Shown here piece after piece: positions 1-64,000 of a DNA stretch of 64,000 bases (within the stretch, counting starts at the first letter, position 1; each line of letters begins with the position of its first letter). Both the position numbers and the translations under genes were made by a program. The notes below the pieces were generated by a model. That model did no database searches. It saw nothing but the letters and a program-made list of their open reading frames with translations, and was not told where the DNA came from. The stretch spans positions 129,814 through 193,813 of the forward strand of contig OY762933.1 of assembly GCA_963666765.1 (NCBI GenBank), read 5' to 3'. This DNA is from Gammaproteobacteria bacterium. GTDB lineage: Bacteria; Pseudomonadota; Gammaproteobacteria; Steroidobacterales; Foliamicaceae.

Positions 1-17
1 GCTATATTCGACCGGCG

Positions 18-1088
18 ATGCAGCCCAAACGGAGCCGTCCAATGCAAAAGCAAACCACCCGTGAACATCAGGCCACCGAAGCTCCGGACCATGCCGCAGA
101 GGCTGCGGACCATCATGATCCCGTCAGCCATCATGACCCCGTGCGACGCAGCATGCTCGCTGCACTCGGCGGGACACTGGGGATACTGGCCGGTTCCACC
201 CTCAGCCCACTCGCCGCCCAGGAGGAGGACAAGGAATCCGAGGGTGTCTACCGGGACGGTGTGTTCAGTTCGTACTACCGCCCCAAGCGGTTCGAGAACA
301 ACGAAATGGACGGGCGCCCCTGGATCGCTGACGAAAAAGGCAACTTCGATACCAACGATCCCTGGCACAACCGCCTCGCCAGAATGAAAATGTCCAACAA
401 TCTTTCCGGTAAACGCACTTACGTGCCGATGCTCATAAGGAAGGTTCTTGCCAGGGACAACACCCCCGGCGGCGTGTTGCTGGGTTCCGCCGCGATGTTC
501 ACCTGGCAGCTCCAGGTTCCCGACCCGGATGAATTTCCCGATGCGCCGGAAGGCTCCATGGTGATGCGCACGGTGTATACGGCGCTCTATCTCGACCCGA
601 AGACCATGGAGCCGGTTGAGCGTCTCGTGAATCCCTTTAACGGCGTAGCGATGGAACTTGAGGATTATCTTTCCATCGAGACGTTTCTGCTGTATCCCAC
701 GGGCGGCTCACGCCTGGTGCAGGAACCGGAGTTCATGGACGACGATCCGGACGCCGCCAGGCTGACCCTGATCAAGCAATGGGGCGATGACGCCATATTG
801 TTCATGGGCGGCGCCTACAGCGAGCCCGGTCTTCATCAGCCCCGCTTTACCGAACTCCAGTGGCGTTGTTCCTTCGCCGACCTGATGGACCCGGAAAAGG
901 ACCTGATCGAGTCGGCCTACAGCTTTACGGGCGTAAGCAAGGCCTATGAGAAGCCGTGGACGGGCTACTCCCATGAAGACGGCGAGATGCTGGTCGATTC
1001 CGCCATCGGCAGGAAATATCACAGCGTCGAGGACATTCCCGACTACCACAAGCGCGTTCTGGTGGAGAAGTACCCGGATCGCGTTTGA
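18..1088 (+). CDS. Tat-signal periplasmic protein, DUF1838-like (paralog 1 of 4)
   Basis: 356-aa ORF. Twin-arginine-type leader (PVRRSMLAALGG...LAAQEE) follows a His-rich N-region. Blockwise similarity to 3951..4898 and 4891..5850 (NNLSGKRTYVPM vs NNLAGAKTYVPM; PDEFPDAPEGSM vs TDEFEDAREGSM). The family name is recalled, not searched. There is no in-frame stop between the window edge and ATG18, so the start may lie upstream. Confidence 0.75.
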   Translation: MQPKRSRPMQKQTTREHQATEAPDHAAEAADHHDPVSHHDPVRRSMLAALGGTLGILAGSTLSPLAAQEEDKESEGVYRDGVFSSYYRPKRFENNEMDGRPWIADEKGNFDTNDPWHNRLARMKMSNNLSGKRTYVPMLIRKVLARDNTPGGVLLGSAAMFTWQLQVPDPDEFPDAPEGSMVMRTVYTALYLDPKTMEPVERLVNPFNGVAMELEDYLSIETFLLYPTGGSRLVQEPEFMDDDPDAARLTLIKQWGDDAILFMGGAYSEPGLHQPRFTELQWRCSFADLMDPEKDLIESAYSFTGVSKAYEKPWTGYSHEDGEMLVDSAIGRKYHSVEDIPDYHKRVLVEKYPDRV

Positions 1089-1170
1089 GGGGCGCCCCCG
1101 GGAGCGAGGACGTCCTGTCCTCCCCTGGGACCGAAGGGTGTCCCGCCGTGGGGGCAGTGCCCCCACTCCC
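1089..1170. repeat. REP-like GC-rich palindromic element (copy 1)
   Basis: Fills the gap between two convergent stops. Contains CCCGGGAGCGAGGACGTCCTGTCCTC with hairpin GAGGAC-N5-GTCCTC. Shares the CCGGGAGCGAGG / GTCCCGCC modules with the other copies listed below. Confidence 0.7.
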
Positions 1171-2028
1171 TCAGCGGGCGGCGAGGCGTTTTACGTAGTT
1201 CTCGTAGGTGTTGGGCTCGCGGCCGAGGATCCAGCGCAGGACGTTGGGATTGCCGTGGAAGCCGAACCGGTCGTAGTGTTCGTTCATGATGAGCATCTGC
1301 GCCACCCGGTCTTCGCTCGCGCCGGCGGCGCGGGCGTTCTTCTCGACCTGCTGAAGGCTCACGGCTTCGGCGCGGATTTCCCGGCCCAGGACCCGGCTGA
1401 TCACCGCGGCCATGTCGCGCTGGTTCAAAGCCTCCGGTCCGGCCAGCTCGTAGGTGGCGTAGAGATGCCCCGGCTGCGTGGCAGCGATCGCGGTGGCTTC
1501 GGCGAGGTCGCGGAGGTCGGCGACATTGAACTTGAGATCGACATTGAACGGCATGGCGTGAACGCCCGTGTCCAGGACTTTCTTCCAGATCATCGCCAGG
1601 TGCTGCATGTAGCGGATCGGCTGCACGATGGTGTAGGGCAGGCCGGACTCGATCAGCTCTTCCTCGGCGTCCAGCTTGAGGCGGTGATGGCGCACCGCGC
1701 GCCGCAGCGGGTGCATGACGGAGTAATAGACGAAGCGCGACAGGCCGTGGGATCGGGCGGCCTTGATGAAGCGTCCGGTGATTTCGACCTCGTTGGGATG
1801 CATGGGCGGGCCGATATGGATGATCCCGTCGCAGGAATCCATCGCGGCGTCGATGGTGGACGCGTCCTCCATGTCGCCGAGGGCGAATGAAGCGGCGCCG
1901 AGTTCCTTCAGCGCGGGCCACTGGCCTTCGTCGCGCACGAACACCTTCACGTCGGCGCCCGCGCTTGCGAGCGCCTTTAATACCGCGCGGCCGGTTCGGC
2001 CGTTGGCGGCGGTCAGCAGGATGGTCAT
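1171..2028 (-). CDS. NmrA-family NAD(P)-binding protein
   Basis: 285 aa. N-terminal Rossmann-type MTILLTAANGRTGRAVLKALASAGADVKVFVRD, typical of NmrA/atypical SDR proteins. Confidence 0.75.
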   Translation of the reverse strand: MTILLTAANGRTGRAVLKALASAGADVKVFVRDEGQWPALKELGAASFALGDMEDASTIDAAMDSCDGIIHIGPPMHPNEVEITGRFIKAARSHGLSRFVYYSVMHPLRRAVRHHRLKLDAEEELIESGLPYTIVQPIRYMQHLAMIWKKVLDTGVHAMPFNVDLKFNVADLRDLAEATAIAATQPGHLYATYELAGPEALNQRDMAAVISRVLGREIRAEAVSLQQVEKNARAAGASEDRVAQMLIMNEHYDRFGFHGNPNVLRWILGREPNTYENYVKRLAAR

Positions 2029-2052
2029 GGTTGTCGTGTTCCTTTGCTTGTC

Positions 2053-2967
2053 TCAGCGGTCGACCTGCCACTCGCGGCAGGACTCCTCGATGACCGGGAT
2101 GATGTTCTCCACCGTCGGTCGCTGGGTTTCAGTCTGACGCAAGACCAGGCCGGCCTCGCGCACCAGCGCGGAGCCGTCCATGCGTATGGTCTTGATCTCG
2201 CCGTCTTTGAGCTCCTCTTCGATCCAGCGGCGCGGCAGCATGGCCACGTACTGTCCGAGCAGGACCAGCGACTTGAGTGTGTTGAGCGAGGTGGCCTCGA
2301 TCGCGACGGAAACCGGAGGGAGCGATTCCGCGGCGAAGAATTTATCCAGAAAATCAACAATATGCGGATGTTTTATGATGGCCCATTGAGCATTCCTCAG
2401 GTCCTCTGCCGTGATGTCTTCCCTGGATGCCAGGGGATGGGAAGCGCCGACCACGAACTCCGTGCGGATTTCGAACAGCGGTTTCAGGATCACGTCCGGG
2501 GGCACGACGCCGGGTGGGAAATTGGACAGCAGCACGTCGATTTCGCCTTCCACCAGGCCGGCCACGAGTTCTTCGAAGAAGCCTTCGGTAATGCGTACGT
2601 GGAGGGAGGGGAATTCCGCCGACAGGTGCGGAATGAGATGGCTGATCAGGGTAGGGGCGAACAGGGCGGCGATCCCGATATGGACGTGGCCCTGCTCGCC
2701 GTTGGATACCGCGGTGACGTCCAGAAGCGCGCGTTCCGCCTGGTTGATGATGATCTTGGCGTAGCGGTAGAGGACCCGTCCCGCCTCCGTGGGCGTGATC
2801 GAGCGGGGGCTCCGAATCAGGAGCCTGGCGCCGATGCGCTCCTCCATCTTCTTGATGCTGCGCGTCAGCGCCGGCTGGGTGATGTACTGCAATTCGGCGG
2901 CGCGCGTGATGTTGCCCGTGTCCACCACGCAGACAAAGTGGCGCAATTGCTTGATGTCGAATTTCAT
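2053..2967 (-). CDS. LysR-family transcriptional regulator
   Basis: 304 aa. N-terminal HTH (MKFDIKQLRHFVCVVDTGNITRAAELQYITQPALTRSIKKMEERIG) plus a LysR substrate-binding-type C-terminal part. Divergent from a DUF1838-like gene. Confidence 0.9.
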   Translation of the reverse strand: MKFDIKQLRHFVCVVDTGNITRAAELQYITQPALTRSIKKMEERIGARLLIRSPRSITPTEAGRVLYRYAKIIINQAERALLDVTAVSNGEQGHVHIGIAALFAPTLISHLIPHLSAEFPSLHVRITEGFFEELVAGLVEGEIDVLLSNFPPGVVPPDVILKPLFEIRTEFVVGASHPLASREDITAEDLRNAQWAIIKHPHIVDFLDKFFAAESLPPVSVAIEATSLNTLKSLVLLGQYVAMLPRRWIEEELKDGEIKTIRMDGSALVREAGLVLRQTETQRPTVENIIPVIEESCREWQVDR

Positions 2968-3034
2968 GAGAAGGCACGGATTAATATAATTATGAATTAT
3001 GGCTTGGTCAAATTCGCGTCCTGAAAATTATGAA
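2968..3034. promoter_or_regulatory. AT-rich divergent promoter/operator region between LysR and DUF1838-like gene
   Basis: Locally AT-rich in a GC-rich background. The 9-nt direct repeat AATTATGAA occurs at 2988..2996 and 3026..3034, and the palindrome ATAATTAT lies at about 2986..2993. This is the classic position for a LysR autoregulatory/activation site. Confidence 0.45.
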
Positions 3035-3892
3035 ATGCCTGCGACCGGCGTGTCGCGTCGCAGGCTGATCCCGCTTGCGGGCCTTGGGTTTCTGGCCCTC
3101 GGCCCGTTGCGCCCGCTTGCCGGGCAACTCCTCGCGGCGTCCGGCGCGCTTTCGGCAGAGGAACAGCGCTCGTACCTGCGGCTGGTCTATTCCGGGGTGG
3201 ACGACGAGGTGATCTGGTCGATCCTGGGTGTCAAGTACGGGCGCGAGGGCAATGAACTCACGCCACTGTGGAACACCAACACGATCGGGTTCTCCCGGAT
3301 CAGTTATCCGGAGCAGGGCGGTTATCGCGTGGATACGCTGGAAGTGGTTTTCTACACCGACCTCGTGAGCGGCGAACGGCTCGGAATCTGGCACAACCCC
3401 TACACGTCGCGGGAAGTCGAGGTAATCGTGCCCGCGCCGGTCGCCGTGACGTCATATCACTCCGGGGTCGGTCCATCCGAGCGCGCGTCCGCGGGCGGCA
3501 TTCGCATCGCCGAGTCGGTTCAGCCGCCGCGCACGATTGGAGGCGACACCTGGGTGCAGGTGGAGAAACGCGTCGCGGTCACGCCCGATCAGGCGCGCGC
3601 GCCGGTCTTCACCTCGACGGAGTTCATCGATTACCGCGGCCGAACCTCGGACCTGCATTCGGAAGCTCCGCGCGTTGCCTCAACGCTGCAGCTGGAGATT
3701 GTGTCGGACTGGCTGCCGTGGATGGAAATGAGCGACCGCCCCGGCGGCCTGTACACCCGCGCCGGGGGAGCCAAGCTGTTCGCACTGGACGACGCGCCGG
3801 CGGCTTCCCTTGAGCTGCTCGAACGCCACTACCCGGCAATCGCGGAGGACCCGTTCGGATACATCGCTGCGGCGCTGGCCGGCGGGCCGTGA
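3035..3892 (+). CDS. Tat-signal DUF1838-like protein (paralog 2, more divergent)
   Basis: The ORF track starts at 2999. I prefer ATG 3035 (MPATGVSRRRLIPLAGLGFLALG, a twin-arginine leader), which leaves a usable divergent promoter. Size and layout resemble the other three paralogs, but the similarity is weaker. Confidence 0.65.
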   Translation: MPATGVSRRRLIPLAGLGFLALGPLRPLAGQLLAASGALSAEEQRSYLRLVYSGVDDEVIWSILGVKYGREGNELTPLWNTNTIGFSRISYPEQGGYRVDTLEVVFYTDLVSGERLGIWHNPYTSREVEVIVPAPVAVTSYHSGVGPSERASAGGIRIAESVQPPRTIGGDTWVQVEKRVAVTPDQARAPVFTSTEFIDYRGRTSDLHSEAPRVASTLQLEIVSDWLPWMEMSDRPGGLYTRAGGAKLFALDDAPAASLELLERHYPAIAEDPFGYIAAALAGGP

Positions 3893-3950
3893 TCCGATCG
3901 GCGGGTGGCGGGGTTGTGGCGCCCCGCGGCCCAACGGGCGGACGGGACGA

Positions 3951-4898
3951 TCAGACCCGGTCGTCGTACTTGCTCAGCACGTGCTTGTGCAGCAGGTCCG
4001 GAATGCGGTCGATGGAATGGACCTTGCGGCCCTCGACGGCCCAGAGCAACTGGGTCTCGTCGGGTTTTTCGACGCCCAGCCAGGGTCGCTCCCAGGCGCG
4101 CATGAGTCCGGTGAAGTTGTAGCGGGTCTCCACCAGCGGCTGCTCGGGGTCGATGAGCTGCGCGTAGTTCGTGGTCCACCATGAGGAATCCGCCCGGGGC
4201 TGGTAATCGCCCTCGCCCTGGAACAGTCCGGCCAGCACGAACGCCACTTCGTCGCCGAAGCGGACGTAGGGCGTGTCCGGCTTCTCGTCGGGGTTGTAGA
4301 ACTCGGCAATATCGATGTCGCGGCCGCCGCCCATGGGGTGCAGCAGGTAGTTCATGGCGAACACCGAATCCTCCACCGTGATGGTCTCGCCGGTGTAGGG
4401 GTTCTCGAGCTGCTCGACGGGTTCGAAGGTGTACGGGTCCAGGATCGTTCCGGTGTACAGCGCGCGCTGAATCATGGAGCCTTCGCGGGCGTCCTCGAAT
4501 TCGTCGGTGGTCGCCTTGTGAAGCTGCCAGGTCCACAGGCCGCAGTGGCCGAACATCGGGTGGGCCGGCGCGCCCTGGGGGCAGATATAGGCGCGGGAGA
4601 ACATCGGCACGTAGGTCTTTGCCCCGGCCAGGTTGTTGGTGGCCTTGATCTTGGCGTACCAGGCGTCGCTCGGATCGGTGAGGTCGAGGGGACGGTCGAA
4701 CTCGACGACGGCCGGTTCGGCGGTCGCGGACGACCGGGGCAGGCCGTTGGGGAGCAGGTCGCTCGCTTCGTCCTGGGCTCGGGCCATCTCCGAGCGGACC
4801 AGGCCGCTTAAGGCAGTCATGCCGGCGATTGCGCTGAGCGAACGAACGATGTCACGGCGCTGTTCGTTGATTTCAGGGAGGTCGTTGCTGTCACTCAT
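3951..4898 (-). CDS. Tat-signal DUF1838-like protein (paralog 3)
   Basis: 315 aa. Leader QRRDIVRSLSAIAGMTALSG...ARAQ. Clear similarity to 18..1088 across the length. Confidence 0.8.
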   Translation of the reverse strand: MSDSNDLPEINEQRRDIVRSLSAIAGMTALSGLVRSEMARAQDEASDLLPNGLPRSSATAEPAVVEFDRPLDLTDPSDAWYAKIKATNNLAGAKTYVPMFSRAYICPQGAPAHPMFGHCGLWTWQLHKATTDEFEDAREGSMIQRALYTGTILDPYTFEPVEQLENPYTGETITVEDSVFAMNYLLHPMGGGRDIDIAEFYNPDEKPDTPYVRFGDEVAFVLAGLFQGEGDYQPRADSSWWTTNYAQLIDPEQPLVETRYNFTGLMRAWERPWLGVEKPDETQLLWAVEGRKVHSIDRIPDLLHKHVLSKYDDRV

Positions 4899-5850
4899 GC
4901 GAGGGTCCTCTTGGCGAGTGCTGTTTCCGGGGCACGCGCTCGGGGTGCTTTACGAGAATCCGTTCCCGCACCAGAGCGGGCAGTTCGTCGATCGTGTGCA
5001 CCTTGATGCCGGCCTTGCTGGTGACGATCCGCGTGGGGTCGTCCACGTCCAGCCCGGTCCAGGCATAAAGCGCGGCGTAGGACGATGCGGTGAACGAGTA
5101 GCCGGCCTTGAGCCGCAGGTGCGCGGGGTCCATCAGGTGGGCGTGCTTCACCTGCCACACGGAGGTATCCATGCGGGGCGGACGCGACTCGGTGGGGGTG
5201 AAAAGCGCGATGTTGGTGAAGTGGACGTCATCGCCGAAGCGGTACCACCTGAGGTCTTCGGTGAGCGTGGGGTCGTGCGGGACCGGGGCGAGATCCATCG
5301 GGATGCTCAGCGCGAACTGCGTGGGCGCCAGCGTCAGCTCCCGGTTCATGGCCGGTACTTCGATTGTTTCGACGGGGCGCAGGGTGGCGGCATCCAGGAA
5401 TGCCCGCGTGTACGAGCCGTGCAGCATCAGCTTGCCCTGCTCGTATTCTTCGCGGAAGTCCGGGCCGCCGGTCGTGAGGAAGGACACGTTCAGTTCGAGT
5501 TCGTTGACGAGCGGGTAGGGCGTTTGGTCCGGCGGCATGACGAAATGCCGGGTCATGTAGGCGCTGTAGGCGTAGTCGCCGTTGAGGCTGAACGAGGTCT
5601 TGATGCGCGCCAGCCGCAGGCCCTGGGGGTCGTCGAGGTCCAGCGCTCCCGGCTGCTCAAGCGTGGCGAGCGGCTCCTTCAGCGCTTCCGCGGGCAAGGC
5701 GTGGGGGAAGCCGGCCGGCGTGTAGGCCTCGGACGCGCCCGTTTGCGGATCGTCCGTTTGGCTGCGGGCGAACGCGGCGCCGCTCATCAGCCCGCCCATT
5801 GCGACGAGCAGAGTTCGCCGGCTGATTTCGCTGGTCGCAAAGTGAGTCAT
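4891..5850 (-). CDS. Tat-signal DUF1838-like protein (paralog 4)
   Basis: The track ORF extends to 6015. ATG at 5850 gives MTHFATSEISRRTLLVAMGGLMSGAAFARSQ (Tat leader). The 3' end overlaps the start of paralog 3 by 8 nt. Confidence 0.8.
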   Translation of the reverse strand: MTHFATSEISRRTLLVAMGGLMSGAAFARSQTDDPQTGASEAYTPAGFPHALPAEALKEPLATLEQPGALDLDDPQGLRLARIKTSFSLNGDYAYSAYMTRHFVMPPDQTPYPLVNELELNVSFLTTGGPDFREEYEQGKLMLHGSYTRAFLDAATLRPVETIEVPAMNRELTLAPTQFALSIPMDLAPVPHDPTLTEDLRWYRFGDDVHFTNIALFTPTESRPPRMDTSVWQVKHAHLMDPAHLRLKAGYSFTASSYAALYAWTGLDVDDPTRIVTSKAGIKVHTIDELPALVRERILVKHPERVPRKQHSPRGPSHE

Positions 5851-6013
5851 GCGTGTGGTTTCTCCACGCTCCGATGCGCGCAATGAGTTCATCGTATCGC
5901 GCGCCGGCGTCCGTGTCGCATAAAAACCGCTTATCAATGAATGTCGAACCTGCATTTTGAGGGCGCCCGCGCCGTCGTTGACAATGGGAGCGGGCTGAAG
6001 GCTGGAGGACGCC

Positions 6014-6925
6014 ATGCGTTACCTGCTGGGATTTTTCCTGGTGCTGATTTCGTTCTGGACGCACGCGGATGCGATTCGAACGCAGATGATCGAGGGAGGA
6101 GGGGGGCTGCCGATCGCGGTCACGAGCAACAACCGCGCCGACGCGCCGCGGATTGTCTTCGTGCACGGCTTTCTCGGCAGCACGCTCAACTGGCACAAGC
6201 AGTTGCAGTCCGGTCTCGCCGACGAGTTTCACCTGACCGCGCTGGACATGCGCGGGCACGGCGCCTCGGCCAAGCCCTGGCAGGCCGAGCACTACCTGGA
6301 CATGCAGCTCTGGGCCGACGACATCAGGGCGGCGCTCGAGGCCGGCGGCTCCGGCGCCGGCGCTGGCGCCGGCAAGCCGCTGCTCGTCGCCTGGTCGTAC
6401 GGCGGTCATTTCGTGCTCGACTACGTGCGCTATTACGGGACCGATGCCATCGCCGGGATCGTGTTCATAAGCAGCAATGCGGGGTTCGTGCCCCGGCCGG
6501 AGTCACCGATGACGCCGGAACGCGAACAGCAGATCGCGCGTTCGACGTCGGCGAACGCGGAAACGCTCATGGAATGGACGCAGGGCTACCTGGATCTGAT
6601 TATCGGGGACGGCGAGCTGCCGGCGGCCGAAATGGACATGCTGCGCGTGTCCGCCATGATGACGCCGCACTACGTTCGGGTGTTCAACCGCGAGCACCGC
6701 TCGGACAACAGCGACCTTCTGGAAGCGGTCGATGTGCCGGTGCTGTTCATCGTGGGCGGCAGGGACATACTGGCCAACCGCGAGCAGATCGAGTCGATCG
6801 CGGCCCGCCTGCCGCAGGCCCAGGTGTCGGTTTACGCCGACTCCGGCAACATGCCGTTCTGGTTTGCCTCCGAAAAGTTCAACCGGCACATCGCGGAGTT
6901 CGCGATGTCGCTGAACCGGCGCTAG
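6014..6925 (+). CDS. alpha/beta-fold hydrolase
   Basis: 303 aa. Signal-like N-terminus, HG oxyanion motif (IVFVHGFLGS), nucleophile elbow variant (VAWSYGGH). Confidence 0.75.
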   Translation: MRYLLGFFLVLISFWTHADAIRTQMIEGGGGLPIAVTSNNRADAPRIVFVHGFLGSTLNWHKQLQSGLADEFHLTALDMRGHGASAKPWQAEHYLDMQLWADDIRAALEAGGSGAGAGAGKPLLVAWSYGGHFVLDYVRYYGTDAIAGIVFISSNAGFVPRPESPMTPEREQQIARSTSANAETLMEWTQGYLDLIIGDGELPAAEMDMLRVSAMMTPHYVRVFNREHRSDNSDLLEAVDVPVLFIVGGRDILANREQIESIAARLPQAQVSVYADSGNMPFWFASEKFNRHIAEFAMSLNRR

Positions 6926-6953
6926 CAGTCTGCGGGACTTCTGCCACGGGCTG

Positions 6954-8108
6954 CTAGGTCCGCACGCGCCGGAAGTCTGTCAGCTTGCCGGTCTCGCTGA
7001 TGGCGAGGCCGATCCCGCGGGTCGGCTCGATCGTGTTCAGGACGTGGGCGAAGCCGTAGTAATACATGAACAGCCGGCCGTCGTCGTGCGGCACGAGCTG
7101 CGGGTAGGCGACGCCGCCGCTGTCGAAGTTGTTTATCGGCCCCATGTGGAGAACGGGATCGTCGAATTTGCGGCGCCAGAGCAGGCCGTCGTCCGACTCC
7201 GCGGCGCCGATCACGCGCGGATAGCGCGGCAAACGGGCGTCGAGCGCGGTATAGAGCATCAGCCAGCGGCGCCCGGCGGGGTCGGGGTTTGGCAGGATGT
7301 GGCGCGTGTTCGATCCGCCCAGTTCCCAGCGGGCCGGATCGGCGCTCCATTCAATGTTGCCCAGCACCCGCCAGTTCACCAGGTCGGTTGACTCGGCGAC
7401 CTTCGTTTCCCAGTAAACGATGCGCGGCGACAGCGTCGTGTAGTACATCAGGAAACGCTCGCCGTCGTGAATCCCGTTGGGGAAGGCGCCGTAGATGTTG
7501 TCGCCGATGTCCACCGAAGCGCCGCCGGTCGCGGCGCCGCGAATCCGGGTCCAGTGAATGCCGTCCTTGCTGCGGGCGATGCCGGGCCGGCAGCGGTAGC
7601 CCTTGAACTGATAGCCCTCCGACACGGGGTGTCCGCCCAGCTCCGTCGGCGTCGTGCTGTCGCCGCCGAAATACCACAGCAGCCACTCGTCGTTGTGCCG
7701 CAGGATGTCGCCGCTGCCGATGTGGGTGGAATCGAACGCTTCCGGATCGTCGCTCCAGTCCATGATCGCGCCGCCCGTCAGATGTCCCTTGTAGCGTTCC
7801 CAGGCAATGCCGTCGGCGGACTTGGCGAGCGCGATCCGGCCGGTGCCGAAAGCGGGGGCGACGCCCTCGGGGTAGTTGTTGTCGCGGGCGTAGTACCACA
7901 TCCACCAGGACTGGTCCTCGTCGTTCCAGCGCACCGTCGCGCCGCCGTTTTTGGCTTCGTCGCACCAGCCCTCCGGGCCCTTGCCGAGTATCAGCCCGGG
8001 GCTGGAAGCGGTTGCTGACTGCGCCCGGGCCCCTGGCCAGCGCCCGGGAAGCACGACGCTCGCCGCGGCAATCCCCTGTATCAGTCGCCTGCGTGTAGTT
8101 GCTTGCAT
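6954..8108 (-). CDS. Tat-signal five-bladed beta-propeller, glycoside-hydrolase-like (GH43/32/130-type fold)
   Basis: 384 aa. Leader MQATTRRRLIQGIAAASVV...ARAQ. Five recurring blade motifs (WWMWYYARD, WLLWYFGGD, FLMYYTT, WLMLYTALD, LFMYYYG). The function assignment is tentative. Confidence 0.5.
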   Translation of the reverse strand: MQATTRRRLIQGIAAASVVLPGRWPGARAQSATASSPGLILGKGPEGWCDEAKNGGATVRWNDEDQSWWMWYYARDNNYPEGVAPAFGTGRIALAKSADGIAWERYKGHLTGGAIMDWSDDPEAFDSTHIGSGDILRHNDEWLLWYFGGDSTTPTELGGHPVSEGYQFKGYRCRPGIARSKDGIHWTRIRGAATGGASVDIGDNIYGAFPNGIHDGERFLMYYTTLSPRIVYWETKVAESTDLVNWRVLGNIEWSADPARWELGGSNTRHILPNPDPAGRRWLMLYTALDARLPRYPRVIGAAESDDGLLWRRKFDDPVLHMGPINNFDSGGVAYPQLVPHDDGRLFMYYYGFAHVLNTIEPTRGIGLAISETGKLTDFRRVRT

Positions 8109-8119
8109 GGATTTGTCCT

Positions 8120-8890
8120 CTAGAAGCGGTCCTTGCGTTTTCGAACTTCCGCGAATACTTCCACGTCGTCGGCATCCTCCATGCCCAGTTGCAGGCGGAT
8201 TCCCTCGCTGTCCGGGCGCAGGAACGGGTTGGTGCGTTTCTCCTGGTGCATGGTGGTGGGCACGGTCGGGCGGCCCTCGGAGCGCAGGCGGTCCACTTCT
8301 TCCATGCGCTTGACCAGTGCGCGGTTATCCGGGTCCACGGTGAGCGCAAAGCGCCCGTTGGTGCGCGTGTATTCATGCGCGCAGTAGATGCGCGTGCGCC
8401 CGGGCCAGTGCATCAGCTTCTGCAGCGAGTTCCACATCTGCCCGGGCGAACCTTCAAACAGGCGGCCGCAGCCCATGGCGAACAGCGTGTCGCCCACGAA
8501 GGCGGCGTCTTCGTGGGGAAAGTAATAGACGATGTGGCCGCTGGTGTGGCCGGGGGTGTCGTAGATCATCGCTTCGGCGCTGCCGAATTCCAGCGTCTCG
8601 CCTTCGCCCACCTGGAGGTCGATGCCGGGGATGCGCGCGGCGTCGGCGCCGGGGCCGACGATGACGCAGCCGGTGCGCTCCTTCAGCCACAGGTTGCCGC
8701 CGGCGTGGTCCGGATGGTGGTGCGTGTTGAGGATATGCGTGAGGCGCCATCCCTTGCGCTTGAGCTCGCGGTGGATGGCCTTGGCGTCGGGCGTGTCGAT
8801 GGTGGCGGTCAGGCCGGACAGGCGCTCGTGGATGAGGAAGCCGTAGTTGTCCGACAGGCAGGGGAACTGGTGAATCTGCAGCAGCGCCAT
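8120..8890 (-). CDS. gloB: hydroxyacylglutathione hydrolase (glyoxalase II)
   Basis: 256 aa. N-terminus ...IHQFPCLSDNYGFLIHE and metallo-beta-lactamase motif THHHPDHAGG, typical of GloB. Confidence 0.9.
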   Translation of the reverse strand: MALLQIHQFPCLSDNYGFLIHERLSGLTATIDTPDAKAIHRELKRKGWRLTHILNTHHHPDHAGGNLWLKERTGCVIVGPGADAARIPGIDLQVGEGETLEFGSAEAMIYDTPGHTSGHIVYYFPHEDAAFVGDTLFAMGCGRLFEGSPGQMWNSLQKLMHWPGRTRIYCAHEYTRTNGRFALTVDPDNRALVKRMEEVDRLRSEGRPTVPTTMHQEKRTNPFLRPDSEGIRLQLGMEDADDVEVFAEVRKRKDRF

Positions 8891-8904
8891 GGTGTGTTCG
8901 CAGC

Positions 8905-9450
8905 TTACGTTTCCCTGAGCCGGGGCCTGAGCTCGGCCAGGTTGCAGGGGCGGGTGCGGGCGTCGAGCTGGGCCTCGATGAGCTTGTCCCAGCCGGTGGC
9001 CACGGCGTTGCGCGAACCCGGCAGGCAGAAGATGAAGGTGCCGTTGGCCAGGCCCGCCAGGCAGCGCGATTGCAGCGTTGACGTGCCGATGTCCTCGTAG
9101 GACAGCACCCGGAACATCTCGCCGAAACCCTCGATCTCCTTGTCGAGCAGCGGTTCTACGGCTTCGGGCGTTCCGTCGCGCCCGGTAAGGCCGGTGCCGC
9201 CTGTAGTGATGACGGCGTCGATGTCCTCATCGGCGATCCACTGCGACACGACTGCACGGATGCGGTAGCGGTGGTCCGGTTCCAGCAGGCGCTGGTGCAG
9301 TTTGTGACCGGCGCCCGCGATGCGCTCCACCAGAAGCGCGCCGGAATCGTCCGTTTCCAGCGTGCGGCTGTCCGAAATCGTCAGCACCGCGATGCTCAGC
9401 GGCAGAAAGGTGTCCGGCTTCTCGCCCAAGGTCGCGCCCTCCGTGATCAC
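8905..9450 (-). CDS. moaB: molybdenum cofactor biosynthesis protein B
   Basis: 181 aa. Near-colinear with E. coli MoaB as I recall it ([50 protein letters not shown]). GTG start overlaps the higA stop. Confidence 0.9.
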
Positions 9451-9737
9451 CGAGATTTTAGTTCAGTTGGTGAGGGCGGGACGCCCTCTCTCCTTCGCAC
9501 TCTGGACAAGTCGTAGTCGACTTGCCGGCGGAGCCAAAACTCTGCATTGGACCATCCGGCCTTTTCCAGCCGTACGGCCATTTCCGGTGATATGGCCGCG
9601 TGTCCGTGCAGTACGCGCGAGAGCGAGTGCCGTGCTACGCCCAGGATTCTTGAAGCGTCGGTGACGTTCAAACCCAGCGGTTCAAGGCAATTTTCCTTGA
9701 TGCTAAGGCCTGGGTGGGGTGGATTCTTCATGGTCAT
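9447..9737 (-). CDS. higA: HigA-family antitoxin (XRE HTH), orphan
   Basis: 96 aa. [45 protein letters not shown] is the canonical HigA N-terminus/HTH. The C-terminal tail reads through a REP-like hairpin (9469..9498). Confidence 0.85.
9469..9498. repeat. REP-like unit (copy 2), inside the higA 3' end
   Basis: GGTGAGGGCGGGACGCCCTCTCTCC with perfect hairpin GAGGGCG(9472-9478)-GGA-CGCCCTC(9482-9488). Same core as the other copies. Confidence 0.65.
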
Positions 9738-9752
9738 TGAGCTCGCCTTTTC

Positions 9753-9812
9753 TTAGGTGTTTCCTCTCTCGTAAAGTCGCTTAAGTCCACGGTGTTTGAA
9801 TCGTCGAATCAC
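9753..9812 (-). pseudogene. higB: higB toxin remnant (19 codons plus stop)
   Basis: The minus-strand frame reads (V/M)IRRFKHRGLKRLYERGNT then TAA. This matches the conserved HigB N-terminus (IxSFxHKGLxxLFxxGxT). The stop lies only 15 nt upstream of the higA ATG, so about 70 codons of the toxin are missing. Confidence 0.7.
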
Positions 9813-9910
9813 GCTTGAGTGAACCTCGTAACGGTACACTCATCAAGTTACTTTGCTTTCCAGTTTTCCTCTTGGCGCAGTCAAGCGTCAGCATCCTCAC
9901 CCAGTTCCCA

Positions 9911-10528
9911 CTACGCTCCACGCGCGTGCTCCACGTTGGTGTTGGCCATCTTCGCTTCCTGCGCAGCGTACGCGTCATTCTCCAGTTCTTCGGGAGCGCG
10001 GAGCAAGTCTTCCCGAATACCCAGTTGTCTGCATAACCGGTTCATTGCTGCGTCATGCGTCTCGATTTCTCCATCGGCCAGGATGTGATTGACCTTCTTG
10101 CCCAGGGCAACCAGTTCGCGTGTAACCAATATGGTTCGATGACAGTTGAGAGGGTCCTTTTCCGCGCACATCAGCGCAATGCGCATCTGCTGGCTTCCGT
10201 CCAGTACGCGCTTTATTCCGGACCGGAAAAGGCGGGTCGCGGCCAGCTTGCGAAACTGGACGCGCCCATTCTCGTAGCAGGTCGGATCGGCGCTTCGGGC
10301 GCCCAGTTCCTTGCCGAGAAACACATACGCGATTCCGTTTGCCCTCAGCGATTCCTTCAGCGCCTTCTTATTGAAATGGGGATGCCTGCGGCTGTAGGGC
10401 GTTGACCGCACATCGGCCACGGCACCGATTTTGCGCCACAACAGCAAGTCCACGAAACGCGCCAGTTCGTGCGCCGAATGACCGATCGTAAAGATTGCGG
10501 TTCGCCGTGCTGCTTTCTTCGTCATCAT
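9911..10528 (-). CDS. DUF488-family protein
   Basis: 205 aa. IFTIGHSAHELARFVDLLLWRKIGAVADVRSTPYSRRHPHFNKKALKESLRANGIAYVFLGKELG matches the DUF488 pattern as I recall it. Confidence 0.7.
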   Translation of the reverse strand: MMTKKAARRTAIFTIGHSAHELARFVDLLLWRKIGAVADVRSTPYSRRHPHFNKKALKESLRANGIAYVFLGKELGARSADPTCYENGRVQFRKLAATRLFRSGIKRVLDGSQQMRIALMCAEKDPLNCHRTILVTRELVALGKKVNHILADGEIETHDAAMNRLCRQLGIREDLLRAPEELENDAYAAQEAKMANTNVEHARGA

Positions 10529-10653
10529 ATTCTCAATACAGCAACCGCTCTTTGTTCCGGGACTCGGCCATTCGATTGTAAGTGACGGGCAGATTGGTTG
10601 TGTGTGTATTGATTATTGGTTATATTGCATACACTTTACTCGGGAACCGGCTT

Positions 10654-10920
10654 ATGCCACGTACGACAACTTTGACGGTTCGGCTTGGTGGTGCGCTTCG
10701 CGACTTCGTGTCGGCCAATGTTGGGGAGAACGGCTCTTACGAGAACGTGAGCGAGTATGTGCGTGATCTGATCCGGCGCGACAAAAAGCGGTCGGAGCGC
10801 GAGGCTTTCGAGCGATTGAAAGCTGAATTGACCCGCGCCTTTGCAGCACCGGATGATTCGTATCATCCGCTTTCCGCATCCCACGTTATTGCCAGGAATA
10901 AGGCTCGGGTCGAGCCATGA
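10654..10920 (+). CDS. parD: ParD/CopG-type antitoxin
   Basis: ATG 10654 gives MPRTTTLTVRLGGALRDFVSANVGENGSYENVSEYVRDLIRRDKKR (ParD/COG3609-type RHH). Overlaps the toxin start by 4 nt. Confidence 0.85.
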   Translation: MPRTTTLTVRLGGALRDFVSANVGENGSYENVSEYVRDLIRRDKKRSEREAFERLKAELTRAFAAPDDSYHPLSASHVIARNKARVEP

Positions 10921-11231
10921 CCGTTGTGCGCGTCCAGGGATCGGCCGCACTTCGCATCGACGAAATTTACCGATACTCATTCGAGCGTTGGGGAGAAGCC
11001 CGGGCTGATATCTACATCAGCGGCCTGTTCGATGCGTTCGAGAGGATCGCATCCGGTGGGGTCGCATCACGTCCGGTTCCGGCGGAATTCAGCGTGGACG
11101 GCTATTTCTTCCGCTACGAGAAGCATTACGTATATTGGAAGTGGCTGACCAACGGTGATATCGGTATCGTCACCGTGCTGCACGAACGCATGCACCAGCT
11201 GGGCCGGTTCCTGGAGGATCAAGGGGACTGA
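10917..11231 (+). CDS. parE: ParE/RelE-family toxin
   Basis: 104 aa. ALRIDEIYRYSFERWGEARADIYISGLFDAFERIA and C-terminal IVTVLHERM are typical of ParE. Coupled to parD. Confidence 0.85.
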   Translation: MTVVRVQGSAALRIDEIYRYSFERWGEARADIYISGLFDAFERIASGGVASRPVPAEFSVDGYFFRYEKHYVYWKWLTNGDIGIVTVLHERMHQLGRFLEDQGD

Positions 11232-11299
11232 CCTCGGGAACGAAGGCGTCCATGCAAGGGGGTGGGCGCGCGGCGCTCGGGCTGGTAGGCTACCGGCCC

Positions 11300-12634
11300 A
11301 TGGATACCAGCAAGAGTGTGATGACGGACCTGCCGGATTTGCAGGCCTACTGGATGCCGTTTACGGCGAACCGGCAGTTCAAGCGCGACCCGCGTTTCGT
11401 GGTCGGCGCCCAGGGGATGTACTACACGACGCATGAGGGCGAGCAGATGCTCGACGGCGTTTCGGGGCTGTGGTGCTGCGCCGCGGGGCACTGCCATCCG
11501 CATATCGTGGCCGCGATCCAGGAGCAGGCGGCGAAGCTGGATTACTACACGGCGTTTCAGATGGGCTATCCGCGCACCTTCGAGCTGGCCAACCGGCTGG
11601 CGGAGATGGCGCCGGAGGGCTTGTCGAGCGTGTTCTTCACCAATTCCGGTTCGGAGTCGGTCGATACCGCGTTGAAGATCGCGATCGCCTGGCACCGGGT
11701 GCGCGGCGAAGGGCAGCGGGTGCGGCTTATCGGGCGCCAGACAGGCTATCACGGCGTGGGTTTCGGCGGAATTTCGGTGGGCGGCATCTCTTCGAACCGC
11801 AAGCTGTTCGGTGCGCTGCTGGCGGGTGTGGACCATATCGGTCACACGAAGGACCTCGATCACCAGGCCTGGAGCCGCGGACAGCCGGAGTGGGGTGCGC
11901 ACCTGGCCGACGAACTGGAGGAGGTCGTGGCGCTGCACGACGCCTCGACGATCGCCGCGGTGATCGTGGAACCGATCGCCTGTTCGGGCGGCGTGCTGAT
12001 CCCGCCGAAGGGCTACCTGGAGCGTCTGCGCGAGATTTGCGACAAGCACGGGCTGCTGCTGATCTTCGACGAGGTCATCACGGGCTTCGGGCGCACCGGC
12101 GAGGCGTTCGCTTCGCAGACCTTCGGCGTGAAGCCCGACATCATCACGCTCGCAAAGGGGCTCACCAGCGGAGCGGTGCCGATGGGCGCAGTGATTGCGC
12201 GCCGCGACATCTACAACGACTTCATGCACGGCCCCGAGCAGCTCATCGAGTTCGCGCACGGCTACACGTATTCGGGCCACCCGCTGGCGGTGGCGGCCGC
12301 GCATGGGGCGCTGGACGTTTATGAGGACGAGGGCCTCTTCGAGCGCGGCAGGGAAACCGGCAAGCTGCTCGGCGACGCGCTGCAGGCGCTCAAGGGCAAG
12401 CCCTACGTCATCGACATCCGCGATTTCGGGATGCTGGGCGCGGTGGAACTGGAGCCGGTGCCGGACAAGCCCACGGCACGCGCCCAGGAAGCCTTTCGGC
12501 TGTGCTTCGACAACGGCCTGCTGGTGCGCACGACCGGCGACACCATCGCGCTGTGCCCGGCGCTCATCGCCGACGAGTCGCACATCGCCGAACTCGTGGA
12601 GAAACTCGCACGGGTCCTCGACTCACTTTCCTGA
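11300..12634 (+). CDS. class III (omega) aminotransferase, beta-alanine/omega-amino acid:pyruvate type
   Basis: ATG 11300 is preferred over the track start 11252. LQAYWMPFTANRQFKRDPRFVV...GLWCCAAGHCHP...FTNSGSESVDTALK...FDEVITGFGRTG are hallmark motifs. Confidence 0.88.
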   Translation: MDTSKSVMTDLPDLQAYWMPFTANRQFKRDPRFVVGAQGMYYTTHEGEQMLDGVSGLWCCAAGHCHPHIVAAIQEQAAKLDYYTAFQMGYPRTFELANRLAEMAPEGLSSVFFTNSGSESVDTALKIAIAWHRVRGEGQRVRLIGRQTGYHGVGFGGISVGGISSNRKLFGALLAGVDHIGHTKDLDHQAWSRGQPEWGAHLADELEEVVALHDASTIAAVIVEPIACSGGVLIPPKGYLERLREICDKHGLLLIFDEVITGFGRTGEAFASQTFGVKPDIITLAKGLTSGAVPMGAVIARRDIYNDFMHGPEQLIEFAHGYTYSGHPLAVAAAHGALDVYEDEGLFERGRETGKLLGDALQALKGKPYVIDIRDFGMLGAVELEPVPDKPTARAQEAFRLCFDNGLLVRTTGDTIALCPALIADESHIAELVEKLARVLDSLS

Positions 12635-14590
12635 TCAGTCGGCGCGTTCGACGCGCTCCTGCACGTCTGTGTCCGGCGGCCGCGGCTGGGTCGCCCGGAG
12701 TTCCTCAGCTTCCGCTTCGTCCACAATCCCGCTGGACAGTGCGAAGTCGATGTACTCGTCGGTATTCTGCGCGCCCAGCGGCACCGGGCGCTCCTCCCCC
12801 AGCACCGGCGGCGCCGGCGGGCCGTCGTAGCCGCTCAACTGGTAGCCGGCGCTGTCTTCCGAGTGATAGGCGCCCAGCGTCGGGATATTGTCCTTGTCCG
12901 GATACAGCACCGCCGCGGCGCCCCCGTATCCGGCGAACCGGCCCGCGTTGCGGTAGATGAACCAGACTGCGCCGTCGCGCGTGGTCGTGGTCTTGAGCGA
13001 GTCGGAACGGGTCGGGATGGGGTAATGGGTGAAGGTGTCGGCCTCCTGGTCGTACATGGTCAGGTAGTTGTCGTTGGCGGCCCAGATGTTGTCGTTGACG
13101 TCCGCTTCGGCGTTATACGAGGCGGCGTACGGAACGCCCATCTTGCGCCGGAACACCTCGCCGGTTTCAGGATTCAGCCGATACAGGATGGCGTTGTCGA
13201 AGGCGCGGTTGCCCCAGGTGGAGGTCCAGATCATGCCCTTGGAGTCTACGCCCAGCCGGCGTATCGACGAGGTGGCGTCGTCCTCGACCACGGGGTAGTG
13301 CCGGAACTCCTCGGTTTCGGGATCGAAACGCGACACGCCGCCGTTGTGGTAGTCGGAGAACCACACGTGGTCCTTGTGGTCGACGATGATCCCGTAGGGG
13401 CGGCTGCGCATGACCGGGACTTCCCAGTAGACGATCGAGTCCGTCGCGCGGTCCCATTTGCCGAGTGCGCCGCCGGGGAGCAATGAAAGCCAGAGGTTGC
13501 CCTTCGAATCGAAGATCTGCGTGTTGCTGCCCAGCAGCGGATCGTCGGCCACCCAATGATCCACCTTGCCGGTTGCGGGATCGAGACGGCGCACGACGTC
13601 GCCGGAATACCACACCGTGCCGTCGGTCTGGTCCACGACGATGCCGTGGCCTCCACCGTGGCCTTCGAAGGCGGTCTGTTCGCCGGTGCGCGGGTTGAAC
13701 TTCACGATGCAGCAGGCGGTGTAGGCAATCCACACGTTGCCGTCGAGGTCAAAGTCCACCTGGTGCGGCCAGGGCCAGACCTCGTACTCGTCGGACTCGC
13801 GGTAGATGTACTCGACGAACATGGCCTTCTTCAGCGCCTCGTAATCGAGTTCGGGTTCGCGCGTGAGCTGCACCACCACCGGAGGACGGTCCGCGGGAAA
13901 GGTCTCGGCGAGGTAGTCGACCAGGATGTCCCGGTCCTCCGGCGGCAGGAATTTCGGATCGAAATATGAAGCCTTGCCGGGCCGGCCGAATGCGGGGCCC
14001 TGGTACATGCGGTCCACCACGACTTCCCAGGCCTGCCGGTCCTTCGGCGCCCGCGAGCCCGGATACGCGCGCGAAAAGTCGTTGTATGAGAGCAGCTGAA
14101 TCGTGTGGCAGCCGTGGCAGGCGCGTTCGAGAATGTCGCGCCCCGGCCCCGGCGGATAGACCTCGTCGTAGGGCAGAATCTCGGCGCCGGGGTAGTTCAT
14201 GCCGCCGACGTAATCGACCACCGGGCCCACGCCCGTCAGTGAGAAATCGAGTTCCGCCGCATCGCCGGGTCCGATGTCGATGCTTACCGTCTGGCTGTCG
14301 AATCCCTCCAGCTGATCGACCGCCCGGCGTATCGTCACGTCGTAGCGGCCCGGGATCATCTTGACCGCGCGGTATTCGCCGTCCACGACGAACACGGTGT
14401 AGGCGAGGTCCTTGTCGGTGTTGTAGGCGTACACCACCGGGAGCAAACCGTCGACGGTTCCCGCGACTTTGCCGGATAACTGCCCGAGTCCGTCGTCTGC
14501 GGAGGCGGCAGGCGCTTCGGGACCGGAGGGCTCTCCGGAACAGCCGGCGAAAAGAAGCAGGCAAAGCCCCGCTGCAACACAATTACGCAT
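12635..14590 (-). CDS. lipoprotein: CarboxypepD_reg-like Ig domain + CXXCH haem-c motif + Vgb/streptogramin-lyase-like beta-propeller (paralog A)
   Basis: Lipobox MRNCVAAGLCLLLFAGC (ATG 14590). Ig-like block GKVAGTVDG...VVDGEYRAVKMIPGRYDVTI. CHGCH at 14105..14119. Six to seven blade repeats of the type D..G.VW......L.R.DP.TGE. About 80% identical by eye to 15718..17673. Confidence 0.8.
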   Translation of the reverse strand: MRNCVAAGLCLLLFAGCSGEPSGPEAPAASADDGLGQLSGKVAGTVDGLLPVVYAYNTDKDLAYTVFVVDGEYRAVKMIPGRYDVTIRRAVDQLEGFDSQTVSIDIGPGDAAELDFSLTGVGPVVDYVGGMNYPGAEILPYDEVYPPGPGRDILERACHGCHTIQLLSYNDFSRAYPGSRAPKDRQAWEVVVDRMYQGPAFGRPGKASYFDPKFLPPEDRDILVDYLAETFPADRPPVVVQLTREPELDYEALKKAMFVEYIYRESDEYEVWPWPHQVDFDLDGNVWIAYTACCIVKFNPRTGEQTAFEGHGGGHGIVVDQTDGTVWYSGDVVRRLDPATGKVDHWVADDPLLGSNTQIFDSKGNLWLSLLPGGALGKWDRATDSIVYWEVPVMRSRPYGIIVDHKDHVWFSDYHNGGVSRFDPETEEFRHYPVVEDDATSSIRRLGVDSKGMIWTSTWGNRAFDNAILYRLNPETGEVFRRKMGVPYAASYNAEADVNDNIWAANDNYLTMYDQEADTFTHYPIPTRSDSLKTTTTRDGAVWFIYRNAGRFAGYGGAAAVLYPDKDNIPTLGAYHSEDSAGYQLSGYDGPPAPPVLGEERPVPLGAQNTDEYIDFALSSGIVDEAEAEELRATQPRPPDTDVQERVERAD

Positions 14591-14635
14591 AGTCAGGCAC
14601 CACAATCCAGCCAGAGCCCCAAGTGTATGCGCTCT

Positions 14636-14707
14636 CTCCGGGAGGAAGGCGCCCCCCTGGCAGTGAGGGCGCCCCCCGAGGGAGGGCGTCCTGCCCTCCT
14701 GGACGGG
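14636..14707. repeat. REP-like element (copy 3) in a divergent promoter region
   Basis: CTCCGGGAGGAAGGCGCC...GAGGGAGGGCGTCCTGCCCTCC with hairpin GGAGGGC-N5-GCCCTCC. Confidence 0.65.
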
Positions 14708-14809
14708 CCTCCAGGTTGACAGCCGTGCCGCTCATGCCACCATTGAGCACAATTCGGTACCGGCGTCCCTGAGTGCCGGCCGGCAAGAGCGGGAGAGGGA
14801 GTCCTGGCC

Positions 14810-15721
14810 ATGTGGCAACCGAAGCTCATCATGATGAACGGCAAACTCATGCCGTTGGAGGACGCGCGCCTGCACCCGCTTTCCCTTGCCGTCACTTATG
14901 CGGCAACGGTTTTCGAGGGCGTGCGCGCCTACCATCTGCCCGACAGCGGCCAGTTCGCGTTGTTCCGGCTGGACGACCACCTGCGCCGCCTGCAGGTGGG
15001 AATGAAGCTGATGCGGTTCGACGGCGGCTACGACGCGGAGTATCTCACCGGGTGTCTCGCGCGGCTGATCCGGGCCAACGAGCCTGATTCCGACGCCTAT
15101 ATCCGGCTGCTCGCCTATATCGAGGGGACCGGATTGCTGGCAACGACCGGCCCGATCGGCTTCACGGCCGCCGTCATGCCGAGGAAGACCCCGGAGTTCG
15201 CCGCCACCGGTATGAGCCTGGGCGTGAGTTCCTGGCAGCGCCTGGCGGACAATGCCAGCCCGCCGCGGATCAAGACTACGGCCAATTACGTGAATGCCCG
15301 GCTGGCTGCCCACCAGGCCAGGGCGGACGGCTACGACGGCGCGCTGATGCTTACGCCGGATGGAAGAGTATCCGAGGCGCCGATCGCATGCTTCTTCATG
15401 GTTCGCGACGGGAAACTGATCACGCCGAGCACCGACAGCAACATCCTGGAGAGCATCACCCGGGACACGATCCTCACGCGCTACCTGGAGCTCACGGGCG
15501 AACCCGCCGAGGTGCGCACGATCGATCGCAGCGAGCTCTATTTCGCCGAGGAGGCCTTCCTGTGCGGCACCGGCCAGGAAATTCTGCCGGTCACTTCAAT
15601 CGACCGCCTGCCGGTCGGCGATGGCAAGGTCGGTCCTTTAACCGACAGGCTGCGGCAGGACTACTTCGACCTGGTTCGGGCCAGGACAAGCGACCACCCG
15701 GAGTGGCGAACGCTCATTTAG
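14810..15721 (+). CDS. class IV aminotransferase (branched-chain/D-amino-acid type)
   Basis: 303 aa. MNGKLMPLEDARLHPLSLAVTYAATVFEGVRAY and ...EAFLCGTGQEILPVTSID fit fold-type IV PLP enzymes. The start could be 14831. Confidence 0.85.
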   Translation: MWQPKLIMMNGKLMPLEDARLHPLSLAVTYAATVFEGVRAYHLPDSGQFALFRLDDHLRRLQVGMKLMRFDGGYDAEYLTGCLARLIRANEPDSDAYIRLLAYIEGTGLLATTGPIGFTAAVMPRKTPEFAATGMSLGVSSWQRLADNASPPRIKTTANYVNARLAAHQARADGYDGALMLTPDGRVSEAPIACFFMVRDGKLITPSTDSNILESITRDTILTRYLELTGEPAEVRTIDRSELYFAEEAFLCGTGQEILPVTSIDRLPVGDGKVGPLTDRLRQDYFDLVRARTSDHPEWRTLI

Positions 15722-17673
15722 TCGGCCCGCTCCAGGCGCTCGTCCACCGCATCCGCGCCAAGCTGGCTCGCTCTCATGACAGCCGCCTGCGCTTCGTCGA
15801 GCAGGCCTTTCTCCAGCGCGAAGTCGATGTACTCATCGGCATTCAGGGCGCCCAGGGGCACCGGCCGTTCCTCGCCCAGGACCGGGGGAGACGGCGGCCC
15901 GCTGTAGCCGCTCAACTGGTAGCCGGCGCTGGTCTCGGAGTGATAGGCGCCGAGCGTCGGAATATTGTCCATGTCGGTATACAGGACCGTTATATTGCCG
16001 CCGTAGCCCGCGTACTTGCCGGCATTGCGATAGAAGAACCAGATCCCGTCGTCGCGCGTGATCGTGGTCTTGAGCGTGTCCGAGCGCACCGGGATGGGAT
16101 AGTGGGTGAACTCGTCGGCTACCTGGTCGTATTTGCTCAGGTAATTGTCGTTGGCGGCCCAGATGTTGTCCTGGCTGTCGGCTTCCGCGTTGTAGGTGGC
16201 CGCATAGGGCACGTCCATCTTGCGCCGGAAGACTTCACCCGTGTCCGGGTCCACCCGGTACAGAATCGCGTTGTCGAACCCGCGGTTGCCCCAGGTGCCG
16301 GCCCAGATCATGCCCCTGGAATCGACGCCCAGGCGGCGTATCGAGGTCGCGGCGTCATCCTCGACCAGGGGATAGTGCCGGAATTCCTCGGTCTCGGGAT
16401 CGAAACGCGTAACGCCGCCGTTGTGATAGTCGGCGAACCACACCTTGTCCTTGTGGTCGACGATGATGCCGTACGGGCGGCTGCGCAGCACCGGCACCTC
16501 CCAATAGACGATGGAGTCGGTTGCCCGGTCCCACTTGCCGAGTGCGCCGCCGCCAAGCAGCGAAAGCCAGAGATTGCCCTTGGAATCGAAAATCTGCGTA
16601 TTGCTGCCCAGCGCACGGTCCTCGGCCACCCAGTGGTCCACCTTGCCGGTCTTCGGATCGAGATGGCGAACGACATCTCCTGAATACCAGACCGTGCCGT
16701 CAGTCTGGTCCACCGCTATGCCGTGTCCGCCGCCGTGGCCTTCGAACGCCGTCTGTTCGCCGGTGCGCGGATCGAACTTCACGATGCAGCAGGCGGTGTA
16801 GGCGAGCCAGACGTTGCCGTCCAGGTCGAAGTCCACCTGGTGCGCCCACGGCCAGACATCGTATTCGTCCGACTCGTGGTAGATGTACTCGATGTACATC
16901 GCCTTCTTGAGCGCCTCGAGGTCCAGTTCAGGCTCCCGGGTGAGCTGCACCACCACAGGCGGCCGGTCCTCCGGAAAATGTTCCGCCAGGTAGTCGACCA
17001 GTATGTCGCGGTCCTCGGGCGGCAGGTATTTCGGATCCATCAGTGTCGCCTTGCCCAGGCGGCCGAATCCCGGTCCCTTGTGCATCCGATCGACACTCAC
17101 CGCCCAGGCGGCCTTGTTCTTCGGCGCCCGCCCGCCCGAATAGGCGCGCGGGTAGTTGTAGGGGATGAAATTGACGTTGTGACAGCCGTGGCAGGTGCGC
17201 TCGAGGATCTCACGGCCCCGACCCGGCGGATAGACCTCGTCGTAGGGGAGTATTTCGGCATTGGGATAGTCCACGCCCCCGACGTAGTCGACAATCGGAC
17301 CAACGCCCGTCAGCGAGAAATCCACTTCGGCCTCATCGCCGGGCCCCAGGTCGATGCTGACCGTCTGCGGGTCGAAGCCTTCCAGCTGGTCGATCGCCGG
17401 CCGTATCGTCACGTCGTAGCTGCCGGGAATCATCTTGACGGCCCGGTATTCGCCGTCCACCACGAACACCGTATAGGCGAGGTCCTTGTCGTTATTGAAG
17501 GCATAGACCACCGGGAGCAGTCCCTCAATGGTCCCTTCCACATTTCCGGACAGGCGCGCCAGCCCTTCGTCCTCGGCGGATGCGGGCCCGCCGGGGCCGG
17601 ACGACTGTTCGGAGCAGCCGATCAACGCCAGCAGGCAGAACCCCGCTGTCGTCAGTCTCGTGAGTGAATTCAT
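15718..17673 (-). CDS. lipoprotein: Ig-like + CXXCH + Vgb-like beta-propeller (paralog B)
   Basis: 651 aa. Lipobox FCLLALIGC. CHGCH at 17179..17193. Colinear with paralog A. Its stop overlaps the stop of the class IV aminotransferase (TTAG). Confidence 0.8.
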   Translation of the reverse strand: MNSLTRLTTAGFCLLALIGCSEQSSGPGGPASAEDEGLARLSGNVEGTIEGLLPVVYAFNNDKDLAYTVFVVDGEYRAVKMIPGSYDVTIRPAIDQLEGFDPQTVSIDLGPGDEAEVDFSLTGVGPIVDYVGGVDYPNAEILPYDEVYPPGRGREILERTCHGCHNVNFIPYNYPRAYSGGRAPKNKAAWAVSVDRMHKGPGFGRLGKATLMDPKYLPPEDRDILVDYLAEHFPEDRPPVVVQLTREPELDLEALKKAMYIEYIYHESDEYDVWPWAHQVDFDLDGNVWLAYTACCIVKFDPRTGEQTAFEGHGGGHGIAVDQTDGTVWYSGDVVRHLDPKTGKVDHWVAEDRALGSNTQIFDSKGNLWLSLLGGGALGKWDRATDSIVYWEVPVLRSRPYGIIVDHKDKVWFADYHNGGVTRFDPETEEFRHYPLVEDDAATSIRRLGVDSRGMIWAGTWGNRGFDNAILYRVDPDTGEVFRRKMDVPYAATYNAEADSQDNIWAANDNYLSKYDQVADEFTHYPIPVRSDTLKTTITRDDGIWFFYRNAGKYAGYGGNITVLYTDMDNIPTLGAYHSETSAGYQLSGYSGPPSPPVLGEERPVPLGALNADEYIDFALEKGLLDEAQAAVMRASQLGADAVDERLERAD

Positions 17674-17724
17674 TGTTCGGTCGCTCCGCTTGTAGTGTCG
17701 CCAGCCCAGTGTAACCCCGGGGTG

Positions 17725-19203
17725 CTACCGGCGAGTGTAGGGGTTGGCCACGTCGCCGCCGGAGTAATACCAGACGCTCTTTGTCTGCAGGTATTCCTTT
17801 ATCGCCTCCATCCCGTTCTCCCGGCCCAGGCCGCTGGCCTTGTAGCCGCCGAACGGCGTCGTGTAGCTGGTGGAGCGATAGGTGTTGACCCACACGGTCC
17901 CGGCTTCCAGGCGCTCCGACACCTTGATCGCCCGCCGCAGGCTCTCCGTCCACACGCCGGCCGCCAGTCCGTAGTTGACGTCGTTGGCGATGGCGATCGC
18001 TTCCTCGTCGTCTGTGAAGCGAAGCACCGCGAGGACCGGGCCGAACACTTCTTCCTGGGCAATGCGCATGTCGTTGGTGACGTCGGCAAAAACAGTCGGC
18101 TGCACGAACAGGCCCTGGTTCCCATCCGGGGCCGGAACGCCGGCGCCGCCCAACACCAGGCGAGCGCCTTCGTTCTTCGCAATTCCGATGTAATCCAGGA
18201 TCTTGCGATATTGAGGCTCGGTCGTAATCGGGCCCACCTGCGTTTCCGGCGACATGGGGTCGCCGATGCGCGCGTTGCCGGCAAGACCGACAAGGCGCTC
18301 AAGAAACTCATCGTGAATGGAATCGTGCAAGAGGAGCCGGGAGCCCGCGATGCAGGTCTGGCCGCTGGCGGCGAAAATTCCGCTTATGGCGCCGTTTACC
18401 GCCTGGTCGAGATTGGCGTCCTCGAAGACGATGTTCGCCGACTTGCCGCCCAGTTCCAGCGTGACTCTCTTGAACCCGGGGGCCGCGTCGGTATTGACCC
18501 GTGCGCCGGCGGCCTCACCGCCGGTGAACGCGATTTTCCGCACCTTTCCGTGGCGCACCAGCGGTTCGCCGACTTCTTCGCCCAGTCCCGTGACCACGTT
18601 GATCACGCCCTTGGGAATGCCTGCCTGCTCCGCAAGCGCGGCGAACTCCAGCGTCGAGGCCGAGGTGTATTCGGATGGCTTGACCACGATGGTGTTGCCC
18701 GCGGCCAGCGCCGGCGCGGCTTTCCAGGCCAGCAGCAGCAAGGGCGAGTTCCAGGGCGTGATGCAGGCGCACACGCCGAGCGGCTCGTGGCGGGTCAGAT
18801 TGAGCACATCGGGCTTGTCGATGGGCGGCGCCGAACCTTCGATCTTGTCGGCCAGACCGCCGTAATAGTGGAACCACTGGGCCATGTAGCGGCACTGATT
18901 GAGGACCTCGGCATGCAGCTTGCCGTTGTCCCGCACCTCGATTTCCGCCAGCCGTTCTGCCTCGCCGGTGAGGATTTCCGCAAACTTTCTGAGCTTGAGT
19001 CCGCGCTGTGTGGGATTCAGCGCGGGCCACTCGCCTTGCCTGAACGCCTGGTCGGCGGCTTCCACAGCGGCCTCGACATCGGCGCCGCCGGCGCGCGGAA
19101 TGCGGGCCCAGGCTTGGCCCGTGTACGGGTTCACCGTCTCCATCCACTCCTCTGAGAGCGGATCGGCCCACGCGCCGTCGATGTACAACTGGTATTCCTG
19201 CAT
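17725..19203 (-). CDS. NAD(P)-dependent aldehyde dehydrogenase
   Basis: 492 aa. Catalytic motifs LELGGKSANIVF and GQTCIAGSR. Confidence 0.92.
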   Translation of the reverse strand: MQEYQLYIDGAWADPLSEEWMETVNPYTGQAWARIPRAGGADVEAAVEAADQAFRQGEWPALNPTQRGLKLRKFAEILTGEAERLAEIEVRDNGKLHAEVLNQCRYMAQWFHYYGGLADKIEGSAPPIDKPDVLNLTRHEPLGVCACITPWNSPLLLLAWKAAPALAAGNTIVVKPSEYTSASTLEFAALAEQAGIPKGVINVVTGLGEEVGEPLVRHGKVRKIAFTGGEAAGARVNTDAAPGFKRVTLELGGKSANIVFEDANLDQAVNGAISGIFAASGQTCIAGSRLLLHDSIHDEFLERLVGLAGNARIGDPMSPETQVGPITTEPQYRKILDYIGIAKNEGARLVLGGAGVPAPDGNQGLFVQPTVFADVTNDMRIAQEEVFGPVLAVLRFTDDEEAIAIANDVNYGLAAGVWTESLRRAIKVSERLEAGTVWVNTYRSTSYTTPFGGYKASGLGRENGMEAIKEYLQTKSVWYYSGGDVANPYTRR

Positions 19204-19263
19204 CCTGAAACCGTCCGAGCATCAAACAGTCCATAATACAGACAGCAGCTTCCGGAAACCCGC

Positions 19264-20925
19264 TTGCCAGCAGAACGATTTTCAGCGCTCCAGCTCGGGG
19301 TTGCATGGCGCCGCTTCAACGGTCTCATGGACGAAACCGCCCAGACCTTCGTGAGGACTTCGTTCTCGTCGGTGGTGCGCGACAACTGGGACCTGGCGGT
19401 GGGGTTGATGGACAGCCGGGGCCGCCAGTTCGCGCAATCGTCGCGCAGTATTCCCTCGTTCATCGGCACCATGCCGCGCACCCTGGCGGTGATGCTGCGG
19501 CGTTATCCCGCGTCGTCGCTCAATCCGGGGGATGTCCTGATTTCCAACGACGGCTATCACGGCACCGGCCATCTCAACGACATCACCATGGTTCGTCCGA
19601 TTTTCCGGCGCAAGCGCCTGATCTGCTTTATCGGCAGCGTATTCCACACGGTGGACATCGGCGGCGCGCCGTCCGTCACCGCGCGCGATTCCCATGAAGA
19701 AGGCCTGACCATACCGGTTTGCAAGATCGTGCGCGATGGGGCGGAAAACGAGGATGTCATTGCTTTCATTACCGAGAACCTGCGCGCCCCGGAAGAAACG
19801 CTGGGCGATATCCGGGCCCAGTTCGCCGCCTACGAAATGGGCCAGGCGCGTCTGCTGCAGATTCTCGATGATGAGCGCATCGATGACCTCGATGCGCTGG
19901 TGGAAGAGATCCTCGACCGCTCCGAGAACGCCATGCGCCGGGCGATCGAGGCGGTTCCCGACGGCGTATATCGCGACAGTATCCGGGTTGACGGGTTTGA
20001 GGAACCGCTGACCATCCGCTGCGAAGTCCGCATCGAGGGCGGCAGTCTCAGCGTCGATTACGCCGGCACTTCTCCGCAGATCAGCCGGCCGATCAATTCG
20101 GCCATGAATTTCACCCGCGCATACAGCGCCTATGCGATCAAGTGCGCCTTCGATCCGACCACGCCCAACAACGACGGTTCGTTCCGGCCGGTCACGATCA
20201 CGGCCCCCGAAGGCTGCCTTGTCAACCCGCTGCGCCCGGCCCCGATCTGGGCGCGGCACCTGTCCGGCCACTACCTTCCGCCGGTGATCTTCAGCGCTCT
20301 TTCGCAAGTGATGCCCGAGCGAGTGATCGCCGATTGCGGTTCGCCGCTGTGGAACGTCTATTTCTCGGGGCGGCACGGCGACGGGCGTCGTTTCGTGAAG
20401 ATGTTCTTCATGAACGGAGGGCACGGCGCGCGGCCCCACCAGGATGGCCCGGCCTGCCTGAGCTTTCCCAGCAACGTGGCGACCGTGCCGGTGGAACACT
20501 TCGAGAACAGCGTGCCGCTGCTGATCACCGAGAAGTCCTTGATCCCGGATTCGGGCGGCGCCGGGCGCTATCGCGGCGGCCCGGCGCAGCGGGTGGCCTT
20601 CAGGGTCACGTCCGAACATCCCGTCACGATGACCATACGTCACGAACGGGTGCGGTTTCCGCCGCGCGGCCTGCTGGGCGGCTCGCCGGGCTCGCCCGGC
20701 CGCGATTACGTCAACGGCGAGCGGATCGCGGCAAAGGTGCGCATGGATCTTGAGCCGGAAGACCTCGTGACCTTCGACACGCCGGGTGGTGGCGGCCTGG
20801 GTCCGCCGCGGGAGCGCGAAGCGGCCAGGCTCGAAGCGGACCTTGTGAGCGGAGTGGTGACCCCGGCTGGTGCGTCGGCCGCGTACGGTTCAGGAGCGGA
20901 AGCCGGGGAAGAGCAGGGTGGCTGA
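19264..20925 (+). CDS. hyuB: hydantoinase B/oxoprolinase-family protein (cluster 1)
   Basis: 553 aa from a TTG start (start uncertain). Typical HyuB blocks (SSVVRDNWDLAVGLMD, GDVLISNDGYHGTGHLNDITMVRPIF, GGGGLGPPRER). Confidence 0.85.
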   Translation: MPAERFSALQLGVAWRRFNGLMDETAQTFVRTSFSSVVRDNWDLAVGLMDSRGRQFAQSSRSIPSFIGTMPRTLAVMLRRYPASSLNPGDVLISNDGYHGTGHLNDITMVRPIFRRKRLICFIGSVFHTVDIGGAPSVTARDSHEEGLTIPVCKIVRDGAENEDVIAFITENLRAPEETLGDIRAQFAAYEMGQARLLQILDDERIDDLDALVEEILDRSENAMRRAIEAVPDGVYRDSIRVDGFEEPLTIRCEVRIEGGSLSVDYAGTSPQISRPINSAMNFTRAYSAYAIKCAFDPTTPNNDGSFRPVTITAPEGCLVNPLRPAPIWARHLSGHYLPPVIFSALSQVMPERVIADCGSPLWNVYFSGRHGDGRRFVKMFFMNGGHGARPHQDGPACLSFPSNVATVPVEHFENSVPLLITEKSLIPDSGGAGRYRGGPAQRVAFRVTSEHPVTMTIRHERVRFPPRGLLGGSPGSPGRDYVNGERIAAKVRMDLEPEDLVTFDTPGGGGLGPPREREAARLEADLVSGVVTPAGASAAYGSGAEAGEEQGG

Positions 20926-23011
20926 GCCTTTCCGCGTGGGTGTCGACATCGGCGGCACCTTCACTGACCTGGTCCTGCTCGATTCGCGCAACGGCGCGAT
21001 CTTCAACGAGAAGGTCCTGACCACACCGCAGGACCCGTCGATCGGCGCTCTCGAGGGACTGGAGAAAATCCTGGGCCGAAACGGGGCGCGTCCGGGCCAG
21101 GTGGGACATCTCATTCACGGCACCACGCTGGTGGCGAACGCAATCATCGAACGTCGCGGCGCCCGGGTCGCGCTGATCACCACGGCTGGTTTCCGGGACG
21201 TCCTGGAGATCGGCACCGAGTGGCGTTACGACACCTACGACCTGTTCATGGAATTGCCCCAACCGCTGGTGCCCCGGCACTGGCGCTTCGAGGTCCCGGA
21301 GCGTATCGGCCCCGAGGGCAAGGTGCTGGAAGCCCTCGACGAAGAGGCGGTCGTGGCCGTTGCCCGCGAGATCGCGGCGGCCGGGGTCGATGCGGTGGCG
21401 ATTTCGCTGCTGCACGGATTTCGCAACCCGGTGCACGAGCAGCGCGTGCGCGAGATCATCCGCAGGGAAGTCCACGGTCCCGTGGTATGCATCTCAAGCG
21501 AAGTGATGCCGGAGATCGGCGAGTACGAACGGACCTGCACCACCGTCTGCAACGCCTACGTGCTGCCCGTGTTCGACCGCTACCTGAACCGGTTTACCGA
21601 GGGACTGCGTCGCATGGGCATCGACAAGGACCTCTACCTGATGCTGTCGGACGGCGGCACCGTTCACCAGTCGACCGCGGTGTCGCACCCGATCCGGCTG
21701 GTGCAATCGGGCCCGGCCGGGGGTGTGCAGGCGACCACTGCAATCGGCAATCTGGCCGGTCACCGCGACATCCTGAGTTTCGACATGGGCGGCACCACCG
21801 CCAAGGCCTGCCTGATCGACAACGGCGAGCCGCTGCGCACGACCGAATTCGAAGTGGCCCGCGTCTATCGTTTCAAGAAGGGCAGCGGCATACCGCTCAA
21901 GCTTCCCGTGATCGAGATGATCGAGACGGGCGCCGGCGGCGGATCCATCGCCACGGTGGACCACCTGGGGCTGGTGCGGGTCGGCCCCGAGAGTTCCAGC
22001 GCCGACCCCGGGCCCGCCTGTTATGGGCGTGGCGGTCGCCACGCTACCGTCACCGATGCGGACCTGGCGCTGGGCTATCTCGCGGCCGACAGTTTTCTGG
22101 GCGGCGACATGCGGCTCGATGTCGAGGCGGCATCCGGGGCGCTGGTCCGCAACGTGGCCGAACCGCTCGGCGTTTCGGTGACGGAGGCCGCCTGGGCGGT
22201 GCATGAAACCGTCAACGAGAACATGGCCCAGGCGGCCATCATCCATGCCCTGGAGAAGGCCAGGAACATCGGCAGTTACACCATGCTGCCCATCGGCGGG
22301 GCCGGCCCGGTCCACGCCTGCAACATCGCGATGAAGATGTCCCTGCCCCGGGTGGTGTGCCCGCTGTCCGCCGGCGTCGCTTCGGCTTTCGGCTTCCTGG
22401 TCTCGCCCACCTCGTTCACGTTCGTGCAGGGTGGCGTCATGCTGCTGGACGCGCTCGATTTTTCCGGGATCGGCGCGATGCTCGCGGGCATGCAGCGCGA
22501 TGGCCGCGAACTGCTTTCGGCCGCAGGCGTGGACCAGGACAGCGTGCGCGTGGAGTGTCTGGCGGCGATGCGCTATATCGGCCAGGGCTACGACGTCGAG
22601 GCTCCGGTGGACGACGAGATGCTCGAGGCATGTGATCGCGCGGCGATTCGCCGGGCGTTCGAGCGTGCTTACGAGGCGCAGTTCGGCCGGGTCGAGCGGG
22701 ACATGGCGGTGGAGGTGGTGTCCTGGAGGGTCGTCGTTTCAGGCCCGCGCCCTTCTATCGAACTGGCCGCAGCGCCAGGCGCGCCGGCATTGGCCGAGGC
22801 GCTCAAGGGGCGGCGGCAGGTGTACTTCGGACCGGAAACCGGGTTTGTCGATTCCTCCGTCTACAATCGATATGCCCTGCTGTCGGGCGACGCTTTCGAA
22901 GGGCCGTGCATTTTTGAGGAACGCGAATCCACTACCGTAGTGCCGCCGGGCGCGCGGGCCTCAGTTGACCCGAACCTCAATCTCATCATCGACCTCCCGG
23001 CCGAAAAATGA
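20918..23011 (+). CDS. hyuA: hydantoinase A/oxoprolinase-family protein (cluster 1)
   Basis: GTG 20918 gives (M)AEPFRVGVDIGGTFTDLVLLD, the canonical HyuA N-terminus. It overlaps the hyuB stop (GTGGCTGA). Confidence 0.88.
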   Translation: MAEPFRVGVDIGGTFTDLVLLDSRNGAIFNEKVLTTPQDPSIGALEGLEKILGRNGARPGQVGHLIHGTTLVANAIIERRGARVALITTAGFRDVLEIGTEWRYDTYDLFMELPQPLVPRHWRFEVPERIGPEGKVLEALDEEAVVAVAREIAAAGVDAVAISLLHGFRNPVHEQRVREIIRREVHGPVVCISSEVMPEIGEYERTCTTVCNAYVLPVFDRYLNRFTEGLRRMGIDKDLYLMLSDGGTVHQSTAVSHPIRLVQSGPAGGVQATTAIGNLAGHRDILSFDMGGTTAKACLIDNGEPLRTTEFEVARVYRFKKGSGIPLKLPVIEMIETGAGGGSIATVDHLGLVRVGPESSSADPGPACYGRGGRHATVTDADLALGYLAADSFLGGDMRLDVEAASGALVRNVAEPLGVSVTEAAWAVHETVNENMAQAAIIHALEKARNIGSYTMLPIGGAGPVHACNIAMKMSLPRVVCPLSAGVASAFGFLVSPTSFTFVQGGVMLLDALDFSGIGAMLAGMQRDGRELLSAAGVDQDSVRVECLAAMRYIGQGYDVEAPVDDEMLEACDRAAIRRAFERAYEAQFGRVERDMAVEVVSWRVVVSGPRPSIELAAAPGAPALAEALKGRRQVYFGPETGFVDSSVYNRYALLSGDAFEGPCIFEERESTTVVPPGARASVDPNLNLIIDLPAEK

Positions 23012-23078
23012 GCAGTCGCGCCGCTGCTGCAACTGCCCTCCGGCATCGGCCAGGAGCCTCACGGCAATCGGCGGACTG

Positions 23079-24698
23079 ATGCAGCAGGTGACGATCGCCG
23101 AACTGCTTGCCGATGCGCTGGCCGCGCATGGCGTGTCGCGCATCTTCGGCGTGCCCGGCGGCGGAAGCAGCCTGGACGTGATGGAGGCGGCAGCCGGCAG
23201 GGGCATCGAGTTCGTGCTGACACGCACGGAGAACGCCGCCGTGATGATGGCGGCTGCAACGGCTGACCTCGCCGGCACGCTGGGCGCAGCGCTAACAACC
23301 AAGGGCCCCGGCGTGGCGAACGCGGCCAACGGGGTGGCTTGCGCGGCGCTGGACCGCTCGCCGGTGATGCTGATCACGGACGGATTCACCGCGCAGGAGA
23401 GCGGCTACGTCACGCACCAGGTGTTCGACCAGGCAGGCATGCTGGCGCCGGTCGCCAAGCGAAGCAGCCGCCTGGAAACCGAAGATGTAGCGGCGGAGAT
23501 TCTTGGCCTGATCGAGCTGGCGAAAACGCCGCCGTTCGGACCGGTGCACGTCGAGATCGCGGGGGCGCATGGGCGCCGTCCCGTCGCCGCCGGCAAGTCA
23601 GGGTTCAGCCCGGCCAATCGCGAAGCGGACACCGACGAGGATGCGTTGGAGCAGACCGGAGAATTGATCCGAAAGGCGTCGCGGCCGGTGATCGTCGCCG
23701 GGCTGGAGGCCAGGCCGCCCGGTGTTGCGTCCCGGCTCAGGGCCCTGGCCGAAGCGCTGCGCTGCCCGGTCCTGACCACCTACAAGGCGAAGGGTGTGTT
23801 GGACGATCAGCACGAGCAATTCGTCGGTATTTTCACCAGCGGCAATGCCGAGTCCGAGTGTGTTGAAAAAGCCGACCTGATCGTACTGGTGGGCCTGGAC
23901 CCGGTCGAGCTGCTGCGCATTCCGTGGCGTTACGAAAGCCCGGTGGTGGACATCGCCGAGGTTCGGCATCCGGTCCACTACGTGGAGCCTGCCGCGGGAG
24001 TCTATGGCCCGATAGCCGCGGCCTTGGCGCGACTGAACGGCGGGCTTTCGGAATCCGACTGGCGGCTTTCCGAAATCGCCGAATTGCGCCGGCGACTGGC
24101 GGCGCGCCTGGACTACCCTCAATGCGCCGGTCTGGGCCCGCAGCAGGTGGTCGAACTGGCGGCGCGCGCGGCGAGCGATGCGGGAGTGTCACCGCGCATT
24201 GCGGTGGACGCGGGCGCCCACATGTTCTCCGCCATGGCGTTCTGGCCGGCGGCGCGGCCGCAGGATGTCCTCATTTCGAACGGCCTGGCGACAATGGCCT
24301 ATGCCCTTCCCGCGGCGATTGCGTCCGCCCTGCACGAGCCGCAACGCCCGGCCGTTGCGTTTACCGGGGACGGCGGACTGCTGATGTGCCTGGGCGAGTT
24401 GTCGGTGGCCGTGCAACAGGCGGCCCGCCTGGTCGTGATCGTGTTCAACGACCAGTCCCTGTCGCTGATCGACATCAAGCAGCAGCAACGCGGCTTGCCC
24501 GAACGAGGAGTCCGCTGGCAGCCGCCGGACTTCGCGGCGACAATGGAGGGCTTGGGCGGCCGGGGTTTTCGAGTGGATAATGCCGACGATTACCATGCCG
24601 CGGTCGCGGAGGCCCTGAGGAACGAAGGACCCTCACTGATCGACGCCAGGGTGAACCCGGAAGGTTACCTGGCGCAAATGGAATCGTTGCGCGGCTAG
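23079..24698 (+). CDS. thiamine-pyrophosphate-dependent enzyme (acetolactate synthase-like large subunit family)
   Basis: ATG 23079 gives MQQVTIAELLADALAAHGVSRIFGVPGGGSS. ThDP motif FTGDGGLLMCLGELS...IVFNDQSL. Confidence 0.88.
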   Translation: MQQVTIAELLADALAAHGVSRIFGVPGGGSSLDVMEAAAGRGIEFVLTRTENAAVMMAAATADLAGTLGAALTTKGPGVANAANGVACAALDRSPVMLITDGFTAQESGYVTHQVFDQAGMLAPVAKRSSRLETEDVAAEILGLIELAKTPPFGPVHVEIAGAHGRRPVAAGKSGFSPANREADTDEDALEQTGELIRKASRPVIVAGLEARPPGVASRLRALAEALRCPVLTTYKAKGVLDDQHEQFVGIFTSGNAESECVEKADLIVLVGLDPVELLRIPWRYESPVVDIAEVRHPVHYVEPAAGVYGPIAAALARLNGGLSESDWRLSEIAELRRRLAARLDYPQCAGLGPQQVVELAARAASDAGVSPRIAVDAGAHMFSAMAFWPAARPQDVLISNGLATMAYALPAAIASALHEPQRPAVAFTGDGGLLMCLGELSVAVQQAARLVVIVFNDQSLSLIDIKQQQRGLPERGVRWQPPDFAATMEGLGGRGFRVDNADDYHAAVAEALRNEGPSLIDARVNPEGYLAQMESLRG

Positions 24699-24751
24699 CG
24701 TCGTGACAGGAGGCCAGGCGCCGGAGCGCCGGCAGTACCAGGAGCACCCGA

Positions 24752-25948
24752 ATGGAAAATGGGCATTTTCAATTGCCGCCCGATATTCAGGAGATCGTCG
24801 ATCTTGCGAAACGCATCGTCAGGAACGAGCTGATCCCGCTGGAGTCCGAGTTTCTGCCCCATCCGGCGCACGCCTTCGGCATCAAGGAAACGACCAACCT
24901 GAAAAGGGTCTTCGGGCCCGACGTGGTGCAGCGCCTGGTGGACATTTCGCGCGATACTGGCCTGTGGTATCTCATGGTGCCGGAGGAGCATGGCGGCTCG
25001 GGACTGTCGATGCTTGCTCAGATCGCCATTCTCGAGCAATTCAACTACACGGCGGTGCCGTTTCCGTTCGCGAATGTCGCCAACATCCTCTATCAGTGCG
25101 AGGGCGACCAGGTTGACCGCTTCCTGAAGCCGGTCATCGAGGGCGATATGACGACCTGCTTTGCCCAGACTGAGCCTAACGCGGGCTCCGACCCGGGCGG
25201 CATGATGCAGACGCGGGCCGTGAAGGACGGCAACGACTGGGTGCTGAACGGCACCAAGATGTGGATTTCGGGGGCCGCGGAATCCGACATGATCATGGTG
25301 CAGGCGGTGACCGACGCGGAAAAACGGCAGCGTGGCGGTATCACGATGTTCCTGGTCAAGCGCGACAATCCCGGCATGCTGGTCGAGGAGCCGGGGATCA
25401 AGACCTGGCTCGGACCGCATGCCTCGCAGTACATCGTCCACTTCGAGGATTGCCGGGTGCCGCAGTCCGACGTACTCGGCGAAGTCGGCAACGGTTTCCG
25501 GCTCGGGCAGCGCTGGCTGACGATCCACGACCGGCTCCTGCGCGGCCCCTATGCGCTGGGCAAGATGCAGCGCGCGCTGGACATGTCGATCGAGTGGTCG
25601 AAGAACCGGGTGACCTTCGGCAAGCCGCTGTCCGAACGTCAGGCGATTCAATGGCACCTCGTGGACATGTATATCGACCTGGAGGCGCTGCGTTCCCTGA
25701 CCTACCAGATGGCGGCTCGCGCCGATGCCGGCGAGGACATACGCACCGAGGCCGGCATGGTGAAACTCACCTCGATGGTGTGGGGCGCGCGGACGCTCGA
25801 CAAGGCCATCCAGATTCATGGCGCAATGGGCGAATCGCTGGAGTTGCCGCTCACGCTTTTCTACCGCTACCTGCGCCACGGACAGATCGGCGGCGGCGCC
25901 AACGAGATCCAGCGCATGCAGATTGCCCGCAAGCTGTTGCGCGGATAG
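24752..25948 (+). CDS. acyl-CoA dehydrogenase family protein
   Basis: 398 aa. FAQTEPNAGSDPGGM, WISGA and C-terminal GGGANEIQRMQIARKLL are typical of ACADs. Confidence 0.9.
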   Translation: MENGHFQLPPDIQEIVDLAKRIVRNELIPLESEFLPHPAHAFGIKETTNLKRVFGPDVVQRLVDISRDTGLWYLMVPEEHGGSGLSMLAQIAILEQFNYTAVPFPFANVANILYQCEGDQVDRFLKPVIEGDMTTCFAQTEPNAGSDPGGMMQTRAVKDGNDWVLNGTKMWISGAAESDMIMVQAVTDAEKRQRGGITMFLVKRDNPGMLVEEPGIKTWLGPHASQYIVHFEDCRVPQSDVLGEVGNGFRLGQRWLTIHDRLLRGPYALGKMQRALDMSIEWSKNRVTFGKPLSERQAIQWHLVDMYIDLEALRSLTYQMAARADAGEDIRTEAGMVKLTSMVWGARTLDKAIQIHGAMGESLELPLTLFYRYLRHGQIGGGANEIQRMQIARKLLRG

Positions 25949-25975
25949 CGGCGCGACGCGACACCAGTTTCGATA

Positions 25976-26974
25976 ATGAGTTCCCCGGCTCGATGCGCCC
26001 GCGTCCGCGTCCTGCGCCGGACCTTCGCCATCCCGATCGTTGCGGCGGCATTGCTGTTGGTGGCTTGTGCCGGGGACACGGGCAGCGACGAGTACCCGTC
26101 CAGGCCCGTCACCATCATCGTGCCCTATGCGCCCGGAGGCGGCGGCGACACGTTCACGCGCGCCATTGCCGCGCAGGCCGCGAATATCCTCGGCGTAAAG
26201 ATCTTCGTGGAGAACCGGACCGGCGGGGGCGGCACCATCGGGGTCGGTTCCGTGGCGCGCGCTGCCGCCGACGGTTACACGCTCGCGTTCATTTCGACCA
26301 GCCCGGTCGTGATGGCGCCGAATTTTCTCGACGTCCCCTACGACCCGGTGCAGGACCTTACCTACCTGACGCAATACGTCGTGTCCGTGCACCCGGTGCT
26401 GGTGGGCGGAGGGTCTCCGTTTGAATCGTTCTCGGCATTGCTCGAGTTCGGGAGGGCCAATCCCGGCCGGCTGCGGTGGTCCAGCGCGGGCATCAACGGC
26501 GCGCCCCATGTGGCGACGCTGGCGGCATTCCGCCAGGAGGGCGTGGCTGCCACGTTCGTTCCGATGCAGGGTTCGTCCGAGGTCCTGGCGGGCCTGCTGG
26601 GCGGAACCATCGACATGGGCGTCATCTCCGACTATTCCGGCGCGCTGGCGGCCGGCGACGTCCGCGTGCTGGCTGAAATCGGCCCCGAGCCGATAGCCGA
26701 ACTGCCGTCGGTGCCGACCTACGAACAACTCGGCTATCCGCTGGCGCCCACCATATTCTTCGGGCTGGCCGGACCGGCGGAACTGCCGGACGATGTGGTC
26801 GCCCGGTGGGACGAAGTCATACGCATTGTTACGGCGTCGGCGGCTTTTTCCGATATTGCAGGCCGATTGAACGGCAAGGTGGCCTACCTGGGCCACGAGG
26901 AATTCGAGCGCCACGTGCTGGGCGACATTGCGGCTGCGCGTGAGGCCCTGCGCTCTCTGGATGAAGGCGAGTGA
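25976..26974 (+). CDS. tctC: tripartite tricarboxylate transporter substrate-binding protein (Bug/TctC family)
   Basis: 332 aa. YPSRPVTIIVPYAPGGGGDTFTRAIA is the Bug-family signature. Followed by TctB and TctA. Confidence 0.9.
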   Translation: MSSPARCARVRVLRRTFAIPIVAAALLLVACAGDTGSDEYPSRPVTIIVPYAPGGGGDTFTRAIAAQAANILGVKIFVENRTGGGGTIGVGSVARAAADGYTLAFISTSPVVMAPNFLDVPYDPVQDLTYLTQYVVSVHPVLVGGGSPFESFSALLEFGRANPGRLRWSSAGINGAPHVATLAAFRQEGVAATFVPMQGSSEVLAGLLGGTIDMGVISDYSGALAAGDVRVLAEIGPEPIAELPSVPTYEQLGYPLAPTIFFGLAGPAELPDDVVARWDEVIRIVTASAAFSDIAGRLNGKVAYLGHEEFERHVLGDIAAAREALRSLDEGE

Positions 26975-27462
26975 TGCGGGTCCGCCCGGAATCCATCGCA
27001 CTGGGTGGTCTGCTGGCCGCAGCCGTGGTGTTCGGGCTCTGGATCCTGCCGCTGGGCATCGGCCTGAGCGCCGCCGGCGAGGGCACGGGCCTGTCTCCTC
27101 GCTTCATGCCGCAACTTGCGGCTGTGGCAATGGTTGTGGCGCTCGCCTGGGGCCTGTACCGCTCGTTCGTCGCGCCGCAGGCTGCCGATGGGCCGAATGG
27201 GGATCGAGAGGGTCTTGCACGAATACCGTTCGGCGCGTGGCTGATTTGCCTGGCGTTTGCCGTGTTTGGTTTCGACCTGGCGGGTTTCTATCCTGGCGGC
27301 ATCTGCATGGCGATCCTGCTGACGCTCCTGCTCGGTGAGCGAAGGCCCTGGATCATCGTGCTGTTTCCGGCCCTGCTGCTGGCGGCGATCTACCTGCTGT
27401 TCGAGTTTGCCCTGAACGTGCGTTTGCCCCGATCCGGCCTGATACCGGGCCTGCCGATCTAG
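26971..27462 (+). CDS. tctB: tripartite tricarboxylate transporter small membrane subunit
   Basis: 163-aa hydrophobic protein between tctC and tctA. Start overlaps the tctC stop. Confidence 0.8.
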   Translation: MMRVRPESIALGGLLAAAVVFGLWILPLGIGLSAAGEGTGLSPRFMPQLAAVAMVVALAWGLYRSFVAPQAADGPNGDREGLARIPFGAWLICLAFAVFGFDLAGFYPGGICMAILLTLLLGERRPWIIVLFPALLLAAIYLLFEFALNVRLPRSGLIPGLPI

Positions 27463-27476
27463 CAACGGTCGCCACC

Positions 27477-29006
27477 GTGGAAAACGTCCTCGAAGGCATT
27501 TCGCTGGCTTTCAACTTCAACGCGCTGGCGGGAATTCTTCTCGGCATCGTGCTTGGCCAGATCCTCGGCTCCATTCCCGGACTGACCGCGGCGATGGCCG
27601 TGGCCCTCTTGGTGCCGTTCAGTTTCTATTTCGACCCCTGGGTGGGCATCCCGATGATGCTGGCCATGTTCAAGGGATCCCTGTTCGGGTCGAGCATACC
27701 GGCCATCCTGCTTCGGACCCCGGGAACGCCGGCCGCGGCCGCCACGGTCATCGACGGCAATCCCCTGGCGCGCCAGGGCAAGGGCGGCAAGGCGATGCAC
27801 ACGGTGCTGTTCGCCTCGGTATTCGGCGATTCCTTCTCCGACATCGTGCTGATCTTCGGCGCCGGCACACTGGCGGCGGTAGCAATCCGCTTTGGGCCCT
27901 CCGAGTACGCAATCCTGGTGTTCTTTGCGCTGTTGAGCCTGATATCGCTGCACCGCGGCAGTTCCTGGAAAGGGATCGTGTCGATTACCGCCGGCGTGCT
28001 GCTCGCGTGTGTCGGGCTCGACCCCATCACCGGCACGCCGCGCCTGACATTCGGCAACGCGGAGTTGTTCGACGGGATCGGCCTGATCCCCATGCTGATC
28101 GGGTTTCTGGCAATCTCGGAAGTCTTCCGGCAACTGGAGCAGCCCGTCAGGCGTCTTGGAGAACGAACCATGAAGTTCTCGTCCCGGCCGGAAGACAACC
28201 ACTTGTCCGGCAAGGAACGGCGCGCGCTGCTGCCCACGCTTTTTCGCAGCTCGGCAATCGGCACCATCACGGGCGCCCTGCCCGGGCTCGGCTCTACGGT
28301 CGCGGCGTTCATCGCCTATAACGAGGCGCGAAGGACTGCGGCCAGGCCGGAAGAATTCGGGAAAGGGTCCCTGCACGGCATTGCGGCGCCGGAGGCGGCC
28401 AACAATGCGGTGGGCGGATCCAACCTGATTCCACTGCTGGCTTTCGGCATTCCAGGCGACGTGGCGGCCGCGCTCATACTCGGCGCGCTACTGATTCAGG
28501 GGATCACGCCGGGCCCGATCGCCTTTCGCGACAACCCGGCGCCGATCTACGCGATTTTCGTCGCCATGCTGCTGGCCAACCTGGTCAATTACCTGGTCGG
28601 CCTGGGCTTCATACCGCTGGCCAAGAAGATGGTGTCGGTGCCGAAGCGGCTGCTGTTTCCGGCCGTGCTGGTGCTGGCGTCCGCCGGCGCCTACGCGATG
28701 CGCGGCTCGCTGTTCGACGTCCAACTGATGTTCGTGTTCGGGCTGGTCGGCTGGGTGATGGCGAAGTACAAGTTCCCTTCGGTCCTGCTGCTGATCGGCT
28801 TCATTCTTACGCCGATTTTCGAGCGTTCGATCCGCCAGACGCTGATCCTGGTCGAAGCGGCGGATGGCTGGCTTGCTTTTGTGGCCAGCCGGCCCGTACT
28901 GATGATCCTGCTGGGCGCTCTGGCAATTCTGGCCGTCGTCGTTATCCGCCAGCGACTGAAGATGAATCGCTACCAGCTGCCTCAGGAACCCGCCGACAGC
29001 AGCTGA
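27477..29006 (+). CDS. tctA: tripartite tricarboxylate transporter large permease
   Basis: 509-aa polytopic membrane protein. GSIPGLTAAMAVALLVP and GALPGLGSTVAAFIAY are TctA-type motifs. Confidence 0.9.
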   Translation: MENVLEGISLAFNFNALAGILLGIVLGQILGSIPGLTAAMAVALLVPFSFYFDPWVGIPMMLAMFKGSLFGSSIPAILLRTPGTPAAAATVIDGNPLARQGKGGKAMHTVLFASVFGDSFSDIVLIFGAGTLAAVAIRFGPSEYAILVFFALLSLISLHRGSSWKGIVSITAGVLLACVGLDPITGTPRLTFGNAELFDGIGLIPMLIGFLAISEVFRQLEQPVRRLGERTMKFSSRPEDNHLSGKERRALLPTLFRSSAIGTITGALPGLGSTVAAFIAYNEARRTAARPEEFGKGSLHGIAAPEAANNAVGGSNLIPLLAFGIPGDVAAALILGALLIQGITPGPIAFRDNPAPIYAIFVAMLLANLVNYLVGLGFIPLAKKMVSVPKRLLFPAVLVLASAGAYAMRGSLFDVQLMFVFGLVGWVMAKYKFPSVLLLIGFILTPIFERSIRQTLILVEAADGWLAFVASRPVLMILLGALAILAVVVIRQRLKMNRYQLPQEPADSS

Positions 29007-29037
29007 CGATAGAGGCGAGAGGAAACGCCGACGGGCG

Positions 29038-29613
29038 CTAGTCGAGCTCGATCTCGGCGCTCGTCAGTATGGCGGCCAGCTTGCGCATGTTCTCAAGGCT
29101 GCGCTGCTGGTCTTCCTCGTTGGCCGCGATGCAGCAATCGGAAATCACGCTGACCGCGAAATCACGGTCATGAGCTTCCCGGGCCGTGGATTCCACGACC
29201 ATATCGGTGGCGACGCCGGCAAGGTAAACATGCGTTACGCCCATGTTGCGCAGTGACAGTTCCATCGGCGTGGCGTGAAAACTGCCGACCCGGTGCTTGG
29301 TAATGACCAGTTCCTCGCCCTCGGGTGCGACTTCATCGACGAATTCGCCGCCCCAGCCGCTGAGATCGAAAGCGCCGAATTCGTGCGCCTGTCCCATCAG
29401 CGGGGATCCCTTCGGACTCTGCGCGTAGCCCGGATAGAAACCGACCCGCACGTGAACCACGGGGAGGCCGGCTGCACGAAACCGGTCCTGGACGGTGCGC
29501 ACGCGCGCCAGGGTGCCATGCTCGGCATCGAAGGCCGCGTAGCCCTTGCCCGAAACCTTGCCTTCGGAGTGGACGATATCGTTCTCAAAATCAAGACAGA
29601 TCAGGGCTTTCAT
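29038..29613 (-). CDS. isochorismatase-family hydrolase (nucleophile Cys apparently absent)
   Basis: 191 aa. MKALICLDFENDIV..., ITKHRVGSF, GVATDMVVESTAREA. The usual Cys in the TD.CV motif reads Val. Confidence 0.8.
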   Translation of the reverse strand: MKALICLDFENDIVHSEGKVSGKGYAAFDAEHGTLARVRTVQDRFRAAGLPVVHVRVGFYPGYAQSPKGSPLMGQAHEFGAFDLSGWGGEFVDEVAPEGEELVITKHRVGSFHATPMELSLRNMGVTHVYLAGVATDMVVESTAREAHDRDFAVSVISDCCIAANEEDQQRSLENMRKLAAILTSAEIELD

Positions 29614-29784
29614 CGCAATGTCCTTGCAGGGCCAAGGGCAGGGAATTGCCCATCGTCCCGGGTGAATTGAGAGCGCATTCTAGGTGGGCCGGCAATCCTT
29701 TACAAACCCCAATGCGCGTGCGACCATGCGGAAAGCCTCAGGGACGCGCAGGCTGCATTATCACTACCTTGGGGAAATCGGGCG

Positions 29785-31617
29785 ATGTCATCATCCAACT
29801 GGAAATTCTTCCGCGGTGCACGCCGATTTGTCGTGTCAGCCGTGTTGATCATGTCGCTCGGCGCCGATTGGGCGCTAGGCGCACCCGCAATTCCGGGCAC
29901 GGCCACGCTCACCGGAACGGTATCGGCCGAAACGCCGTTCACCGCGGCGCAGGTTTATGCCAAGAACCTCGACCGGAACATGCTGTACACGGTGTTTACC
30001 CACAACGGAAAGTACCGCGCTCCCAACCTGTTGCCCGGCGGCTACCGGATCTGGGCCGAGAAAGACGGCCTGACGTCGCGGCACGAGATGCTGAGGATCC
30101 AGGGCGAGGGTGATATCGAGCTTGACCTCGCGATGGCCCCGGGACCGGACAATCCGCTGACCCTGAAGGACAGTTCCAAGCCGGGGCCGCAGTTCGGCGG
30201 CGTCGGCGGCGACGCGCAGCTGGTTTCCTATGACGAAATGTATCCGCCCGGGCCGGGCAGGGACCTGGCCGAGCCTTCCTGCCTGACCTGCCACGGCCAT
30301 TCCTTCCTGCCGGCGCACCGCATGGGACGTCCGCAGTGGCACGCCATGGTCGGCCTCATGATGGATCCCAGCGGGCCGTTCGCCGATCCCGATTCGGCCC
30401 GCAGCATTACCGACGAGGAGCACGACATCCTCGCGGATTACCTGACGGACAACTTCGGCCCGGACAGCCCGGCCAGGGTATTGCGCCTGGACGTCGAATA
30501 TCCGCTGGACGAAGAAACGCTGGCCTCGGCCATGTTCATCGAGTATCTGACTCCCCTGCATCCGGGTGCCGACCTGTCCCTGAGGTCCGCCAACGAGCCC
30601 TTCAAGCATCGCCTGCACCGGCCGATGATCGACAACGACGGGAATATCTGGGGTTCGAACAGCCTGATCGGCTTGAGCCGCGTCGATCCGCGCACAGGGC
30701 AGTGGAGCCACTTTCCCATCGGCTATGACGAGAACAATCCCGAAACGGACATGTACGGCAAGAAGAAGGGTGATCCGGATTCGGTCTGGTCGTACATCTT
30801 TCCGCATGACCTGACCATAGACCGCAACGGCCATGTGTTCTGGGCGGAGTTCCAGGGGCAGCACCTGGGGCGGCTCGACCCCGAGACAGGGAAGATCGAC
30901 CGCTACCCGATGGATCCCGAAGGCGTGGTGGTGGACGAGCGGGGCGTGGTGGGCAACATCCGCGGCCACAGCCCGCACATGGCCGAAAACGGCGACGTGT
31001 GGTTCACCGCGATTCGCGGCAACAAGCTCGGCAAATGGGACCACGAGACCGGAGGCATCACGCTGTGGGAAATTCCCACGCCGCACTCCTTCCCGTACGG
31101 AATTGAAGTGGACCAGCAGGGCTTCGTCTGGTTTGCCGAGCTGTTCGGCTGCGCCGTCGCCAGTTTCGATCCGGAAACCGAAGAATTCACGGAATACCCG
31201 TCGCTGATGAAGCCGTGCGCGATCAACCGTCTGGCGGCGGACTCGAAAGGCACGATCTGGTACTCGGTGATCAGTTCCGGAAGACTGGGCCGGCTGGATC
31301 CGGTGACCGGGGAGCAAACGGAATACGACGTCCTGCCCTTTACCCCGGTCAAGGCATCAATGCCCTACGGCATCGTGGCCGATCAGGATGACAAGATCTG
31401 GTTCGGGGATGGCGGACTGGGCGGCGCCCTGGTCCGGTTCGACCCGGACACGGAAGCCTTCACCTATTTCCCGGAGCCCCGCCAGGCCGACAATCCCAAC
31501 CTGGACGTCACCCGGGAAGGCGCCATCATTTTCTCGACCCGCTCAAACAACCAGGCGGCGCTGGGAATCTTCTATCCCGACGTCTCGAAGATGACCGGCT
31601 ACGGCGCCTACCGCTGA
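29785..31617 (+). CDS. secreted Ig-like + CXXCH + Vgb-like beta-propeller protein (paralog C, divergent)
   Basis: 610 aa. Sec-type signal. CLTCH at 30280..30294. Blades such as WFTAIRGNKLGKWDHETGGITLWEIPTPHSFPYGIEVDQQGFVWFAE. Same architecture as paralogs A and B. Confidence 0.8.
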   Translation: MSSSNWKFFRGARRFVVSAVLIMSLGADWALGAPAIPGTATLTGTVSAETPFTAAQVYAKNLDRNMLYTVFTHNGKYRAPNLLPGGYRIWAEKDGLTSRHEMLRIQGEGDIELDLAMAPGPDNPLTLKDSSKPGPQFGGVGGDAQLVSYDEMYPPGPGRDLAEPSCLTCHGHSFLPAHRMGRPQWHAMVGLMMDPSGPFADPDSARSITDEEHDILADYLTDNFGPDSPARVLRLDVEYPLDEETLASAMFIEYLTPLHPGADLSLRSANEPFKHRLHRPMIDNDGNIWGSNSLIGLSRVDPRTGQWSHFPIGYDENNPETDMYGKKKGDPDSVWSYIFPHDLTIDRNGHVFWAEFQGQHLGRLDPETGKIDRYPMDPEGVVVDERGVVGNIRGHSPHMAENGDVWFTAIRGNKLGKWDHETGGITLWEIPTPHSFPYGIEVDQQGFVWFAELFGCAVASFDPETEEFTEYPSLMKPCAINRLAADSKGTIWYSVISSGRLGRLDPVTGEQTEYDVLPFTPVKASMPYGIVADQDDKIWFGDGGLGGALVRFDPDTEAFTYFPEPRQADNPNLDVTREGAIIFSTRSNNQAALGIFYPDVSKMTGYGAYR

Positions 31618-31638
31618 TTCAACCTCACAAGGCGACTG

Positions 31639-34014
31639 TCAGAACTCGAAGCTGGTCCGTATGCCGTACGAAGGCCTTGGGAGCAGACCCGCCATCATCA
31701 TCCGGGCAAAGGGGCCGCTGAGCCCGGAAAGATCGGGGAACAGCTGGAGATTGGTATAGCCTTCTTCCTTGAGCACGTTGGTGCCGTACAGTTCTATCCG
31801 CCAGGCGTCCATTTCCATGCCCACCCTGAGATTCAGGGTCGCGAATGACGGGGTTTCGGTAACGTTGGCGTTGGTCATCCAGGTGTTTCCCCGATAGATC
31901 ACGTCGCTTCGCGCGAACCAGTCGCGCCCCGACGGCAGTTGGTCCTGATAGGTAAGCGATAGCGTGCCGCTGGTCTCGGGATACCGTGAAAAGGCGTTGT
32001 CCAGGCCATCGATAGTGCGGTCGCCGAACAGGTTCAGCGCGTCCGGACTCTCGAAGTCCTTGATCTCGGACTTGTTGTAGCCGAAAGTCCCGTCGACGAC
32101 CAGGTTCTCCGAAAGAAGCACTGTGCCCTGCAATTCAAGGCCGGACAGCTTGGCCACGCCGCCGGTCGCGTTGACCTGAACACTGTCGGATTCACCGGCG
32201 GCATTGATGTACGTGATGATTTCCGGAGCGATGACATTATCCCAGTCCGAGAAATAAACGGCCGCGCTAATCTGGACCCGGTCGTTCCACAAGAAAGTCT
32301 TTATGCCGAACTCAATGTTCGTAATCTCCTCCTCCTCGACGAAAATCCCGCCGCCTCCGGCAGCGGCAATCTGGTCCAGCTCACCCTGAGTGAGCTGGAG
32401 GAGCCCGGCGTTGAACTGGCCCGGGTTGGTACCCTGTGCAAAAGTTGCATACAAGGTTGTGCCTTCCCTGGGCTTCCAGTCCAGAATCACGCGTGGCGTG
32501 AAGCTCTTGAACGTATTCTCCAGCGGTGTGCTGCCGACCGTGCCCTCAATGACTTTGTCGCGCTGATGACGCGCCTCGACATTGAGCGTGAACTGGTCAT
32601 TGATGTCGTAACTGGCGGCGGCAAAGACAGCCGATGTTTGCGGGTCGAAGGTGCTCACATTGGGATTCGGATTCGGCTGTCTTCCCCAAAGTGCGGAGAA
32701 GCCCTGGAGTCTGGCCTCGATCTCCGTGTAACTCACGCCGGCGATCCAGCGCAGCCGCTGGTCGGCGGCGGAACTGAGGCGAAACTCCTGACTGAAGTCC
32801 TTGTTCGAAGTCAGGGACATGCTGTACGAATCCGCCGATGAGGGTGCGACCAGGTAGTTGCCGATCAGGCCCGCTGTCGGACGACGATCGAAGTCCTCGA
32901 AACTCACGTACTCGTTCTCGTGCGCGGCGGTGATCGATGAGAGTGTCAGACCGTTGGCGAATTCATAGTCCAGCACCAGACTGATTTCGTGGGCGTTGCG
33001 TTCCAGGCCGAACTCGCGCGGCACGTCAAAAATGAAGGCGCGCCTGATCGTATCGTTGAAAAACGTTGCCTGAAGTTCCGGAGTCAGGGTTGTGTCCATG
33101 CCGATATTCCCGTGGCCCAGAAACGGCACCTCGCCACACAGCCACGCGCCCCCGCCGGCCCCACGGCCGGATAGCATGCAGTTGAACAATTCTGGGTTGT
33201 CCGCGATGTTGACTGCCGCGCTGGCCGACGGACCGTCGTCATCCTTCCACTGGTGGAATCTGAACTTGGCGCTGAAATTGTCGGTCGGAGTCGCAAACAA
33301 CGACAGCGCAATGTCTCTTGTGGACTCGGCGCCTAGCCGCTGTGTTGCATTGGCGGAGTTGCGGTACTCGCCGTCGGTCTCGTACTGGCGGGCGCTCAAT
33401 CGAAACGAAAGCTTGCCTGCTACAAGCGGCCCTTCGATTTGCCCACCCATATCGGAGGTGCCGAACCGGGCCACCTCGGCCGAAATCCTGCCGGCCCACT
33501 CGCTGCTCGGCGTCTTGGTGACGGCGTTGATTGCGCCGGAAAACGTCGAGCGTCCGAAATAAGCGCTCTGCGGGCCCTTGATTACTTCGATTCGCTCGTA
33601 GTTTTCCGTGCTGCCAATCTCGGATCCGAGTATCGGAGCGCCGTCTATGAACACGGTTGCGCCTTGGCGGGTCTGCCGGTCGGTCCGCGGGTTCATGCCC
33701 CGAAAGATAAGACGGCGATTGAAGCGACCGCCCCTGCCGACCGAGTGCTCCGAATAGTGAAAGCCTGGGGAGAAATCAACAATATCGGGTAATTCATCCA
33801 GCGCCATGGTCTCGATGTCGCTGGCACCGAACGCCGTAACCGTCAGCGGCACCTCGAACAGCGACTCTTCGCGTTTGCGCGAAGTAACGATGATCTCTTC
33901 GATGAACAGTTCATTCTGGGCGCCGGCATCCTGCGCGGTGGCGACAGGCGCGAGCACTGGTGCGGAAAGAAGCAGTGCGAATGTGAACGGGACGGTGATA
34001 CGGGACTTGGTCAT
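31639..34014 (-). CDS. TonB-dependent receptor
   Basis: ATG 34014 gives MTKSRITVPFTFALLLSAPVLAPVATAQD. Plug motif EEIIVTSRKREESLFEVPLTVTAF. Terminal ...IRTSFEF. Confidence 0.92.
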   Translation of the reverse strand: MTKSRITVPFTFALLLSAPVLAPVATAQDAGAQNELFIEEIIVTSRKREESLFEVPLTVTAFGASDIETMALDELPDIVDFSPGFHYSEHSVGRGGRFNRRLIFRGMNPRTDRQTRQGATVFIDGAPILGSEIGSTENYERIEVIKGPQSAYFGRSTFSGAINAVTKTPSSEWAGRISAEVARFGTSDMGGQIEGPLVAGKLSFRLSARQYETDGEYRNSANATQRLGAESTRDIALSLFATPTDNFSAKFRFHQWKDDDGPSASAAVNIADNPELFNCMLSGRGAGGGAWLCGEVPFLGHGNIGMDTTLTPELQATFFNDTIRRAFIFDVPREFGLERNAHEISLVLDYEFANGLTLSSITAAHENEYVSFEDFDRRPTAGLIGNYLVAPSSADSYSMSLTSNKDFSQEFRLSSAADQRLRWIAGVSYTEIEARLQGFSALWGRQPNPNPNVSTFDPQTSAVFAAASYDINDQFTLNVEARHQRDKVIEGTVGSTPLENTFKSFTPRVILDWKPREGTTLYATFAQGTNPGQFNAGLLQLTQGELDQIAAAGGGGIFVEEEEITNIEFGIKTFLWNDRVQISAAVYFSDWDNVIAPEIITYINAAGESDSVQVNATGGVAKLSGLELQGTVLLSENLVVDGTFGYNKSEIKDFESPDALNLFGDRTIDGLDNAFSRYPETSGTLSLTYQDQLPSGRDWFARSDVIYRGNTWMTNANVTETPSFATLNLRVGMEMDAWRIELYGTNVLKEEGYTNLQLFPDLSGLSGPFARMMMAGLLPRPSYGIRTSFEF

Positions 34015-34138
34015 GGCAGACCCTCCGGCGGCGACTGGGCCGCGGTGCGCAGCGCAAGTCGCAAGGCCTCGGGCAAATCTGTCACAACCCGGTCCGGCAC
34101 TTCCTGAGGGGCCGCCGGAAAAAGAAGCCACACATTTA

Positions 34139-34173
34139 CAACAAGTTGCCGTCGAGAAATTCGCAGCTTGTTG
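34139..34173. promoter_or_regulatory. candidate operator: 11-nt inverted repeat upstream of the TonB-dependent receptor
   Basis: CAACAAGTTGC (34139..34149), 13-nt spacer, GCAGCTTGTTG (34163..34173). 10 of 11 positions are complementary. It lies about 125-160 nt upstream of the receptor start codon. Confidence 0.35.
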
Positions 34174-34249
34174 AAAGTGCCTCCATCCTAGCTGGACTTA
34201 CCAATTGTTACAAGTCAAGGTTAGTCCGCACCAGGCAAGGCTGGGCTGA

Positions 34250-35461
34250 CTAGCCGTTCCAGCGGAAGATGCGTGCCGTTGCTCCGGCGGGGAATTGAGT
34301 GCGACCTGCGGGAAGCTGGGCGAAGCCGTCGGTCTGGGCGATTGAAGCGAAGTCTCCCGAAGTATTTGTCTGGCGCGGTTGAGCGAGCAACTGCCCGTCC
34401 TTGCTGGTGGAAAACCGTGCCGGGAGGAACCAGGTCAATGCAGGTTTGAAGGAGACGGCTTTGGTAAGCGTGGCATAACAAGCGCTGGCGGGACGGGCGC
34501 CCTGGGCCTTGCCGAGAGCGGGGATGACGTAGCGGCGCAGGCAGACCAGGCTGGAGACGGGATTTCCCGGCAGGCCGAAGATGGGTTTTTCGCCGTGCAT
34601 GCCGAACCACAGGGGGAAGCCGGGGCGTTGGCGCACGCGATGGAGCGCCGGCCTTGCGCCCATTTCGGTCAGGACACCGGGCACAAAGTCCCGGGCGCCC
34701 TTCGAAACGCCGCCGCTCAAGATCATCGCGTCGCTCTCCGACAGGGCTTTGCGTATACGTTCCGCGAGCGCTTCCGGATCGTCGGGCGCATGCATGGCCG
34801 CGACCCTGCCGAATCCGTGGCGCTTGAGCAGCGCCGACATGGCGGGGCCGTTGCTGGAGCGCACCTGCCAGCCTTCGGGACGCGTGTCCAGCCCGACGAG
34901 TTCGTCGCCGGTGGACACCAGGGCGATGCGGGGGTCCGGGGCGACGCGTGGCCGCGCCACGCCGTTCGCGCTCAACAGCGCCATCTCCACTCCACCGATG
35001 CGCTGGCCCTCCTTCAGGAGCAGGGCGCCGGCCCGGCGGTCCGACCCTTGTCTGTGGATGAACTGGCCCCGTTTCGGACGGTAGCCGTCGTCCATGCGTA
35101 TTCCGCCATTCGTATCGACGAGCCTCTCCACGGGAACGACCGTGTCGGCGCCCTCGGGAATCGCCGCGCCGGTCGCGATTCGCCATGCCACGCCCGCGCC
35201 TGACAGGGCGCCGGGGGCCTGGCCGGCGCTTTGCACTCTCTCGACCGGGAATTCCCTCTGTCCGGACGACCAGGAGCGCCAGACCATGGCAATGCCATCC
35301 ATGGTGGCGCGGTCGTAGGGCGGCAGGTCGCGTTCCGCGAGTACGTTCTGACGAAGGATGCGGCCGGCTGCGGCGTCAAGCGCAAGCGGCTCGGCCGGCC
35401 AGGTTGGCACGGTCTGCAGGACAAGGCGCTCGGCCTGGGCGACGGAAAGCTCGGTTTGCAT
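34250..35461 (-). CDS. moeA: molybdopterin molybdotransferase
   Basis: 403 aa. Typical MoeA layout (...DLPPYDRATMDGIA..., ISGGVSKGARDFV, FGLPGNPVSS). Confidence 0.9.
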   Translation of the reverse strand: MQTELSVAQAERLVLQTVPTWPAEPLALDAAAGRILRQNVLAERDLPPYDRATMDGIAMVWRSWSSGQREFPVERVQSAGQAPGALSGAGVAWRIATGAAIPEGADTVVPVERLVDTNGGIRMDDGYRPKRGQFIHRQGSDRRAGALLLKEGQRIGGVEMALLSANGVARPRVAPDPRIALVSTGDELVGLDTRPEGWQVRSSNGPAMSALLKRHGFGRVAAMHAPDDPEALAERIRKALSESDAMILSGGVSKGARDFVPGVLTEMGARPALHRVRQRPGFPLWFGMHGEKPIFGLPGNPVSSLVCLRRYVIPALGKAQGARPASACYATLTKAVSFKPALTWFLPARFSTSKDGQLLAQPRQTNTSGDFASIAQTDGFAQLPAGRTQFPAGATARIFRWNG

Positions 35462-35476
35462 CAGCGTGTAGGTTAC

Positions 35477-35533
35477 CCCTTGGGAACGAGGACGTCCCGT
35501 CCTCGGCGAGGGCGGGAGCCCTCGTTCCTAGGG
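35477..35533. repeat. REP-like element (copy 4)
   Basis: GGGAACGAGGACGTCCCGTCCTCGGCGAGGGCGGGAGCCCTCGTTCC: two inner hairpins nested in an outer GGGAACGAGG/CCTCGTTCC stem. Spans the MFS stop codon. Confidence 0.7.
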
Positions 35534-36790
35534 AAGATTGCGAGCAGCCATGGCCTTGCGGTAGATGGGCAGCAGGCGCCACAGGAAGAACAGGCCCAGC
35601 AGGCCGCTGATCCCCCCGACAATCGCCATCGAGTAGTGCAGCTTCAGATCATTGGCGAACACAAAGTCCGTGATCAGCGCCACCGATGTGCTTCCGAAGC
35701 CCATGCTCACGAGGGCCACGATGAACAGGTAGATCGCGCTGGTCTGCGCGCGCATGGATGGCGGCGTGAACAGTTGCAGCGTTATCACCGCAAGGGGAAA
35801 TACCCAGCTTCCGAAGAACAGCAAGGGTGCGTACATGGCCAGCGAGTAATTGGCATCGGCAATAAGCGGAGTCACCGCGGCCGTCGGCACGAGCAAAATC
35901 GTGGCCATTATGGCCGAGCGGATGGTTCCGCCGCGATCGCCCTGACGGTGGAGGTAATCGGCATGCAGGCCGCCGACTATGGATCCGATGCAACCGAACG
36001 TGCCTACCACAAGGCCCAGCCTGAGTCCCACCGTGGCCCGCGGCATTTCGTGGATCCGAATGAAGTACTCCGCGCCCCACACCAGGACCGCGTTGAAGAG
36101 CAGCGAGAGCATGCAGAACGCGGAAACCAGGTTGCCGTAAATCGCAATGTTCTTTTTCAGGAATTCAATCAGTTGGGGTATTGGAACGCCGCCTTCGACG
36201 GCGCCCAGGCGGGCGGGTTCGCGGAAGGTAAGGCAGAGCAGGGCGATCACCAGGCCCGGCAGGCCCACGATCACCAGCGTTGCCCGCCAGGCGGACAGTT
36301 CTCCGAGCAGCGGAAATTCTAGCGGCGGGCCCTGTTCCAGCGTGCCCACCAGCCAGCCGCCCAGTATCACGCTCAGTCCGTAGCCCACGAACAGGCCGGT
36401 CTGGTAGGCGCCGATCGCCCGGCCGACCTTCTTGCGCGGGAACAGGTCGGTAATCAGCGAGAAAGCCGCGGGCGCCAGCGCGGCTTCACCCACGCCTACG
36501 CCCACGCGCGCCAGGAACAGGGAACCGAAACTCCGCGCCAGCCCGCAGAGCGCGGTCATCAGGCTCCAGAGGGCAATGCCGGCAGCCACGATGTTGCGGC
36601 GGTTCGAACGGTCGGCCAGCCGTGCGATGGGTATGCCCATCGTGCAGTAGAAAAGGGCAAAGGCGATGCCCTGCAGGAGGCTGAACTGGGTGTCGCTCAG
36701 ATTCAGGTCGGCCCGTATCGGTCCCACCATCAGGCCGATGATCCATCGGTCGATCAGCGCAAAGGTGTACGCCAGGGTGAGCAAAATCAC
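35528..36790 (-). CDS. MFS transporter (paralog 1)
   Basis: 420 aa from GTG. Colinear with 37851..39149 (LIDRWIIGLMVGPIRADLNLSDTQFSLLQG vs FIDRSVLGLMVGPIRAELGISDTQFSLLQG). The frame stays open upstream, so the true start is uncertain. Confidence 0.85.
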   Translation of the reverse strand: MILLTLAYTFALIDRWIIGLMVGPIRADLNLSDTQFSLLQGIAFALFYCTMGIPIARLADRSNRRNIVAAGIALWSLMTALCGLARSFGSLFLARVGVGVGEAALAPAAFSLITDLFPRKKVGRAIGAYQTGLFVGYGLSVILGGWLVGTLEQGPPLEFPLLGELSAWRATLVIVGLPGLVIALLCLTFREPARLGAVEGGVPIPQLIEFLKKNIAIYGNLVSAFCMLSLLFNAVLVWGAEYFIRIHEMPRATVGLRLGLVVGTFGCIGSIVGGLHADYLHRQGDRGGTIRSAIMATILLVPTAAVTPLIADANYSLAMYAPLLFFGSWVFPLAVITLQLFTPPSMRAQTSAIYLFIVALVSMGFGSTSVALITDFVFANDLKLHYSMAIVGGISGLLGLFFLWRLLPIYRKAMAARNLP

Positions 36791-36868
36791 CGCGTACCAG
36801 GCACCGTATCTATTCAGCCTGTCGATTTGTTTGGCCTCCCTCCGGTTTAGCCGCGTAGCTTACGCCAT

Positions 36869-37077
36869 CCCCGGGAGCGAGGGCGTTCGGTGCGCGGCGA
36901 TTCGATCCCGCCCCTCTTCGCCCCCTTCTTCCGCGAGACGCATGGATCCATCCATGGAGCTCGGTTCCGCCATCCATGGCTCACACGCTCCCGGAAGAAG
37001 GGGGCGAAGAGGGGCTACGGCCGGGCGAGAGGGCATCCCGCCTTCGCGGAGGGCGGTACGCCTTCCTTCCTGGGAGG
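36869..37077. repeat. composite REP/MITE-like element with a 24-bp perfect inverted repeat
   Basis: REP-type units at both ends (CCCCGGGAGCGAGGGCG...; ...GCGGAGGGCGGTACGCCTTCC). They flank perfectly complementary arms at 36910..36933 and 36992..37015. The 58-nt loop carries CCATCCATGG twice (36948..36957, 36970..36979). Confidence 0.7.
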
Positions 37078-37854
37078 CTATTCGGAAAATTGGAGGAGGA
37101 CGCCGGGAGCCTGGACAGTCAGTTTGATCGCGTCGCGCTGGTACAGCTTGCCGGCCGCGGCGAGCGTGTCAGCGGTCTGATCTAGGCTGCGGGTTTGCAG
37201 GTGCAGGGTGGTAAAGCCGCTGGAATCGTCTTCAGCCTGCCTGATTTCCAGGTATTCCGGCGCGTCCGCGCGGCTCAGCGGCCTGAACCGGCGCTCGGCA
37301 TCGCCCGTGTCGGTGGCGTGCAGCGTCATGCCGGTCAGCTCGACCGCGCCATTGGGATGCGCGTTCATTTCCTGCCAGAACACCAGTTCCGGCGTCAGGT
37401 GCTGCACGTAGCCGCACAGCGCTTCGGGAAAGCTCTCGGACGGCAGCGCCAGCCAGCGAAAGCGCGCCACAGCGCCGTCGGCATAGTGCAGCGCCCGGCT
37501 GGCCTCGCCCACGGGCGTGGGCTCCTGTCCGGCAGTTACCGCCTGCTGCCGGATCGCGCCGATATCCGCGGCGCGAAGGATCAGGATGCGAATGGCCGGA
37601 TCGTCCTCCAGCCAGGCGGCCAGGTGGTGGTCGGGCCCGGGCCGCGTGACCTCGCTCAGTTCCACGTAGGTCGAGCCGAAGATGAAATGCGCACTCTGCT
37701 GGCCGAGGCTTCGTTCGCTGCCGTCGGGAGCCGAGCCCATCAGCTCTACGGGGTCGGTAACCCGAAAGCCCAGCGCCCGGAACGCAGCCACGGTGCCGTG
37801 AATGTCCGGCCCCACCAGGCCGACGTGATCGATATCGAGCGCGATCCGCGTCAA
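37078..37854 (-). CDS. VOC/glyoxalase-like domain protein
   Basis: I prefer TTG 37854, which gives (M)TRIALDIDHVGLVGPDIHGTVAAFRALGF. It overlaps the upstream MFS stop as TTGA. The track ORF extends to 37926. Confidence 0.65.
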   Translation of the reverse strand: MTRIALDIDHVGLVGPDIHGTVAAFRALGFRVTDPVELMGSAPDGSERSLGQQSAHFIFGSTYVELSEVTRPGPDHHLAAWLEDDPAIRILILRAADIGAIRQQAVTAGQEPTPVGEASRALHYADGAVARFRWLALPSESFPEALCGYVQHLTPELVFWQEMNAHPNGAVELTGMTLHATDTGDAERRFRPLSRADAPEYLEIRQAEDDSSGFTTLHLQTRSLDQTADTLAAAGKLYQRDAIKLTVQAPGVLLQFSE

Positions 37855-39149
37855 GAAGCGCTCTCGGCGGCGATCTGCCGTTCGCGTTCGTCCATGCCAC
37901 GACGGTAAATCGACAGCAGGCGCCATAGCAGCAACAAGCTCAAGGCACCGCTCAGGGCGGCGGTTATGGCGATGGAATAATGGAGCATGCCGTCATCGTG
38001 AAACACGAAGTCGGTGATCAGCGCGACGGCGGTGCCGCCGAAGCCGATCCCTGTCAGGTTAACCACGAACAGGTACACAGCCGAGAACTGTGCGCGCATA
38101 TTCGGCGGCGAGAAGAGCTGGAGCGCGGTGGTGGCCGGCGCGAACACCCAGCTTGAAAAGAACATCAGCGGCGCCAGCAGCACCAGCGACAATTCGCCGC
38201 TGGGCATCAGGGTGGCGGCGGCGCCCAGGGGCAGCGCGATGGAGGCGGCCAGCAGCGCCGAGCGGATTGCTCCGCCATTGTCGCCGCGGCGCTTGAGCCA
38301 GTCGGTGTGAAGGCCGCCGCAAATGATCCCGAAACCGCCGAAGAATGTGACGATCAGTCCGATGTACCAGCCGGCGTCGCCCCGGCTCATCTCGTGGATC
38401 CGGATCAGGTATTCGCCGAACCAGGCCATGACCGCATTGAACAGCAGCGTCAGCATCGAAAACGCGCCGAAGTGCAGCACGTAAAGGCTCGCGTTCTGTC
38501 CGAAAAAGGCGCTCACCTGGCTCAAGGGCACGCCGCCGGTTCTGACGCCAAGCCGCTTTGGTTCCCGGAAGGTAAAACAGAGCGCGGCGATGGCCAGGCC
38601 CGGGAGGCCAAGGATGATCAGCGTCAGCCGCCAGGGCGTGAGCTCGCCCAGGACCGGCAGCGTCACCGTATCCAGCATCCCGATCAGCTTGCCGACCAGG
38701 ATGAAGCTCAACCCGATGCCGATGAACACGCCGGACGAGTAGATGCCCAGCGCCCGGCCCAGCTTTTCGCGCGGGAAGAGGTCGGCGATCATCGAGTAGG
38801 CGGCCGGCGAAAGCGCCGCTTCGCCCACGCCCACGCCCACGCGGGCCAGGAACATTGCGCCGAAGGTGCGCATCAGGCCGCAAAGGGCCGTCATCAGGCT
38901 CCAGACGGCGATTCCCGCGGAGATGATATTACGGCGGCTGGCACGGTCCGCCAGCCAGGCGATGGGGATTCCCAGCAGCGTATAGAAGATCGCGAACGCG
39001 AAGCCCTGGAGAAGGCTGAACTGGGTGTCGCTGATGCCCAGTTCGGCCCTTATCGGGCCCACCATCAGGCCCAGCACCGAGCGGTCGATAAACGACAAGG
39101 TGTAGGCGACCGTGAGGACGCCCACGACGTACCAGCTCCTGCGGCTCAT
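37851..39149 (-). CDS. MFS transporter (paralog 2)
   Basis: ATG 39149 gives MSRRSWYVVGVLTVAYTLSFIDR.... The longer track ORF would translate a REP element. Confidence 0.88.
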   Translation of the reverse strand: MSRRSWYVVGVLTVAYTLSFIDRSVLGLMVGPIRAELGISDTQFSLLQGFAFAIFYTLLGIPIAWLADRASRRNIISAGIAVWSLMTALCGLMRTFGAMFLARVGVGVGEAALSPAAYSMIADLFPREKLGRALGIYSSGVFIGIGLSFILVGKLIGMLDTVTLPVLGELTPWRLTLIILGLPGLAIAALCFTFREPKRLGVRTGGVPLSQVSAFFGQNASLYVLHFGAFSMLTLLFNAVMAWFGEYLIRIHEMSRGDAGWYIGLIVTFFGGFGIICGGLHTDWLKRRGDNGGAIRSALLAASIALPLGAAATLMPSGELSLVLLAPLMFFSSWVFAPATTALQLFSPPNMRAQFSAVYLFVVNLTGIGFGGTAVALITDFVFHDDGMLHYSIAITAALSGALSLLLLWRLLSIYRRGMDERERQIAAESAS

Positions 39150-39156
39150 GTTCTGA

Positions 39157-39254
39157 CTGGGAGGAAGAACGTCGCCGCCCCCCTGGGAACGAGGAGGTCT
39201 CGTCCTCGTCGAGGGCGGGACGCCTTCACTCCCGGGAGGGCGGGACGCCCCCCC
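39157..39254. repeat. REP-like element (copy 6, tandem units)
   Basis: CTGGGAACGAGGAGGTCTCGTCCTCGTCGAGGGCGGGACGCCTTCACTCCCGGGAGGGCGGGACGCC. At least two units lie between the TonB-receptor stop and the MFS start. Confidence 0.7.
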
Positions 39255-39259
39255 GTTAA

Positions 39260-41458
39260 TCAAAAGCCCACGTGAACCTGCAGCGCCATCGAGCGGCCTG
39301 CGCCGGGGTAGCCCAGGGCCGCGCCGATGCCGGCAAGGTCCTTGGTGCGGTCGTTCAGCGAGGTATACCGCACCGCGTTCTGGTAATACTCCTTGTCCAG
39401 CAGGTTGCGCACCACCATCGAGACTTGCACGCCGTTCAGGAAGGTGATGCCGGCGCGAAGGTTGGTGAGCATGACGCTTTCCTGACCGACTTCGGTCTCG
39501 TTGAACTGGTTGTGGTAAACCTGCGAGCGGTAGGCGACCTGGGCCGTGGCCGAGAACGTTCCGGGGCCGATGTCGGTGCTGTAATTCAGCGTGGACGTGA
39601 CCGAGACCTCCGGCGCGTTGACCAGGTTGTTGCCCTCGACGTTGATGACGTTGGGCACCCGCCCGGCGTCCGTCGTGATGAACCCGTAACGGCTTGCGAA
39701 ATCGTCATACTCGGCGTTGAGCACCATGGCGGACAGGTCCCAGGTGAACTGGTCGGAAAGCACCGTGGATACGTCCAGTTCAAGGCCCGTGACGGTGGCT
39801 TCCGCTGCGTTGGTTACGCGGACCGTGCCTTCGGTGAAGGTCGAAACCTGCAGGTCGGTGTAGTCGTAGTAGAACACCGCGACGTTTGCGATCGCGCGGC
39901 CGTCGGCCAGCGTGGACTTGCCTCCCGCTTCCAGGTTCCAGATGTACTCGGGATCGAACGCGGGTTCGGGCCCCAGTGAATTGGTACCGCCGGACTTGAA
40001 CCCACGGGTCAGCGTGGTGTACAGCAGAATGCTGTCGCTGTAGTCGAACTTGAGGCCCAGCTTGGGGGTGAATGCGCTCCAGTCGTCTGTGGAATTCCGG
40101 CCGCCGAAATTGAGGGTCAGGTTCATGGGATCGCTGGGACCGAACAGGCCGTCGAAATTGCCGGGGTTCAGGCCACGCAGGTTCCAGTCTTCCTTCTCCT
40201 CGTTGCTGTAGCGCACCCCCACGATGCCGTCGAGGCGGTCATTGAAGTGCCAGGTGAGCTCGCCGAAGCCGGCCCAGACATCGGTCTTGTTGGTGGCGAA
40301 AATGTTGAACGCGCCGCCGAAGTTGATGGCCGGGAGGCCGAGGGCCTCTTCCTTGTCCTCGGTGAAGTAGTACAGCCCGGCGATCCACTCGTAATCCGGG
40401 CAGTCGCAGGCCAGGCGGATCTCTTCGGAGAACTGGTCCGTGTCGCGCTCGAAATGCGTCTGGGTCACGAAGATCTCGGTCCCGTCGGTGTTGAACCGAA
40501 AGCTGTCCTCGAACTGGCGGTAGCCGGTAATCGAGGTCAGCGTCAGCCCGCCGCCCAGGTCCGCCGTCACCTCGGCGGTAATGCCGCCGATGGTCCACTG
40601 CTGGAAGCTGTCCACCTCGTTGCGCGTCTGGTCGAAGTCCGGAACCGGCTGTGCGCCTTCGGCCGCCGAGCGGTGTAGGTCACCGCGCGGGCGGATGGTG
40701 AGGTTGTCACCGTCGAAGTCCGTGTAATCGCCGATGACCTTGGCGCTGATCGTGTCGGAAAGCGCGAAGGTGACCGTCGCGCGGGCAGCTATGGTCTCGC
40801 CGCCGTCGATTTCGTCGCCGCCCCTGGGGTCCAGGTCCTCGGTGAAGCCGCCGTCGCTGCCGTAGCGCACCGCCAGGCGGAAGCCCGCGTTTTCGCCGAT
40901 CGGGCCGCCGTAGGCCGCTTCGCCGTCATAGCGGTTGAAGTTGCCGAGCATGAGGTTCACGTAGCCTTCGGATTCATCGCCGGGTTCGCGGTGGATGATG
41001 TTGATCACGCCGGCGGTGGCGTTACGGCCGTAGAGCGTGCCCTGCGGCCCGCGCAGCACTTCGACGCGCTCCACGTCGAGGAACTGGTTCAGGCCCATCT
41101 GCGCACGGCCCTGGTAGACGCCGTCCTGGTGCACGGCCACGGACGAATCCTGGCCGATGCCGAGCAGGTTGGTGCCCACGCCGCGGATGTAGAGCTGTGC
41201 TTCGCCGCCGAGCCGGCTGAAAACCAGCGAAGGCACGTCGAGGCTCAGGTCCTCGATTTCATCCAGCCCGCCACTCTCCAGCAGGTCGCCGCTGACGGCG
41301 GTGATTGCCAGCGCGGTGTCCTGGATCGATGCCTCGCGTTTTTCCGCGGTGACGATGATTTCTTCTAGGATGCTTTCCTGTGCCGCCACGTTTGCCGCGG
41401 TCATCATGCAGCCGCTGATAAGTGCGGCCAGCGATAGCCGCAGTAAACGAGTTTTCAT
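39260..41458 (-). CDS. TonB-dependent receptor
   Basis: ATG 41458 gives MKTRLLRLSLAALISGCMMTAANVAAQE. Plug EEIIVTAEKREASIQDTALAITAV. Terminal ...LQVHVGF. Confidence 0.92.
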   Translation of the reverse strand: MKTRLLRLSLAALISGCMMTAANVAAQESILEEIIVTAEKREASIQDTALAITAVSGDLLESGGLDEIEDLSLDVPSLVFSRLGGEAQLYIRGVGTNLLGIGQDSSVAVHQDGVYQGRAQMGLNQFLDVERVEVLRGPQGTLYGRNATAGVINIIHREPGDESEGYVNLMLGNFNRYDGEAAYGGPIGENAGFRLAVRYGSDGGFTEDLDPRGGDEIDGGETIAARATVTFALSDTISAKVIGDYTDFDGDNLTIRPRGDLHRSAAEGAQPVPDFDQTRNEVDSFQQWTIGGITAEVTADLGGGLTLTSITGYRQFEDSFRFNTDGTEIFVTQTHFERDTDQFSEEIRLACDCPDYEWIAGLYYFTEDKEEALGLPAINFGGAFNIFATNKTDVWAGFGELTWHFNDRLDGIVGVRYSNEEKEDWNLRGLNPGNFDGLFGPSDPMNLTLNFGGRNSTDDWSAFTPKLGLKFDYSDSILLYTTLTRGFKSGGTNSLGPEPAFDPEYIWNLEAGGKSTLADGRAIANVAVFYYDYTDLQVSTFTEGTVRVTNAAEATVTGLELDVSTVLSDQFTWDLSAMVLNAEYDDFASRYGFITTDAGRVPNVINVEGNNLVNAPEVSVTSTLNYSTDIGPGTFSATAQVAYRSQVYHNQFNETEVGQESVMLTNLRAGITFLNGVQVSMVVRNLLDKEYYQNAVRYTSLNDRTKDLAGIGAALGYPGAGRSMALQVHVGF

Positions 41459-41484
41459 GCGTACTTCTCCTGTTAGGGGTTCAT

Positions 41485-41511
41485 AAAAATGCGGCGGCCC
41501 CTGCGGCCGCC
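41485..41511 (-). terminator. intrinsic terminator-like hairpin (minus strand) 27 nt upstream of the receptor start
   Basis: Minus strand reads GGCGGCC-GCAGG-GGCCGCC-GC-ATTTTTAT: a 7-bp GC stem, 5-nt loop and T-run. The plus strand has no T-run. Confidence 0.6.
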
Positions 41512-41553
41512 AGAATCGGAGCATGATAACGGATTGCGCGTGCAATACCTAAT

Positions 41554-41622
41554 CCCCGTGAGCGAGGGCGTTGCCCTCACGGCGTCCCGCCCTCCACGAA
41601 GGCGAGACGGCTTCGCTCCCGG
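41554..41622. repeat. REP-like element (copy 7)
   Basis: CCCCGTGAGCGAGGGCGTTGCCCTCACGGCGTCCCGCCCTCCACGAAGGCGAGACGGCTTCGCTCCCGG. Hairpin GTGAGCGAGGGC/GCCCTCAC plus shared modules. Confidence 0.7.
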
Positions 41623-41625
41623 AAC

Positions 41626-42336
41626 TCACACCTTGAGTCGTACGTTGCCGTGCCGGCGAAAGGCGGCTGCGACCTGGTCGAACACCACGCCCACGCGGAT
41701 CACGCTGAAGTCGCGGAAGTCGATGATGGTGCTGGAGTGGCCTTGCGGGTTGGCGTATTTCGACAGCCCGTAGTCGAAATACACGCTGGCCGCTTCACGC
41801 ACCGGCGCCTCGATGTCCTCGTAGCGGTATTTCGAGCCCTGCAGCGACGTGTTGGCCGACGATCCGAATACCGGCATGCCGCGCTCCCAGGACTGGCGCG
41901 CGATCTCGTTGTGGAACTGCCCGGCGTTGAGCAGCATGTCCATGGTCTCGGCCTTGGTGGACGACTGCATCACGAAGGGATCGACGCGGGCGAAGAACTC
42001 GTGTTCCGTGCGAAACGGCGCGACGATGGAGAAGGGGATGTCCTCCTCGCGCACGATGGTCGCGGCCAGGTCGTGCTTCCAGTCGTCCATGACGTGGATC
42101 GCGCGGCTCATTGCGGTGTTGGCGAACAGTCCGCCCGGTTTCTCGTAGCTGCGCTTCTTGGCCGCGTAGATGCGCCGGATGCCCGGCTCGGTGCAGGCGT
42201 TGACCGCGTAGGCGACGTCCAGCGGCGCGATCGCGACTTCGCCGGCGGCGATGGTGTCAAGCAGCAGGGCCACGTCGGCCTGCAACTGTTCGGTCGGGAC
42301 CGGGTCGGCGGTGGTGCGTTCTTTGGACATAAGCAA
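41626..42336 (-). CDS. Sua5/YciO/YrdC-family domain protein
   Basis: 236 aa. AAGEVAIAPLDVAYAVNACTEPGIRRIYAAKKRSYEKPGGLF fits the YrdC-fold motif (..PTDT.Y.L......A...I...K.R...KP). Last gene of the hyuAB-prpD operon. Confidence 0.65.
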   Translation of the reverse strand: MLMSKERTTADPVPTEQLQADVALLLDTIAAGEVAIAPLDVAYAVNACTEPGIRRIYAAKKRSYEKPGGLFANTAMSRAIHVMDDWKHDLAATIVREEDIPFSIVAPFRTEHEFFARVDPFVMQSSTKAETMDMLLNAGQFHNEIARQSWERGMPVFGSSANTSLQGSKYRYEDIEAPVREAASVYFDYGLSKYANPQGHSSTIIDFRDFSVIRVGVVFDQVAAAFRRHGNVRLKV

Positions 42337-42338
42337 AT

Positions 42339-43715
42339 TCAGGAGCAGAAAGGCGTAAGAAGGGAATCAATCAGGCGAAGACCGGCCAGGTTATCCAGCC
42401 GTGCGGCAACCTCCTGGCCGCTGATGCCGTTGTCGCCGGTGGTCAGTCCGTCGAACTTCGCGATCAGGTCGGCGCGATGCATGGGGTTGGCCGGCGTGCC
42501 GAGGCTGTCCAGCACGTCGGAGCGGCGCGTCTCGCCGTTACGGGCCTTCAGTTCAAGCCAGCTCCCGAAGTGTGAGGGAAAGGCCGCCTGCATGCCGGCA
42601 TCGGCCACCGCCTCGACGCGGTCGGCGATCGCCAGCGTGCGGGGGTCCTCCAGCGCCTCGCCCATGAAGCCGGCCACCGAGCTCGGACCGTGGTAGAGCG
42701 CTGCGCCCAGCGTGAACGGCAGGCTGTATTGCGCGGCCATCTCGGAGGTCGGGCGGCGCAGCATGTGCTGGGTAACCATGATGTCGGGACCGCCCACCAC
42801 GATGGAATCGATCTCCCGCGGATCCAGGCTGAAACCGCCGGTAACCTCGGCGAGTGCGTCGAGCGTCGAGTGAAACAGGCGGCAGCAGGGGTAGGGCTTG
42901 TAGCTGATTCTGTGGATCTCCGGCCCGTCGGGGTGGGGGCGGTTGAGCCGCTCGGGATCGGAATTGGCGCCGAAGTTGCTGATCAGGCCGTAGCGGCCCT
43001 CCAGCGCCTGCTCGGGCCCGGCGATGCCCAGCGAGGCGTGTTCCGCGGCCATCACGCCGTGCAGCGCGGCGTAGCCGCCGTGCAGGCGCTTGACGGTGGT
43101 GCCTTCCGGTTCCTGGCTGAACTGCATGGAGCCGCCGGCCATGGACAGGACCAGCCCCCAGCCGCGCGCCAGTTCCCTGGGCGGGAGCTTGAGCAGCACG
43201 GCTGCCGCCGCCGCCGCGCCGAAGCCGACGAAAAGGCTGGTGGGATGAAAGCCCAGTTCGATGGTCTCGGCCGCGTTGGTGGCCGCGCCCACGCGTCCGA
43301 CCGCCTCGTAACCGGCGTAAATCGCCGCCGCGAGTTGCGGCCCGCCGAGCCCGTGGTGGGCGGCGAGCGCCAGGCTGGAGGCGATCACGGCCGCGCCAGG
43401 GTGGCTGACGGACTCGTCATGGGTGTCGTCAAGTTCCAGGCCATGGGCCGCGGTGGCGTTCACGAACGCCGCCAGGGCCGGGGCCAGTCGCATATTCGAC
43501 GCCAGCAGCGGAGCGTTGCCCGAACCACCGTGCGGCGTTGCCCATTCGTGCAGGCGCCGGCCCCAGGCCAGCAGCGAACCGGCGTAGCAGCAGCCCAGGT
43601 GGTCCAGTATCAGGTTCCGGATCTGCCCAAGGTCGCGCTCCGCAAGCGGCGTGTCGGCCACCGCCAGCAGTTCCTCGGCCAGCGCCAGGCTGCGCGCGTT
43701 CCCGGCGACGGTCAC
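42339..43715 (-). CDS. MmgE/PrpD-family protein (1)
   Basis: 458 aa. Typical family blocks (LILDHLGCCYAG, ATAAHGLELDDTH, HPGAAVI). GTG start overlaps the hyuB stop (GTGA). Confidence 0.85.
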   Translation of the reverse strand: MTVAGNARSLALAEELLAVADTPLAERDLGQIRNLILDHLGCCYAGSLLAWGRRLHEWATPHGGSGNAPLLASNMRLAPALAAFVNATAAHGLELDDTHDESVSHPGAAVIASSLALAAHHGLGGPQLAAAIYAGYEAVGRVGAATNAAETIELGFHPTSLFVGFGAAAAAAVLLKLPPRELARGWGLVLSMAGGSMQFSQEPEGTTVKRLHGGYAALHGVMAAEHASLGIAGPEQALEGRYGLISNFGANSDPERLNRPHPDGPEIHRISYKPYPCCRLFHSTLDALAEVTGGFSLDPREIDSIVVGGPDIMVTQHMLRRPTSEMAAQYSLPFTLGAALYHGPSSVAGFMGEALEDPRTLAIADRVEAVADAGMQAAFPSHFGSWLELKARNGETRRSDVLDSLGTPANPMHRADLIAKFDGLTTGDNGISGQEVAARLDNLAGLRLIDSLLTPFCS

Positions 43716-45562
43716 GAGCGTTTTTCCTGGGGAGGGCGGGACGCCTCCTTCCCGGCGCGCAGGGTTAAGGTTGCGGCCTCATCCGGCGCGCCGCTGTCGG
43801 GGTCGATCACTACGCCGTAGTGCTCGCGCGCCTGCTCGCCGGAAAGCAGGCCGTCGAGCACATCGGCGGTCACGCTGCGGGGATCACGCTCAAACGGGTC
43901 GCCGTAGCCGCCGCCGGACACCAGCGTGATCTCCAGCCGGTCGCCGGCGTTGAAACGGGCGTGCGACACCTTGGCCGGCAGTTCCTGTTCCTCCGCGGCG
44001 CCTGGATTGACCGTCACCCGGCCGGGCAGGCCGTCGCCGCCGCCGAAGATTCCCCGCGGCGGGTCGCCGGAGCGGTTGTCGCCGGTGGAACTCACCGCCG
44101 CGCCCTCGAGAAAGCGCCAGGTCTTGACCGCGCCCATGCCGCCGCGCCACCGTCCCGGCGCCGGCGCCTCGTCGCGCAGCTCGTAGCGTTCGCACAGCAT
44201 CGGCGCCGACAGTTCCATTTCTTCCAGCGGGTTGTTGCGGGTATTGGCCATCAGCGTATCCACGGCATCGAGTCCGTCGCGGCCGTGGCGGCCGCCGTAC
44301 GAGCCCTCGTTGATCTCCACGTTGATCTGGTACTTGCCCCGGTACGACTCGAACGAATACACGAAGCAGGAAACATTGGCCGAATTGCCCCCGGTGACCC
44401 GCTCCGGCAGGGCCTCGCTGAGCGCAAGCAGCACCTGGTCGGGAATGCGGTTGATCTGGGTGAAGCGGGCTTCGCAGCCGCGCGGGTAGATCGGGTTGAA
44501 AATGCTTCCTTTCGGCGCGTGGGCGTAAACCGGCCGGAAAACGCCGTCGTTCTGCGGCACGCCCGCGCCCTCGGCGGTCTCGTCCAGCAACAGGGCGCGC
44601 ACCGCGAAGTTCACCGCCGGCAGCACGCTGCCCTCGAAGGGGCAGTTGAAGCCGGTGGCGGTCTGCGGCGCGGTGCCGGTCAGGTCCACGCAGATGTCGC
44701 CGCCTCGCACCAGCACGCGCGTCGCGATCTTCAGCGGCTTGCCGAAATGCTTCCCGTCGTCCTCCAGCCAGGCGTCTGGCGCCGCGTACTCGCCGTCGGG
44801 CAGCTCCTCGATGCGCGCACGCATCCGGCGCTCGGCATAATTCATCCACTCTTCGGCCGCGCTCATGACACGGTCCAGGCCATGTTGTGCGACCAGCCCG
44901 GCAAAGCGCCGCTCGCCCAGCCGGCAGCAGGCGATCATCGCTTCGAGGTCGCCGGCGTTGGCCTCGGGCGTGCGCACGTTGTCCATGATGAGCGACCACA
45001 GGCCCTCGCTCCGCTCGCCGGCGGCGTGCAGTTTCACCGCGTCCAGGATCTGGCCCTCGGCGAAGAAGTCCGGCACGTCCACGGAAAACCCGGGATCGGC
45101 GGCCCCGATGTCCACCATGTGGCCGGTGCAGCCGGCGAACCCGACGTGTACGTCGCCCACGAACAGCGGCAGCAGCACGCCGTAATCGGGGCTGTGCGAG
45201 GCGCCGTAATAGGGGTGGTTGTGGAGATAGACGTCGCCGGGCCGGTAGTTTCCCCGGTGCTTGCGGTCGATGCCGCGCACGTAGGCGGGCAGCGAGCCGC
45301 AGTGCATGGGGGTGGAATCGCTCTCGCACAACTGCCGCCCGTCGAAGTCCAGCAGCGCCGCGCCGATGTCGCGGGATTCGCGCATCACGCTGGAATAGGC
45401 CATGCGCACCAGGAGTTCGGCCATTTCGCGGGCGATGGAGTGCAGGGCGCCGCCGATCACCTGCAGCGAGACCGGATCGACCTCCACCGGGTTCCAGCGC
45501 CGCTCGCCGTGCCGGCCCAAGCCGGTGCTGCGCGCCTGGTCGAGTCCGGGCCAGAGTTTCAT
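43712..45562 (-). CDS. hyuB: hydantoinase B/oxoprolinase-family protein (cluster 2)
   Basis: 616 aa. DPVSLQVIGGALHSIAREMAELLVRMAYSSVMRESRD, GDVYLHNHPYYGASHSPD. The C-terminal ~15 codons are encoded by a REP-like unit. Confidence 0.88.
   Translation of the reverse strand: MKLWPGLDQARSTGLGRHGERRWNPVEVDPVSLQVIGGALHSIAREMAELLVRMAYSSVMRESRDIGAALLDFDGRQLCESDSTPMHCGSLPAYVRGIDRKHRGNYRPGDVYLHNHPYYGASHSPDYGVLLPLFVGDVHVGFAGCTGHMVDIGAADPGFSVDVPDFFAEGQILDAVKLHAAGERSEGLWSLIMDNVRTPEANAGDLEAMIACCRLGERRFAGLVAQHGLDRVMSAAEEWMNYAERRMRARIEELPDGEYAAPDAWLEDDGKHFGKPLKIATRVLVRGGDICVDLTGTAPQTATGFNCPFEGSVLPAVNFAVRALLLDETAEGAGVPQNDGVFRPVYAHAPKGSIFNPIYPRGCEARFTQINRIPDQVLLALSEALPERVTGGNSANVSCFVYSFESYRGKYQINVEINEGSYGGRHGRDGLDAVDTLMANTRNNPLEEMELSAPMLCERYELRDEAPAPGRWRGGMGAVKTWRFLEGAAVSSTGDNRSGDPPRGIFGGGDGLPGRVTVNPGAAEEQELPAKVSHARFNAGDRLEITLVSGGGYGDPFERDPRSVTADVLDGLLSGEQAREHYGVVIDPDSGAPDEAATLTLRAGKEASRPPQEKRS
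43726..43755. repeat. REP-like unit (copy 8) inside the hyuB 3' end
   Basis: CCTGGGGAGGGCGGGACGCCTCCTTCCCGG. Same GGAGGGCGGGACGCC core. Confidence 0.55.
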
Positions 45563-47676
45563 GTCGGGAGGGAAGGCGTCCCGCCTTCCGCAAGGGCGGG
45601 GACACCCTCTTTACCGGGGGTCAGCCGGAGGTTGGAATAGCGGTCCACGCGTGCCTGCCAACCCGGGGGGATTGCGGTGGTGGTATCGGACTGCTCAACG
45701 ATGGCGGGGCCTTCGATCCGGTGGCCCGGCTTGAGCCGGGACCGGCGATAGAAGTCGGTAGGCCGGGGATCGGTCAAGCCGGGAAAGCGGCAGGGCGCGG
45801 TCAGCAGCGGCTCGGTGTCCACGGTGGCCGTCTCCGCGGCGTGCGCGGATACGAGAGGCTTGCCGGGCACGTAGGCGGATACGCCGAGGTTGATGACCCG
45901 CACCGGCATGTCCGGGTATGCGCGCAGATAAGCGCGCTCGTGCTCGGCATCGAAGCGTGCGCGCAACGCCCCGGCCCACGCGGCATTGATTTCGCCGGCC
46001 GGTGTCTCCACCGCCAGTTCGTTGCCCTGGCCGGCATAGCGGCACTCGGCCAAGAGTTTCAGGCGCACTTCATCCGCGCCGAATCCGTCGCCTGCAAGCC
46101 GCCCGGTGGCCTCCCGCGTCATTTCATCGAACTGGTCCGAGACCGCCCTGTAGTTCAGATCGTCCAGGTCGCTCCACAGCGTTGCCTTGAATTCGTAGCG
46201 CACCTGCGCGCACAGGAGCCCGCCGGCCGCGCCTACGCCGGGATGCGGCGGGACCAGCACTTCGCCGATGGCGAGCGCCCCGGCCACCGGCGCGGCGAAG
46301 GCCCCGCCTGCGCCGCCATAGGCTATCAGCGTGAATTCGCGCGGGTCAAAGCCCTTGGACACGCTGGCCAGGCGCATCGCCTCGACCATGTTGTTGACCG
46401 CGATATCGAAAATGCCTCCGGCGGCGTCCTCCGGCGTCAGGCCCAGCGGCTCCGCAACGTGCCGGCGGACGGATTCGCGGGCCCGGTCCGGCTTCAGGGT
46501 GGGCACGGCGTCCGCCAGGTGGGCGGCGCGGTACCAGCCGCTCACCAGCAGCGCATCGGTTACGGTGGGCTGTTCGCCGCCCCTGCCGTAGCAGGCGGGG
46601 CCGGGATCGGCGCCGGCGCTTTGCGGACCCACGCGGAACATGCCTTCGGGGTCCAGCCAGGCGATCGAGCCGCCGCCGGCGCCCAGCGTGGCGATGTCCA
46701 CCATGGGCGTCATCACGTCATAGTCGCCCACCTGGGTATCGAGCAGGCTGCGCATGCGCATTTCGCCGTCCGGCGCCACGCCGATGTCCGCGGACGTGCC
46801 GCCCACGTCCAGTGTTATGACGTTCCTGCGCCCGATCTCATTGCCGGCCTCGATGCCGGCGATCAACGCGCCCACCGGCCCGGAAAGCAGGAGGTTCACC
46901 GGCCGCCGGTAGGCCTCGGCCGGCGCGACCATGCCGCCGCCGGAGGTCATCAGGCGCAATTGCGCCGGCACGCCGGCCTCCTCCAGCGCGCCGGCGAAGC
47001 GGCGCACGTAGCGGCCGGTCACGGGGCCCACGTAAGCGTTCATCGCCGTGGTGGAAAAGCGTTCGTATTCGCGCACGAGTGGCGCGATCTCGTGACTGGC
47101 GGTTATGTACGCTTCCGGGAACTCGCGCCGGGCGATTTCCGCGATGCGCTTTTCGTGCTCCGGGTTCAGGAAGGAAAAAAGGCAGCACACGGCGACGGAT
47201 TCGACGCCCTGGTCCTTGAGACGCTCAATGGCCTCGCGCACGTCGTCCTCATTCAGCGGCACTTCGACTTCGCCGCCGGGAGCGCGGATCCTCTCCCGCA
47301 CTGTCATCCGCCAGCGGCGCGGGGCCAGGGGACGGCTCTGGCGGGCGATTTCCTGGTAGTGCGAGAAGTTGTACGGCCGGTCCTTGCGCCCGATGTGCAG
47401 GACGTCGCGAAAGCCGCGCGTGGTGATCAGGCCGGTCTTCGCTCCCTTGCGCTCCAGCAGCGCGTTAGTGGCGACGGTGGTGCCGTGACAGCAGAACTCG
47501 ATGTCGGCGAAATCCAGCCCCGCCTTGCGCAGCAGTTTCTCGGCGCCCTGCATGGCGGCGCGGGCCGGGTCCCGCGGGGTAGAGGCGAGCTTGTGGGTCG
47601 CCAGCACCTGTCCGTCGCGGCCGGCGGCTATAAGGTCCGTGAACGTTCCGCCGATGTCGATGCCGATACGCGCCAA
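45559..47676 (-). CDS. hyuA: hydantoinase A/oxoprolinase-family protein (cluster 2)
   Basis: In-frame TTG 47676 gives (M)ARIGIDIGGTFTDLIAAGRDGQ. The 1045-aa track ORF is an artefactual 5' extension. The stop overlaps the hyuB ATG (ATGA). The last ~20 codons are REP-encoded. Confidence 0.88.
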   Translation of the reverse strand: MARIGIDIGGTFTDLIAAGRDGQVLATHKLASTPRDPARAAMQGAEKLLRKAGLDFADIEFCCHGTTVATNALLERKGAKTGLITTRGFRDVLHIGRKDRPYNFSHYQEIARQSRPLAPRRWRMTVRERIRAPGGEVEVPLNEDDVREAIERLKDQGVESVAVCCLFSFLNPEHEKRIAEIARREFPEAYITASHEIAPLVREYERFSTTAMNAYVGPVTGRYVRRFAGALEEAGVPAQLRLMTSGGGMVAPAEAYRRPVNLLLSGPVGALIAGIEAGNEIGRRNVITLDVGGTSADIGVAPDGEMRMRSLLDTQVGDYDVMTPMVDIATLGAGGGSIAWLDPEGMFRVGPQSAGADPGPACYGRGGEQPTVTDALLVSGWYRAAHLADAVPTLKPDRARESVRRHVAEPLGLTPEDAAGGIFDIAVNNMVEAMRLASVSKGFDPREFTLIAYGGAGGAFAAPVAGALAIGEVLVPPHPGVGAAGGLLCAQVRYEFKATLWSDLDDLNYRAVSDQFDEMTREATGRLAGDGFGADEVRLKLLAECRYAGQGNELAVETPAGEINAAWAGALRARFDAEHERAYLRAYPDMPVRVINLGVSAYVPGKPLVSAHAAETATVDTEPLLTAPCRFPGLTDPRPTDFYRRSRLKPGHRIEGPAIVEQSDTTTAIPPGWQARVDRYSNLRLTPGKEGVPALAEGGTPSLPT
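45565..45620. repeat. REP-like element (copy 9) inside the hyuA 3' end
   Basis: CGGGAGGGAAGGCGTCCCGCCTTCCGCAAGGGCGGGGACACCCTC, with hairpin GGAAGGCG-TCC-CGCCTTCC. Confidence 0.65.
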
Positions 47677-47784
47677 GATGCCCGCGCCTCTCCGCGCGCC
47701 TGATAAGGACGGCGAATTTTCGCACAGTGGCGGTTGCGGCTGACACGCTGGCTCCGTACCAGGTCGTGTAAGGTTCCGGCTGCC

Positions 47785-49146
47785 ATGGGCGCGCTGACCG
47801 AATCCATACTCGACTTCCTGTGCGGCGACCTCCCCGCGCGCGCTCCGGTAGGGGCCCGCCGTGTCGCCATGACCGGGTTCGTCGACTGCCTGGGCGTCGC
47901 CCTGGCCGGAGCGGACCAGCCGGTGACGCGAAATCTGCTCAAGTCCGACGGCGGAGGCAATCTCGAATCCCGCCTGCTGCTCAGCGGCGATCGAATGCCG
48001 GCAGCCGCCGCCGCCCTGATCGGTTCGGCCGCGGCACACGCGCTCGATTTCGATGACTACGCCTTCGCCAATCACACCAGCGCCGTGCTGGTTCCGCCGA
48101 TCCTTGCGGAAGCCGAAGTGGTGCGGGCCTCGGGCGCCAGCATGGTCGAGGCCTACCTGGCGGGGTTCGAAGTCTGGAGCGTCCTGGCGCGGCGTGAGAA
48201 GGACTACATGCAAGGTGCGGGATGGCACCCGACCGGCGTCTATGGACCGGTGGGTGCGGCCGCCGCCCTTTGCCGGCTGCGCGGCATGTCCCGCGGCGAA
48301 ACGCGCAACGCGCTGGGCCTTGCCGCCGCCGCCGGGGGCGGCGTGATGGACAACTTCGGGACCCAGGCCAAGCCCTACCAGGCCGCGCGCGCGGCCGAGG
48401 CCGGCCTTGTGGCGGTTCGGCGCGCGCTGGCCGGACTGGACGCGGGGGCCCACGCGCTGGACGGGGCAGGGGGCCTCCTTCAGGCGGTATCGCCATCCGG
48501 GCGCGTGGACCGCGCCTCGGCGGCGCCGGAACTCGGCCATGATTGGTACATGGCCAGGCACGGGCTGAACATCAAGCCCTACCCAGTGGTGGGCGCGGCG
48601 CAGCGCTGCGTGGACGCGGCCCTGCAACTGCGCGCCGACCACGGACCGGGTCCCGCGGCGATCAGGCGGGCGACTGCGCGCGTCAGCGAGGGACACTCTT
48701 CGGTCATGCAGTTCCGGCTACCGGCCGACGCCATGCAAGCCAAGTTCAGTCTGGAGTTCGCGGTCGCTGCGCCGCTGATCTTCGGACGCCTGGGCCTTGC
48801 GGAAATGCGCGACGATTGTGTGCGGCGGGACGACGTGCAGGCGTTGATGCGCAAGGTGGAGCGCAGGGAAGGCCCGGACGACGATCCGGTTTACCCGGTC
48901 GGGGCGCGCCAGGACACTGTCGGAGTTGTGCTTGACGACGGAACCGAACTCGAGAGCCAACCGGTTCATCGCTACCGGGGGCACGGGCAGAACCCGCTTT
49001 CATCGGGCGAGCTGCGCGCCAAGTTCATGGATTGCGCAACGGCTACCGGCGCAGTTCCGGCTGAACTCGCAGCTGAACTGTTCGAGCAGTTGTCGCGTCT
49101 GGAGGAACTGAACGGTGTTGAGTCTATACCAGAAATGACGATATAA
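47785..49146 (+). CDS. MmgE/PrpD-family protein (2)
   Basis: ATG 47785 gives MGALTESILDFLCGDLPARAP.... SAAAHALDFDDY and WHPTGVYGPVGAAAA are family blocks. Divergent from the hyuA operon. Confidence 0.85.
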   Translation: MGALTESILDFLCGDLPARAPVGARRVAMTGFVDCLGVALAGADQPVTRNLLKSDGGGNLESRLLLSGDRMPAAAAALIGSAAAHALDFDDYAFANHTSAVLVPPILAEAEVVRASGASMVEAYLAGFEVWSVLARREKDYMQGAGWHPTGVYGPVGAAAALCRLRGMSRGETRNALGLAAAAGGGVMDNFGTQAKPYQAARAAEAGLVAVRRALAGLDAGAHALDGAGGLLQAVSPSGRVDRASAAPELGHDWYMARHGLNIKPYPVVGAAQRCVDAALQLRADHGPGPAAIRRATARVSEGHSSVMQFRLPADAMQAKFSLEFAVAAPLIFGRLGLAEMRDDCVRRDDVQALMRKVERREGPDDDPVYPVGARQDTVGVVLDDGTELESQPVHRYRGHGQNPLSSGELRAKFMDCATATGAVPAELAAELFEQLSRLEELNGVESIPEMTI

Positions 49147-49206
49147 AAGAGTGATATATCAATACATTGCTGAGTTATTCTTAATTTTTATTTAAGTTAA
49201 GGGTTA

Positions 49207-50484
49207 CTAGCCCGCCAGCAATTCCTCCAGCGCCGCGGCCACTGCCAGCACCTGCATGTCCGCGAACCGCGCTCCTACGAGTTGTACGCCTACCGGCAGA
49301 CTCGCCGGACCCTTCTGAGCCGGAACCGTCACGCACGGCAGGTGCAGCGCCGTGAACAGCCGGTTGAACGTGGCCTCGCCGTTTCCCTCGCTGCGAAGGA
49401 TCGCTTCACCCGGCACCGAAGCCGTAAGCCAGGCATCGTAATCGGCCAGGCGCTCGTCGAACACCGGGCGCAGGCCGCCGATCCCGTCGTAGGCTTCGGC
49501 CATCAACCGTGGCGTGATCCCGCGGTTGACCTCGACTTCCTCGATGATGTCCTCGTGCAGCCCCTGTTTGCCGGCGCCGTGTTCGGCCAGCAGCGAGATC
49601 CGCGCTTCGCCATGCATGATCACGTCCTGCCACTCGTTCAGGTTGTCGGCGGCCGGGATCTCGTCCACCGTATCTACGGTGTGGCCGGCCTCCGCCAGCT
49701 TCCCGGCGGCGGTCTCTACGGCCGACCGGCTGGCCGGTTCCGCGTCCGGCCAGTAGGGCGTGCGGTACAGCCCGATGCGCAGGCTCCGGCCGTCTTCCGG
49801 CGCCTGCCATTGGCCCAGGTTCAGGACTTCTGCGGTCCGCGCCAGCAGTTCCACGTTCTCCGCCATCCAGCCCACCGTATCGAGGCTGGGCGCGTGCAGC
49901 CACAGTCCCTGCACCGGCACCCGCCCGTAGGTGGGCTTGAATCCGGCCACGCCGCAGAACGACGACGGCCGGATCACCGAGCCGCCGGTTTGCGTCCCCA
50001 GCGCCATGGGCGCCATGCCGGTGGCGACGGCGGCGCCGGAGCCGGCCGACGAGCCTCCAGGGGTGCGCGCGGGGTCATGCGGATTGGTGGTGGGCGGGTC
50101 GCGGCCGATCCCGGCGAATTCAACGGTGTCCGCCTTGCCCAGCAGCACGCAGCCGGCCTGGCGCAGAAGGCGCACGCAGGCGGCGTCCTGCTCGGCCCGG
50201 CGGCCCTCGTAGCGCGGCGAGTTGCGCTGCGTGGGCAGGTCCACGGTATCGATCACGTCCTTTACCGCAAACGGCAGGCCGTGCAGGGCGCTGCGCGGCC
50301 CGCGCAGTTCGCGTTCGCGGTCGCGCGCGCGCGCCTCGCCCAGCGCCCGCTCGGCGTCGAAGGCCGCAAACGCCCGCACTTCCTTCTCGCGCCTCCCGTA
50401 GCGCGCAATGCAACGCTCGACCGCCTGCTCGCTTGACAGCTCTCCGCTCGCCAGCCTGTTCCAGATCCCGCGCTTTACTGCCAT
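49207..50484 (-). CDS. amidase (amidase-signature family)
   Basis: ATG 50484 gives MAVKRGIWNRLASGELSSEQ.... AS motif GGSSAGSGAAVATG. Confidence 0.88.
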   Translation of the reverse strand: MAVKRGIWNRLASGELSSEQAVERCIARYGRREKEVRAFAAFDAERALGEARARDRERELRGPRSALHGLPFAVKDVIDTVDLPTQRNSPRYEGRRAEQDAACVRLLRQAGCVLLGKADTVEFAGIGRDPPTTNPHDPARTPGGSSAGSGAAVATGMAPMALGTQTGGSVIRPSSFCGVAGFKPTYGRVPVQGLWLHAPSLDTVGWMAENVELLARTAEVLNLGQWQAPEDGRSLRIGLYRTPYWPDAEPASRSAVETAAGKLAEAGHTVDTVDEIPAADNLNEWQDVIMHGEARISLLAEHGAGKQGLHEDIIEEVEVNRGITPRLMAEAYDGIGGLRPVFDERLADYDAWLTASVPGEAILRSEGNGEATFNRLFTALHLPCVTVPAQKGPASLPVGVQLVGARFADMQVLAVAAALEELLAG

Positions 50485-50600
50485 GCCGGCATTATTCCAG
50501 CATGGCCGGCATATTGCAGCCGCCGGTTTTGGGGATTGCCGAATATCCTCCATCAGGACAGGGCTTGCGGTTACGATAACGCCCGGATCCGGCCGCAAAG

Positions 50601-51191
50601 ATGGAAATCAAGGGAGAACAAAGCCTGGCGCACCCGCGGGAAGACGTGTGGGCGGCGCTCATCGATCCCGAAGTCCTGGGCGCCTGCGTGCCTGGTTGCC
50701 AATCGTTTGAAAGGGTTGGCGAGAATCAGTACCGCGCTTCCATGCAGGCCGATATCGGCCCGGTCAGCGCACGATTCGCCGTCGAAATCCGGATTGCCGA
50801 TCCGGACCCGCCACGCTCGTACCGGCTGGAAGGCAGCGCCAGGGCGCCGGTCGGATTCGGCCGGGGCCAGGCCGACGTGCGCCTGGAAGAAGACGGCAAG
50901 GGCGGAACCGCGCTCAGCTATTCAGCGAAGTTGCAACTCGGAGGAAAACTCGCACAGGTCGGGTCCCGCCTTCTGTCGGGCATAACGCGGAAGATTGCCG
51001 CCAACTTCTTCGAGCGTTTCGCGCGGGTGCTCGACGGCAAGTTGCCGGCCGGCGCGGCGGCGAAACGGACCGGCGAATCGCAGTTCGGGACCGCGGTTCG
51101 TCGACTTTGGGAGAACCGTGCGTTGCGCTGGGTGGCCCTGGCCGTACTGATCGTCCTGGGCGCGCTGGCTGTTTTGCTGTCGTTGACCTGA
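50601..51191 (+). CDS. coxG: SRPBCC/CoxG-family protein with C-terminal membrane anchor
   Basis: 196 aa. MEIKGEQSLAHPREDVWAALIDPEVLGACVPGCQSFERVGENQY is CoxG-like. Hydrophobic tail WVALAVLIVLGALAVLL. Confidence 0.8.
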   Translation: MEIKGEQSLAHPREDVWAALIDPEVLGACVPGCQSFERVGENQYRASMQADIGPVSARFAVEIRIADPDPPRSYRLEGSARAPVGFGRGQADVRLEEDGKGGTALSYSAKLQLGGKLAQVGSRLLSGITRKIAANFFERFARVLDGKLPAGAAAKRTGESQFGTAVRRLWENRALRWVALAVLIVLGALAVLLSLT

Positions 51192-51363
51192 TGATTTTTC
51201 GCGGGGAGAAGATTCATTCCCGCACTCGATTTATGGAGGGCCCGGGGATACTCTCGCGCCTCGCATATGGAAGCGTTATGATCGGCAGTGCTGTGCCGGA
51301 ACAGCACAGTCGGCCCCGGCGATAGCCGGAAAAAATGTATTCGTAAGTTAAGGAGGGGCTGGA

Positions 51364-51843
51364 ATGGACGCAAAGGTTTCGTTCACGCTGAACGGCAAGA
51401 GCGTCGATGCCGAGACTACCGGCGCGACGCTGCTGGTGGATCTGCTTCGCAACCATTTCGGACTGACCGGCGCCCACGTGGGTTGCGACACCAGCCAGTG
51501 CGGCGCCTGCGTGGTTCATGTCGACGGCGTCTCGGTCAAGAGCTGCACCATGCTGGCGGCGCAGGCCGAGGGGCGAACGGTAGAGACGATCGAGGGCCTG
51601 GCCAGCAACGGCGAACTGCATCCCGTTCAGCAGGCGTTTCATGAGCACCATGCCCTGCAATGCGGATTCTGCACGCCGGGCATGATCATGAGCGCGGTCG
51701 ATCTGCTGCGCCGAAACCCGCGGCCCAGCGAAGTCGAAGTGCGTGACTGGCTGGAGGGCAATATATGCCGCTGCACCGGCTATCACAACATCGTGAAGGC
51801 CGTGCGCGCGGCGGCGGCCGCAATGGGTGAGGAGGCGTCATGA
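51364..51843 (+). CDS. coxS: (2Fe-2S)-binding small subunit of a molybdo-flavoenzyme
   Basis: 159 aa. [16 protein letters not shown] and [11 protein letters not shown]...GNICRCTGY cluster motifs. Confidence 0.92.
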
Positions 51844-54236
51844 GCGGCGAAATGGGAATCGGCGTCTCGGCGCCACGCACCGAGGACCGGCGCTTCATTA
51901 CCGGCAGGGGCCGGTATGTTGACGACATCAACCTGCGTTCGCAGCAATATGCCTGGTTCGTTCGCTCCCCCCACCCGCATGCCGAGGTGCGCGGCGTGGA
52001 CGCGGCGGACGCATTGAAGATGCCGGGCGTTACGGCCGTGCTGACGGGAGCCGACATGCAGGCCGACGGTGTCGGGCCTCTGCCCGTGGCCTGGGGCATA
52101 ACCAGCAGGGACGGCTCGCCCGCCTTTGAGCCCGAATTTCCGGGGCTGGCCACCGATCGTGTGCGCTACGTGGGCAACGCGGTGGCGGTGGTCGTGGCCG
52201 AGTCGCGGTCCCAGGCCCGGGATGCCGCCGAGATGGTGAGCGTGGACTATGGGGAACTGGAGTCCGTGGCCAGCGCAACGGCCGCGCTGGAGGAAGGCGC
52301 CCCCCAGATTCATGAAGGCGCGCCCGGCAACCTGTGCTTCGACTGGGAGTGGCTGCCGGCGGCCATGGCGCCGGACGCCAGGGCGAACACGGACAAGGCC
52401 TTCAAGGAGGCCGCGCACGTCGTATCGCTGGAACTGGTCAACAACCGCCTGGTTCCGAACGCCATGGAACCCCGCGCCAGCCTGGCGGACTTCAATCCCG
52501 CCACCGGTCAGCTCACGCTGTACACCACCAGCCAGAACCCGCACGTCAACCGCCTGCTCTTGTGCACCGCCACGCTGAAGATGCCGGAGCACAAGGTGCG
52601 GGTCGTGGCGCCGGACGTCGGCGGCGGCTTCGGGTCGAAAATCTATCACTACGCCGAAGAGCTGACTGTGTGCTGGGCCTCGCGGCGGCTGGGCGTGCCG
52701 GTGAAGTGGACCGCCGAGCGCAGCGAGTCGTTTCTGACCGATGCGCAGGCGCGCGACCATGTGACCCGCGTGGAACTGGCGCTGGATGCCGAGGCGCGGT
52801 TCACCGGCCTGCGGGTGGACACCATCGCCAACCTGGGCGGATGGCTGTCGGCCTTCGGTCCGGCCATTCCCACGGTGTTCTATGCGCCGTTGCTGGCTGG
52901 GGTCTACAAGACACCCAACGTCTACGTCACCGTCAAGGGCGTGTTCACCAACACCACGCCGACCGATGCGTACCGGGGCGCCGGGCGTCCGGAAGCCTGC
53001 TACGCGGTGGAGAGGGTCGTGGAAGAAGCCGCGGTGCAGCTCGACATGGACCCGGCCGAACTGCGCCGGCTGAATTTCATCCAGCCCGACGAGTTTCCCT
53101 ACCAGTCACCGGTCGGGCAGCTCTACGACTCGGGCGATTTTGAAGGCTGCCTGGATCTCGCCAGCAAGCTGAACGCCTACGACGAGTTTCCCGAGCGGCG
53201 GAGACAGAGCGAGAAAAGGGGCAAGCTGCGCGGCCGCGGCATGTGCTTCTACATCGAAGCCTGCGGCGCCGCGCCTTCGCAGGCCGCCGGGCAACTCGGC
53301 GCGCGCGCCGGGCTCTACGAGGTAGCCACCGTTCGGGTGCATCCCACCGGCAGCGTGCAGGTACTGACCGGGGCTCACAGCCACGGGCAGAGCCATGAGA
53401 CCACCTTCGCGCAGATCGTCGCGGAGCGCCTGGGCATCGATTTCGGCAATGTGGAAGTGGTTCACGGCGACACCGGCGAAATCCCGTTCGGAATGGGGAC
53501 CTTTGGCTCGCGTTCCCTGGCCGTCGGCGGAACCGCCCTTTACAAGGCCATCGACAAGGTGGAGGAGAAGGGACGCAAGATCGCCGCCCACTTGCTCGAA
53601 GCGGAGGCCGACGATATCGAGTTCACCGAGGGCGAGTACCGGGTGGCCGGCACCGACCGTGCGGTGTCCTTCGGGGATGTCGCGCTGGCGGCGTACGTGC
53701 CGCACAACTATCCGCTGCAGGAACTGGAGCCGGGGCTGGAAGAGACCGCGTTTTTCGATCCGGAGAATTTCACCTTCCCGTCCGGATGCTACATCTGCGA
53801 GGTGGAAGTGGACCGGCAAACCGGCCAGGTCGATCTGCGCGATTTCGTTGCCGCCGACGACTTCGGCAACATCATCAACCCAATGGTGGTGGAAGGCCAG
53901 GTGCACGGCGGGCTGGCGCAGGGCATCGGGCAGGCGCTGCTGGAGCATTGCCTGTATACGCCCGAAGGCCAGTTGCTCAGTGGTTCGTACATGGACTACT
54001 GCATGCCGCGTGCCGACGATTTGCCGAATTTCGTCGTGGCGACGCGCTGTACGCCCACACCCTTCAACCCACTGGGCGTCAAGGGTTGCGGCGAAGCTGG
54101 CGCGATCGGCGCGCCGCCGGCGGTCATCAATGCCGTTCTCGACGCGCTGCGCCCGCTGGGCGTCAGGCATATCGACATGCCGGCCACGCCGCAGGCCGTG
54201 TGGCAGGCGATACAGTCCGCGCGGTCCGGCGGGTAG
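51840..54236 (+). CDS. coxL: xanthine-dehydrogenase-family molybdopterin-binding large subunit, form-II CoxL-like
   Basis: 798 aa. Active-site loop AYRGAGR at 52968..52988, not the AYRCSFR of bona fide CO dehydrogenases. Confidence 0.88.
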
Positions 54237-54250
54237 AGGAGGATAGAGCG

Positions 54251-55048
54251 ATGCGCGAATTCAATTACTACCGCGCGGGTTCCGTGCGCGACGCGGCCAA
54301 GCGCCTGAGCGCGAGCGGGAACGCCATGCTGCTGGCCGGCGGAATGACACTGTTGCCGGCGCTCAAGATGCGCCTGAATCAACCCGGGGAACTGATCGAC
54401 CTGGCCGATCTCGGCGAACTCAAGGGCATCAGGCTGAGCCGCAAGGGCGCGCAGGTCGGCGCCATGACCACCCATGCGGAGGTTGCGGAGAACGTGGAGT
54501 TGCGCGCCGCGATTCCGGTCCTGCCGCATGCGGCGGAATCGATCGGCGATCCGCAGGTGCGCAACCGTGGAACGCTGGGCGGTTCGCTGGCCAACAACGA
54601 TCCCGCGGCCGACTACCCGGCGGTTGCGCTGGGACTGGGCGCCACCATCATCACCAACAAGCGCAAGATTTCCGCGGACGACTTCTTTACCGGGATGTTC
54701 GAGACGGCGCTGGGACGCGGAGAGATGGTCACCCAGGTGCTGTTCCCGATACCGCAGCAAGCGGGCTACGCGAAGTTCCCCAATCCCGCCACGCGCTACG
54801 CGCTGGTGGGCGTTTGCGTGGCGCAGTTCAAGACGGGTGTTCGGGTGGCCGTGACCGGCGCCGGCGCATCGGTTTACCGCCTGGAGGATTTTGAGGACGC
54901 GCTGAGTGACGAGTTCTCCGAAGTCGCGCTGGACGGGTTGACCGCTTCCTCGGCGAGCCTGAACGACGACATGCATGCTGGCGCCGATTACCGTGCGCAC
55001 CTGGTGGGCGTCATGGCCCGCCGCGCCGTTGCAATGGCCCTCGACTGA
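54251..55048 (+). CDS. coxM: FAD-binding medium subunit of a molybdo-flavoenzyme
   Basis: ATG 54251 gives MREFNYYRAGSVRDAAKRLSASGNAMLLAGGMTLLPALKMR, typical of CoxM/FAD_binding_5. Confidence 0.9.
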   Translation: MREFNYYRAGSVRDAAKRLSASGNAMLLAGGMTLLPALKMRLNQPGELIDLADLGELKGIRLSRKGAQVGAMTTHAEVAENVELRAAIPVLPHAAESIGDPQVRNRGTLGGSLANNDPAADYPAVALGLGATIITNKRKISADDFFTGMFETALGRGEMVTQVLFPIPQQAGYAKFPNPATRYALVGVCVAQFKTGVRVAVTGAGASVYRLEDFEDALSDEFSEVALDGLTASSASLNDDMHAGADYRAHLVGVMARRAVAMALD

Positions 55049-55057
55049 GGTTCGGCG

Positions 55058-55115
55058 CTCCTCCGGGAGCGAAGGCGTCTCGCCTTCGACGAGGGCGGAC
55101 GCCCTCGCTTCCGGG
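55058..55115. repeat. REP-like element (copy 10)
   Basis: CTCCGGGAGCGAAGGCGTCTCGCCTTCGACGAGGGCGGACGCCCTCGCTTCCGGG. Two hairpins nested in a GGGAGCGA/TCGCTTCC outer stem. Confidence 0.7.
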
Positions 55116-55124
55116 CAGGTGGAT

Positions 55125-56018
55125 ATGAATATGAACGCGTTACCGGAGTCCGTGGAGCAGGTTCACGGTCTGCTGGAAGGGCAGGACTACATCGCCGGCG
55201 AGCGCCTGAGCACTGCCGTTTTTCTGGCGCTAAGCCTCAAGCGCCCGCTTTTCCTGGAGGGAGAGGCCGGTGTCGGCAAGACGGAACTGGCCGTCGTGCT
55301 GGCCGCGGCGCTCAAGCGCCGCCTCATCCGCCTGCAGTGCCATGAGGGCCTGGACCTGGCCGGGGCGGCGTACGAATGGAACCATGCGCGGCAGATTCTG
55401 GCCATTCGTCTGGCCGAGGCGGAGGAGCGCGTGGACGATATGTCCGGGGACCTCTATTCGCGCGAGTTTCTGATCGAACGCCCGCTGCTCGAGGCGCTTT
55501 CGCCCTGTCCGGAGGGACCGCCGGTGCTTCTGGTTGACGAACTGGACCGGGCCGACGAGCCGTTTGAGGCCTATCTCCTCGAATTTCTGTCCGATTTTCG
55601 TATGAGCATTCCCGAACTGGGAGAGATCCGGGCGCCTGAGGCGCCCATCGTGGTGCTGACTTCCAATCGCACCCGCGAGGTGCACGACGCGCTCAAGCGC
55701 CGCTGCCTGTACTGCTGGCTGGACTACCCGACGCAATCCGCCGAGGACCGCATACTTCAGGCCCGCGTGCCGGGACTGCCCGATGCCCTTCGCGCCAGAG
55801 TTGTCGGCTTCGTCCAGGGCCTGCGCAAGGAAGGCCTGTTCAAGTCGCCGGGCGTGTCGGAGACGCTGGATTGGGCGGAATCGCTCATGGCCATGGGCGC
55901 CCGCGAAGTCGATACGAAAGCGGTCTCGGAAACGCTCGGCGCCCTGCTCAAGTACCAGGAGGACCTGGAGCAGGTCGACGAGTCCGTTGTCGACCGGCTC
56001 CTCGCAGCCTCAGTGTGA
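55125..56018 (+). CDS. coxD: MoxR-family AAA+ ATPase (CoxD-like)
   Basis: ATG 55125. Walker A GEAGVGKT, Walker B VLLVDELDRA. Confidence 0.9.
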   Translation: MNMNALPESVEQVHGLLEGQDYIAGERLSTAVFLALSLKRPLFLEGEAGVGKTELAVVLAAALKRRLIRLQCHEGLDLAGAAYEWNHARQILAIRLAEAEERVDDMSGDLYSREFLIERPLLEALSPCPEGPPVLLVDELDRADEPFEAYLLEFLSDFRMSIPELGEIRAPEAPIVVLTSNRTREVHDALKRRCLYCWLDYPTQSAEDRILQARVPGLPDALRARVVGFVQGLRKEGLFKSPGVSETLDWAESLMAMGAREVDTKAVSETLGALLKYQEDLEQVDESVVDRLLAASV

Positions 56019-57184
56019 TCAAGCGGGACGCTCTCGCTCCCGGGAGGAGCGACCCGGCCCTGTCGCATCGCATCGTCAGTTTCGTGCGCACGCTGCGCGC
56101 CGCGGGTTTGCCGCTGGGCGTGGGCAAGAGCGCGCTGGCGCTTGAGGCCGCGAAGCGCATCGACATCGGCAACCGCGCCGAGTTCTCCGCTGCGCTGCGC
56201 TCGGTCCTGACCGTCAGTCCCGCCGAGGGCGTGCTGTTCGATTGCGCTTTTCCCATGTTCTTCGGCAACTCCGCGGCCTTTGCGCGGCTTGGCGACCTGC
56301 ATGAGCTCGGTCTGCGTTCTCTGGGCGACGTCAAGCCCCCGCCGGGAGCCCTGCGCCTGCTGCGCGCCATGGACAGCGCATCCAACCTGATTGCCGCGCC
56401 CGGCGCCCAGCGGGCCATTGCGGGCGCCGGCTATTCGCCGCAGGAACGGCTCGCCTCCAGGGACTTCGCCCAGATGACGCCGGAGGAACAGGACCAGGCG
56501 CGCGAACTGCTGCGGCGCGGCGTGCTCTGTCCCAGGCGCAAGGGAAGGCGATACAAGGCCGCCGCGCATGGAGCGCGGATCGACCTGCAGGCCACTTTGC
56601 GGGCGGGCCTCGCGTCCGGCGGCGAGCTGGCGCAACTGAAGCGCAAGACGCGCCGTGACGAACCCATGTCGCTGGTGCTGCTGTTCGACGTTTCAGGCTC
56701 CATGACCACCTATGCACGCATGGCCATCCATTTCGCCCACGCGCTGTGCAGCGCCCGCCGCAACGTCGAAGTGTTCGTTTTTGCAACCCGCCTGACCCGG
56801 GTGACCCGCGAACTGCGCGGGCGGGATGGGGACGTGGCGACCGCCGCGGCGCTCGCGGCCGCCCCGGACTGGGAAGGGGGCACGCGCATCGCGTCCGCCA
56901 TTGGCCAGTTCAACCGGCAATGGTCGCGGCGGGTGCTGGCCCGGCCCGGCATGGTGCTGCTGTTCAGCGATGGCCTGGAGCGGGCCTACGTCGAAGAACT
57001 GCGTTTCGAGGCGGCGCGCCTGCGGCGATCCTGCAAGCGCCTGGTATGGCTGAATCCGCTGCTGGGCTATAAGGGTTTCCAGCCGCGGGCCCGCGGCGTG
57101 CTTGCGCTGCTGCCCGCCGTGCACGAGCATCGCGCGGCCCATAACGTCGAAAGCCTGCTGGGGCTTGCCGACGCGTTAGAGTAG
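56015..57184 (+). CDS. coxE: VWA-domain protein (CoxE-like)
   Basis: GTG 56015 overlaps the coxD stop (GTGA). MIDAS motif LLFDVSGSM. The last ~68 codons are duplicated at 62962..63174. Confidence 0.85.
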   Translation: MIKRDALAPGRSDPALSHRIVSFVRTLRAAGLPLGVGKSALALEAAKRIDIGNRAEFSAALRSVLTVSPAEGVLFDCAFPMFFGNSAAFARLGDLHELGLRSLGDVKPPPGALRLLRAMDSASNLIAAPGAQRAIAGAGYSPQERLASRDFAQMTPEEQDQARELLRRGVLCPRRKGRRYKAAAHGARIDLQATLRAGLASGGELAQLKRKTRRDEPMSLVLLFDVSGSMTTYARMAIHFAHALCSARRNVEVFVFATRLTRVTRELRGRDGDVATAAALAAAPDWEGGTRIASAIGQFNRQWSRRVLARPGMVLLFSDGLERAYVEELRFEAARLRRSCKRLVWLNPLLGYKGFQPRARGVLALLPAVHEHRAAHNVESLLGLADALE

Positions 57185-57279
57185 GCCGCTACACTTGCGC
57201 TGTAGAGTGGAGAACCATCAAGATCAGCACATTTCCATTGCCATAGTCACCGGAATGCCCCACAAGCTGGAATTTCCTG

Positions 57280-58929
57280 CTATTGATATAAGAATGCCGC
57301 GGCACTGGAAACTCGGTTCAGTGTGGAGCGCACCTCGTATAGCAAATCGTCTGCTGGAATATCAGGGTCTTGACCGGCCATCTCGTATCCCAGTGCCATT
57401 GAATATTCCGAGAAGGCAATTTCATACGACAAACGTCGAAACGCCAGATCCTCCGGACCACCCGTCTTGAGTGCTTTAGCTACGACTGGATGATCAAGAT
57501 TAATAATGATCCGCAATGCTGCATCGTCATATACAGATCGTGCTTCGTCAGAACCCAGGTTTTCGTAGCCAACGCTGAAGCCGCCTTTTGGTTTCCGGCG
57601 TTTTCCTGATCCTCCCGATGGTGATACGCTATCGACACCCGCCGGATTTGGTAAGCCGCTTGCTTGCAATTGAGGATTGGGGCGGTTTTGTGGTTTCCTC
57701 GACTCGGTGACGGTTGTCATTTCAGGCTTGTCCACATCGCCCGGAGTGTCAATTCCTTGGATCCAAGATGAATGGTCCTCCCCAGCTGATTGTCCAGAGC
57801 CAAACAGGGAGGTTGCCGAACCCGCTTTTGATGTGGCTGAGCGAATTTCCGCTAACCGATCTTGCACTCGCCGAAAGTCATCGTTCAGGACATCAGAGAT
57901 CTTATTTGCTTCCGCCGCCAACCTACGTGCCTGTTCTGATCGCTGTTCATTCCTATAGTCCTCAGCTAATTGTTTTCGAACCCTCTCCAGGTTTGCACCG
58001 AGAAAGCCGACCAAGACACGAACAACCGGGTGCTCTGGGTTTAGTTGTAAGGAGCGGGAATCGTCATAGGGCTCAATCCGAGATTCGAAAGTCTCTATTG
58101 CCGGCACGTCAATTTCGCCAAACAAATAGGAGCCGTGATCCTTCCGCGTTATTCCACAATCTTCGATTCCCACTAAATTCCCGACGCCTGCCGAGATGCG
58201 GATTCCCCGATCGAATTCTTCCAGAGGTATTTTCGAAACCTTGACAATTAGTTCAACATCGCCAATGACTTTGCTCTGCTGATCTGATGGTCGAAACGAA
58301 TGAGTTGCCGCCGTGTCTGGTTCTTTGTAGTCGCAGACATGGTCGTTGACAGCCACAAAAGGCGCTGAACTCCGAAACACCTGAAGGTGCCGTTCAATGT
58401 AATCTACTATCGCTGGCATCGGAATCTTGTTTACAAAGATGTCCGAAATCGTGACTAACGTACCGTTGGGAAGTGTCGTTGGCTCGCCAGAAACAATATG
58501 CGTAACAGGAATGTCTCCCCCATCCGAAGCTTCGATATCCTCGCGCGTGAGTGCCGTGACGTTGCGTAATCCGTCTCGGCGGGTCTCGATTTTGAGGCAG
58601 TTACCAATTCCGAATGCGGCAGATTTTCCCGTGCCGAATTTTCCTCTGCCAGGTCGTCCTCTGGCTCGCTCGATATTCTCCGCATGCATGGTGAAAAAAT
58701 GCTCCAGCCCCTTTTGGTCCATGCCGCGGCCGTTATCGTCTATTTGGATGACCTTCTTTCGCGGAAAGAGCGTCACCTGCACGCGCGGCGATACGCCACG
58801 ATCGAGGTATTGCAAACTGTTAACTACGTATTCCCAAATGACGGCGGGCACATTCTTGAAAGCCGCCGCGGACGAGAGTAAATCGCGTCCGACATGTGAC
58901 GTTAAAGCTAGCGGACTATTGGTATTCAT
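57280..58929 (-). CDS. GHKL-superfamily (MORC/Hsp90-type, HATPase_c_3-like) ATPase with coiled-coil and disordered basic region
   Basis: 549 aa. Bergerat motifs: I WEYVVNSLQY (E..N), II IQIDDNGRGMD, III GRGKFGTGKSAAFGIG. Charged helical stretch (RKQLAEDYRNEQRSEQARRLAAEANK), low-complexity S/G/P/K region, then an uncharacterised ~110-aa C-terminal domain. Confidence 0.75.
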   Translation of the reverse strand: MNTNSPLALTSHVGRDLLSSAAAFKNVPAVIWEYVVNSLQYLDRGVSPRVQVTLFPRKKVIQIDDNGRGMDQKGLEHFFTMHAENIERARGRPGRGKFGTGKSAAFGIGNCLKIETRRDGLRNVTALTREDIEASDGGDIPVTHIVSGEPTTLPNGTLVTISDIFVNKIPMPAIVDYIERHLQVFRSSAPFVAVNDHVCDYKEPDTAATHSFRPSDQQSKVIGDVELIVKVSKIPLEEFDRGIRISAGVGNLVGIEDCGITRKDHGSYLFGEIDVPAIETFESRIEPYDDSRSLQLNPEHPVVRVLVGFLGANLERVRKQLAEDYRNEQRSEQARRLAAEANKISDVLNDDFRRVQDRLAEIRSATSKAGSATSLFGSGQSAGEDHSSWIQGIDTPGDVDKPEMTTVTESRKPQNRPNPQLQASGLPNPAGVDSVSPSGGSGKRRKPKGGFSVGYENLGSDEARSVYDDAALRIIINLDHPVVAKALKTGGPEDLAFRRLSYEIAFSEYSMALGYEMAGQDPDIPADDLLYEVRSTLNRVSSAAAFLYQ

Positions 58930-58931
58930 TG

Positions 58932-59540
58932 CTATTCACCTTTACTCACTAACTGCGACATGTCTGTTAGGAAACTCGAAATCTCAGGGTCATTGCTAAA
59001 TAAATTCAACAATCGATCGATTTTTAGACTCAGCATATCGGGCTTCGTATAACTATCAATCCTAAATATTTCTTTGGCCTGAGTAGCCTTAACGGATTGC
59101 GGATTCTCCTGCCATTGTCGCCATGCTGCGGACGACTGCAGTCTCTTGGATTCTCGATCGGTCCGTACCGTATCGACTGAACCAGCACGACGAGATTCAT
59201 TGGATCCCAACGAAAAATCACATTCAAGTAGATTGAGGTTGGCCTCAATCCACTTGTTGCCTGTGGCTGTAAGCGCCCAGCCTTTCCGCCCTGATCCTCT
59301 CAATAGTGTTCCCTTGTCGGGCTTCTTTGCATTCGACAAGCAAACCCGGACTAACTCAAGATTTATCTGTTTCGGGTACTTGCGCCAGCCGAATCGACGT
59401 GGTGCAAGTTCGAAAGCCTTGATGGCAACATCTTCCGTGTCAATGAATCTCTGAGCGCCACCTAGCTGGTAGACTGCTAGTGTGACTATTTCTGATTGTC
59501 CAATCTCTTTTGTCAAGTGTTTATTTGAATATTTTGACAT
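58932..59540 (-). CDS. hypothetical protein, possible winged-helix N-terminal domain; co-operonic with the GHKL ATPase
   Basis: 202 aa. The stop TAG lies 2 nt before the ATPase ATG, with AGGTGA inside its 3' end. The N-terminal ~100 aa (EIVTLAVYQLGGAQRFIDTEDVAIKAFELAPRRFGWRKYP...GWALTATG) looks wHTH-like by eye only. Confidence 0.6.
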   Translation of the reverse strand: MSKYSNKHLTKEIGQSEIVTLAVYQLGGAQRFIDTEDVAIKAFELAPRRFGWRKYPKQINLELVRVCLSNAKKPDKGTLLRGSGRKGWALTATGNKWIEANLNLLECDFSLGSNESRRAGSVDTVRTDRESKRLQSSAAWRQWQENPQSVKATQAKEIFRIDSYTKPDMLSLKIDRLLNLFSNDPEISSFLTDMSQLVSKGE

Positions 59541-59590
59541 GGCAATATACTATAGCATCTACTTCAAGTATGTTTCTTGGGATGTAAACA

Positions 59591-61861
59591 TTGACAAATG
59601 GTCGGGCCTGGGGCTTACCAAGCGTCCAGCTACTTCCCGCATCTCTAGGAAAACTGTGGGCTGGCGAAGAGCTGCCGTCTTGGGTAGTTACGCTAGGGCA
59701 ACTACCGTCGGGTGCAAGAATAGAGGACCTATGTAGACCACTACCCCTTGAACTTGAAGCAAATCACTTTGGTCGTTTGGTGAGGTTTGTTCTTAATCTC
59801 GTGCGAGGGCGAATCGGATCGATTGACTCAATCCAAACCGTTGAAACTGATTTTTTCGCAGGACTTCGACCGGAAAAAGTACCGTGGTCCCGAAGAACTG
59901 AGAGATGCTTGCGACAAGCAGGCCTGATGGAACGGCCATCTGACCTATGTCGGCTCACCTTTGGTGACTTACTACGGATTCCAGGTATCGGAATTCGTTC
60001 CGCACTTGAATTTGCGGTCATGCTCGAGATTTATTCTCGACGCGCATCTGAAAGAACTGGAGTCGATACTATTGAGATGATTGATGAGAAAGAACGGAGA
60101 CGGGAACTTCTAGTGCAAGAAGCGAGTGATCTTGATCAGCCGAAGACATATGTCTTGACTCAAGATTCCGATCAGCAGGTCTTGACTCTAGACGGGGCGC
60201 CAAAAGAGCAACAAGAGGACATATTAATTGACGCGGCTATTCAGCCATGGGCAGATCAGATTAGCGGTAGTGATCGGCGTTTTTCGGATCTTCTTGGTTC
60301 TAGTTCTGTCGTATTGATTGAGCGCATCGAAGACGCGTTGGATCGAGATAATGCTGCCGAAGCCGATGCTCTTGCCCGTATTCTCGGCCCGTTAAAGGAA
60401 AGAATTGAGAGGATCGAATCTCTATCCTTGGAAGACGCGTTGCTGGAACTCTTCAATGCGGCCACTGGAGACTCGCGCGACCGAAATCGTGAATTGATTC
60501 GGCGGTTTGGATGGAATGGTGAGCCACCAGAAACGCTCCAGCAAGTTGGTGATCGCCTACGCGTAACGCGTGAGAGAGTCCGTCAAATTCAATCCCGAAT
60601 CGTTCGCAATCTACCAACGCATTCCGTGTTTCTGCCCCAGCTGCAAAGCGCGGTTGATGTCTTGGAAGAAGTTAGCCCGATAGCAATTGAAGATGCCGCC
60701 AAGTTGCTCCAGGAACGAGGAATCAGTCGGCGTCCTTTCCACCCGAAGAGCGTCATAGTTGCAGCTAGCGATTGCAACATTGTGACGCCCTTAAGAATCC
60801 AATCGATCCGCAGAAAGAAGATTGTCACAGCCAAAACTGGCGATAGAGTGGTAAGACGCTTGGCCTCTATAGCACGTGCGCAGAGCGGAGCAAGTGGCGC
60901 AACTGATGTGCTTGGAGTTTTGGACCAAGCCATGAAAGAAGAACTGATCTTTGAAGAAGAGCGCGCCGCCCGGTTGATTCGCAGCCTTCCGGACCTCCAA
61001 TGGCTTACAAACGATTGGTTTTGTGTCCGTTCAGTCCCAATTGAGCGAAATCGTCTTCGCAATGTTGCCCGGAAGATGCTCAGCGTAACCTCACCAATCC
61101 ATGCGGGAAAAATCCGAGCAGGTATGCGAAGAACTGTGACTTGGCGAAACGCAACTTGGAGCCAACACCGTTGGCCTATGCGTGCGCCACCCGAAGTTGT
61201 TGTTCGACAATTTCTTAAGAATCATCCGGAGTTTACGGTTGAAACTGAAGGCTTGGTCTATCCTGCAGAAGAATTGGACTACCGGAATGAGCTTGGCGCT
61301 GCAGAATGCCACATGGTTGATGCTATTCGTTCTACGCCTGCCGGAGTATTGGATCGACAATCAATTCGAGATAGTTGCATAAGAAAGGGGGTCAATCCGC
61401 ATACGCTAGAAGTGAGTTTGACCTACAGCCCGGTAATAGAACATCTTGGCGTTAACCTTTGGGCGATTGCAGGGGCGAACGTTGATCCCGCCGCCGTCGA
61501 AGCCGTTAGGAAAGCGAACGCTTTGCGGCCGAGGGAGAAACGCATAAGCGATTTCGGTTGGACCGATAAAGGAGAAATATGGATTTCTGTAATTATCCCC
61601 TCCTACCATACGTCATCATTTGTCTTCGGCGTGCCAGGCGGAGTCAAGAAGTTCCTAGTTGGCCAACGGTTTAGAGCAAGGGATGACTTGGGGAGAGCGT
61701 ATGGAGATGTTGTCGTGAACCCTGAAGGTACTGCCTATGGGGCAGGCCCCCTGCTTCTTCGAAAGGGTGCTGACTCGGGAGATATAGCCCTGTTCAGATT
61801 TGATCTGTCAGGAAATATTGTCACCATTAGCGTTGGTGGTGATGAATTATCAGAGGGTTGA
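59591..61861 (+). CDS. large protein with RNAP alpha-CTD-like HhH module and sigma-70 region-4-like HTH; C-terminal ~400 aa uncharacterised
   Basis: 756 aa from TTG (no in-frame ATG near the 5' end). Residues ~99-146 WSRRTERCLRQAGLMERPSDLCRLTFGDLLRIPGIGIRSALEF resemble alpha-CTD (..VRSANCLK.AGI....DL......ELLKI.NFGKKSL.EI). Residues ~301-341 ELIRRFGWNGEPPETLQQVGDRLRVTRERVRQIQSRIVRNL match sigma r4.2 (TLEEIG..FGVTRERIRQIE.KALRKL). No sigma region 2 is seen. Confidence 0.7.
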   Translation: MTNGRAWGLPSVQLLPASLGKLWAGEELPSWVVTLGQLPSGARIEDLCRPLPLELEANHFGRLVRFVLNLVRGRIGSIDSIQTVETDFFAGLRPEKVPWSRRTERCLRQAGLMERPSDLCRLTFGDLLRIPGIGIRSALEFAVMLEIYSRRASERTGVDTIEMIDEKERRRELLVQEASDLDQPKTYVLTQDSDQQVLTLDGAPKEQQEDILIDAAIQPWADQISGSDRRFSDLLGSSSVVLIERIEDALDRDNAAEADALARILGPLKERIERIESLSLEDALLELFNAATGDSRDRNRELIRRFGWNGEPPETLQQVGDRLRVTRERVRQIQSRIVRNLPTHSVFLPQLQSAVDVLEEVSPIAIEDAAKLLQERGISRRPFHPKSVIVAASDCNIVTPLRIQSIRRKKIVTAKTGDRVVRRLASIARAQSGASGATDVLGVLDQAMKEELIFEEERAARLIRSLPDLQWLTNDWFCVRSVPIERNRLRNVARKMLSVTSPIHAGKIRAGMRRTVTWRNATWSQHRWPMRAPPEVVVRQFLKNHPEFTVETEGLVYPAEELDYRNELGAAECHMVDAIRSTPAGVLDRQSIRDSCIRKGVNPHTLEVSLTYSPVIEHLGVNLWAIAGANVDPAAVEAVRKANALRPREKRISDFGWTDKGEIWISVIIPSYHTSSFVFGVPGGVKKFLVGQRFRARDDLGRAYGDVVVNPEGTAYGAGPLLLRKGADSGDIALFRFDLSGNIVTISVGGDELSEG

Positions 61862-62136
61862 TAAGGAAGGAGTTAAGGACATCATTCCTTTCGAGGAGAA
61901 AAACCCAATGCTCCACCGTGCCGCTAAGCGTCGCTCGCTATCCGCCCAACTGCTTGCCGCTGATCCGGTTTGGCCGTACCCGTTTCGCAATCCCCCAAAA
62001 CAAGAAGAGCTCGAAAATACGACCGGACATTTATGTGCTCTAAAATCGGACAAGTTTTGTGCTCTCTACACGAGCAAGGAAAGGCGAGCGTTGCCGCTAT
62101 ATGGTGGAACCCCTATAATCCGGAAAGACGGACGCA

Positions 62137-62511
62137 ATGTTGAAACCTCTCGAATGGATTGGGTCAAGCAAAGCGGATCTGAAGCAATTTCCCGATTCCG
62201 TGCAGGATCGCATGGGCTTCGCGATCTACCAGGCGCAGGCGGGTCTAAGGCACCGCGACACCAAAGTGCTGAAGGGCTTCGGTTCCGGTGTCCTGGAGAT
62301 TGTCGTGCGCCACGACGGCAATGCGTACAGGGCGGTTTATGTCGTCCGTTTCGAAGCTGCGGTCTATGTCCTGCACGCCTTCCAGAAGAAGGCGAAGCGG
62401 GGTATCGTCACACCCAGGAAGGAAATCGAGCTGGTCCGGAACAGGCTCGGTGCGGCCAAGAGGCATCACCGCGAAACGCTTGAGGGAAGACAAGACAATG
62501 AACCCATCTGA
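62137..62511 (+). CDS. RelE/HigB-like toxin (phage Gp49-like type)
   Basis: 124 aa. MLKPLEWIGSSKADLKQFPDSVQDRMGFAIYQAQAG...VLEIVVRHDGNAYRAVYVVRFEAAVYVLHAFQKKAKRGI matches this toxin family's consensus as I recall it. Confidence 0.85.
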   Translation: MLKPLEWIGSSKADLKQFPDSVQDRMGFAIYQAQAGLRHRDTKVLKGFGSGVLEIVVRHDGNAYRAVYVVRFEAAVYVLHAFQKKAKRGIVTPRKEIELVRNRLGAAKRHHRETLEGRQDNEPI

Positions 62512-62836
62512 TTCGAACGTGGAGGCCAGCAGCGGCAACGTTTTTGCGGACCTGGGGTTCCCCGGGGCCGATGCCCATCTTCTAAAGGCGGAACTCGTCA
62601 GCCGCATCGACGGCCTCGTGCGCCGGCGTGGCATCAGCCAGGCTGCGGCCGCGCGGCTGCTCGGCCTTGCCCAGCCGGACGTCTCGCGGCTGCTCAGGGG
62701 CGACTTCCGCGAGTATTCACTGGAGCGCCTGTTGCGCCTGCTGACTACGCTTGGCTGCGACATCGACATCGTTATCCGCCCGCAGCGCTCGGCAACGGGC
62801 GGCAGGCTGCGCGTGGCCGCTGCCGACACGGGCTAG
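62498..62836 (+). CDS. XRE-family HTH antitoxin (HigA2-like)
   Basis: ATG 62498 gives MNPSDSNVEASSGNVFADLGFPGADAHLLKAELVSRI...GISQAAAARLLGLAQPDVSRLLRGDF. Overlaps the toxin 3' end by 14 nt. Confidence 0.85.
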   Translation: MNPSDSNVEASSGNVFADLGFPGADAHLLKAELVSRIDGLVRRRGISQAAAARLLGLAQPDVSRLLRGDFREYSLERLLRLLTTLGCDIDIVIRPQRSATGGRLRVAAADTG

Positions 62837-62961
62837 ACGCGCAAGGGTGAGCGAAGCGAAGGCAGGGACGTCTTTCAGGAGTCAGGTTGGACTGCGTGCC
62901 GCCCGGAATCGTGCCCCGCGAGCTTGAACTGCCGCATAGGCACTATCACAACTCCGTTACC

Positions 62962-63174
62962 GAGCGGGCTTACGTCGAAGAACTGCGTTTTGAGGCGGCG
63001 CGCCTGCGGCGATCCTGCAAGCGCCTGGTATGGCTGAATCCGCTGCTGGGCTACAGGGATTTCCAGCCGCGCGCACGCGGCGTGCGCGTGCTGCTGCCCG
63101 CCGTGCACGAGCATCGCGCGGCCCATAACGTCGACAGCCTGCTGGGGCTTGCCGCCGCGCTGGAGGCTTGTTGA
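62962..63174 (+). pseudogene. orphan duplicate of the coxE 3' end (island-distal repeat)
   Basis: Reads ERAYVEELRFEAARLRRSCKRLVWLNPLLGYRDFQPRARGV..LLPAVHEHRAAHNV.SLLGLA, versus the same string at the end of coxE. About a dozen nt differences by eye. No upstream VWA body. Confidence 0.8.
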
Positions 63175-63231
63175 AATGCAGCCTGCTTTCGTCCGCCTTG
63201 AACGCTGCAACACCTGCAACGGAACGGCCAT

Positions 63232-63606
63232 TCAGGTCGTCAGCGTGAGTCCCGAGTTTTCCAGCCGGAGGAAGTCCGCTTCATTGGCGGTGGCGAGGGC
63301 CGCGCCGTAAAACAGGGCCGCGGCCGCGATCATGCAGTCAGGCAGCGAACCGCGGCGGCGACCTGATTCGTTGAACAGGCGGGCCGCGATTGCGGCCTGC
63401 TCCTCTGTAAAATTGTGGCGCTGTCCCACGACTTCCCCGGCGAATTCCAGTTCATCCGGCGTGAGTGGCCCGCATAGCAATTCGGCCCAGGCAACCGCGC
63501 TCATACTCAATGGTTCGCCGGCTTCGACCCACCCACGCAATCTCCGGTCTTCCGGCGACCCGTGGGTAAGAGCCCGGATCAGGAAGCTGGTGTCCAACTG
63601 GATCAT
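63232..63606 (-). CDS. vapC: PIN-domain toxin
   Basis: 124 aa. MIQLDTSFLI... (first acidic residue), ...LATANEADFLRLE (last acidic residue). Overlaps the antitoxin stop by 4 nt. Confidence 0.88.
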   Translation of the reverse strand: MIQLDTSFLIRALTHGSPEDRRLRGWVEAGEPLSMSAVAWAELLCGPLTPDELEFAGEVVGQRHNFTEEQAAIAARLFNESGRRRGSLPDCMIAAAALFYGAALATANEADFLRLENSGLTLTT

Positions 63607-63893
63607 TGCGCTTTCGAGAGCACCCGCTTGCCGGTTTCGAGGCGCTCATCGTTTACTTCCTGTTCCCACCCCGAGAGATCAACCCCCCGCTCCCGCACGG
63701 AGGATTGCAGCCGGTCCAGCGCGTGCAAGGGGCCTGTTTTCTCCGGGCGGGTACTGGAAGCTGCAATGCGAATGGCCCTTCGCAGGACTTCAGACTTGGA
63801 AACCCTCCATCGCTGCGCCAGCGCTTCAAGCGTACGGACTGAGCCCACATCGAGGGTGTAGGTTGACTTGATAGTGGGTATGGCCATACTCAA
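63603..63893 (-). CDS. vapB: RHH/CopG-type antitoxin
   Basis: 96 aa from TTG 63893 (or ATG 63887). ...LEALAQRWRVSKSEVLRRAIRIAA is a ribbon-helix-helix signature. Confidence 0.8.
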   Translation of the reverse strand: MSMAIPTIKSTYTLDVGSVRTLEALAQRWRVSKSEVLRRAIRIAASSTRPEKTGPLHALDRLQSSVRERGVDLSGWEQEVNDERLETGKRVLSKAQ

Positions 63894-63909
63894 AGTATAT
63901 GGCCATATA
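63878..63909. promoter_or_regulatory. tandem palindromic operators at the vapB start
   Basis: GTATGGCCATAC (63878..63889) and TATATGGCCATATA (63896..63909). Both are perfect palindromes sharing the core TATGGCCATA, with centres 19 bp apart. Confidence 0.6.
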
Positions 63910-64000
63910 TATGCTCGTCAATCTACATTGCCGTATCGGATTGGGGCCGGGCAATTGGGCTACCATTGAGGGTAATGTTTATCAGCATGCACATTCTGCC

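Follow-up and report, generated by a model that had tools for sequence, protein, structure and literature searches.

Exported propeller proteins with a predicted haem c and their conserved gene cluster in a gammaproteobacterium

What might be the role of an exported protein that joins an immunoglobulin-like (Ig) domain, a c-type haem motif and a beta-propeller? This question is raised by three genes (P0001, P0002 and P0003) in a 64,000-nucleotide stretch of DNA from a gammaproteobacterium (GCA_963666765.1, OY762933.1:129814-193813), hereafter called the window. In a preliminary description, it was proposed that their products are extracytoplasmic redox enzymes that act on an imported or surface substrate and that, amplified threefold beside aminotransferases, an aldehyde dehydrogenase and a TonB-dependent receptor, they are central to the pathway encoded there. 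It was also stated that no characterised member was known, and searches of PDB, Pfam, NCBIfam and the literature that could be searched yielded none. Here, we have analyzed the family, its modules and its gene neighborhoods.

Three genes and their modules

All three open reading frames are intact (Table 1), and their third-position GC (0.82-0.85) is typical for genes in the host genome. An alternative TTG start is present at 14605 in the frame of P0001, which is listed here from its ATG. P0001 and P0002 share 78% identity over 652 residues, close to the 80% estimated by eye, and P0003 is more divergent, as had been noted, with 31% identity to P0002 over nearly its full length (E 6e-74). These are the only family copies in their own genome (one contig, 2.95 Mb). 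The idea of a threefold amplification can be kept only in part: P0001 and P0002 arose by a recent, lineage-specific duplication, the only recent one, whereas the P2 and P3 types (named after P0002 and P0003) are ancient paralogues that have a very long branch between them and co-occur in an operon elsewhere, rather than the result of local expansion.

The architecture ascribed to the three proteins was borne out in all its parts: an export signal is followed by a transthyretin-like Ig domain, a single cytochrome c module (CXXCH plus a conserved Met) and a propeller of seven blades. All three are exported and belong to a large haemoprotein family that is as yet uncharacterised, in which the haem would be bound covalently. 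P0001 (lipobox LFAGC/S) and P0002 (LIGC/S) are outer-membrane-type lipoproteins, whereas P0003 has a signal-peptidase-I type leader (ALG/AP) and is a soluble periplasmic protein. In the P0002 model, residues 1-32 have a pLDDT below 50. The Ig domain that follows is modelled as a seven-stranded sandwich of the carboxypeptidase regulatory type, matching 5aq0 (the transthyretin-like domain of carboxypeptidase D), 2nsm and 1qmu (TMt 0.69 for the isolated domain), though scores for PF13620 (20.8-26.5 bits in the three proteins, 21.3 in P0002) are below the cut-off of 32.3.

Table 1. Coordinates of the genes and protein features in the window
Feature	Position	Strand	Remarks
P0001	12635..14590	-	651 aa from ATG; lipoprotein; recent P0002 duplicate
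P0001 CHGCH	14105-14119	-	
Class IV (branched-chain type) aminotransferase	14810..15721	+	Conserved operon member
P0002	15718..17673	-	651 aa; P2-type propeller lipoprotein with predicted haem c
P0002 C-terminal helical tail, residues 568-651	15721..15972	-	Model
P0002 seven-bladed propeller, residues 259-567	15973..16899	-	Model and Vgb (2qc5/2z2n) fold match
P0002 cytochrome c module, residues 144-236	16966..17244	-	Conserved motif, PF00034, domain profile
P0002 candidate distal ligand Met197	17083-17085	-	
P0002 CHGCH, residues 161-165	17179-17193	-	
P0002 Ig-like beta-sandwich (CarboxypepD_reg/transthyretin-like), residues 39-122	17308..17559	-	Fold match
P0002 lipoprotein signal peptide	17614..17673	-	Lipobox LIGC, Cys20, Ser at +2; read from sequence
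Aldehyde dehydrogenase	17725..19203	-	Conserved operon member, directly upstream of P0002
HyuB, HyuA, acetolactate-synthase-like ThDP enzyme, acyl-CoA dehydrogenase, TctCBA transporter	19264..29006	+	Conserved cytoplasmic/uptake part
Isochorismatase-family hydrolase	29038..29613	-	Recurs beside family members
P0003	29785..31617	+	610 aa; P3-type soluble periplasmic paralogue
P0003 CLTCH	30280-30294	+	
P0003 conserved Met192	30358-30360	+	
TonB-dependent receptor	31639..34131	-	

The haem motif (CHGCH in P0001 and P0002, CLTCH in P0003) and a downstream Met (in DRMYQG and DRMHKG in the first pair and GLMMD in P0003) are conserved across the family. Across 40 members with 27-89% identity, C161, C164, H165 and W190 (P0002 numbering) do not vary, and M197 is present in at least 90%. 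The CXXCH motif is retained in 40/40, 18/18 and 25/25 aligned sequences, and the Met is invariant in the 18- and 25-sequence domain alignments. PF00034 scores 15-18 bits on the full-length proteins, below its cut-off of 21.3, and 22.5 bits, just above it, on the isolated P0002 domain; among 18 members, PF13442 matches 16 (all below its cut-off of 27) and PF00034 13. The closest sequence relative of the module is SorB, the cytochrome c subunit of the SorAB sulfite:cytochrome c oxidoreductase (2blf_B, E 0.004 with the domain profile; NCBIfam NF052246, E 2.5e-4 for P0003), followed by the haem domain of the alpha subunit of quinohaemoprotein amine dehydrogenase (QHNDH), a weak likeness (PF09098 in 5/18 members; 1jmx at E 0.019). 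CXXCH and Trp align with those of SorB, and the conserved Met aligns with that of the 'RM'/'KM' motif in both relatives. However, SorB is a separate polypeptide of 81 aa within a molybdenum enzyme, scores for its family NF052246 (12-21 bits) are far under the cut-off of 93, and no SorA-like partner is present in the cluster. The P0002 model, which was built without haem, places helices at 152-163, 187-198 and 219-232; Foldseek matches to the N-terminal half are dominated by the Ig domain. Taken together, the module is probably a small, class-I-like cytochrome c with haem at CXXCH and His/Met ligation. In addition to the export signals of the three proteins, the genome encodes CcmH (above cut-off) and a haem-copper oxidase, and a haem c role is thus feasible in this host.

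A conserved gene cluster and a second cytochrome c

The genes around P0002 and P0003 belong to a conserved cluster with the order TonB receptor, class IV aminotransferase (BCAT-like), aldehyde dehydrogenase, P2, HyuB, HyuA, ThDP enzyme and acyl-CoA dehydrogenase, followed by TctCBA or a hydrolase (DLH) and then P3. This gene set forms one co-directional operon at nine loci outside the genus (L028, L029, L030, L035, L036, L037, L039, L063 and L104), which belong to several bacterial families and whose carriers include Woeseiaceae, Porticoccaceae, Steroidobacteraceae and Acidibacter; such synteny counts are not independent, given the relatedness of neighboring genomes and the possibility that the cluster moves as one block. 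P2 orthologues are located between the aldehyde dehydrogenase and HyuB genes of the operon, and P0002 likewise follows its aldehyde dehydrogenase gene on the minus strand after a gap of 51 bp. A P3-type gene is found at the end or start of the operon in L028, L030, L036, L039, L063 and L104. HyuB and HyuA belong to the ATP-dependent cyclic-amide hydrolase family, the best solved relative of HyuA being N-methylhydantoinase (7hk5, E 2e-121), and in other lineages the operon begins with a likely orthologue of the TonB-dependent receptor (41-55% identity). The isochorismatase-family hydrolase adjoins P3-type genes in L080, L085, L089, L094 and L110 and lies near family members in L025, L026 and L029. 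Within the genus, HyuB and a P0002-type gene co-occur 1.6-6 kb apart in 10/10 HyuB genomes, while a P0002-type gene without HyuB was observed only in G009 (a complete genome) and G032 (a fragment).

The neighbor link that had been proposed is therefore supported for P0002 and P0003 by the same gene set at the nine loci, but it differs between the two aminotransferases whose phylogenetic profiling had been suggested. The class IV enzyme is conserved in the operon (72-80% identity at the operon loci outside the genus), whereas the class III enzyme is tied only to P0001 and only inside the genus: P0001 converges on an AptA-type omega-aminotransferase gene (11252-12634), and the pair recurs in L032, L034, L038 and L041. 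More distant family members (<50% identity) have no such operon at their loci, and the context may therefore say little on the family in general.

In 6/9 operon-linked P2 orthologues, there is an additional class I cytochrome c at the C-terminus, where a domain with a second CXXCH (L028, L029, L030, L039, L063 and L104) is inserted just ahead of the last few residues of the tail. Such a fusion, of the Rosetta-stone type, suggests that electrons are passed on, and because of it the idea of a redox role gains support.

The propeller and its relatives

In the AlphaFold2 model of P0002 (pLDDT 87.9, pTM 0.88), the propeller consists of seven four-stranded sheets closed by strand 259-265, and its best Foldseek matches are the Vgb structures 2qc5, 2z2n and 2z2o (TMt 0.81-0.86). 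Of the six or seven blades first suggested, seven are thus found in the model, in agreement with the seven-bladed Vgb. The likeness to virginiamycin B lyase extends to the repeated blade signature 'P-x-G-I...D..G..W' and makes Vgb (2z2n, 2z2o, 2z2p and 2qc5) the best structural match (TMt 0.84-0.86, rmsd 2.8 Å), and P0003 scores above the cut-off of 50 for Vgb_lyase PF24684 (89.5, compared with 45.5 for P0001 and 40.9 for P0002, both below). However, identity is only 16-19%, scores for NCBIfam Vgb(A)/(B) (NF000022/NF000096) do not exceed 81 bits against cut-offs of 600, and Vgb is a cytoplasmic, single-domain protein of ~300 aa, whereas these are exported proteins of 610-651 aa with Ig and cytochrome c modules. 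In the HMMER alignment with 2z2n/2z2p, a comparison in which the propeller repeats permit other registers, Vgb His270 ('AEPHGI', mutated in 2z2p) corresponds to P0003 Tyr528, equivalent to the invariant Tyr494 of P0002, and His228 to P0003 Asn481 or Arg; among the registers checked, only a two-blade rotation gives His on adjacent blades (P0002 H278 and H317). The fold of the 'lyase-like' propeller was thus recovered but its catalytic His was not, and since His270 aligns to an invariant Tyr, the three proteins are very unlikely to be streptogramin (Vgb) lyases. SGL PF08450 is above its cut-off in all three (31-40 bits), the matches spanning 41-96 of 246 model positions; SMP-30/gluconolactonase, a six-bladed family, was rejected in view of these partial-length matches and the seven-bladed fold.

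Ring opening is catalyzed by Vgb on cyclic depsipeptides and by SGL enzymes on lactones, and the propeller might similarly act in the periplasm as a lyase, lactonase or amidase, opening or trimming a cyclic compound, with the haem being only structural or regulatory. Both the fold and the SGL matches favor such a non-redox enzyme, as do the cytoplasmic partners (HyuAB, isochorismatase or DLH hydrolases), which handle cyclic amides and esters, and the chemical versatility of Vgb-fold propellers, exemplified by CylK (PMC8916777). We consider it unlikely: both Vgb His residues align to other residues, the SGL match is limited to one blade, and a merely structural haem would leave unexplained both the conservation of CXXCH and Met at 27-89% identity and the repeated occurrence of a second, fused cytochrome c.

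Quinohaemoprotein dehydrogenases (type II PQQ alcohol dehydrogenases; QHNDH 1jju/1jmx) also combine a periplasmic propeller enzyme with a c-type haem that feeds soluble cytochromes, similar to the role proposed here, and PQQ alcohol dehydrogenases have a vicinal Cys-Cys pair that is also seen in the P2 clade. By contrast, the three proteins have no PQQ-type eight-bladed propeller and no match to a PQQ-family Pfam model, their haem domain is N-terminal with the Ig domain before it, the cluster contains no QhpC- or QhpD-like genes, and PQQ synthesis genes were not detected in the 97%-complete genome (PqqE 67 bits vs 381, PqqC 80.5 vs 240); this identity was therefore rejected. No metal site is evident in the propeller either. 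Conserved residues of the P0002 propeller are H278, C295-C296, H317, Y401, R446/R447, Y494, D509-N510-Y511 and D532, of which four (Y401, R447, Y494 and D532) do not vary in the family; H278 and C295-C296 are conserved within the P2 clade. Placed by strand order in the model, the polar residues would lie on the top face or in the central pocket. The proteins could also be plain electron carriers whose propeller is a docking platform for a periplasmic or outer-membrane redox partner, with no small-molecule substrate. Although the haem seems to be ligated like that of a carrier (His/Met), no propeller cofactor is recognisable and propellers are common interaction scaffolds, this seems quite improbable, as the operon has no other conserved periplasmic redox enzyme to serve and the invariant Tyr, Arg, Tyr and Asp, which may line the pocket, look more like a small-molecule site.

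Ranking just below Vgb by fold are the propellers of the Bacteroides hybrid two-component sensors BT4663 and BT4673 (4a2l, 4a2m, 3ott and 3va6), and BT4663 (4a2l) is the best PDB match of P0002 by sequence (E 5.9e-15). With their propellers, the sensors bind small carbohydrate ligands outside the cytoplasm, but these propellers are in tandem, fused to kinase and regulator modules, non-catalytic and haem-free. Their close likeness suggests a further role, in which the lipoproteins would catch the substrate of the TonB-dependent receptor or pass it on, like a surface or periplasmic binding protein, and the haem would sense or adjust redox state, e.g., by reducing a metal chelate. This is consistent with the lipoprotein anchors of P0001 and P0002, which have no Asp at +2, with the TonB receptors that adjoin family members in many unrelated contexts and with the best NCBIfam match of the receptor, a siderophore-receptor subfamily (below cut-off). 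However, a signal-peptidase-I type leader marks P0003 and many orthologues as soluble, the P2 gene sits among cytoplasmic catabolic genes in compact operons, the fused class I cytochrome c favors sustained electron flow over binding, and conserved metal-uptake genes are absent from the cluster, and such an accessory role appears rather unlikely.

A possible periplasmic redox step

The reading that we prefer, with about an even chance of being correct, is that these proteins are periplasmic electron-transferring enzymes that convert a substrate imported by the receptor and feed the breakdown pathway encoded in the operon. A compound, possibly a cyclic N-containing carboxylate, would enter via the neighboring TonB-dependent receptor, bind in the propeller pocket and be oxidised or otherwise redox-converted there. 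The haem c of the protein itself may then hand the electrons to a class I cytochrome c (a C-terminal fusion in many orthologues and presumably a separate protein in this genome), from which they would reach the respiratory chain. TctCBA would import the product, to be broken down in the cytoplasm by a ring-opening amidase of the ATP-dependent HyuAB type, the class IV aminotransferase, the ThDP enzyme and the aldehyde and acyl-CoA dehydrogenases, the order of these steps being putative. Counting against a redox enzyme, a haem with six-coordinate His/Met ligation carries electrons and is not a catalytic centre, and neither PQQ nor a metal can be assigned to the propeller as a redox cofactor. The second-best relatives by sequence and fold, the Bacteroides propellers, are ligand-sensing and non-catalytic, which also speaks against it.

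The new finding is the conserved cluster around the P0002 and P0003 types. This gene context suggests an undescribed nutrient-breakdown pathway in which these proteins may serve at the periplasmic redox step.

Gene copies, phylogeny and domain architecture

The preliminary description had proposed three genes for exported proteins that combine an Ig-like domain, a haem c motif and a propeller (P0001, P0002 and P0003), and all three were confirmed as open frames whose third-position GC content (0.82-0.85) is typical of real genes in this genome of 65% GC. The haem motifs that it gave, and the DRM(Y/H) motif downstream of them, were also present as described. P0001 and P0002 share 78% identity across 652 residues and carry N-terminal lipoprotein signals (LFAGC|S and LIGC|S, respectively). 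P0003 has an ordinary cleavable leader and is 31% identical to P0002 in a nearly full-length alignment (E 6e-74). Exactly these three family copies are encoded in the genome, which is a single 2.95-Mb contig with 97% completeness.

In a quick maximum-likelihood tree with support from SH-aLRT alone, P0001-type and P0002-type (P2) sequences were sister clades in one group (support 99), and a very long branch separated this group from the P0003-type paralogues (P3). In view of the tree, P0001 arose by a recent, lineage-specific duplication of P0002, and P2 and P3 are ancient paralogues that travel together in an operon, so that the threefold amplification suggested previously holds for the P0001/P0002 duplication and not for the P2/P3 pair. 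In another Candidatus Foliamicus genome (L033 9927-14200; G012:C1:2383255-2387489), a P0002-type and a P0001-type gene are direct tandem neighbours followed by a class IV aminotransferase gene, a layout that is probably the state directly after duplication.

Coordinates of the three genes, of the P0001-type/AptA-type gene pair in this and other genomes, and of the modelled domains of P0002
Feature	Location	Strand or orientation	Remark
P0001 gene	window 12635-14590	minus	ATG start; TTG at 14605 also possible in frame
P0002 gene	window 15718-17673	minus	open frame
P0003 gene	window 29785-31617	plus	open frame
P0001-type/AptA-type pair	window 11252-14590; L034 10001-13300; L041 1-2800	convergent	
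Beta-sandwich	P0002 residues 39-116		AlphaFold2 model
Helical module	P0002 residues 144-232		AlphaFold2 model; CXXCH at the end of its first long helix
Seven four-stranded blades	P0002 residues 259-565		AlphaFold2 model; closing strand 259-265
Helical tail	P0002, C-terminal to the blades		AlphaFold2 model

Pfam detected a Vgb_lyase domain above the cut-off in P0003 and below it in the other two proteins; the SGL match spanned one blade, and CarboxypepD_reg and Cytochrom_C were sub-threshold. An AlphaFold2 model of P0002 built from a 40-sequence alignment (pLDDT 87.9, pTM 0.88) settled the earlier choice of six or seven blades in favor of seven. The nearest folds of its propeller in Foldseek were the seven-bladed virginiamycin/streptogramin B lyases (Vgb) 2qc5 and 2z2n (TMt 0.84-0.86, rmsd ~2.8 Å, 16-19% identity), in agreement with the proposed Vgb-like propeller, followed by ligand-sensing propellers from Bacteroides hybrid two-component systems; the same two groups gave the best PDB sequence matches. 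The idea that the proteins are non-catalytic receptor accessories, or redox sensors, appears quite unlikely. The proposed Ig domain was borne out by a model of the N-terminal half (pLDDT 86.6), which matched the transthyretin-like regulatory domain of carboxypeptidase D (5aq0, TMt 0.69). The Ig domain dominated the fold search with this half, and a cytochrome match was absent from it.

The haem module and the propeller

Within the haem module, C161, C164, H165 and W190 (P0002 numbering) are invariant and M197 is present in at least 90% of 40 members with identities down to 27%; the conserved Met was invariant in two independent domain alignments. When the isolated domain was scanned, PF13442 was found in 16 of 18 members, PF00034 in 13 and the haem domain of quinohaemoprotein amine dehydrogenase (QHNDH; PF09098) in five. 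The haem-domain profile also retrieved SorB, the cytochrome c subunit of sulfite:cytochrome c oxidoreductase (2blf_B, E 0.004), and the QHNDH alpha-subunit haem domain, and in both of these CXXCH, the Trp and the conserved Met align with their counterparts here. These conserved positions suggest that the module likely binds haem c covalently, probably with His/Met ligation. The genome encodes CcmH and a haem-copper oxidase, and hence both maturation and a respiratory sink would be available.

Despite the shared fold, a streptogramin lyase was ruled out by catalytic residues, family cut-offs and cellular location. Scores with the NCBIfam Vgb(A)/(B) models did not exceed 81 bits, where the cut-offs are 600, and the family proteins are exported and twice the length of Vgb. 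The substrate and Mg2+ site of Vgb lies in blades 6-7 (PMC8916777). Based on PDB entry titles, HMMER alignment and PMC8916777 for the roles of Vgb residues, the His mutated in the inactive H270A structure 2z2p ('AEPHGI') aligns to an invariant Tyr (P0003 Y528, P0002 Y494) and Vgb His228 to Asn/Arg (both in HMMER alignments to 2z2n), a mismatch that is strong but not absolute evidence because propeller repeats permit alternative registers. The catalytic His positions of Vgb lie just before or at the start of each blade's innermost strand, and P0002 has H278, H317, N358/T359, Y401, R446-R447, Y494 and D532 at the equivalent positions. Y401, R447, Y494 and D532 are invariant in both paralogue clades. 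The P2 clade additionally keeps H278, D509-N510-Y511 and the vicinal pair C295-C296 (blade 1, B-C loop; window 16786-16791), which is kept in 95% or more of 119 P2-clade sequences and missing from the P3 clade; the latter keeps H341 and H395. Judged from these conserved residues, which we infer to line a pocket on the top face, the propeller looks functional still. A non-redox activity of this propeller, as a lyase or hydrolase with a purely structural haem, is considered unlikely.

The Cys-Cys pair of the P2 clade is reminiscent of the vicinal disulfide in PQQ alcohol dehydrogenases, but no PQQ genes are present here. Pfam detected no PQQ-type domain in the three proteins, PqqC and PqqE were far below cut-off in the same genome, and the propeller could be matched to no known cofactor. 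A PQQ quinohaemoprotein was thus ruled out, given that the propeller is not of the PQQ type and pqqC/pqqE were not found. The same applies to a subunit-fusion QHNDH, as the resemblance is weak and confined to the haem domain and there is no QhpC/QhpD context.

The haem-c propeller family is very large. Full-length relatives numbered in the hundreds in each word-indexed search and came from marine Gammaproteobacteria (Woeseiaceae, Steroidobacteraceae) and Acidobacteriota. Among 1.8 billion cluster representatives HMMER yielded 73 matches at E <=1e-30 and 2,508 at E <=1e-10, many of the latter being generic propellers. Among the best 150 HMMER matches, CXXCH was present in 58 of the 70 full-length representatives (500-800 aa). 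The family is common in marine Gammaproteobacteria, Alphaproteobacteria and soil Acidobacteriota. Its members are variously labelled as 'virginiamycin B lyase', 'streptogramin lyase/mono/diheme cytochrome c family protein' or 'hypothetical'. The automatic label 'virginiamycin B lyase', which denotes an antibiotic-resistance enzyme, is almost certainly wrong and inflates resistome counts. In keeping with the earlier remark that no member has been characterized, a literature search on the family, the genus and the operon found nothing relevant. The family is an uncharacterized variant, built on the Vgb fold, of the periplasmic 'haem c plus propeller' enzyme theme.

A conserved catabolic operon

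The present analysis links the haem-c propeller family for the first time to a conserved catabolic operon of defined composition. Distant P2 orthologues in three loci (L028, L029 and L030; 58-65% identity) each lie in a co-directional operon, in which an IclR regulator (two of the three loci), a TonB-dependent receptor, a class IV aminotransferase, an aldehyde dehydrogenase and P2 are followed by HyuB and HyuA (of the ATP-dependent cyclic-amide hydrolase family), a thiamine diphosphate (ThDP) enzyme, an acyl-CoA dehydrogenase, either the transporter TctCBA with an isochorismatase or, instead, a dienelactone hydrolase, and finally P3. When the window proteins were mapped onto 80 loci from species-representative genomes, the same arrangement was observed in L035, L036 (Woeseiaceae), L037 (Porticoccaceae), L039, L063 (Acidibacter) and L104 (Steroidobacteraceae), giving nine loci outside the genus, a count that overstates independence because the genomes are related and the cluster is possibly mobile. 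The window keeps the content of the operon in a rearranged order: the aldehyde dehydrogenase and P0002 genes are divergent from the HyuB-HyuA-ThDP enzyme-acyl-CoA dehydrogenase-TctCBA genes, the class IV aminotransferase gene converges on P0002, and P0003 lies between the isochorismatase and receptor genes. Within the genus, a HyuB orthologue is present in 10 of 22 genomes, and in all 10 a P0002-type gene lies 1.6-6 kb from it; of the 12 HyuB-lacking genomes, only G009 has a full P0002-type gene and G032 a fragment. Members below ~50% identity (Rhodospirillaceae, Marinimicrobia, Vicinamibacterales) lack the operon context, and therefore the operon indicates the function of a subfamily and not necessarily that of the whole family. 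A promoter/terminator scan of 11-31 kb was uninformative because shuffled sequence gave more matches, and an Rfam scan of the window gave none.

A different context was observed on a 4.2-Mb gammaproteobacterial contig (L025 1-11893), where a TonB receptor gene precedes two tandem P3-type genes, a PEP-mutase/isocitrate-lyase-family gene, an isochorismatase gene, a GST gene and a P2-type gene; although this differs from the Hyu operon, it again includes an isochorismatase.

P0001 has a context of its own. P0001-type genes also occur in genus members without the Hyu cluster (G005, G007, G013, G014 and G015), and form convergent pairs with a class III aminotransferase gene in L032, L034, L038 and L041. 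This enzyme exceeds the threshold of the NCBIfam model for the omega-aminotransferase AptA (NF052567; 693 bits, threshold 500). Since the pair persists in genus genomes without the Hyu cluster, it suggests a second, separate module with a duplicated haem-propeller protein.

Several other genes surround the cluster. Mo-cofactor genes (MoaB-like, MoeA) and a xanthine-dehydrogenase-family molybdoenzyme with a CoxE-like VWA protein were found around it (window 8905-9450, 34250-35461, 51840-54236 and 55871-57184), and MoeA also adjoins a P0001-type gene in L034. An array of DUF1838-like genes at the window start (18-5850) is similar to an array of four such genes in an unrelated 3.2-Mb genome (L031 210-3735); the latter array is no more than 10 kb from a P3-type gene and adjoins a DMSO-reductase-type molybdoenzyme (Molybdopterin, Fer4, DmsC). 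Window 57280-61861 has a low GC content (0.49-0.51 against ~0.65) and encodes a 549-aa HATPase_c_3 protein, a 202-aa protein that matches nothing in Pfam and a 756-aa protein whose sole match is a Sigma70_r4 helix-turn-helix; this stretch is possibly an islet of foreign origin or for defence.

Electron transfer, substrate and proposed function

Six of the nine operon-linked P2 orthologues have a second CXXCH in an added C-terminal domain, which matches PF13442/PF00034 and bears a 'GPNLxG'-type motif that we take to be that of c2-type cytochromes c; the Foliamicus proteins have a haem-free helical tail at this place. The fusion argues that the built-in haem may have a soluble class I cytochrome c as its electron acceptor, as in quinohaemoprotein dehydrogenases. 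No credible small cytochrome c gene was found in the window. That the family serves simply as a docking cytochrome is very unlikely in our assessment.

With regard to the cytoplasmic partners, the best solved relative of HyuA is the N-methylhydantoinase 7hk5 (E 2e-121), followed by a 5-oxoprolinase/caprolactamase-type enzyme, and HyuA and HyuB are nearest to caprolactamase subunits in NCBIfam, far below cut-off. The ThDP enzyme is acetolactate-synthase-like, and the nearest relatives of the class IV enzyme are branched-chain aminotransferases, with scores slightly under the equivalog cut-offs. In the arginine transaminase pathway, a transaminase is followed by a ThDP decarboxylase and an aldehyde dehydrogenase, and in caprolactam catabolism an ATP-dependent lactamase is followed by a transaminase and an aldehyde dehydrogenase. 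Based on these two logics, a reasonable guess is that the cytoplasmic substrate would be a cyclic amide or imide carboxylate whose ring is opened before deamination. Caprolactam-like, creatinine/N-methylhydantoin-like and arginine-transaminase-like schemes were each rejected as specific assignments, each fitting some of the enzymes and none passing a family cut-off.

The most likely mechanism, which we hold with middling confidence, is a periplasmic redox conversion by P2 and P3 of a receptor-imported compound, with haem c as the electron exit. The compound would enter via the TonB-dependent receptor and be bound at the conserved face of the propeller by outer-membrane-anchored P2 and soluble P3, which would carry out the conversion; electrons would flow from haem c via a class I cytochrome c to the oxidase, and the product would be taken up by TctCBA into the HyuAB-led pathway. 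The earlier interpretation of a redox enzyme central to the encoded pathway is supported in part. More tentatively, and with considerable doubt, P2 and P3 could represent a new kind of periplasmic haemo-dehydrogenase with a Vgb-fold propeller that works without PQQ, perhaps using the vicinal Cys-Cys pair and the Tyr/Arg pocket or another cofactor. It would oxidize a receptor-imported cyclic nitrogen compound as the first committed step of a widespread, undescribed catabolic pathway comprising the TonB-dependent receptor, P2/P3, TctCBA, HyuAB, the aminotransferase, the ThDP enzyme and the aldehyde dehydrogenase.

The conserved operon provides the first concrete, testable functional context for the family, together with defined partners that could be screened for ligands: the TctC binding protein (window 25976-26974), HyuAB (window 19264-23011) and the receptor. 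Should the redox interpretation be right, these proteins would represent a new wiring of periplasmic substrate oxidation to the respiratory chain.

Follow-up and report, generated by a model that had tools for sequence, protein, structure and literature searches.

A duplicated coxE end around foreign DNA

The question raised by this locus is how the 3′ end of one coxE gene came to stand on both sides of a block of compositionally foreign DNA. The window (the whole stretch of DNA analyzed, 64 kb) contains a 204-nt ungapped direct repeat (56978-57181 and 62962-63165) with 14 mismatches (93.1% identity) and longest mismatch-free runs of 62 and 45 nt; the initial annotation, which had put the recurrence of the coxE end at about 12 mismatches with runs of ~60 and ~44 nt, was close to these values. 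Across the 64-kb window there are exactly two occurrences of the 62-nt core, against zero expected from shuffles. No coxE body was found upstream of the distal copy, as had been noted, and the DNA directly upstream of it (62837-62974) is a piece of a different chromosomal gene, here termed X. In the following, L numbers denote related loci, donor-type alleles are L001-like, and resident- or recipient-type alleles are L018-like.

55125..56018, plus strand: coxD-like MoxR/AAA ATPase gene (Pfam AAA_5/AAA; start codon read), ~98% identical to L018, recipient-type backbone
56015..57184, plus strand: intact coxE (VWA_CoxE; Pfam PF05762, 1.2e-57), with a GTG start overlapping the coxD stop; last ~285 nt donor-type
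56978..57181, plus strand: proximal repeat copy (coxE codons ERAYVEEL...ADAL), donor haplotype over its whole length
62962..63174, plus strand: distal coxE 3′ fragment (′coxE), donor haplotype at positions 1-78 and resident (L018) haplotype from 93 to the end, with the L018-type ..LEAC* stop
63232..63606, minus strand: vapC (PIN; Pfam PF01850), 99% identical to the L018 VapC, the resident (displaced) allele
63603..63893, minus strand: vapB (RHH antitoxin; Pfam PF01402), resident allele

The G+C content was 0.651 over 1-56977, 0.501 over 57185-62136, 0.627 over 62137-62961, and 0.616 over 62962-64000. The fall from 0.69 to 0.50 on entering the inter-repeat DNA marks this cargo as foreign by composition, and both the abrupt drop between the copies and the subsequent rise over a toxin-antitoxin (TA) pair had been correctly described from the sequence, down to the exact G+C counts of the 60-nt lines at 56941, 57481, and 59041 (40, 24, and 24). 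Beyond the distal copy, the adjacent small PIN toxin and RHH antitoxin genes at 63232-63893 constitute a type II TA pair by their family domains. This flank is colinear with L018 up to the end of the window (97.8% identity over 63166-64000), and the gene order at L018 predicts a higA remnant and a full-length X on the 3′ side of vapB, past position 64000.

Related loci with and without the insert

The comparison with an empty site, which the initial annotation had proposed, showed that a genuine empty site exists and that, relative to it, the segment is an indel. At L018, coxE is followed by 57 nt, vapC-vapB, and X; the same 57 nt separates coxE and vapC sequences in the window, and the backbone at 47.8-56.86 kb is ~98% identical between the two. 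Such an empty site accompanies integrative islands and is equally expected for any repeat-flanked insertion or deletion. The event could be a gain in the lineage of the window or a loss in L018 via recombination between the repeats.

The left edge of the segment is not an insertion junction, because L009, L010, and L011 carry the same low-GC three-gene cassette directly after coxE, at the same place, with no second copy of the coxE end. Indeed, 56067-61876 of the window is colinear with L009 and L010 at 88.7%, through coxE into the cassette. The initial annotation had named relatives with the same gene order and no repeats as evidence against its own reading, and L009/L010 and L011 are such relatives. 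The closest cassette relatives, L016 and L017 (97-98%), have a cassette running into an intact gdhA, the gene 3′ of the cassette in relatives; the cassette-gdhA order is therefore ancestral. Gene X lies downstream of coxE in L001-L008, L011, L018, and L019. In this clade, whose members are uncultured gammaproteobacteria, the coxE-X interval forms a hypervariable hotspot in which the defense or TA cargo differs by lineage. No genome was found with the exact donor allele (coxE, cassette, gdhA remnant, higBA, X), and the proteins of the window have no record elsewhere that would offer an independent copy of the junction. All of the relatives come from metagenome assemblies, and close strains differ from one another at the locus.

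A chimeric junction between X and coxE

The right-hand part of the insert consists of the following features.

61874..61922, plus strand: gdhA remnant (DIIPFEEKNPMLHRA; tblastn E = 0.02-0.04, at the syntenic position; aligned with L016, L017, L009, and L011)
62137..62511, plus strand: higB-like toxin gene (Gp49/DUF891; Pfam PF05973, 4e-22)
62498..62836, plus strand: higA-like antitoxin gene (HTH_37; Pfam PF13744, 5e-24)
62837..62974, plus strand: X′, decayed remnant of the 5′ part of conserved gene X (blastn, alignments, tblastn)
62962..62974, plus strand: X′/′coxE junction, a 13-nt microhomology GAGCGGGCTTACG (GAGCGGGCyTACG)

The adjacent Gp49 toxin and HTH_37 antitoxin genes (62137-62836) likewise have the arrangement and domains of a type II TA pair. 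At L018, a remnant of the last ~20 higA codons aligns upstream of X, and 62764-62863 of the window matches this higA-remnant/X-start region. X′ has lost its start codon, carries a ~97-nt internal deletion at ~62874, and is truncated at codon ~71; its part at 62875-62974 is homologous to X codons ~38-71. In blastn, X′ matched the X genes of L018 (86%, 1.6e-24), L008 (84%), and L005. The distal repeat copy is a chimera, joined to X′ at a 13-nt microhomology that is common to X (..TERAY..) and coxE (..LERAY..), which gives the joining of non-homologous sequences at a short microhomology (62962-62974) characteristic of allele stacking by displacement or of the type produced by homology-facilitated illegitimate recombination (HFIR). 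The identity of X′ and the higA 3′ end to L018 is 82-86%, compared with ~98% for the backbone, so this tract is not an in-situ copy.

Allele tracing and the proposed history

Site-by-site allele comparison located two switches between lineages.

56858..56899, no strand: left homologous crossover interval p, L018-type upstream and L001-type downstream
63040..63053, no strand: right homologous crossover interval q, within the distal copy

L018-private alleles occur in the window at 56855-56856 and L001-private alleles from 56900, so that the switch at 56857-56900 has private alleles on both sides and lies in the conserved upstream gene, as a displacement/HFIR anchor crossover would. In the distal copy, an L001-private T is present at repeat positions 27 and 78, followed by L018-type sequence from position 93 and an L018-private A at 114. 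The L001-like tract accordingly extends from ~56900 to ~63039, starting upstream of the repeat and crossing the chimeric junction, with L018-type DNA on either side. Donor-type alleles set in 78-121 nt before the repeat begins and give way to resident ones 78-92 nt into the distal copy; because these limits differ from the repeat ends, the exchange points are homologous crossovers and not att ends. The retained ′coxE(93-204)-vapCB is L018-type, and the proximal coxE end, the cassette, and X′ come from other lineages. An old allele kept downstream with a stub of the conserved gene, together with modules of different lineages, is again the pattern of displacement. The L018 coxE has an unusually divergent tract at the equivalents of 56900-57060, so the resident haplotype over that stretch may have differed from that of L018.

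We consider it probable (roughly two chances in three) that an alternative coxE-X allele of ~6.15 kb entered through homologous crossovers in coxE and was stacked before the retained ′coxE-vapCB, with no need for a recombinase. The 204-nt direct repeat is best read as a by-product of this allele stacking, without a site-specific recombinase. As for the order of events and the state of the donor, the starting chromosome would have been L018-like, with the resident allele coxE-vapCB-(higA remnant)-X, and the incoming tract from another lineage, with an L001-like coxE end and an L016-like cassette, would have replaced ~150-200 nt of the resident coxE. From left to right, this tract carries the 3′-terminal ~285 nt of coxE, the low-GC cassette, the gdhA remnant, higBA, X′, and the initial ~78 nt of another coxE 3′ end, and it is bounded by p and q (56858-56899 and 63040-63053), both homologous crossovers within coxE. 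The outcome would be a new allele in front and the old one kept behind a conserved-gene stub. The X′/′coxE junction is of the type that RecA-independent illegitimate recombination produces. Since donor-type DNA lies on both sides of it, the junction was most likely present in the donor beforehand, where a tandem duplication or a concatemer would have created it; alternatively, HFIR may have taken place in the recipient, and gene conversion may then have altered the initial ~90 nt of the distal copy.

Alternative explanations

The initial annotation had regarded the segment as an integrative island, decayed or mobilized in trans like a satellite, for which the coxE 3′ end served as attB and which brought its own substitute end. 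Several of its elements stand: the segment is an indel against an empty site, its cargo is foreign, and the coxE end was imported, the functional 3′ end being L001-type from ~56900 and the resident L018-type end lying downstream. Low-GC cargo bracketed by a direct repeat of a gene 3′ end, the empty site at L018, and the residence of the cassette in tyrosine-integrase islands at L012 (by tRNA-Asn) and L014 would all suit such an element. Site-specific integration at att sites, however, is contradicted by exchange points that do not coincide with the repeat ends, by a coxE/cassette junction present in relatives without the repeat, such as L009/L010, and by an inner distal flank made of a piece of the neighboring gene X and a gdhA remnant, that is, ancestral local gene order rather than element DNA. 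A 204-nt, 93%-identical att without an identical core at its ends would also be atypical. The ORFs between the repeats encode no integrase or transposase domain, as had been reported, and a tblastn search of the 64-kb window for such genes with eight proteins from related loci gave no match; no tRNA gene was found in the window, nor any Rfam feature. A decayed or satellite island is thus unsupported, and we regard the integrative-island explanation as very improbable. The same holds for an in-situ tandem duplication from the coxE 3′ end to the X 5′ end in the window's lineage, with later divergence and content replacement in each copy. The junction of X to coxE is its signature, but the copies differ in both content and lineage: one holds the cassette and higBA and the other vapCB, their coxE ends carry L001-private and L018-private alleles, respectively, and X′ is 14% diverged from the L018 X against ~2% for the flanks, so several extra events would be required.

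A Campbell-type integration deserves somewhat more attention, though we consider it unlikely. Here, a circle running from a position a in coxE to a position b in X would have been excised from the donor by illegitimate recombination at the microhomology and integrated by one RecA crossover in the 204-nt homology, at repeat position ~78-93. The distal copy is exactly the hybrid expected, with a donor 5′ and a resident 3′ part, and a circle yields the b/a junction directly. The donor-type stretch at 56900-56977 would then stem from a homologous import of its own, or else the resident carried L001-like sequence there from the start, as the divergent L018 tract over 56900-57060 could be L018-private; in that second case, p would record an earlier event unconnected with this one, and Campbell integration in its simple form would suffice. 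Nevertheless, the L001-private alleles at 56900 and 56902 and 13 more donor-type sites lie upstream of the repeat, where the circle could not carry them, and the proximal copy is donor-type at positions 1-78, whereas a Campbell product should be resident-type there. A Campbell origin would thus require the same donor lineage to have contributed twice, in separate events. An assembly artefact, in which co-occurring haplotypes coxE-cassette-...-X and coxE-vapCB-X were concatenated and polishing mixed the repeat alleles, also appears unlikely. The metagenomic assembly of all relatives, the polymorphism among close strains, and the lack of any second record of the junction speak for it, but the microhomology linking the two non-homologous genes, at 13 nt, is shorter than overlap or k-mer assembly errors would need, X′, as a decayed pseudogene (no start codon, 97-nt deletion), is only 86% identical to the L018 X, unlike a strain-level bubble, and the allele blocks are clean rather than interleaved.

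Comparison with known systems

Displacement with retention of the old allele, and HFIR, both have precedents in PMC5361080. That paper describes the orphan C-terminal tips of Rhs/CDI systems and the orphan immunity-gene arrays of the Vibrio cholerae T6SS (citing Jackson 2009 and Poole 2011). The mechanism put forward in this literature is HFIR, for which it cites de Vries & Wackernagel 2002, Prudhomme 2002, and Meier & Wackernagel 2003; PMC3240628 also treats HFIR. Like those arrays, our locus has a conserved upstream gene as its homology anchor, a new module placed before the old one, an old module kept behind a stub of the conserved gene's 3′ end, modules from other lineages, and no integrase. 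It differs in that a housekeeping-type accessory gene from a cox/xanthine-dehydrogenase-family cluster, rather than a toxin gene, provides the anchor, the cargo comprises a candidate defense cassette and TA pairs instead of toxin tips and immunity genes, a single displaced unit is visible, and the junction captures a piece of the flanking gene X with donor-type DNA on both sides. With HFIR the locus shares one homologous anchor crossover (p, in coxE), inserted foreign DNA, and, near the anchor, a join made at a short, G+C-rich microhomology. A join formed in the recipient, however, classically leaves a wholly resident-type distal copy, whereas here the first 78 nt past the join are donor-type, so either later gene conversion or a donor-borne junction is required. 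Integrase islands in gene or tRNA 3′ ends are similar in the direct repeat of the target 3′ end, the compositional island, and the occupied/empty polymorphism; our locus departs from them in having no recombinase gene in the window, exchange points away from the repeat ends, a left junction common to repeat-less relatives, and ancestral chromosomal sequence on the inner right flank.

The cassette genes

The low-GC part of the insert holds three genes.

57280..58929, minus strand: 549-aa GHKL ATPase (HATPase_c_3)
58932..59540, minus strand: 202-aa protein, N-terminal winged-helix domain, C-terminal half helical
59591..61861, plus strand: 756-aa multi-DNA-binding-domain protein (sigma-70 region 4)

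The resemblance of the GHKL protein to BbrUII/HgiDII restriction enzymes and MutL is confined to the N-terminal ~200 aa, and none of the 608 representatives of its family (at 50% identity) is named. The 202-aa protein had no match in Pfam, NCBIfam, or PDB sequence searches and none of its 169 homologues is named; its AF2 model (pLDDT 88.6) gives wHTH regulators as best, weak fold matches. Neither protein matched PADLOC models (for the GHKL protein at E ≤ 0.01, the MzaB model included). The 756-aa protein combines a faint alpha-CTD-like HhH, sigma-70 region 4, tandem winged helices, and a C-terminal B3/pseudobarrel-like domain.

Two described systems were compared with the cassette. In the MZA anti-phage system, which also includes a Z1 and an AIPR protein, the sigma-70-like MzaA (NCBIfam NF041931, PADLOC MzaA model) is paired with the MutL-like ATPase MzaB, and here too a gene for a sigma-70 region-4 HTH protein accompanies one for a MutL-type GHKL ATPase, the 756-aa protein locally matching the C-terminal ~100 residues of MzaA. 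This local match reached 36.1 bits against a cut-off of 800, the locus has no Z1 or AIPR genes and no MzaB match, and the cassette consists of three genes, including the winged-helix protein; MZA was therefore rejected. The CapK/CapS pair, presented in the abstract of PMC13373217 as a small anti-sigma-factor-type kinase with a STAS-domain repressor, was rejected as well: the ATPase is a 549-aa HATPase_c_3/MutL-type protein, and the model of the 202-aa protein shows a winged helix and further helices but lacks a STAS fold. The three-gene cassette is a conserved, uncharacterized unit that occurs in defense islands and may have a defense role, and the same cassette is found inside the tyrosine-integrase islands of L012 (beside tRNA-Asn) and L014.

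Duplication of the coxE 3′ end and gene content of the interval

The 3′ end of coxE occurs twice in the window, as the initial annotation had claimed, with positions 56978-57181 (proximal copy) recurring at 62962-63165 (distal copy) as a gap-free match of 204 nt containing 14 mismatches (93.1% identity), in which the longest runs of full identity are 62 nt and 45 nt. The 62-nt core is found two times within the window, where shuffled sequences are expected to contain none. The claimed drop in G+C is equally real: the three quoted 60-nt lines contain exactly 40, 24, and 24 G+C, and G+C is 0.65 upstream, 0.50 across 57185-62136, and ~0.62 from 62137 onward. The genes of this region are listed below.

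Genes in and around the duplicated coxE end
55125-56018, + strand, coxD-like AAA ATPase
56015-57184, + strand, coxE (VWA_CoxE)
57280-58929, - strand, 549-aa GHKL ATPase (HATPase_c_3)
58932-59540, - strand, 202-aa protein, no family
59591-61861, + strand, 756-aa protein with sigma-70 region 4
62137-62511, + strand, Gp49/HigB-like toxin
62498-62836, + strand, HTH_37 antitoxin
62962-63174, + strand, distal coxE fragment
63232-63893, - strand, vapC-vapB

No recombinase was found among the ORFs between the repeat copies, which agrees with the earlier statement that no integrase, transposase, or excisionase is visible there. The integrases and transposases of related loci matched nothing anywhere in the 64-kb window when used as queries, scans of the region retrieved no tRNA and no Rfam family, and exact-sequence look-ups for the window's GHKL protein, VapC, and HigB returned no record. 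Between a gdhA remnant and higB, ~215 nt (61923-62136; G+C ~0.52) matched none of the compared loci and contained no recognized feature.

The coxE-X interval in relatives

A genome scan with CoxE yielded eight loci, all in uncultured Gammaproteobacteria, of which one bears the label Candidatus Foliamicus; further loci were reached via homologues of the 756-aa protein. In three relatives (L009, L010, and L011), the same three low-G+C genes (hereafter the cassette) come right after coxE, with an extra AAA_14 gene between in L011, and are followed by gdhA and then by X, a conserved gene of ~280-300 aa belonging to no family. A second copy of the coxE end is absent from all three, and the alignment of window positions 56067-61876 with L009 is colinear (88.7% identity) and unbroken across the coxE/cassette boundary. 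The initial annotation had read the repeat copies as att sites and had named relatives with the same gene order but no repeats as the observation that would speak against this; L009, L010, and L011 share the coxE-cassette order without the repeat, and the left copy does not hold up as an integration junction. L010 was also considered as a third right-hand junction and rejected, since the genes called downstream in it are miscalls over gdhA and its structure is identical to that of L009. The closest cassette relatives, L016 and L017 (97-98% identical), both run on into an intact gdhA, of which the window holds only a ~50-nt remnant (61874-61922).

At least seven arrangements of the coxE-X interval occur among these loci, and the interval is a recombination hotspot for defence and toxin-antitoxin (TA) genes.

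Forms of the coxE-X interval
coxE-X
coxE-gdhA-X
coxE-AAA14-gdhA-vapCB-X
coxE-AAA14-cassette-gdhA-X
coxE-cassette-gdhA
coxE-vapCB-X
the stacked arrangement of the window

The presence of an AAA_14/DUF4143 ATPase gene between coxE and the next gene varies among relatives (L007 11230-12387; L011 6456-7613; L019 11735-12913), a further indel at this hotspot. A second hotspot lies 1.2 kb upstream, where two relatives (L007 3533-9967; L009 125-6347) have a type III restriction-modification (RM) system inserted exactly at the coxD/coxE boundary, with a PIN gene sitting between res and mod; in the window, the two genes overlap by 4 nt at this point.

The empty site and the exchange points

A locus found through VapC (L018; VapC 99% identical to that of the window) carries coxG-S-L-M-D-E, the same 57-nt spacer, vapC, vapB, a ~20-codon higA remnant, and X. 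Its identity to the window is ~98% over 47.8-56.86 kb and 97.8% over 63166-64000, colinear to the last base; L018 thus has the same type of backbone as the window but only one allele, which is not stacked. The claim of an insertion relative to an empty site is upheld, since in L018 coxE and the 57-nt spacer lead directly into vapC-vapB. The higA end in L018 (reverse complement, ~10790-10858; equivalent to window 62770-62836) preserves the last ~20 codons in frame (…RPRRSATGGRLRVAVADTG*) between vapB and X. This implies that one TA pair overwrote another in the L018 lineage, with vapCB taking the place of higB and the greater part of higA.

The alleles of the window across coxE were traced by comparing it, one site at a time, against L018, L001, and six further loci. 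Up to 56857, the window carries L018-type alleles, including L018-private ones at 56855-56856, and from 56900 to the coxE stop it is L001-type at 44 of 47 informative sites, with L001-private alleles at 56900, 56902, 57004, 57055, 57088, 57102, and 57151. This switch places the left exchange point at 56858-56899, 78-121 nt upstream of the repeat, and bears out the proposal that incoming DNA supplied a replacement coxE end. In the distal copy, positions 1-78 share the donor haplotype of the proximal copy (L001-private T at 27 and 78), and L018-type alleles (L018-private A at 114) take over in positions 93-204, the LEAC* stop, and all sequence beyond it, so that the right exchange point lies within the distal copy, at 63040-63053. 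The donor-type tract thereby spans ~6.15 kb (~56900 to ~63039) with recipient-type DNA at both sides, and beyond the coxE end contains the cassette, the gdhA remnant, higBA, a decayed 5′ piece of X (X′, 62837-62974), and the X′|′coxE junction. Both the 3′ end of higA and X′ show just 82-86% identity to L018, against ~98% for the backbone, indicating that the tract was imported rather than copied in situ.

The coxE of L018 has its own divergent tract of ~160-200 nt (reverse complement, ~9650-9860; window 56900-57060), 17-20% diverged from every close relative, with many alleles private or L008/L007-like and flanks ~98% identical to the window; the tract has the look of a short piece imported into coxE in a recombination event of its own.

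A chimeric distal copy and its possible origin

Immediately before the distal copy, ~100 nt (62875-62974) show homology to X, the gene downstream of coxE in the relatives, over its codons ~38-71. The ORF at 62887-63174 is therefore a fusion of X (...LELPHRHYHNSVTERAY) to coxE (ERAYVEELRFE...). The two are joined within a 13-nt stretch common to X and coxE (GAGCGGGCyTACG), and X′ is a pseudogene with a lost start codon and a ~97-nt deletion. Such a downstream-to-upstream join at microhomology is a hallmark of illegitimate recombination, whether from a tandem duplication or a circle, and not of an att site; with a piece of chromosomal gene X as the inner flank of the distal copy, the att-site reading fails on this side as well.

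In the simplest account, the X′|′coxE junction would have pre-existed in the donor, formed at microhomology by tandem duplication of the coxE-3′-to-X-5′ segment or within a concatemer of it, and the tract would have entered an L018-like chromosome via two homologous crossovers within coxE, replacing ~150-200 nt and shifting the resident ′coxE-vapCB allele downstream. Almost equally good is a variant of homology-facilitated illegitimate recombination (HFIR) with an anchor at the left exchange point, in which the join was made in the recipient and gene conversion then altered the initial ~90 nt of the distal copy; HFIR in its pure form is downgraded because donor alleles flank the junction at both sides. 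Plain Campbell integration of a circle running from a position in coxE to one in X accounts for the hybrid distal copy but leaves the donor alleles upstream of the repeat unexplained unless the resident was already L001-like there, and is likewise downgraded. Since L018 is highly divergent over 56900-57060, a resident of that type is conceivable, and the circle retains a low probability. An assembly chimera of the contig is unlikely, as the 13-nt join and the decayed X′ speak against it. The difference could reflect either a gain in the window's lineage or a loss in that of L018, the latter through recombination between the two repeat copies. A metagenome scan with HigB retrieved only relatives of ≤73% identity, none with the donor allele.

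The architecture of the window fits the "displacement" model, which was described for Rhs, CDI, and T6SS loci with HFIR as a proposed mechanism (PMC5361080; PMC3240628); here, this type of stacking occurs at a defence/TA hotspot beside a metabolic operon of uncultured gammaproteobacteria. The locus is best described as an ordinary, if neat, recombination scar at such a hotspot: the insertion and the incoming coxE end of the initial annotation stand, and its integration mechanism does not. A textbook-looking island footprint (gene-end duplication, G+C drop, empty site) can arise without an integrase, here from homologous and microhomology recombination between alternative hotspot alleles. Island-calling pipelines and excision PCR would misread this locus, and RecA-mediated deletion between the 204-nt repeats would likewise yield circles and empty sites.

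The three-gene cassette

The most interesting by-product is the conserved, unnamed cassette, whose order and orientation are maintained in seven independent loci, with G+C of ~0.49-0.51 in six (window, L009, L011, L012, L014, and L015) and 0.587 in L013. It is found in the company of RM, Gabija, TA, and integrase/IS genes.

Cassette neighbourhoods in four relatives
L012: tyrosine integrase adjoining tRNA-Asn; IS3-family copies at the flanks
L013: tRNA-Arg ~1.4 kb off
L014: Gp49 TA, PIN-TPR protein, tyrosine integrase, Gabija GajA/GajB
L015: IS66, HNH, type II RM with Vsr

The GHKL protein belongs to an unnamed family (608 representatives at 50% identity), had no PADLOC match, and resembles the BbrUII/HgiDII restriction enzymes and MutL only in its N-terminal ~200 residues. 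The 202-aa protein, whose 169 homologues are all unnamed, is confidently modelled (pLDDT 88.6) as an N-terminal winged helix with a helical half. The 756-aa protein (model pLDDT 84) combines a faint alpha-CTD-like HhH with sigma region 4, followed in the model by a SelB-C-like run of winged helices, predicted to be tandem, and a B3-like C-terminal barrel that would resemble B3/EcoRII-N. The matches from fold searches on the cassette proteins were confined to single domains (winged helix, SelB C-terminus, and B3) and included no catalytic domain; PDB sequence searches matched only sigma region 4 of the 756-aa protein and gave no hit for the GHKL or the 202-aa protein. Scanning viral contigs with the 756-aa family profile returned sigma-region-4 matches and no full-length homologue, giving no sign of a phage-borne cassette. 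The match of the 756-aa protein to MzaA is only local (36 bits versus a cut-off of 800), and a literature search on MzaA/MzaB gave nothing useful. CapK/CapS came into consideration since it, too, pairs a GHKL protein with a small DNA binder, but was rejected on domain content.

A defence role is suggested by gene neighbourhood only. That the cassette is an undescribed anti-phage system and that the conserved coxE 3′ end serves as a recombination anchor, letting these symbionts swap and stack defence alleles without mobile-element machinery, is a tentative proposal that we hold to be rather doubtful; in this capacity, the target that the cassette senses or acts on would be DNA or the transcription machinery. 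The cassette is a reasonable candidate for experimental defence screening.

In L012, the cassette is enclosed by two inverted copies of what appears to be one IS3-family element (ORFs of 123 aa and 326 aa; 4397-5745, - strand, and 15440-16788, + strand) and adjoins tRNA-Asn and the tyrosine integrase, which suggests a composite-transposon-like or island context for the cassette outside the window. In L015, a 526-aa ORF without a Pfam or PADLOC match directly follows the cassette (5335-6915) and could either be a further part of it or belong to a separate system next door. Elsewhere in the window, a REP-like, G+C-rich palindromic intergenic element (…GGGAGCGAAGGCGTCTCGCCTTCG.CGAGGGCGG.ACGCC…) is present in at least three copies (37023-37085; 41581-41620, - strand; 55065-55106) and also in L007 (15190-15252); the copy in the coxM-coxD spacer renders 55022-55211 unalignable with L001 and L018.

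Follow-up and report, generated by a model that had tools for sequence, protein, structure and literature searches.

A horizontally spread three-gene cassette couples a GHKL ATPase with a promoter-reader-like protein and is a plausible defence module

The cassette described here lies in a window of 64,000 nucleotides, which is the whole stretch of DNA analysed and to which all coordinates refer. It comprises two genes on the minus strand and a third gene, which diverges from them across a short spacer. The genes, their domains and the elements surrounding them are as follows:

56978-57181, plus strand: left copy of a 204-nt direct repeat, 3' end of an intact coxE-like VWA gene, left island boundary
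57280-58929, minus strand: gene of a 549-aa GHKL (HATPase_c_3) ATPase (ORF, Pfam, AF2, Foldseek)
57283-57585, minus strand: conserved C-terminal domain of the ATPase, aa 449-549
57586-57828, minus strand: disordered linker of the ATPase, aa 368-448
57829-58029, minus strand: coiled coil of the ATPase, aa 301-367
58030-58419, minus strand: middle domain of the ATPase, Hsp90-M/MORC/GyrB-transducer-like according to AF2/Foldseek, aa 171-300
58420-58929, minus strand: GHKL domain of the ATPase, aa 1-170
58932-59540, minus strand: gene of a 202-aa partner protein, unnamed family (ORF, synteny)
59541-59590, no strand: AT-rich spacer of 50 bp with divergent promoters (-35/-10-like promoters are seen centrally in homologous loci)
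59591-61861, plus strand: gene of a 756-aa protein with multiple DNA-binding domains and a TTG start (Pfam, PDB profile, AF2, homologues)
59873-60046, plus strand: putative alpha-CTD-like HhH, aa ~95-152, placed from aligned homologues
60476-60625, plus strand: sigma-70 region 4, aa 296-345 (Pfam, PDB profile)
60635-61474, plus strand: four predicted winged helices, aa 349-628 (AF2 model)
61538-61840, plus strand: predicted B3-like beta-barrel, aa ~650-750 (AF2 model)
62137-62511, plus strand: Gp49/HigB-like toxin, co-inserted cargo outside the conserved trio
62498-62836, plus strand: HTH_37 antitoxin, co-inserted cargo outside the conserved trio
62962-63165, plus strand: right copy of the 204-nt direct repeat, orphan coxE 3' fragment, right island boundary

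The initial annotation had placed the three genes, whose reading frames were confirmed exactly, in an island of lower GC content followed by toxin-antitoxin (TA) pairs. Indeed, the GC content is 0.48-0.54 across 57-62 kb of the window and approximately 0.65 elsewhere, the two bounding copies of the direct repeat are 93% identical, and downstream of the trio both a Gp49/HigB-like + HTH_37 pair and a PIN + RHH pair were found. The first of these pairs is missing in the relatives L075 and L077. In relatives, the same cox-GDH hotspot holds a type III-like restriction-modification (RM) system or an AAA_14/DUF4143 gene, and the trio is kept stably at one site in three related genomes. The three-gene cassette is horizontally acquired.

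The ATPase was assigned to the MORC/MutL-like branch of the GHKL superfamily (Pfam HATPase_c_3, 51.7 bits, gathering cut-off 25). The three Bergerat-fold motifs already recognised in it, E33..N37, DDNGRGMD and GRGKFGTGKSAAF, are all present and invariant across the family; the invariant residues are E33, N37, D65, G69, G94-K102, N155 and T157, and G156 is kept in at least 90% of the sequences. It had also been stated that the protein lacks a transducer domain. This holds at the level of sequence, where no match to an S5 domain was obtained either, but not at the level of the predicted fold, since the AF2 model (pLDDT 71) resembles the N and M domains of TRAP1, MORC2 and GyrB. Foldseek returned TRAP1 (3e-13), MORC2 with DNA (3.5e-11) and ParE (4e-11), and the model aligns over approximately 390-400 columns with Hsp90/TRAP1 N+M, the MORC2 ATPase and GyrB/ParE 43K, at target-normalised TM scores of 0.45-0.52 and an rmsd of ~8 Å. 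The C-terminal domain contains many invariant acidic and His residues.

The small gene is located directly upstream of the ATPase gene throughout the family and is translationally coupled to it. In general the two genes overlap; in the window the stop codon of the small gene is 2 nt from the ATG of the ATPase gene. The small-protein family consists of 939 clusters at 50% identity, and nearly all of the best 150 of these 939 clusters have a length of ~200 aa. No match was found in Pfam, NCBIfam, PADLOC, PHROG or PDB sequences, and with zero profile matches in any database searched the former description of this protein as wHTH-like could not be confirmed.

The large gene starts with the TTG at 59591, which is the sole start codon after an in-frame stop at 59585-59587, and the N-terminus of its product aligns with those of the homologues. 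The proposed sigma-70 region 4 was readily recovered (Sigma70_r4, 33.1 bits in Pfam; region 4 of RpoD in the PDB profile search, 5e-13). Its helix with the sequence (T/S)RERxRQ is invariant in ~60 loci, aligns to VTRERIRQI of E. coli sigma-70 and is the same as in primary sigma factors in every clade. Sigma region 2 was not found: Sigma70_r4 stands alone in 30 of 30 members, and the PDB profile covers region 4 only. The fusion of an alpha-CTD to this region, which had been proposed for the protein, is real at the family level, but in the window protein itself the alpha-CTD is undetectable (PF03118, cut-off 23.8 bits). Close homologues show weak matches (9 of 30), while distant members reach 25-82 bits at aligned profile positions 90-143 and often carry two Pfam-valid alpha-CTDs, others one. 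We infer that the window protein has a corresponding domain, based on homologues with a Pfam-valid domain at the aligned position. According to the AF2 model (pLDDT 85), tandem winged helices are followed by a B3-like barrel; the Foldseek matches of the individual domains have weak E-values of 6e-3 to 5e-2, yet high probabilities. An effector had been suspected in the C-termini of the large protein and the ATPase, but the C-terminal 400 aa of the large protein are accounted for by the four winged helices and the barrel. Mean pairwise identity is lowest in the large subunit (39%), followed by the small protein (46%) and the ATPase (56%), which makes the large subunit the fastest-evolving member of the trio.

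The trio was found to be a strictly syntenic unit across phyla: it is present in 68 loci of at least 10 phyla, among them Proteobacteria, Acidobacteriota, Actinomycetota, Chloroflexota, Planctomycetota, Gemmatimonadota, Nitrospinota, Bacteroidota and Armatimonadota. All three genes adjoin in essentially every locus with enough flank; the large gene is always next to the other two, in one of three gene orders. The phyletic spread is patchy, with decayed copies in several loci, and the ATPase identity across phyla is 52-59%. The trio was not found in phage collections or in IMG/VR, and a plasmid collection yielded only one distant ATPase relative without both partner genes. The view that the genes reside in defence islands is borne out in part: methyltransferases, integrases and TA/defence genes are moderately overrepresented in the flanks, but most flanks consist of housekeeping genes, and in some loci the cassette lies alone between such genes. 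The most recurrent neighbours are Eco57I-like methyltransferases, integrases and AriAB-like genes; homologous Eco57I-like methyltransferases adjoin the trio in 5-7 of ~45 loci, in different phyla. Neither a helicase nor a nuclease is a recurrent neighbour.

The divergent region contains three copies of the hexamer TTGACA:

59510-59526, minus strand: box 1, A-rich tract, N3, TTGACAA (hexamer 59511-59516), in codons 5-10 of the small gene
59534-59539, plus strand: third TTGACA, overlapping the small gene start codon
59584-59597, plus strand: box 2, GTAAACA then TTGACAA, the latter (59591-59597) formed by the TTG start codon and ACA of the large gene

Boxes 1 and 2 share the consensus A-tract, N3, TTGACA, and face outward; each lies within the 5' end of the coding sequence of one of the two divergent genes. 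The starts of their hexamers are 75 bp apart in the window, and among the loci the spacing is either 74-75 or 84-88 bp, values one helical turn apart (69 bp in L038). The third TTGACA is present also in some acidobacterial loci. In 37 divergent regions, TTGACA occurs 54 times, compared to 3.3 +/- 1.9 times in shuffled sequences, and its positions are fixed in both genes, while the reading frame differs among the large genes. The hexamer of box 1 encodes a conserved Leu-Thr of the small protein, and such pairs are encoded by TTG-ACA in 27 of 38 cases vs. 3.5% expected (binomial P ~5e-31, a value that is inflated because the box loci share phylogeny and are not independent). The boxes are conserved at the DNA level. 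Since both lie in the 5' part of an mRNA, they could also act at the level of RNA. The extended motif TTGACAA occurs only five times in the 64 kb, two of them at this divergent region. The boxes were not found in the clades with non-divergent gene orders nor in Actinobacteria, and because these clades keep the region-4 helix unchanged, helix and box do not covary.

The alpha-CTD of RNA polymerase (RNAP) reads the A-rich UP element, and region 4 of sigma-70 reads the -35 element TTGACA. By analogy, the boxes would match what the two domains read; the analogy between A-tract and UP element is based on the UP-element consensus reportedly established by Estrem et al. The likeness to the RNAP holoenzyme thus comprises the combination of alpha-CTD and region 4, often at 2:1, the invariant -35-reading residues, and an A-tract directly upstream of TTGACA in the DNA. 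It ends there, because the boxes lack -10 elements and the large protein lacks sigma regions 2/3, the alpha-NTD and core-binding parts; for this reason the large protein cannot be classed as a sigma factor or as an RNAP subunit. The boxes, overlooked in the initial annotation, suggest promoter-type DNA binding, which goes beyond RNAP mimicry alone.

In line with the first impression that no named system fits the trio and that no effector is recognisable, PADLOC, NCBIfam and PHROGs gave generic or sub-threshold matches only, and no nuclease, TIR, SIR2 or pore domain was detectable in the three proteins by profile searches. No description of the trio was found in the literature, and as a system it is undescribed in the databases and literature searched. 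Several known systems resemble it in part. The anti-phage system MZA (mzaABCDE; Gao et al. 2020; NCBIfam NF041931, NF041932) is likewise an accessory gene cluster; its MzaA is a DNA-binding protein resembling sigma-70, and its MzaB is an ATPase of the MutL/GHKL type. Membership was rejected, since the scores are 36.1 and 11.6 bits vs. cut-offs of 800 and 850, no better than generic RpoD/RpoS and MutL matches. Prokaryotic MORC/paraMORC proteins are GHKL+S5 ATPases in restriction-modification contexts, the families being delimited by their operons, which also encode SF2 helicases, endonucleases and methylases (Iyer, Abhiman and Aravind 2008, PMC2292703). The trio shares with them the sporadic, laterally mobile spread, and Foldseek matches the predicted fold of its ATPase to the DNA-bound MORC2 ATPase, but its fixed partners are the promoter-reader-like and the 202-aa protein, and the operon context is different, with a methyltransferase at 5-7 loci only. 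In PglW of BREX type 2/Pgl, an alpha-CTD-like domain is followed by three wHTH modules (PMC12839542), which together serve this defence protein for binding nucleic acids and at the level of architecture may be compared with the large protein; however, PglW also has a kinase and a STAND ATPase that is inactive, while a sigma region 4 and a B3-like domain are missing. CapK/CapS also place a GHKL-fold protein next to an immune locus and regulate the adjacent operon, but CapK belongs to the small kinases of SpoIIAB type and acts on a STAS-domain protein (PMC13373217), in contrast to the 549-aa ATPase of HATPase_c_3 type and its partner without a STAS match. GHKL-Shedu VcSduA (PMC12137116) carries a GHKL fold inside a bacterial immune locus together with a DUF4263 nuclease of the PD-(D/E)xK type; the trio has no match to this nuclease in Pfam or PADLOC. 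Membership in BbrUII/HgiDII (NF050001) was rejected at 48.6 bits vs. 550, with only the N-terminal GHKL region (aa 24-203) aligned to positions 18-207 of a 659-position profile and the C-terminal catalytic part unmatched, and that in Hsp90/HtpG at 10.9 bits vs. 371, the structural likeness being confined to the N+M domains and not extending to the C-terminal dimerisation domain of Hsp90.

Since conserved half-promoter boxes are found at its own start, we suggest that the trio acts on promoter DNA. We regard it as a self-contained, horizontally spread three-component module and hold, with moderate confidence, that its most likely function is defence or conflict without a nuclease; a role in defence is plausible. 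The large subunit would combine the two readers of the upstream promoter half of RNAP with four winged helices and a B3-like barrel. It probably binds both A-tract-N3-TTGACA boxes around its own divergent promoters, which would result in autoregulation of the cassette, and can probably use the same heads to read strong promoter DNA of the UP/-35 type at other sites. The MORC/Hsp90/MutL-like ATPase with its coiled coil and the obligatory 202-aa partner would form an ATP-driven dimerising clamp or remodeller, whose substrate would be DNA or the large subunit and which would carry out the response, e.g. by occluding promoters or entrapping DNA. The three proteins presumably form one complex, whose target may be foreign DNA or phage transcription. 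It is tempting to speculate, very tentatively, that the cassette is a new type of immunity or silencing machinery without a nuclease, in which the RNAP-reader protein either locates strong half-promoters of the UP/-35 type in DNA entering the cell or is displaced from them by a phage anti-sigma factor, and then loads a MORC-like clamp which occludes or compacts the DNA. If true, prokaryotes would thereby have an equivalent of the MORC silencing of invasive elements, with promoter architecture as the cue for non-self.

Alternatively, the trio could be an accessory transcription or chromosome-structuring module for host gene control, similar to a xenogeneic silencer or a stress-responsive global regulator, which we consider doubtful. 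The housekeeping genes in most flanks, the stable site in three related genomes, the architecture of DNA binding plus ATPase without an effector, the apparent autoregulation and the presence of rpoD directly next to the trio in two loci are all in line with it. However, the patchy spread at 52-59% ATPase identity across phyla, the anomalous GC content and the insertion scar, the variable hotspot cargo with RM and TA genes, and the decayed copies argue against it; all these features typify genes that are accessory or selfish.

It is also conceivable, though unlikely, that alpha-CTD and region 4 serve mainly as bait by imitating the RNAP surfaces which are targets of phages, e.g. of AsiA-type anti-sigma factors or alpha-CTD-modifying enzymes. 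Once the bait is bound or modified, the protein would leave its TTGACA operators and the ATPase arm would be activated. Such a guard would fit the box data as well; it would also be compatible with a region-4 helix identical to that of primary sigma factors even in box-less clades, and with two alpha-CTDs and one region 4 in many members, the stoichiometry of the holoenzyme. MzaA of the validated MZA system carries a sigma-like domain, too (PMC9523054). On the other hand, conservation falls precisely on those residues that contact DNA, and there are cognate boxes; simple binding to DNA therefore suffices to explain why region 4 is conserved. Moreover, no precedent was found in the literature.

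B3-like domains occur in the restriction enzymes EcoRII and BfiI. Together with the ATPase N-terminus, which is closest to the BbrUII/HgiDII GHKL domain (4.5e-13) and to a PADLOC REase_II model, with the invariant acidic and His residues of the ATPase C-terminal domain and with the adjoining Eco57I-like methyltransferases, this could speak for a restriction-like system of the paraMORC or BbrUII/HgiDII type, in which a cryptic nuclease in that C-terminal domain or in the small protein would cut the DNA recognised by the large protein and the methyltransferase would protect self at some loci. We consider this quite improbable, since Pfam, NCBIfam, PADLOC and PDB profile searches revealed no nuclease fold or motif and more than 80% of the loci are devoid of a methyltransferase. 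Finally, machinery of a mobile element (for transposition, integration or partition) or a diverged MZA member is largely refuted and highly improbable, even if the sometimes solitary cassette, the 204-nt direct repeat bounding the island and the weak MzaA and MzaB matches could be read in its favour.

An ORF check returned the three genes of the trio exactly as they had been placed in the initial annotation:

57280-58929, minus strand, GHKL ATPase gene (549 aa)
58932-59540, minus strand, small gene (202 aa), with its stop 2 nt from the ATPase ATG
59591-61861, plus strand, large gene (756 aa), with a TTG start and an N-terminus that aligns with its homologues

The TTG is the sole start codon of the large gene downstream of an in-frame stop at 59585-59587, and the spacer between the small and the large gene is 50 bp long and AT-rich. 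The lower-GC island and the neighbouring toxin-antitoxin (TA) pairs were likewise recovered: the GC content is 0.48-0.54 across 57-62 kb against approximately 0.65 elsewhere in the window, and the cargo beside the trio consists of a Gp49/HigB-like and HTH_37 pair, followed by a PIN/RHH VapBC pair. The island is bracketed by a 204-nt direct repeat, the two copies of which are 93% identical:

56978-57181, left copy, completing a coxE-like VWA gene (its 3' end)
62962-63165, right copy, an orphan coxE 3' fragment adjoining VapBC

Because this coxE 3'-end repeat bounds the island, the insert corresponds to approximately 57182-62961. Neither an integrase nor a tRNA gene was found at the repeat-bracketed island; there is no tRNA gene in the window and no Rfam match within 56500-64000. 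The repeat looks like the scar of a homology-facilitated insertion of donor DNA with its own coxE end, rather than like an integrase att site. In relatives of the window organism, the trio is found at the same cox-to-glutamate-dehydrogenase site with 80-98% protein identity, while the cargo differs. Instead of the TA pairs of the window, locus L075 has an insertion of ResIII, PIN and N6_N4 methyltransferase genes that separates coxD from coxE (9534-15756), and L077 has an AAA_14/DUF4143 gene between coxE and the trio (11712-12869). The cox operon region of close relatives is a variable hotspot.

The trio is widespread far beyond these relatives. The ATPase has at least 1,544 relatives (90%-identity clusters at E <= 0.001, among 8,000 candidates scored), and its best 120 matches are full length with mostly about 55-60% identity. 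At 50% identity the small protein forms 939 clusters; of the 150 best listed, nearly all are about 200 aa long. Homologues of the large protein show 32-57% identity. Neighbourhoods were analyzed by exact look-ups and in 68 loci obtained by scanning a single genome of each species, using HMMs built from the three alignments. In keeping with the proposed three-gene module, the genes are neighbours throughout the loci searched, in three gene orders. Without exception, the small gene directly precedes the ATPase gene, usually with an overlap. The large gene adjoins them in all loci, usually in divergent orientation, but upstream on the same strand in loci such as L033-L035, L040, L054-L056 and L069, and downstream in L049, L051, L052, L065 and L072. 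The hosts belong to at least ten phyla and include Gamma-, Alpha- and Deltaproteobacteria, Acidobacteriota, Actinomycetota, Chloroflexota, Planctomycetota, Gemmatimonadota, Nitrospinota, Bacteroidota and Armatimonadota. Since the gene content is conserved while the gene order changes, this is strong evidence that the trio is one unit, a three-component system. In the same 24 loci, the ATPase is the best conserved (mean pairwise identity 56%), followed by the small protein (46%) and the large protein (39%).

In several loci (L004, L016, L030, L037, L043, L059, L061, L062, L064 and L066) trio genes are truncated or split into several ORFs. In L004 the large gene is broken, although L005 and L006, whose ATPase is identical, have this partner intact. 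Either the cassette decays frequently, or frameshift errors in MAGs or long reads account for the broken genes.

Sigma70_r4 is the sole match of the large protein, both in Pfam (33 bits) and in a profile search of PDB sequences (RpoD region 4, 5e-13), which corroborates the sigma region 4 (r4) noted earlier. Its recognition helix, (T/S)RERxRQ, does not vary across about 60 loci of all clades and aligns to VTRERIRQI of E. coli sigma-70, with 46% identity over r4.1-4.2. In holoenzyme-promoter structures, residues of this type of helix read the -35 hexamer. The AF2 model of the large protein (mean pLDDT 85) comprises the following parts:

N-terminal helical region, with a helix-hairpin-helix at aa ~95-152
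aa 156-201, disordered insert
between this insert and r4, helical domain
aa 296-345, sigma region 4
aa 349-628, four helix-plus-hairpin units
downstream of the four-unit array, beta-rich C-terminal domain

According to Foldseek, the four-unit array resembles tandem winged helices (SelB WH1-4, ESCRT-II, STK19) and the C-terminal domain resembles plant B3 DNA-binding domains (probability 0.99-1.0), at E-values of only 6e-3 to 5e-2 because the query is multidomain; against viral structures nothing significant was found. Given the winged-helix and B3-like matches, the C-terminal 400 aa, in which an effector had been suspected, would hide no enzyme. The initial annotation as an alpha-CTD/sigma-r4 fusion applies to the family: distant members carry PF03118 at 25-82 bits (cut-off 23.8), often in two copies and together with Sigma70_r4, and weak matches are present in 9 of 30 close homologues. 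In the window protein itself the alpha-CTD was not detectable in Pfam, and its aa 90-155 gave no BLASTP alignment with the alpha-CTD of E. coli; the alpha-CTDs of the homologues lie at profile positions 90-143, corresponding to window aa ~95-150. On the basis of the model, the whole large protein is predicted to be an array of nucleic-acid-binding modules. In the actinobacterial loci L044-L047, L057 and L061 there are two tandem paralogues of the large protein, which comprise only the part from r4 to the C-terminus.

All Bergerat-fold motifs reported for the ATPase are intact in the window protein and invariant in the family. Its AF2 model (mean pLDDT 71) shows this order:

aa 1-170, GHKL domain
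aa 171-300, second alpha/beta domain
65 residues, coiled coil
between the coiled coil and the C-terminal domain, disordered linker
aa 449-549, conserved beta3-alpha3 C-terminal domain

In Foldseek, the model aligned over about 390 columns with the N and M domains of TRAP1/Hsp90 (3e-13), with the DNA-bound MORC2 ATPase (3.5e-11) and with the ParE/GyrB 43K fragment (4e-11). Thus, the claim that the ATPase has no transducer probably holds only at the sequence level. The GHKL domain of the restriction enzymes BbrUII/HgiDII comes closest to the N-terminal domain (4.5e-13, far below the family cut-off), which also matches phrog_6203, a phage family of unknown function. PDB sequences searched by profile gave only weak GHKL N-terminal matches. 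The small protein has no match in Pfam, NCBIfam, PADLOC, PHROGs or PDB sequences, and all 33 of its homologues gave only noise in Pfam. The initial 'wHTH-like' label for it is a tentative one, read from its sequence pattern. A comparison of the small with the large protein by hhalign was not significant (probability below 1%); it paired aa 132-172 of the small protein, with the C-terminal segment 'AW..W..G...V..EA.EVFRID', with aa 297-333 (r4.1/4.2) of the large protein, a weak lead that the C-terminal half of the small protein may be an HTH.

Examining the start regions of 37 non-redundant loci with divergent gene order, we found conserved half-promoter boxes. TTGACA and its complement are the commonest hexamers there, with 54 occurrences against 3.3 +/- 1.9 in shuffles (maximum 11). 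They occupy two fixed sites, each sense-oriented for the gene that contains it, with the consensus A-tract (5-6 A), N3, TTGACA(A). Box 1 is located about 24 nt into the small gene and encodes a conserved Leu-Thr, for which TTG-ACA is used in 27 of 38 loci against 3.5% expected from the codon usage of the same genes (binomial P ~5e-31, inflated by shared ancestry; the loci span GC contents of 0.45-0.68 and several phyla). Box 2 lies where the large gene begins and keeps a constant distance to the Trp-Gly codons; in the window it is formed by the TTG start codon and ACA, and elsewhere it lies in a different reading frame (e.g. GTT-GAC-AAC). The hexamer starts are 74-75 or 84-88 bp apart, two spacing classes that differ by one helical turn, and 69 bp apart in L038 only. 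The elements in the window are:

59510-59516, minus strand, box 1, TTGACAA
59591-59597, plus strand, box 2, TTGACAA
59534-59539, plus strand, third perfect TTGACA, overlapping the small-gene ATG

TTGACAA occurs only five times in the 64 kb, and two of these are the boxes; another one lies antisense inside the ATPase gene (58241-58247, plus strand). The third TTGACA could be the -35 element of a large-gene promoter or an extra operator. Its ATGTCAA arrangement recurs in the acidobacterial loci L017, L018, L024 and L026.

The boxes have no -10 partner and face away from the central promoters in the spacer, and hence do not serve as -35 elements of the two genes. A scan with consensus promoters and terminators gave nothing above chance. 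The proximal subsite of UP elements is reportedly (Estrem et al. 1999) an A-tract read by the alpha-CTD, and an A-tract just upstream of TTGACA is a target read jointly by alpha-CTD and sigma region 4. Most simply, the large protein would bind the boxes and autoregulate the cassette. The boxes are absent from clades with other gene orders. The actinobacterial loci (L044-L047, L057 and L061) have no TTGACA boxes either; in their place, two tandem GTAGTAAGTGTGCGA-like repeats precede the small gene by about 20-80 nt. In box-less clades the r4 helix is unchanged, so that covariation between helix and box is not usable. Since the helix is kept there, the r4 head must, as judged from its conservation, also serve a role beyond self-regulation.

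The trio is real and widespread, and the resources and literature searched hold no description of it (coverage of subscription journals was small). Scans of the three proteins with PADLOC, NCBIfam and PHROG gave only generic or sub-threshold matches, in agreement with the earlier statement that the trio matches no named system. In its predicted architecture the ATPase resembles MORC/paraMORC ATPases, but what defines the latter is an operon context of helicases, nucleases and methylases (PMC2292703). The large protein resembles PglW of BREX/Pgl, in which an alpha-CTD-like domain is followed by wHTH modules (PMC12839542). CapK/CapS and the GHKL-Shedu VcSduA were rejected, since their architecture differs from that of the trio.

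Among 146 neighbouring ORFs (two nearest per side, 37 loci), Eco57I-type N6 methyltransferases belong to the most recurrent families (5-7 loci in different phyla), besides integrases/transposases (6) and AriAB/AAA_15-21 (2). The remaining neighbours are mostly housekeeping genes, and there is no conserved fourth gene. The trio lies in an accessory, laterally mobile context that is consistent with a defence hotspot; as a defence island it gives a moderate signal and not an overwhelming one.

With middling confidence, we favour the view that the trio is a nuclease-free, ATP-driven module acting on promoter-type DNA. The large subunit would read the DNA and autoregulate the module, the small protein together with the GHKL ATPase would serve as a clamp or remodeller, and the trio would most likely act in conflicts with phages or other mobile DNA. 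That it is a regulatory or silencing module outside immunity appears rather unlikely. A decoy or guard variant of this promoter-DNA model is in our view distinctly unlikely. For a restriction-like system with a cryptic nuclease speak the BbrUII/HgiDII likeness and the nearby methyltransferases; we consider it quite improbable. Mobile-element machinery or MZA membership is hardly credible. Trio relatives are absent from 50,697 phage records and 2.9 million IMG/VR contigs, and the plasmid collection holds one distant GHKL ATPase relative, on a Rhizobium chromid, with both partner genes absent. The transposon hypothesis was rejected, since in five loci neither terminal inverted repeats nor target duplications flank the trio.

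If the trio functions in the favoured way, a widespread system would be added to the prokaryotic conflict repertoire, one without a nuclease or NADase effector and with a specificity module that mimics the promoter-recognition surface of RNA polymerase. It would then be testable whether promoter architecture or the targeting of RNA polymerase by phages serves as a bacterial immune cue, and whether MORC-type DNA clamping or silencing, known from eukaryotic transposon control, is ancestral in bacteria. The A-tract/TTGACA boxes provide an immediate and cheap biochemical handle, and both partner families are unannotated and merit family definitions.

Two kinds of flanking genes are worth mentioning. 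A homologous M.Eco57I-like N6-adenine methyltransferase flanks the trio in L009, L021, L033, L034, L037 and L042, which belong to different phyla, and four methyltransferase loci add a conserved protein of about 300 aa (214-325 aa) of unknown family. These loci may represent a methylation-linked subtype, or else an RM system that travels with the trio. Further, a full-length housekeeping rpoD directly adjoins the trio in two unrelated loci, L036 (2370-4295, proteobacterial MAG) and L063 (4473-6314, Pelagibacteraceae). This adjacency is far commoner than random insertion would give, and could result from recombination through the r4-coding segment or from a functional link.
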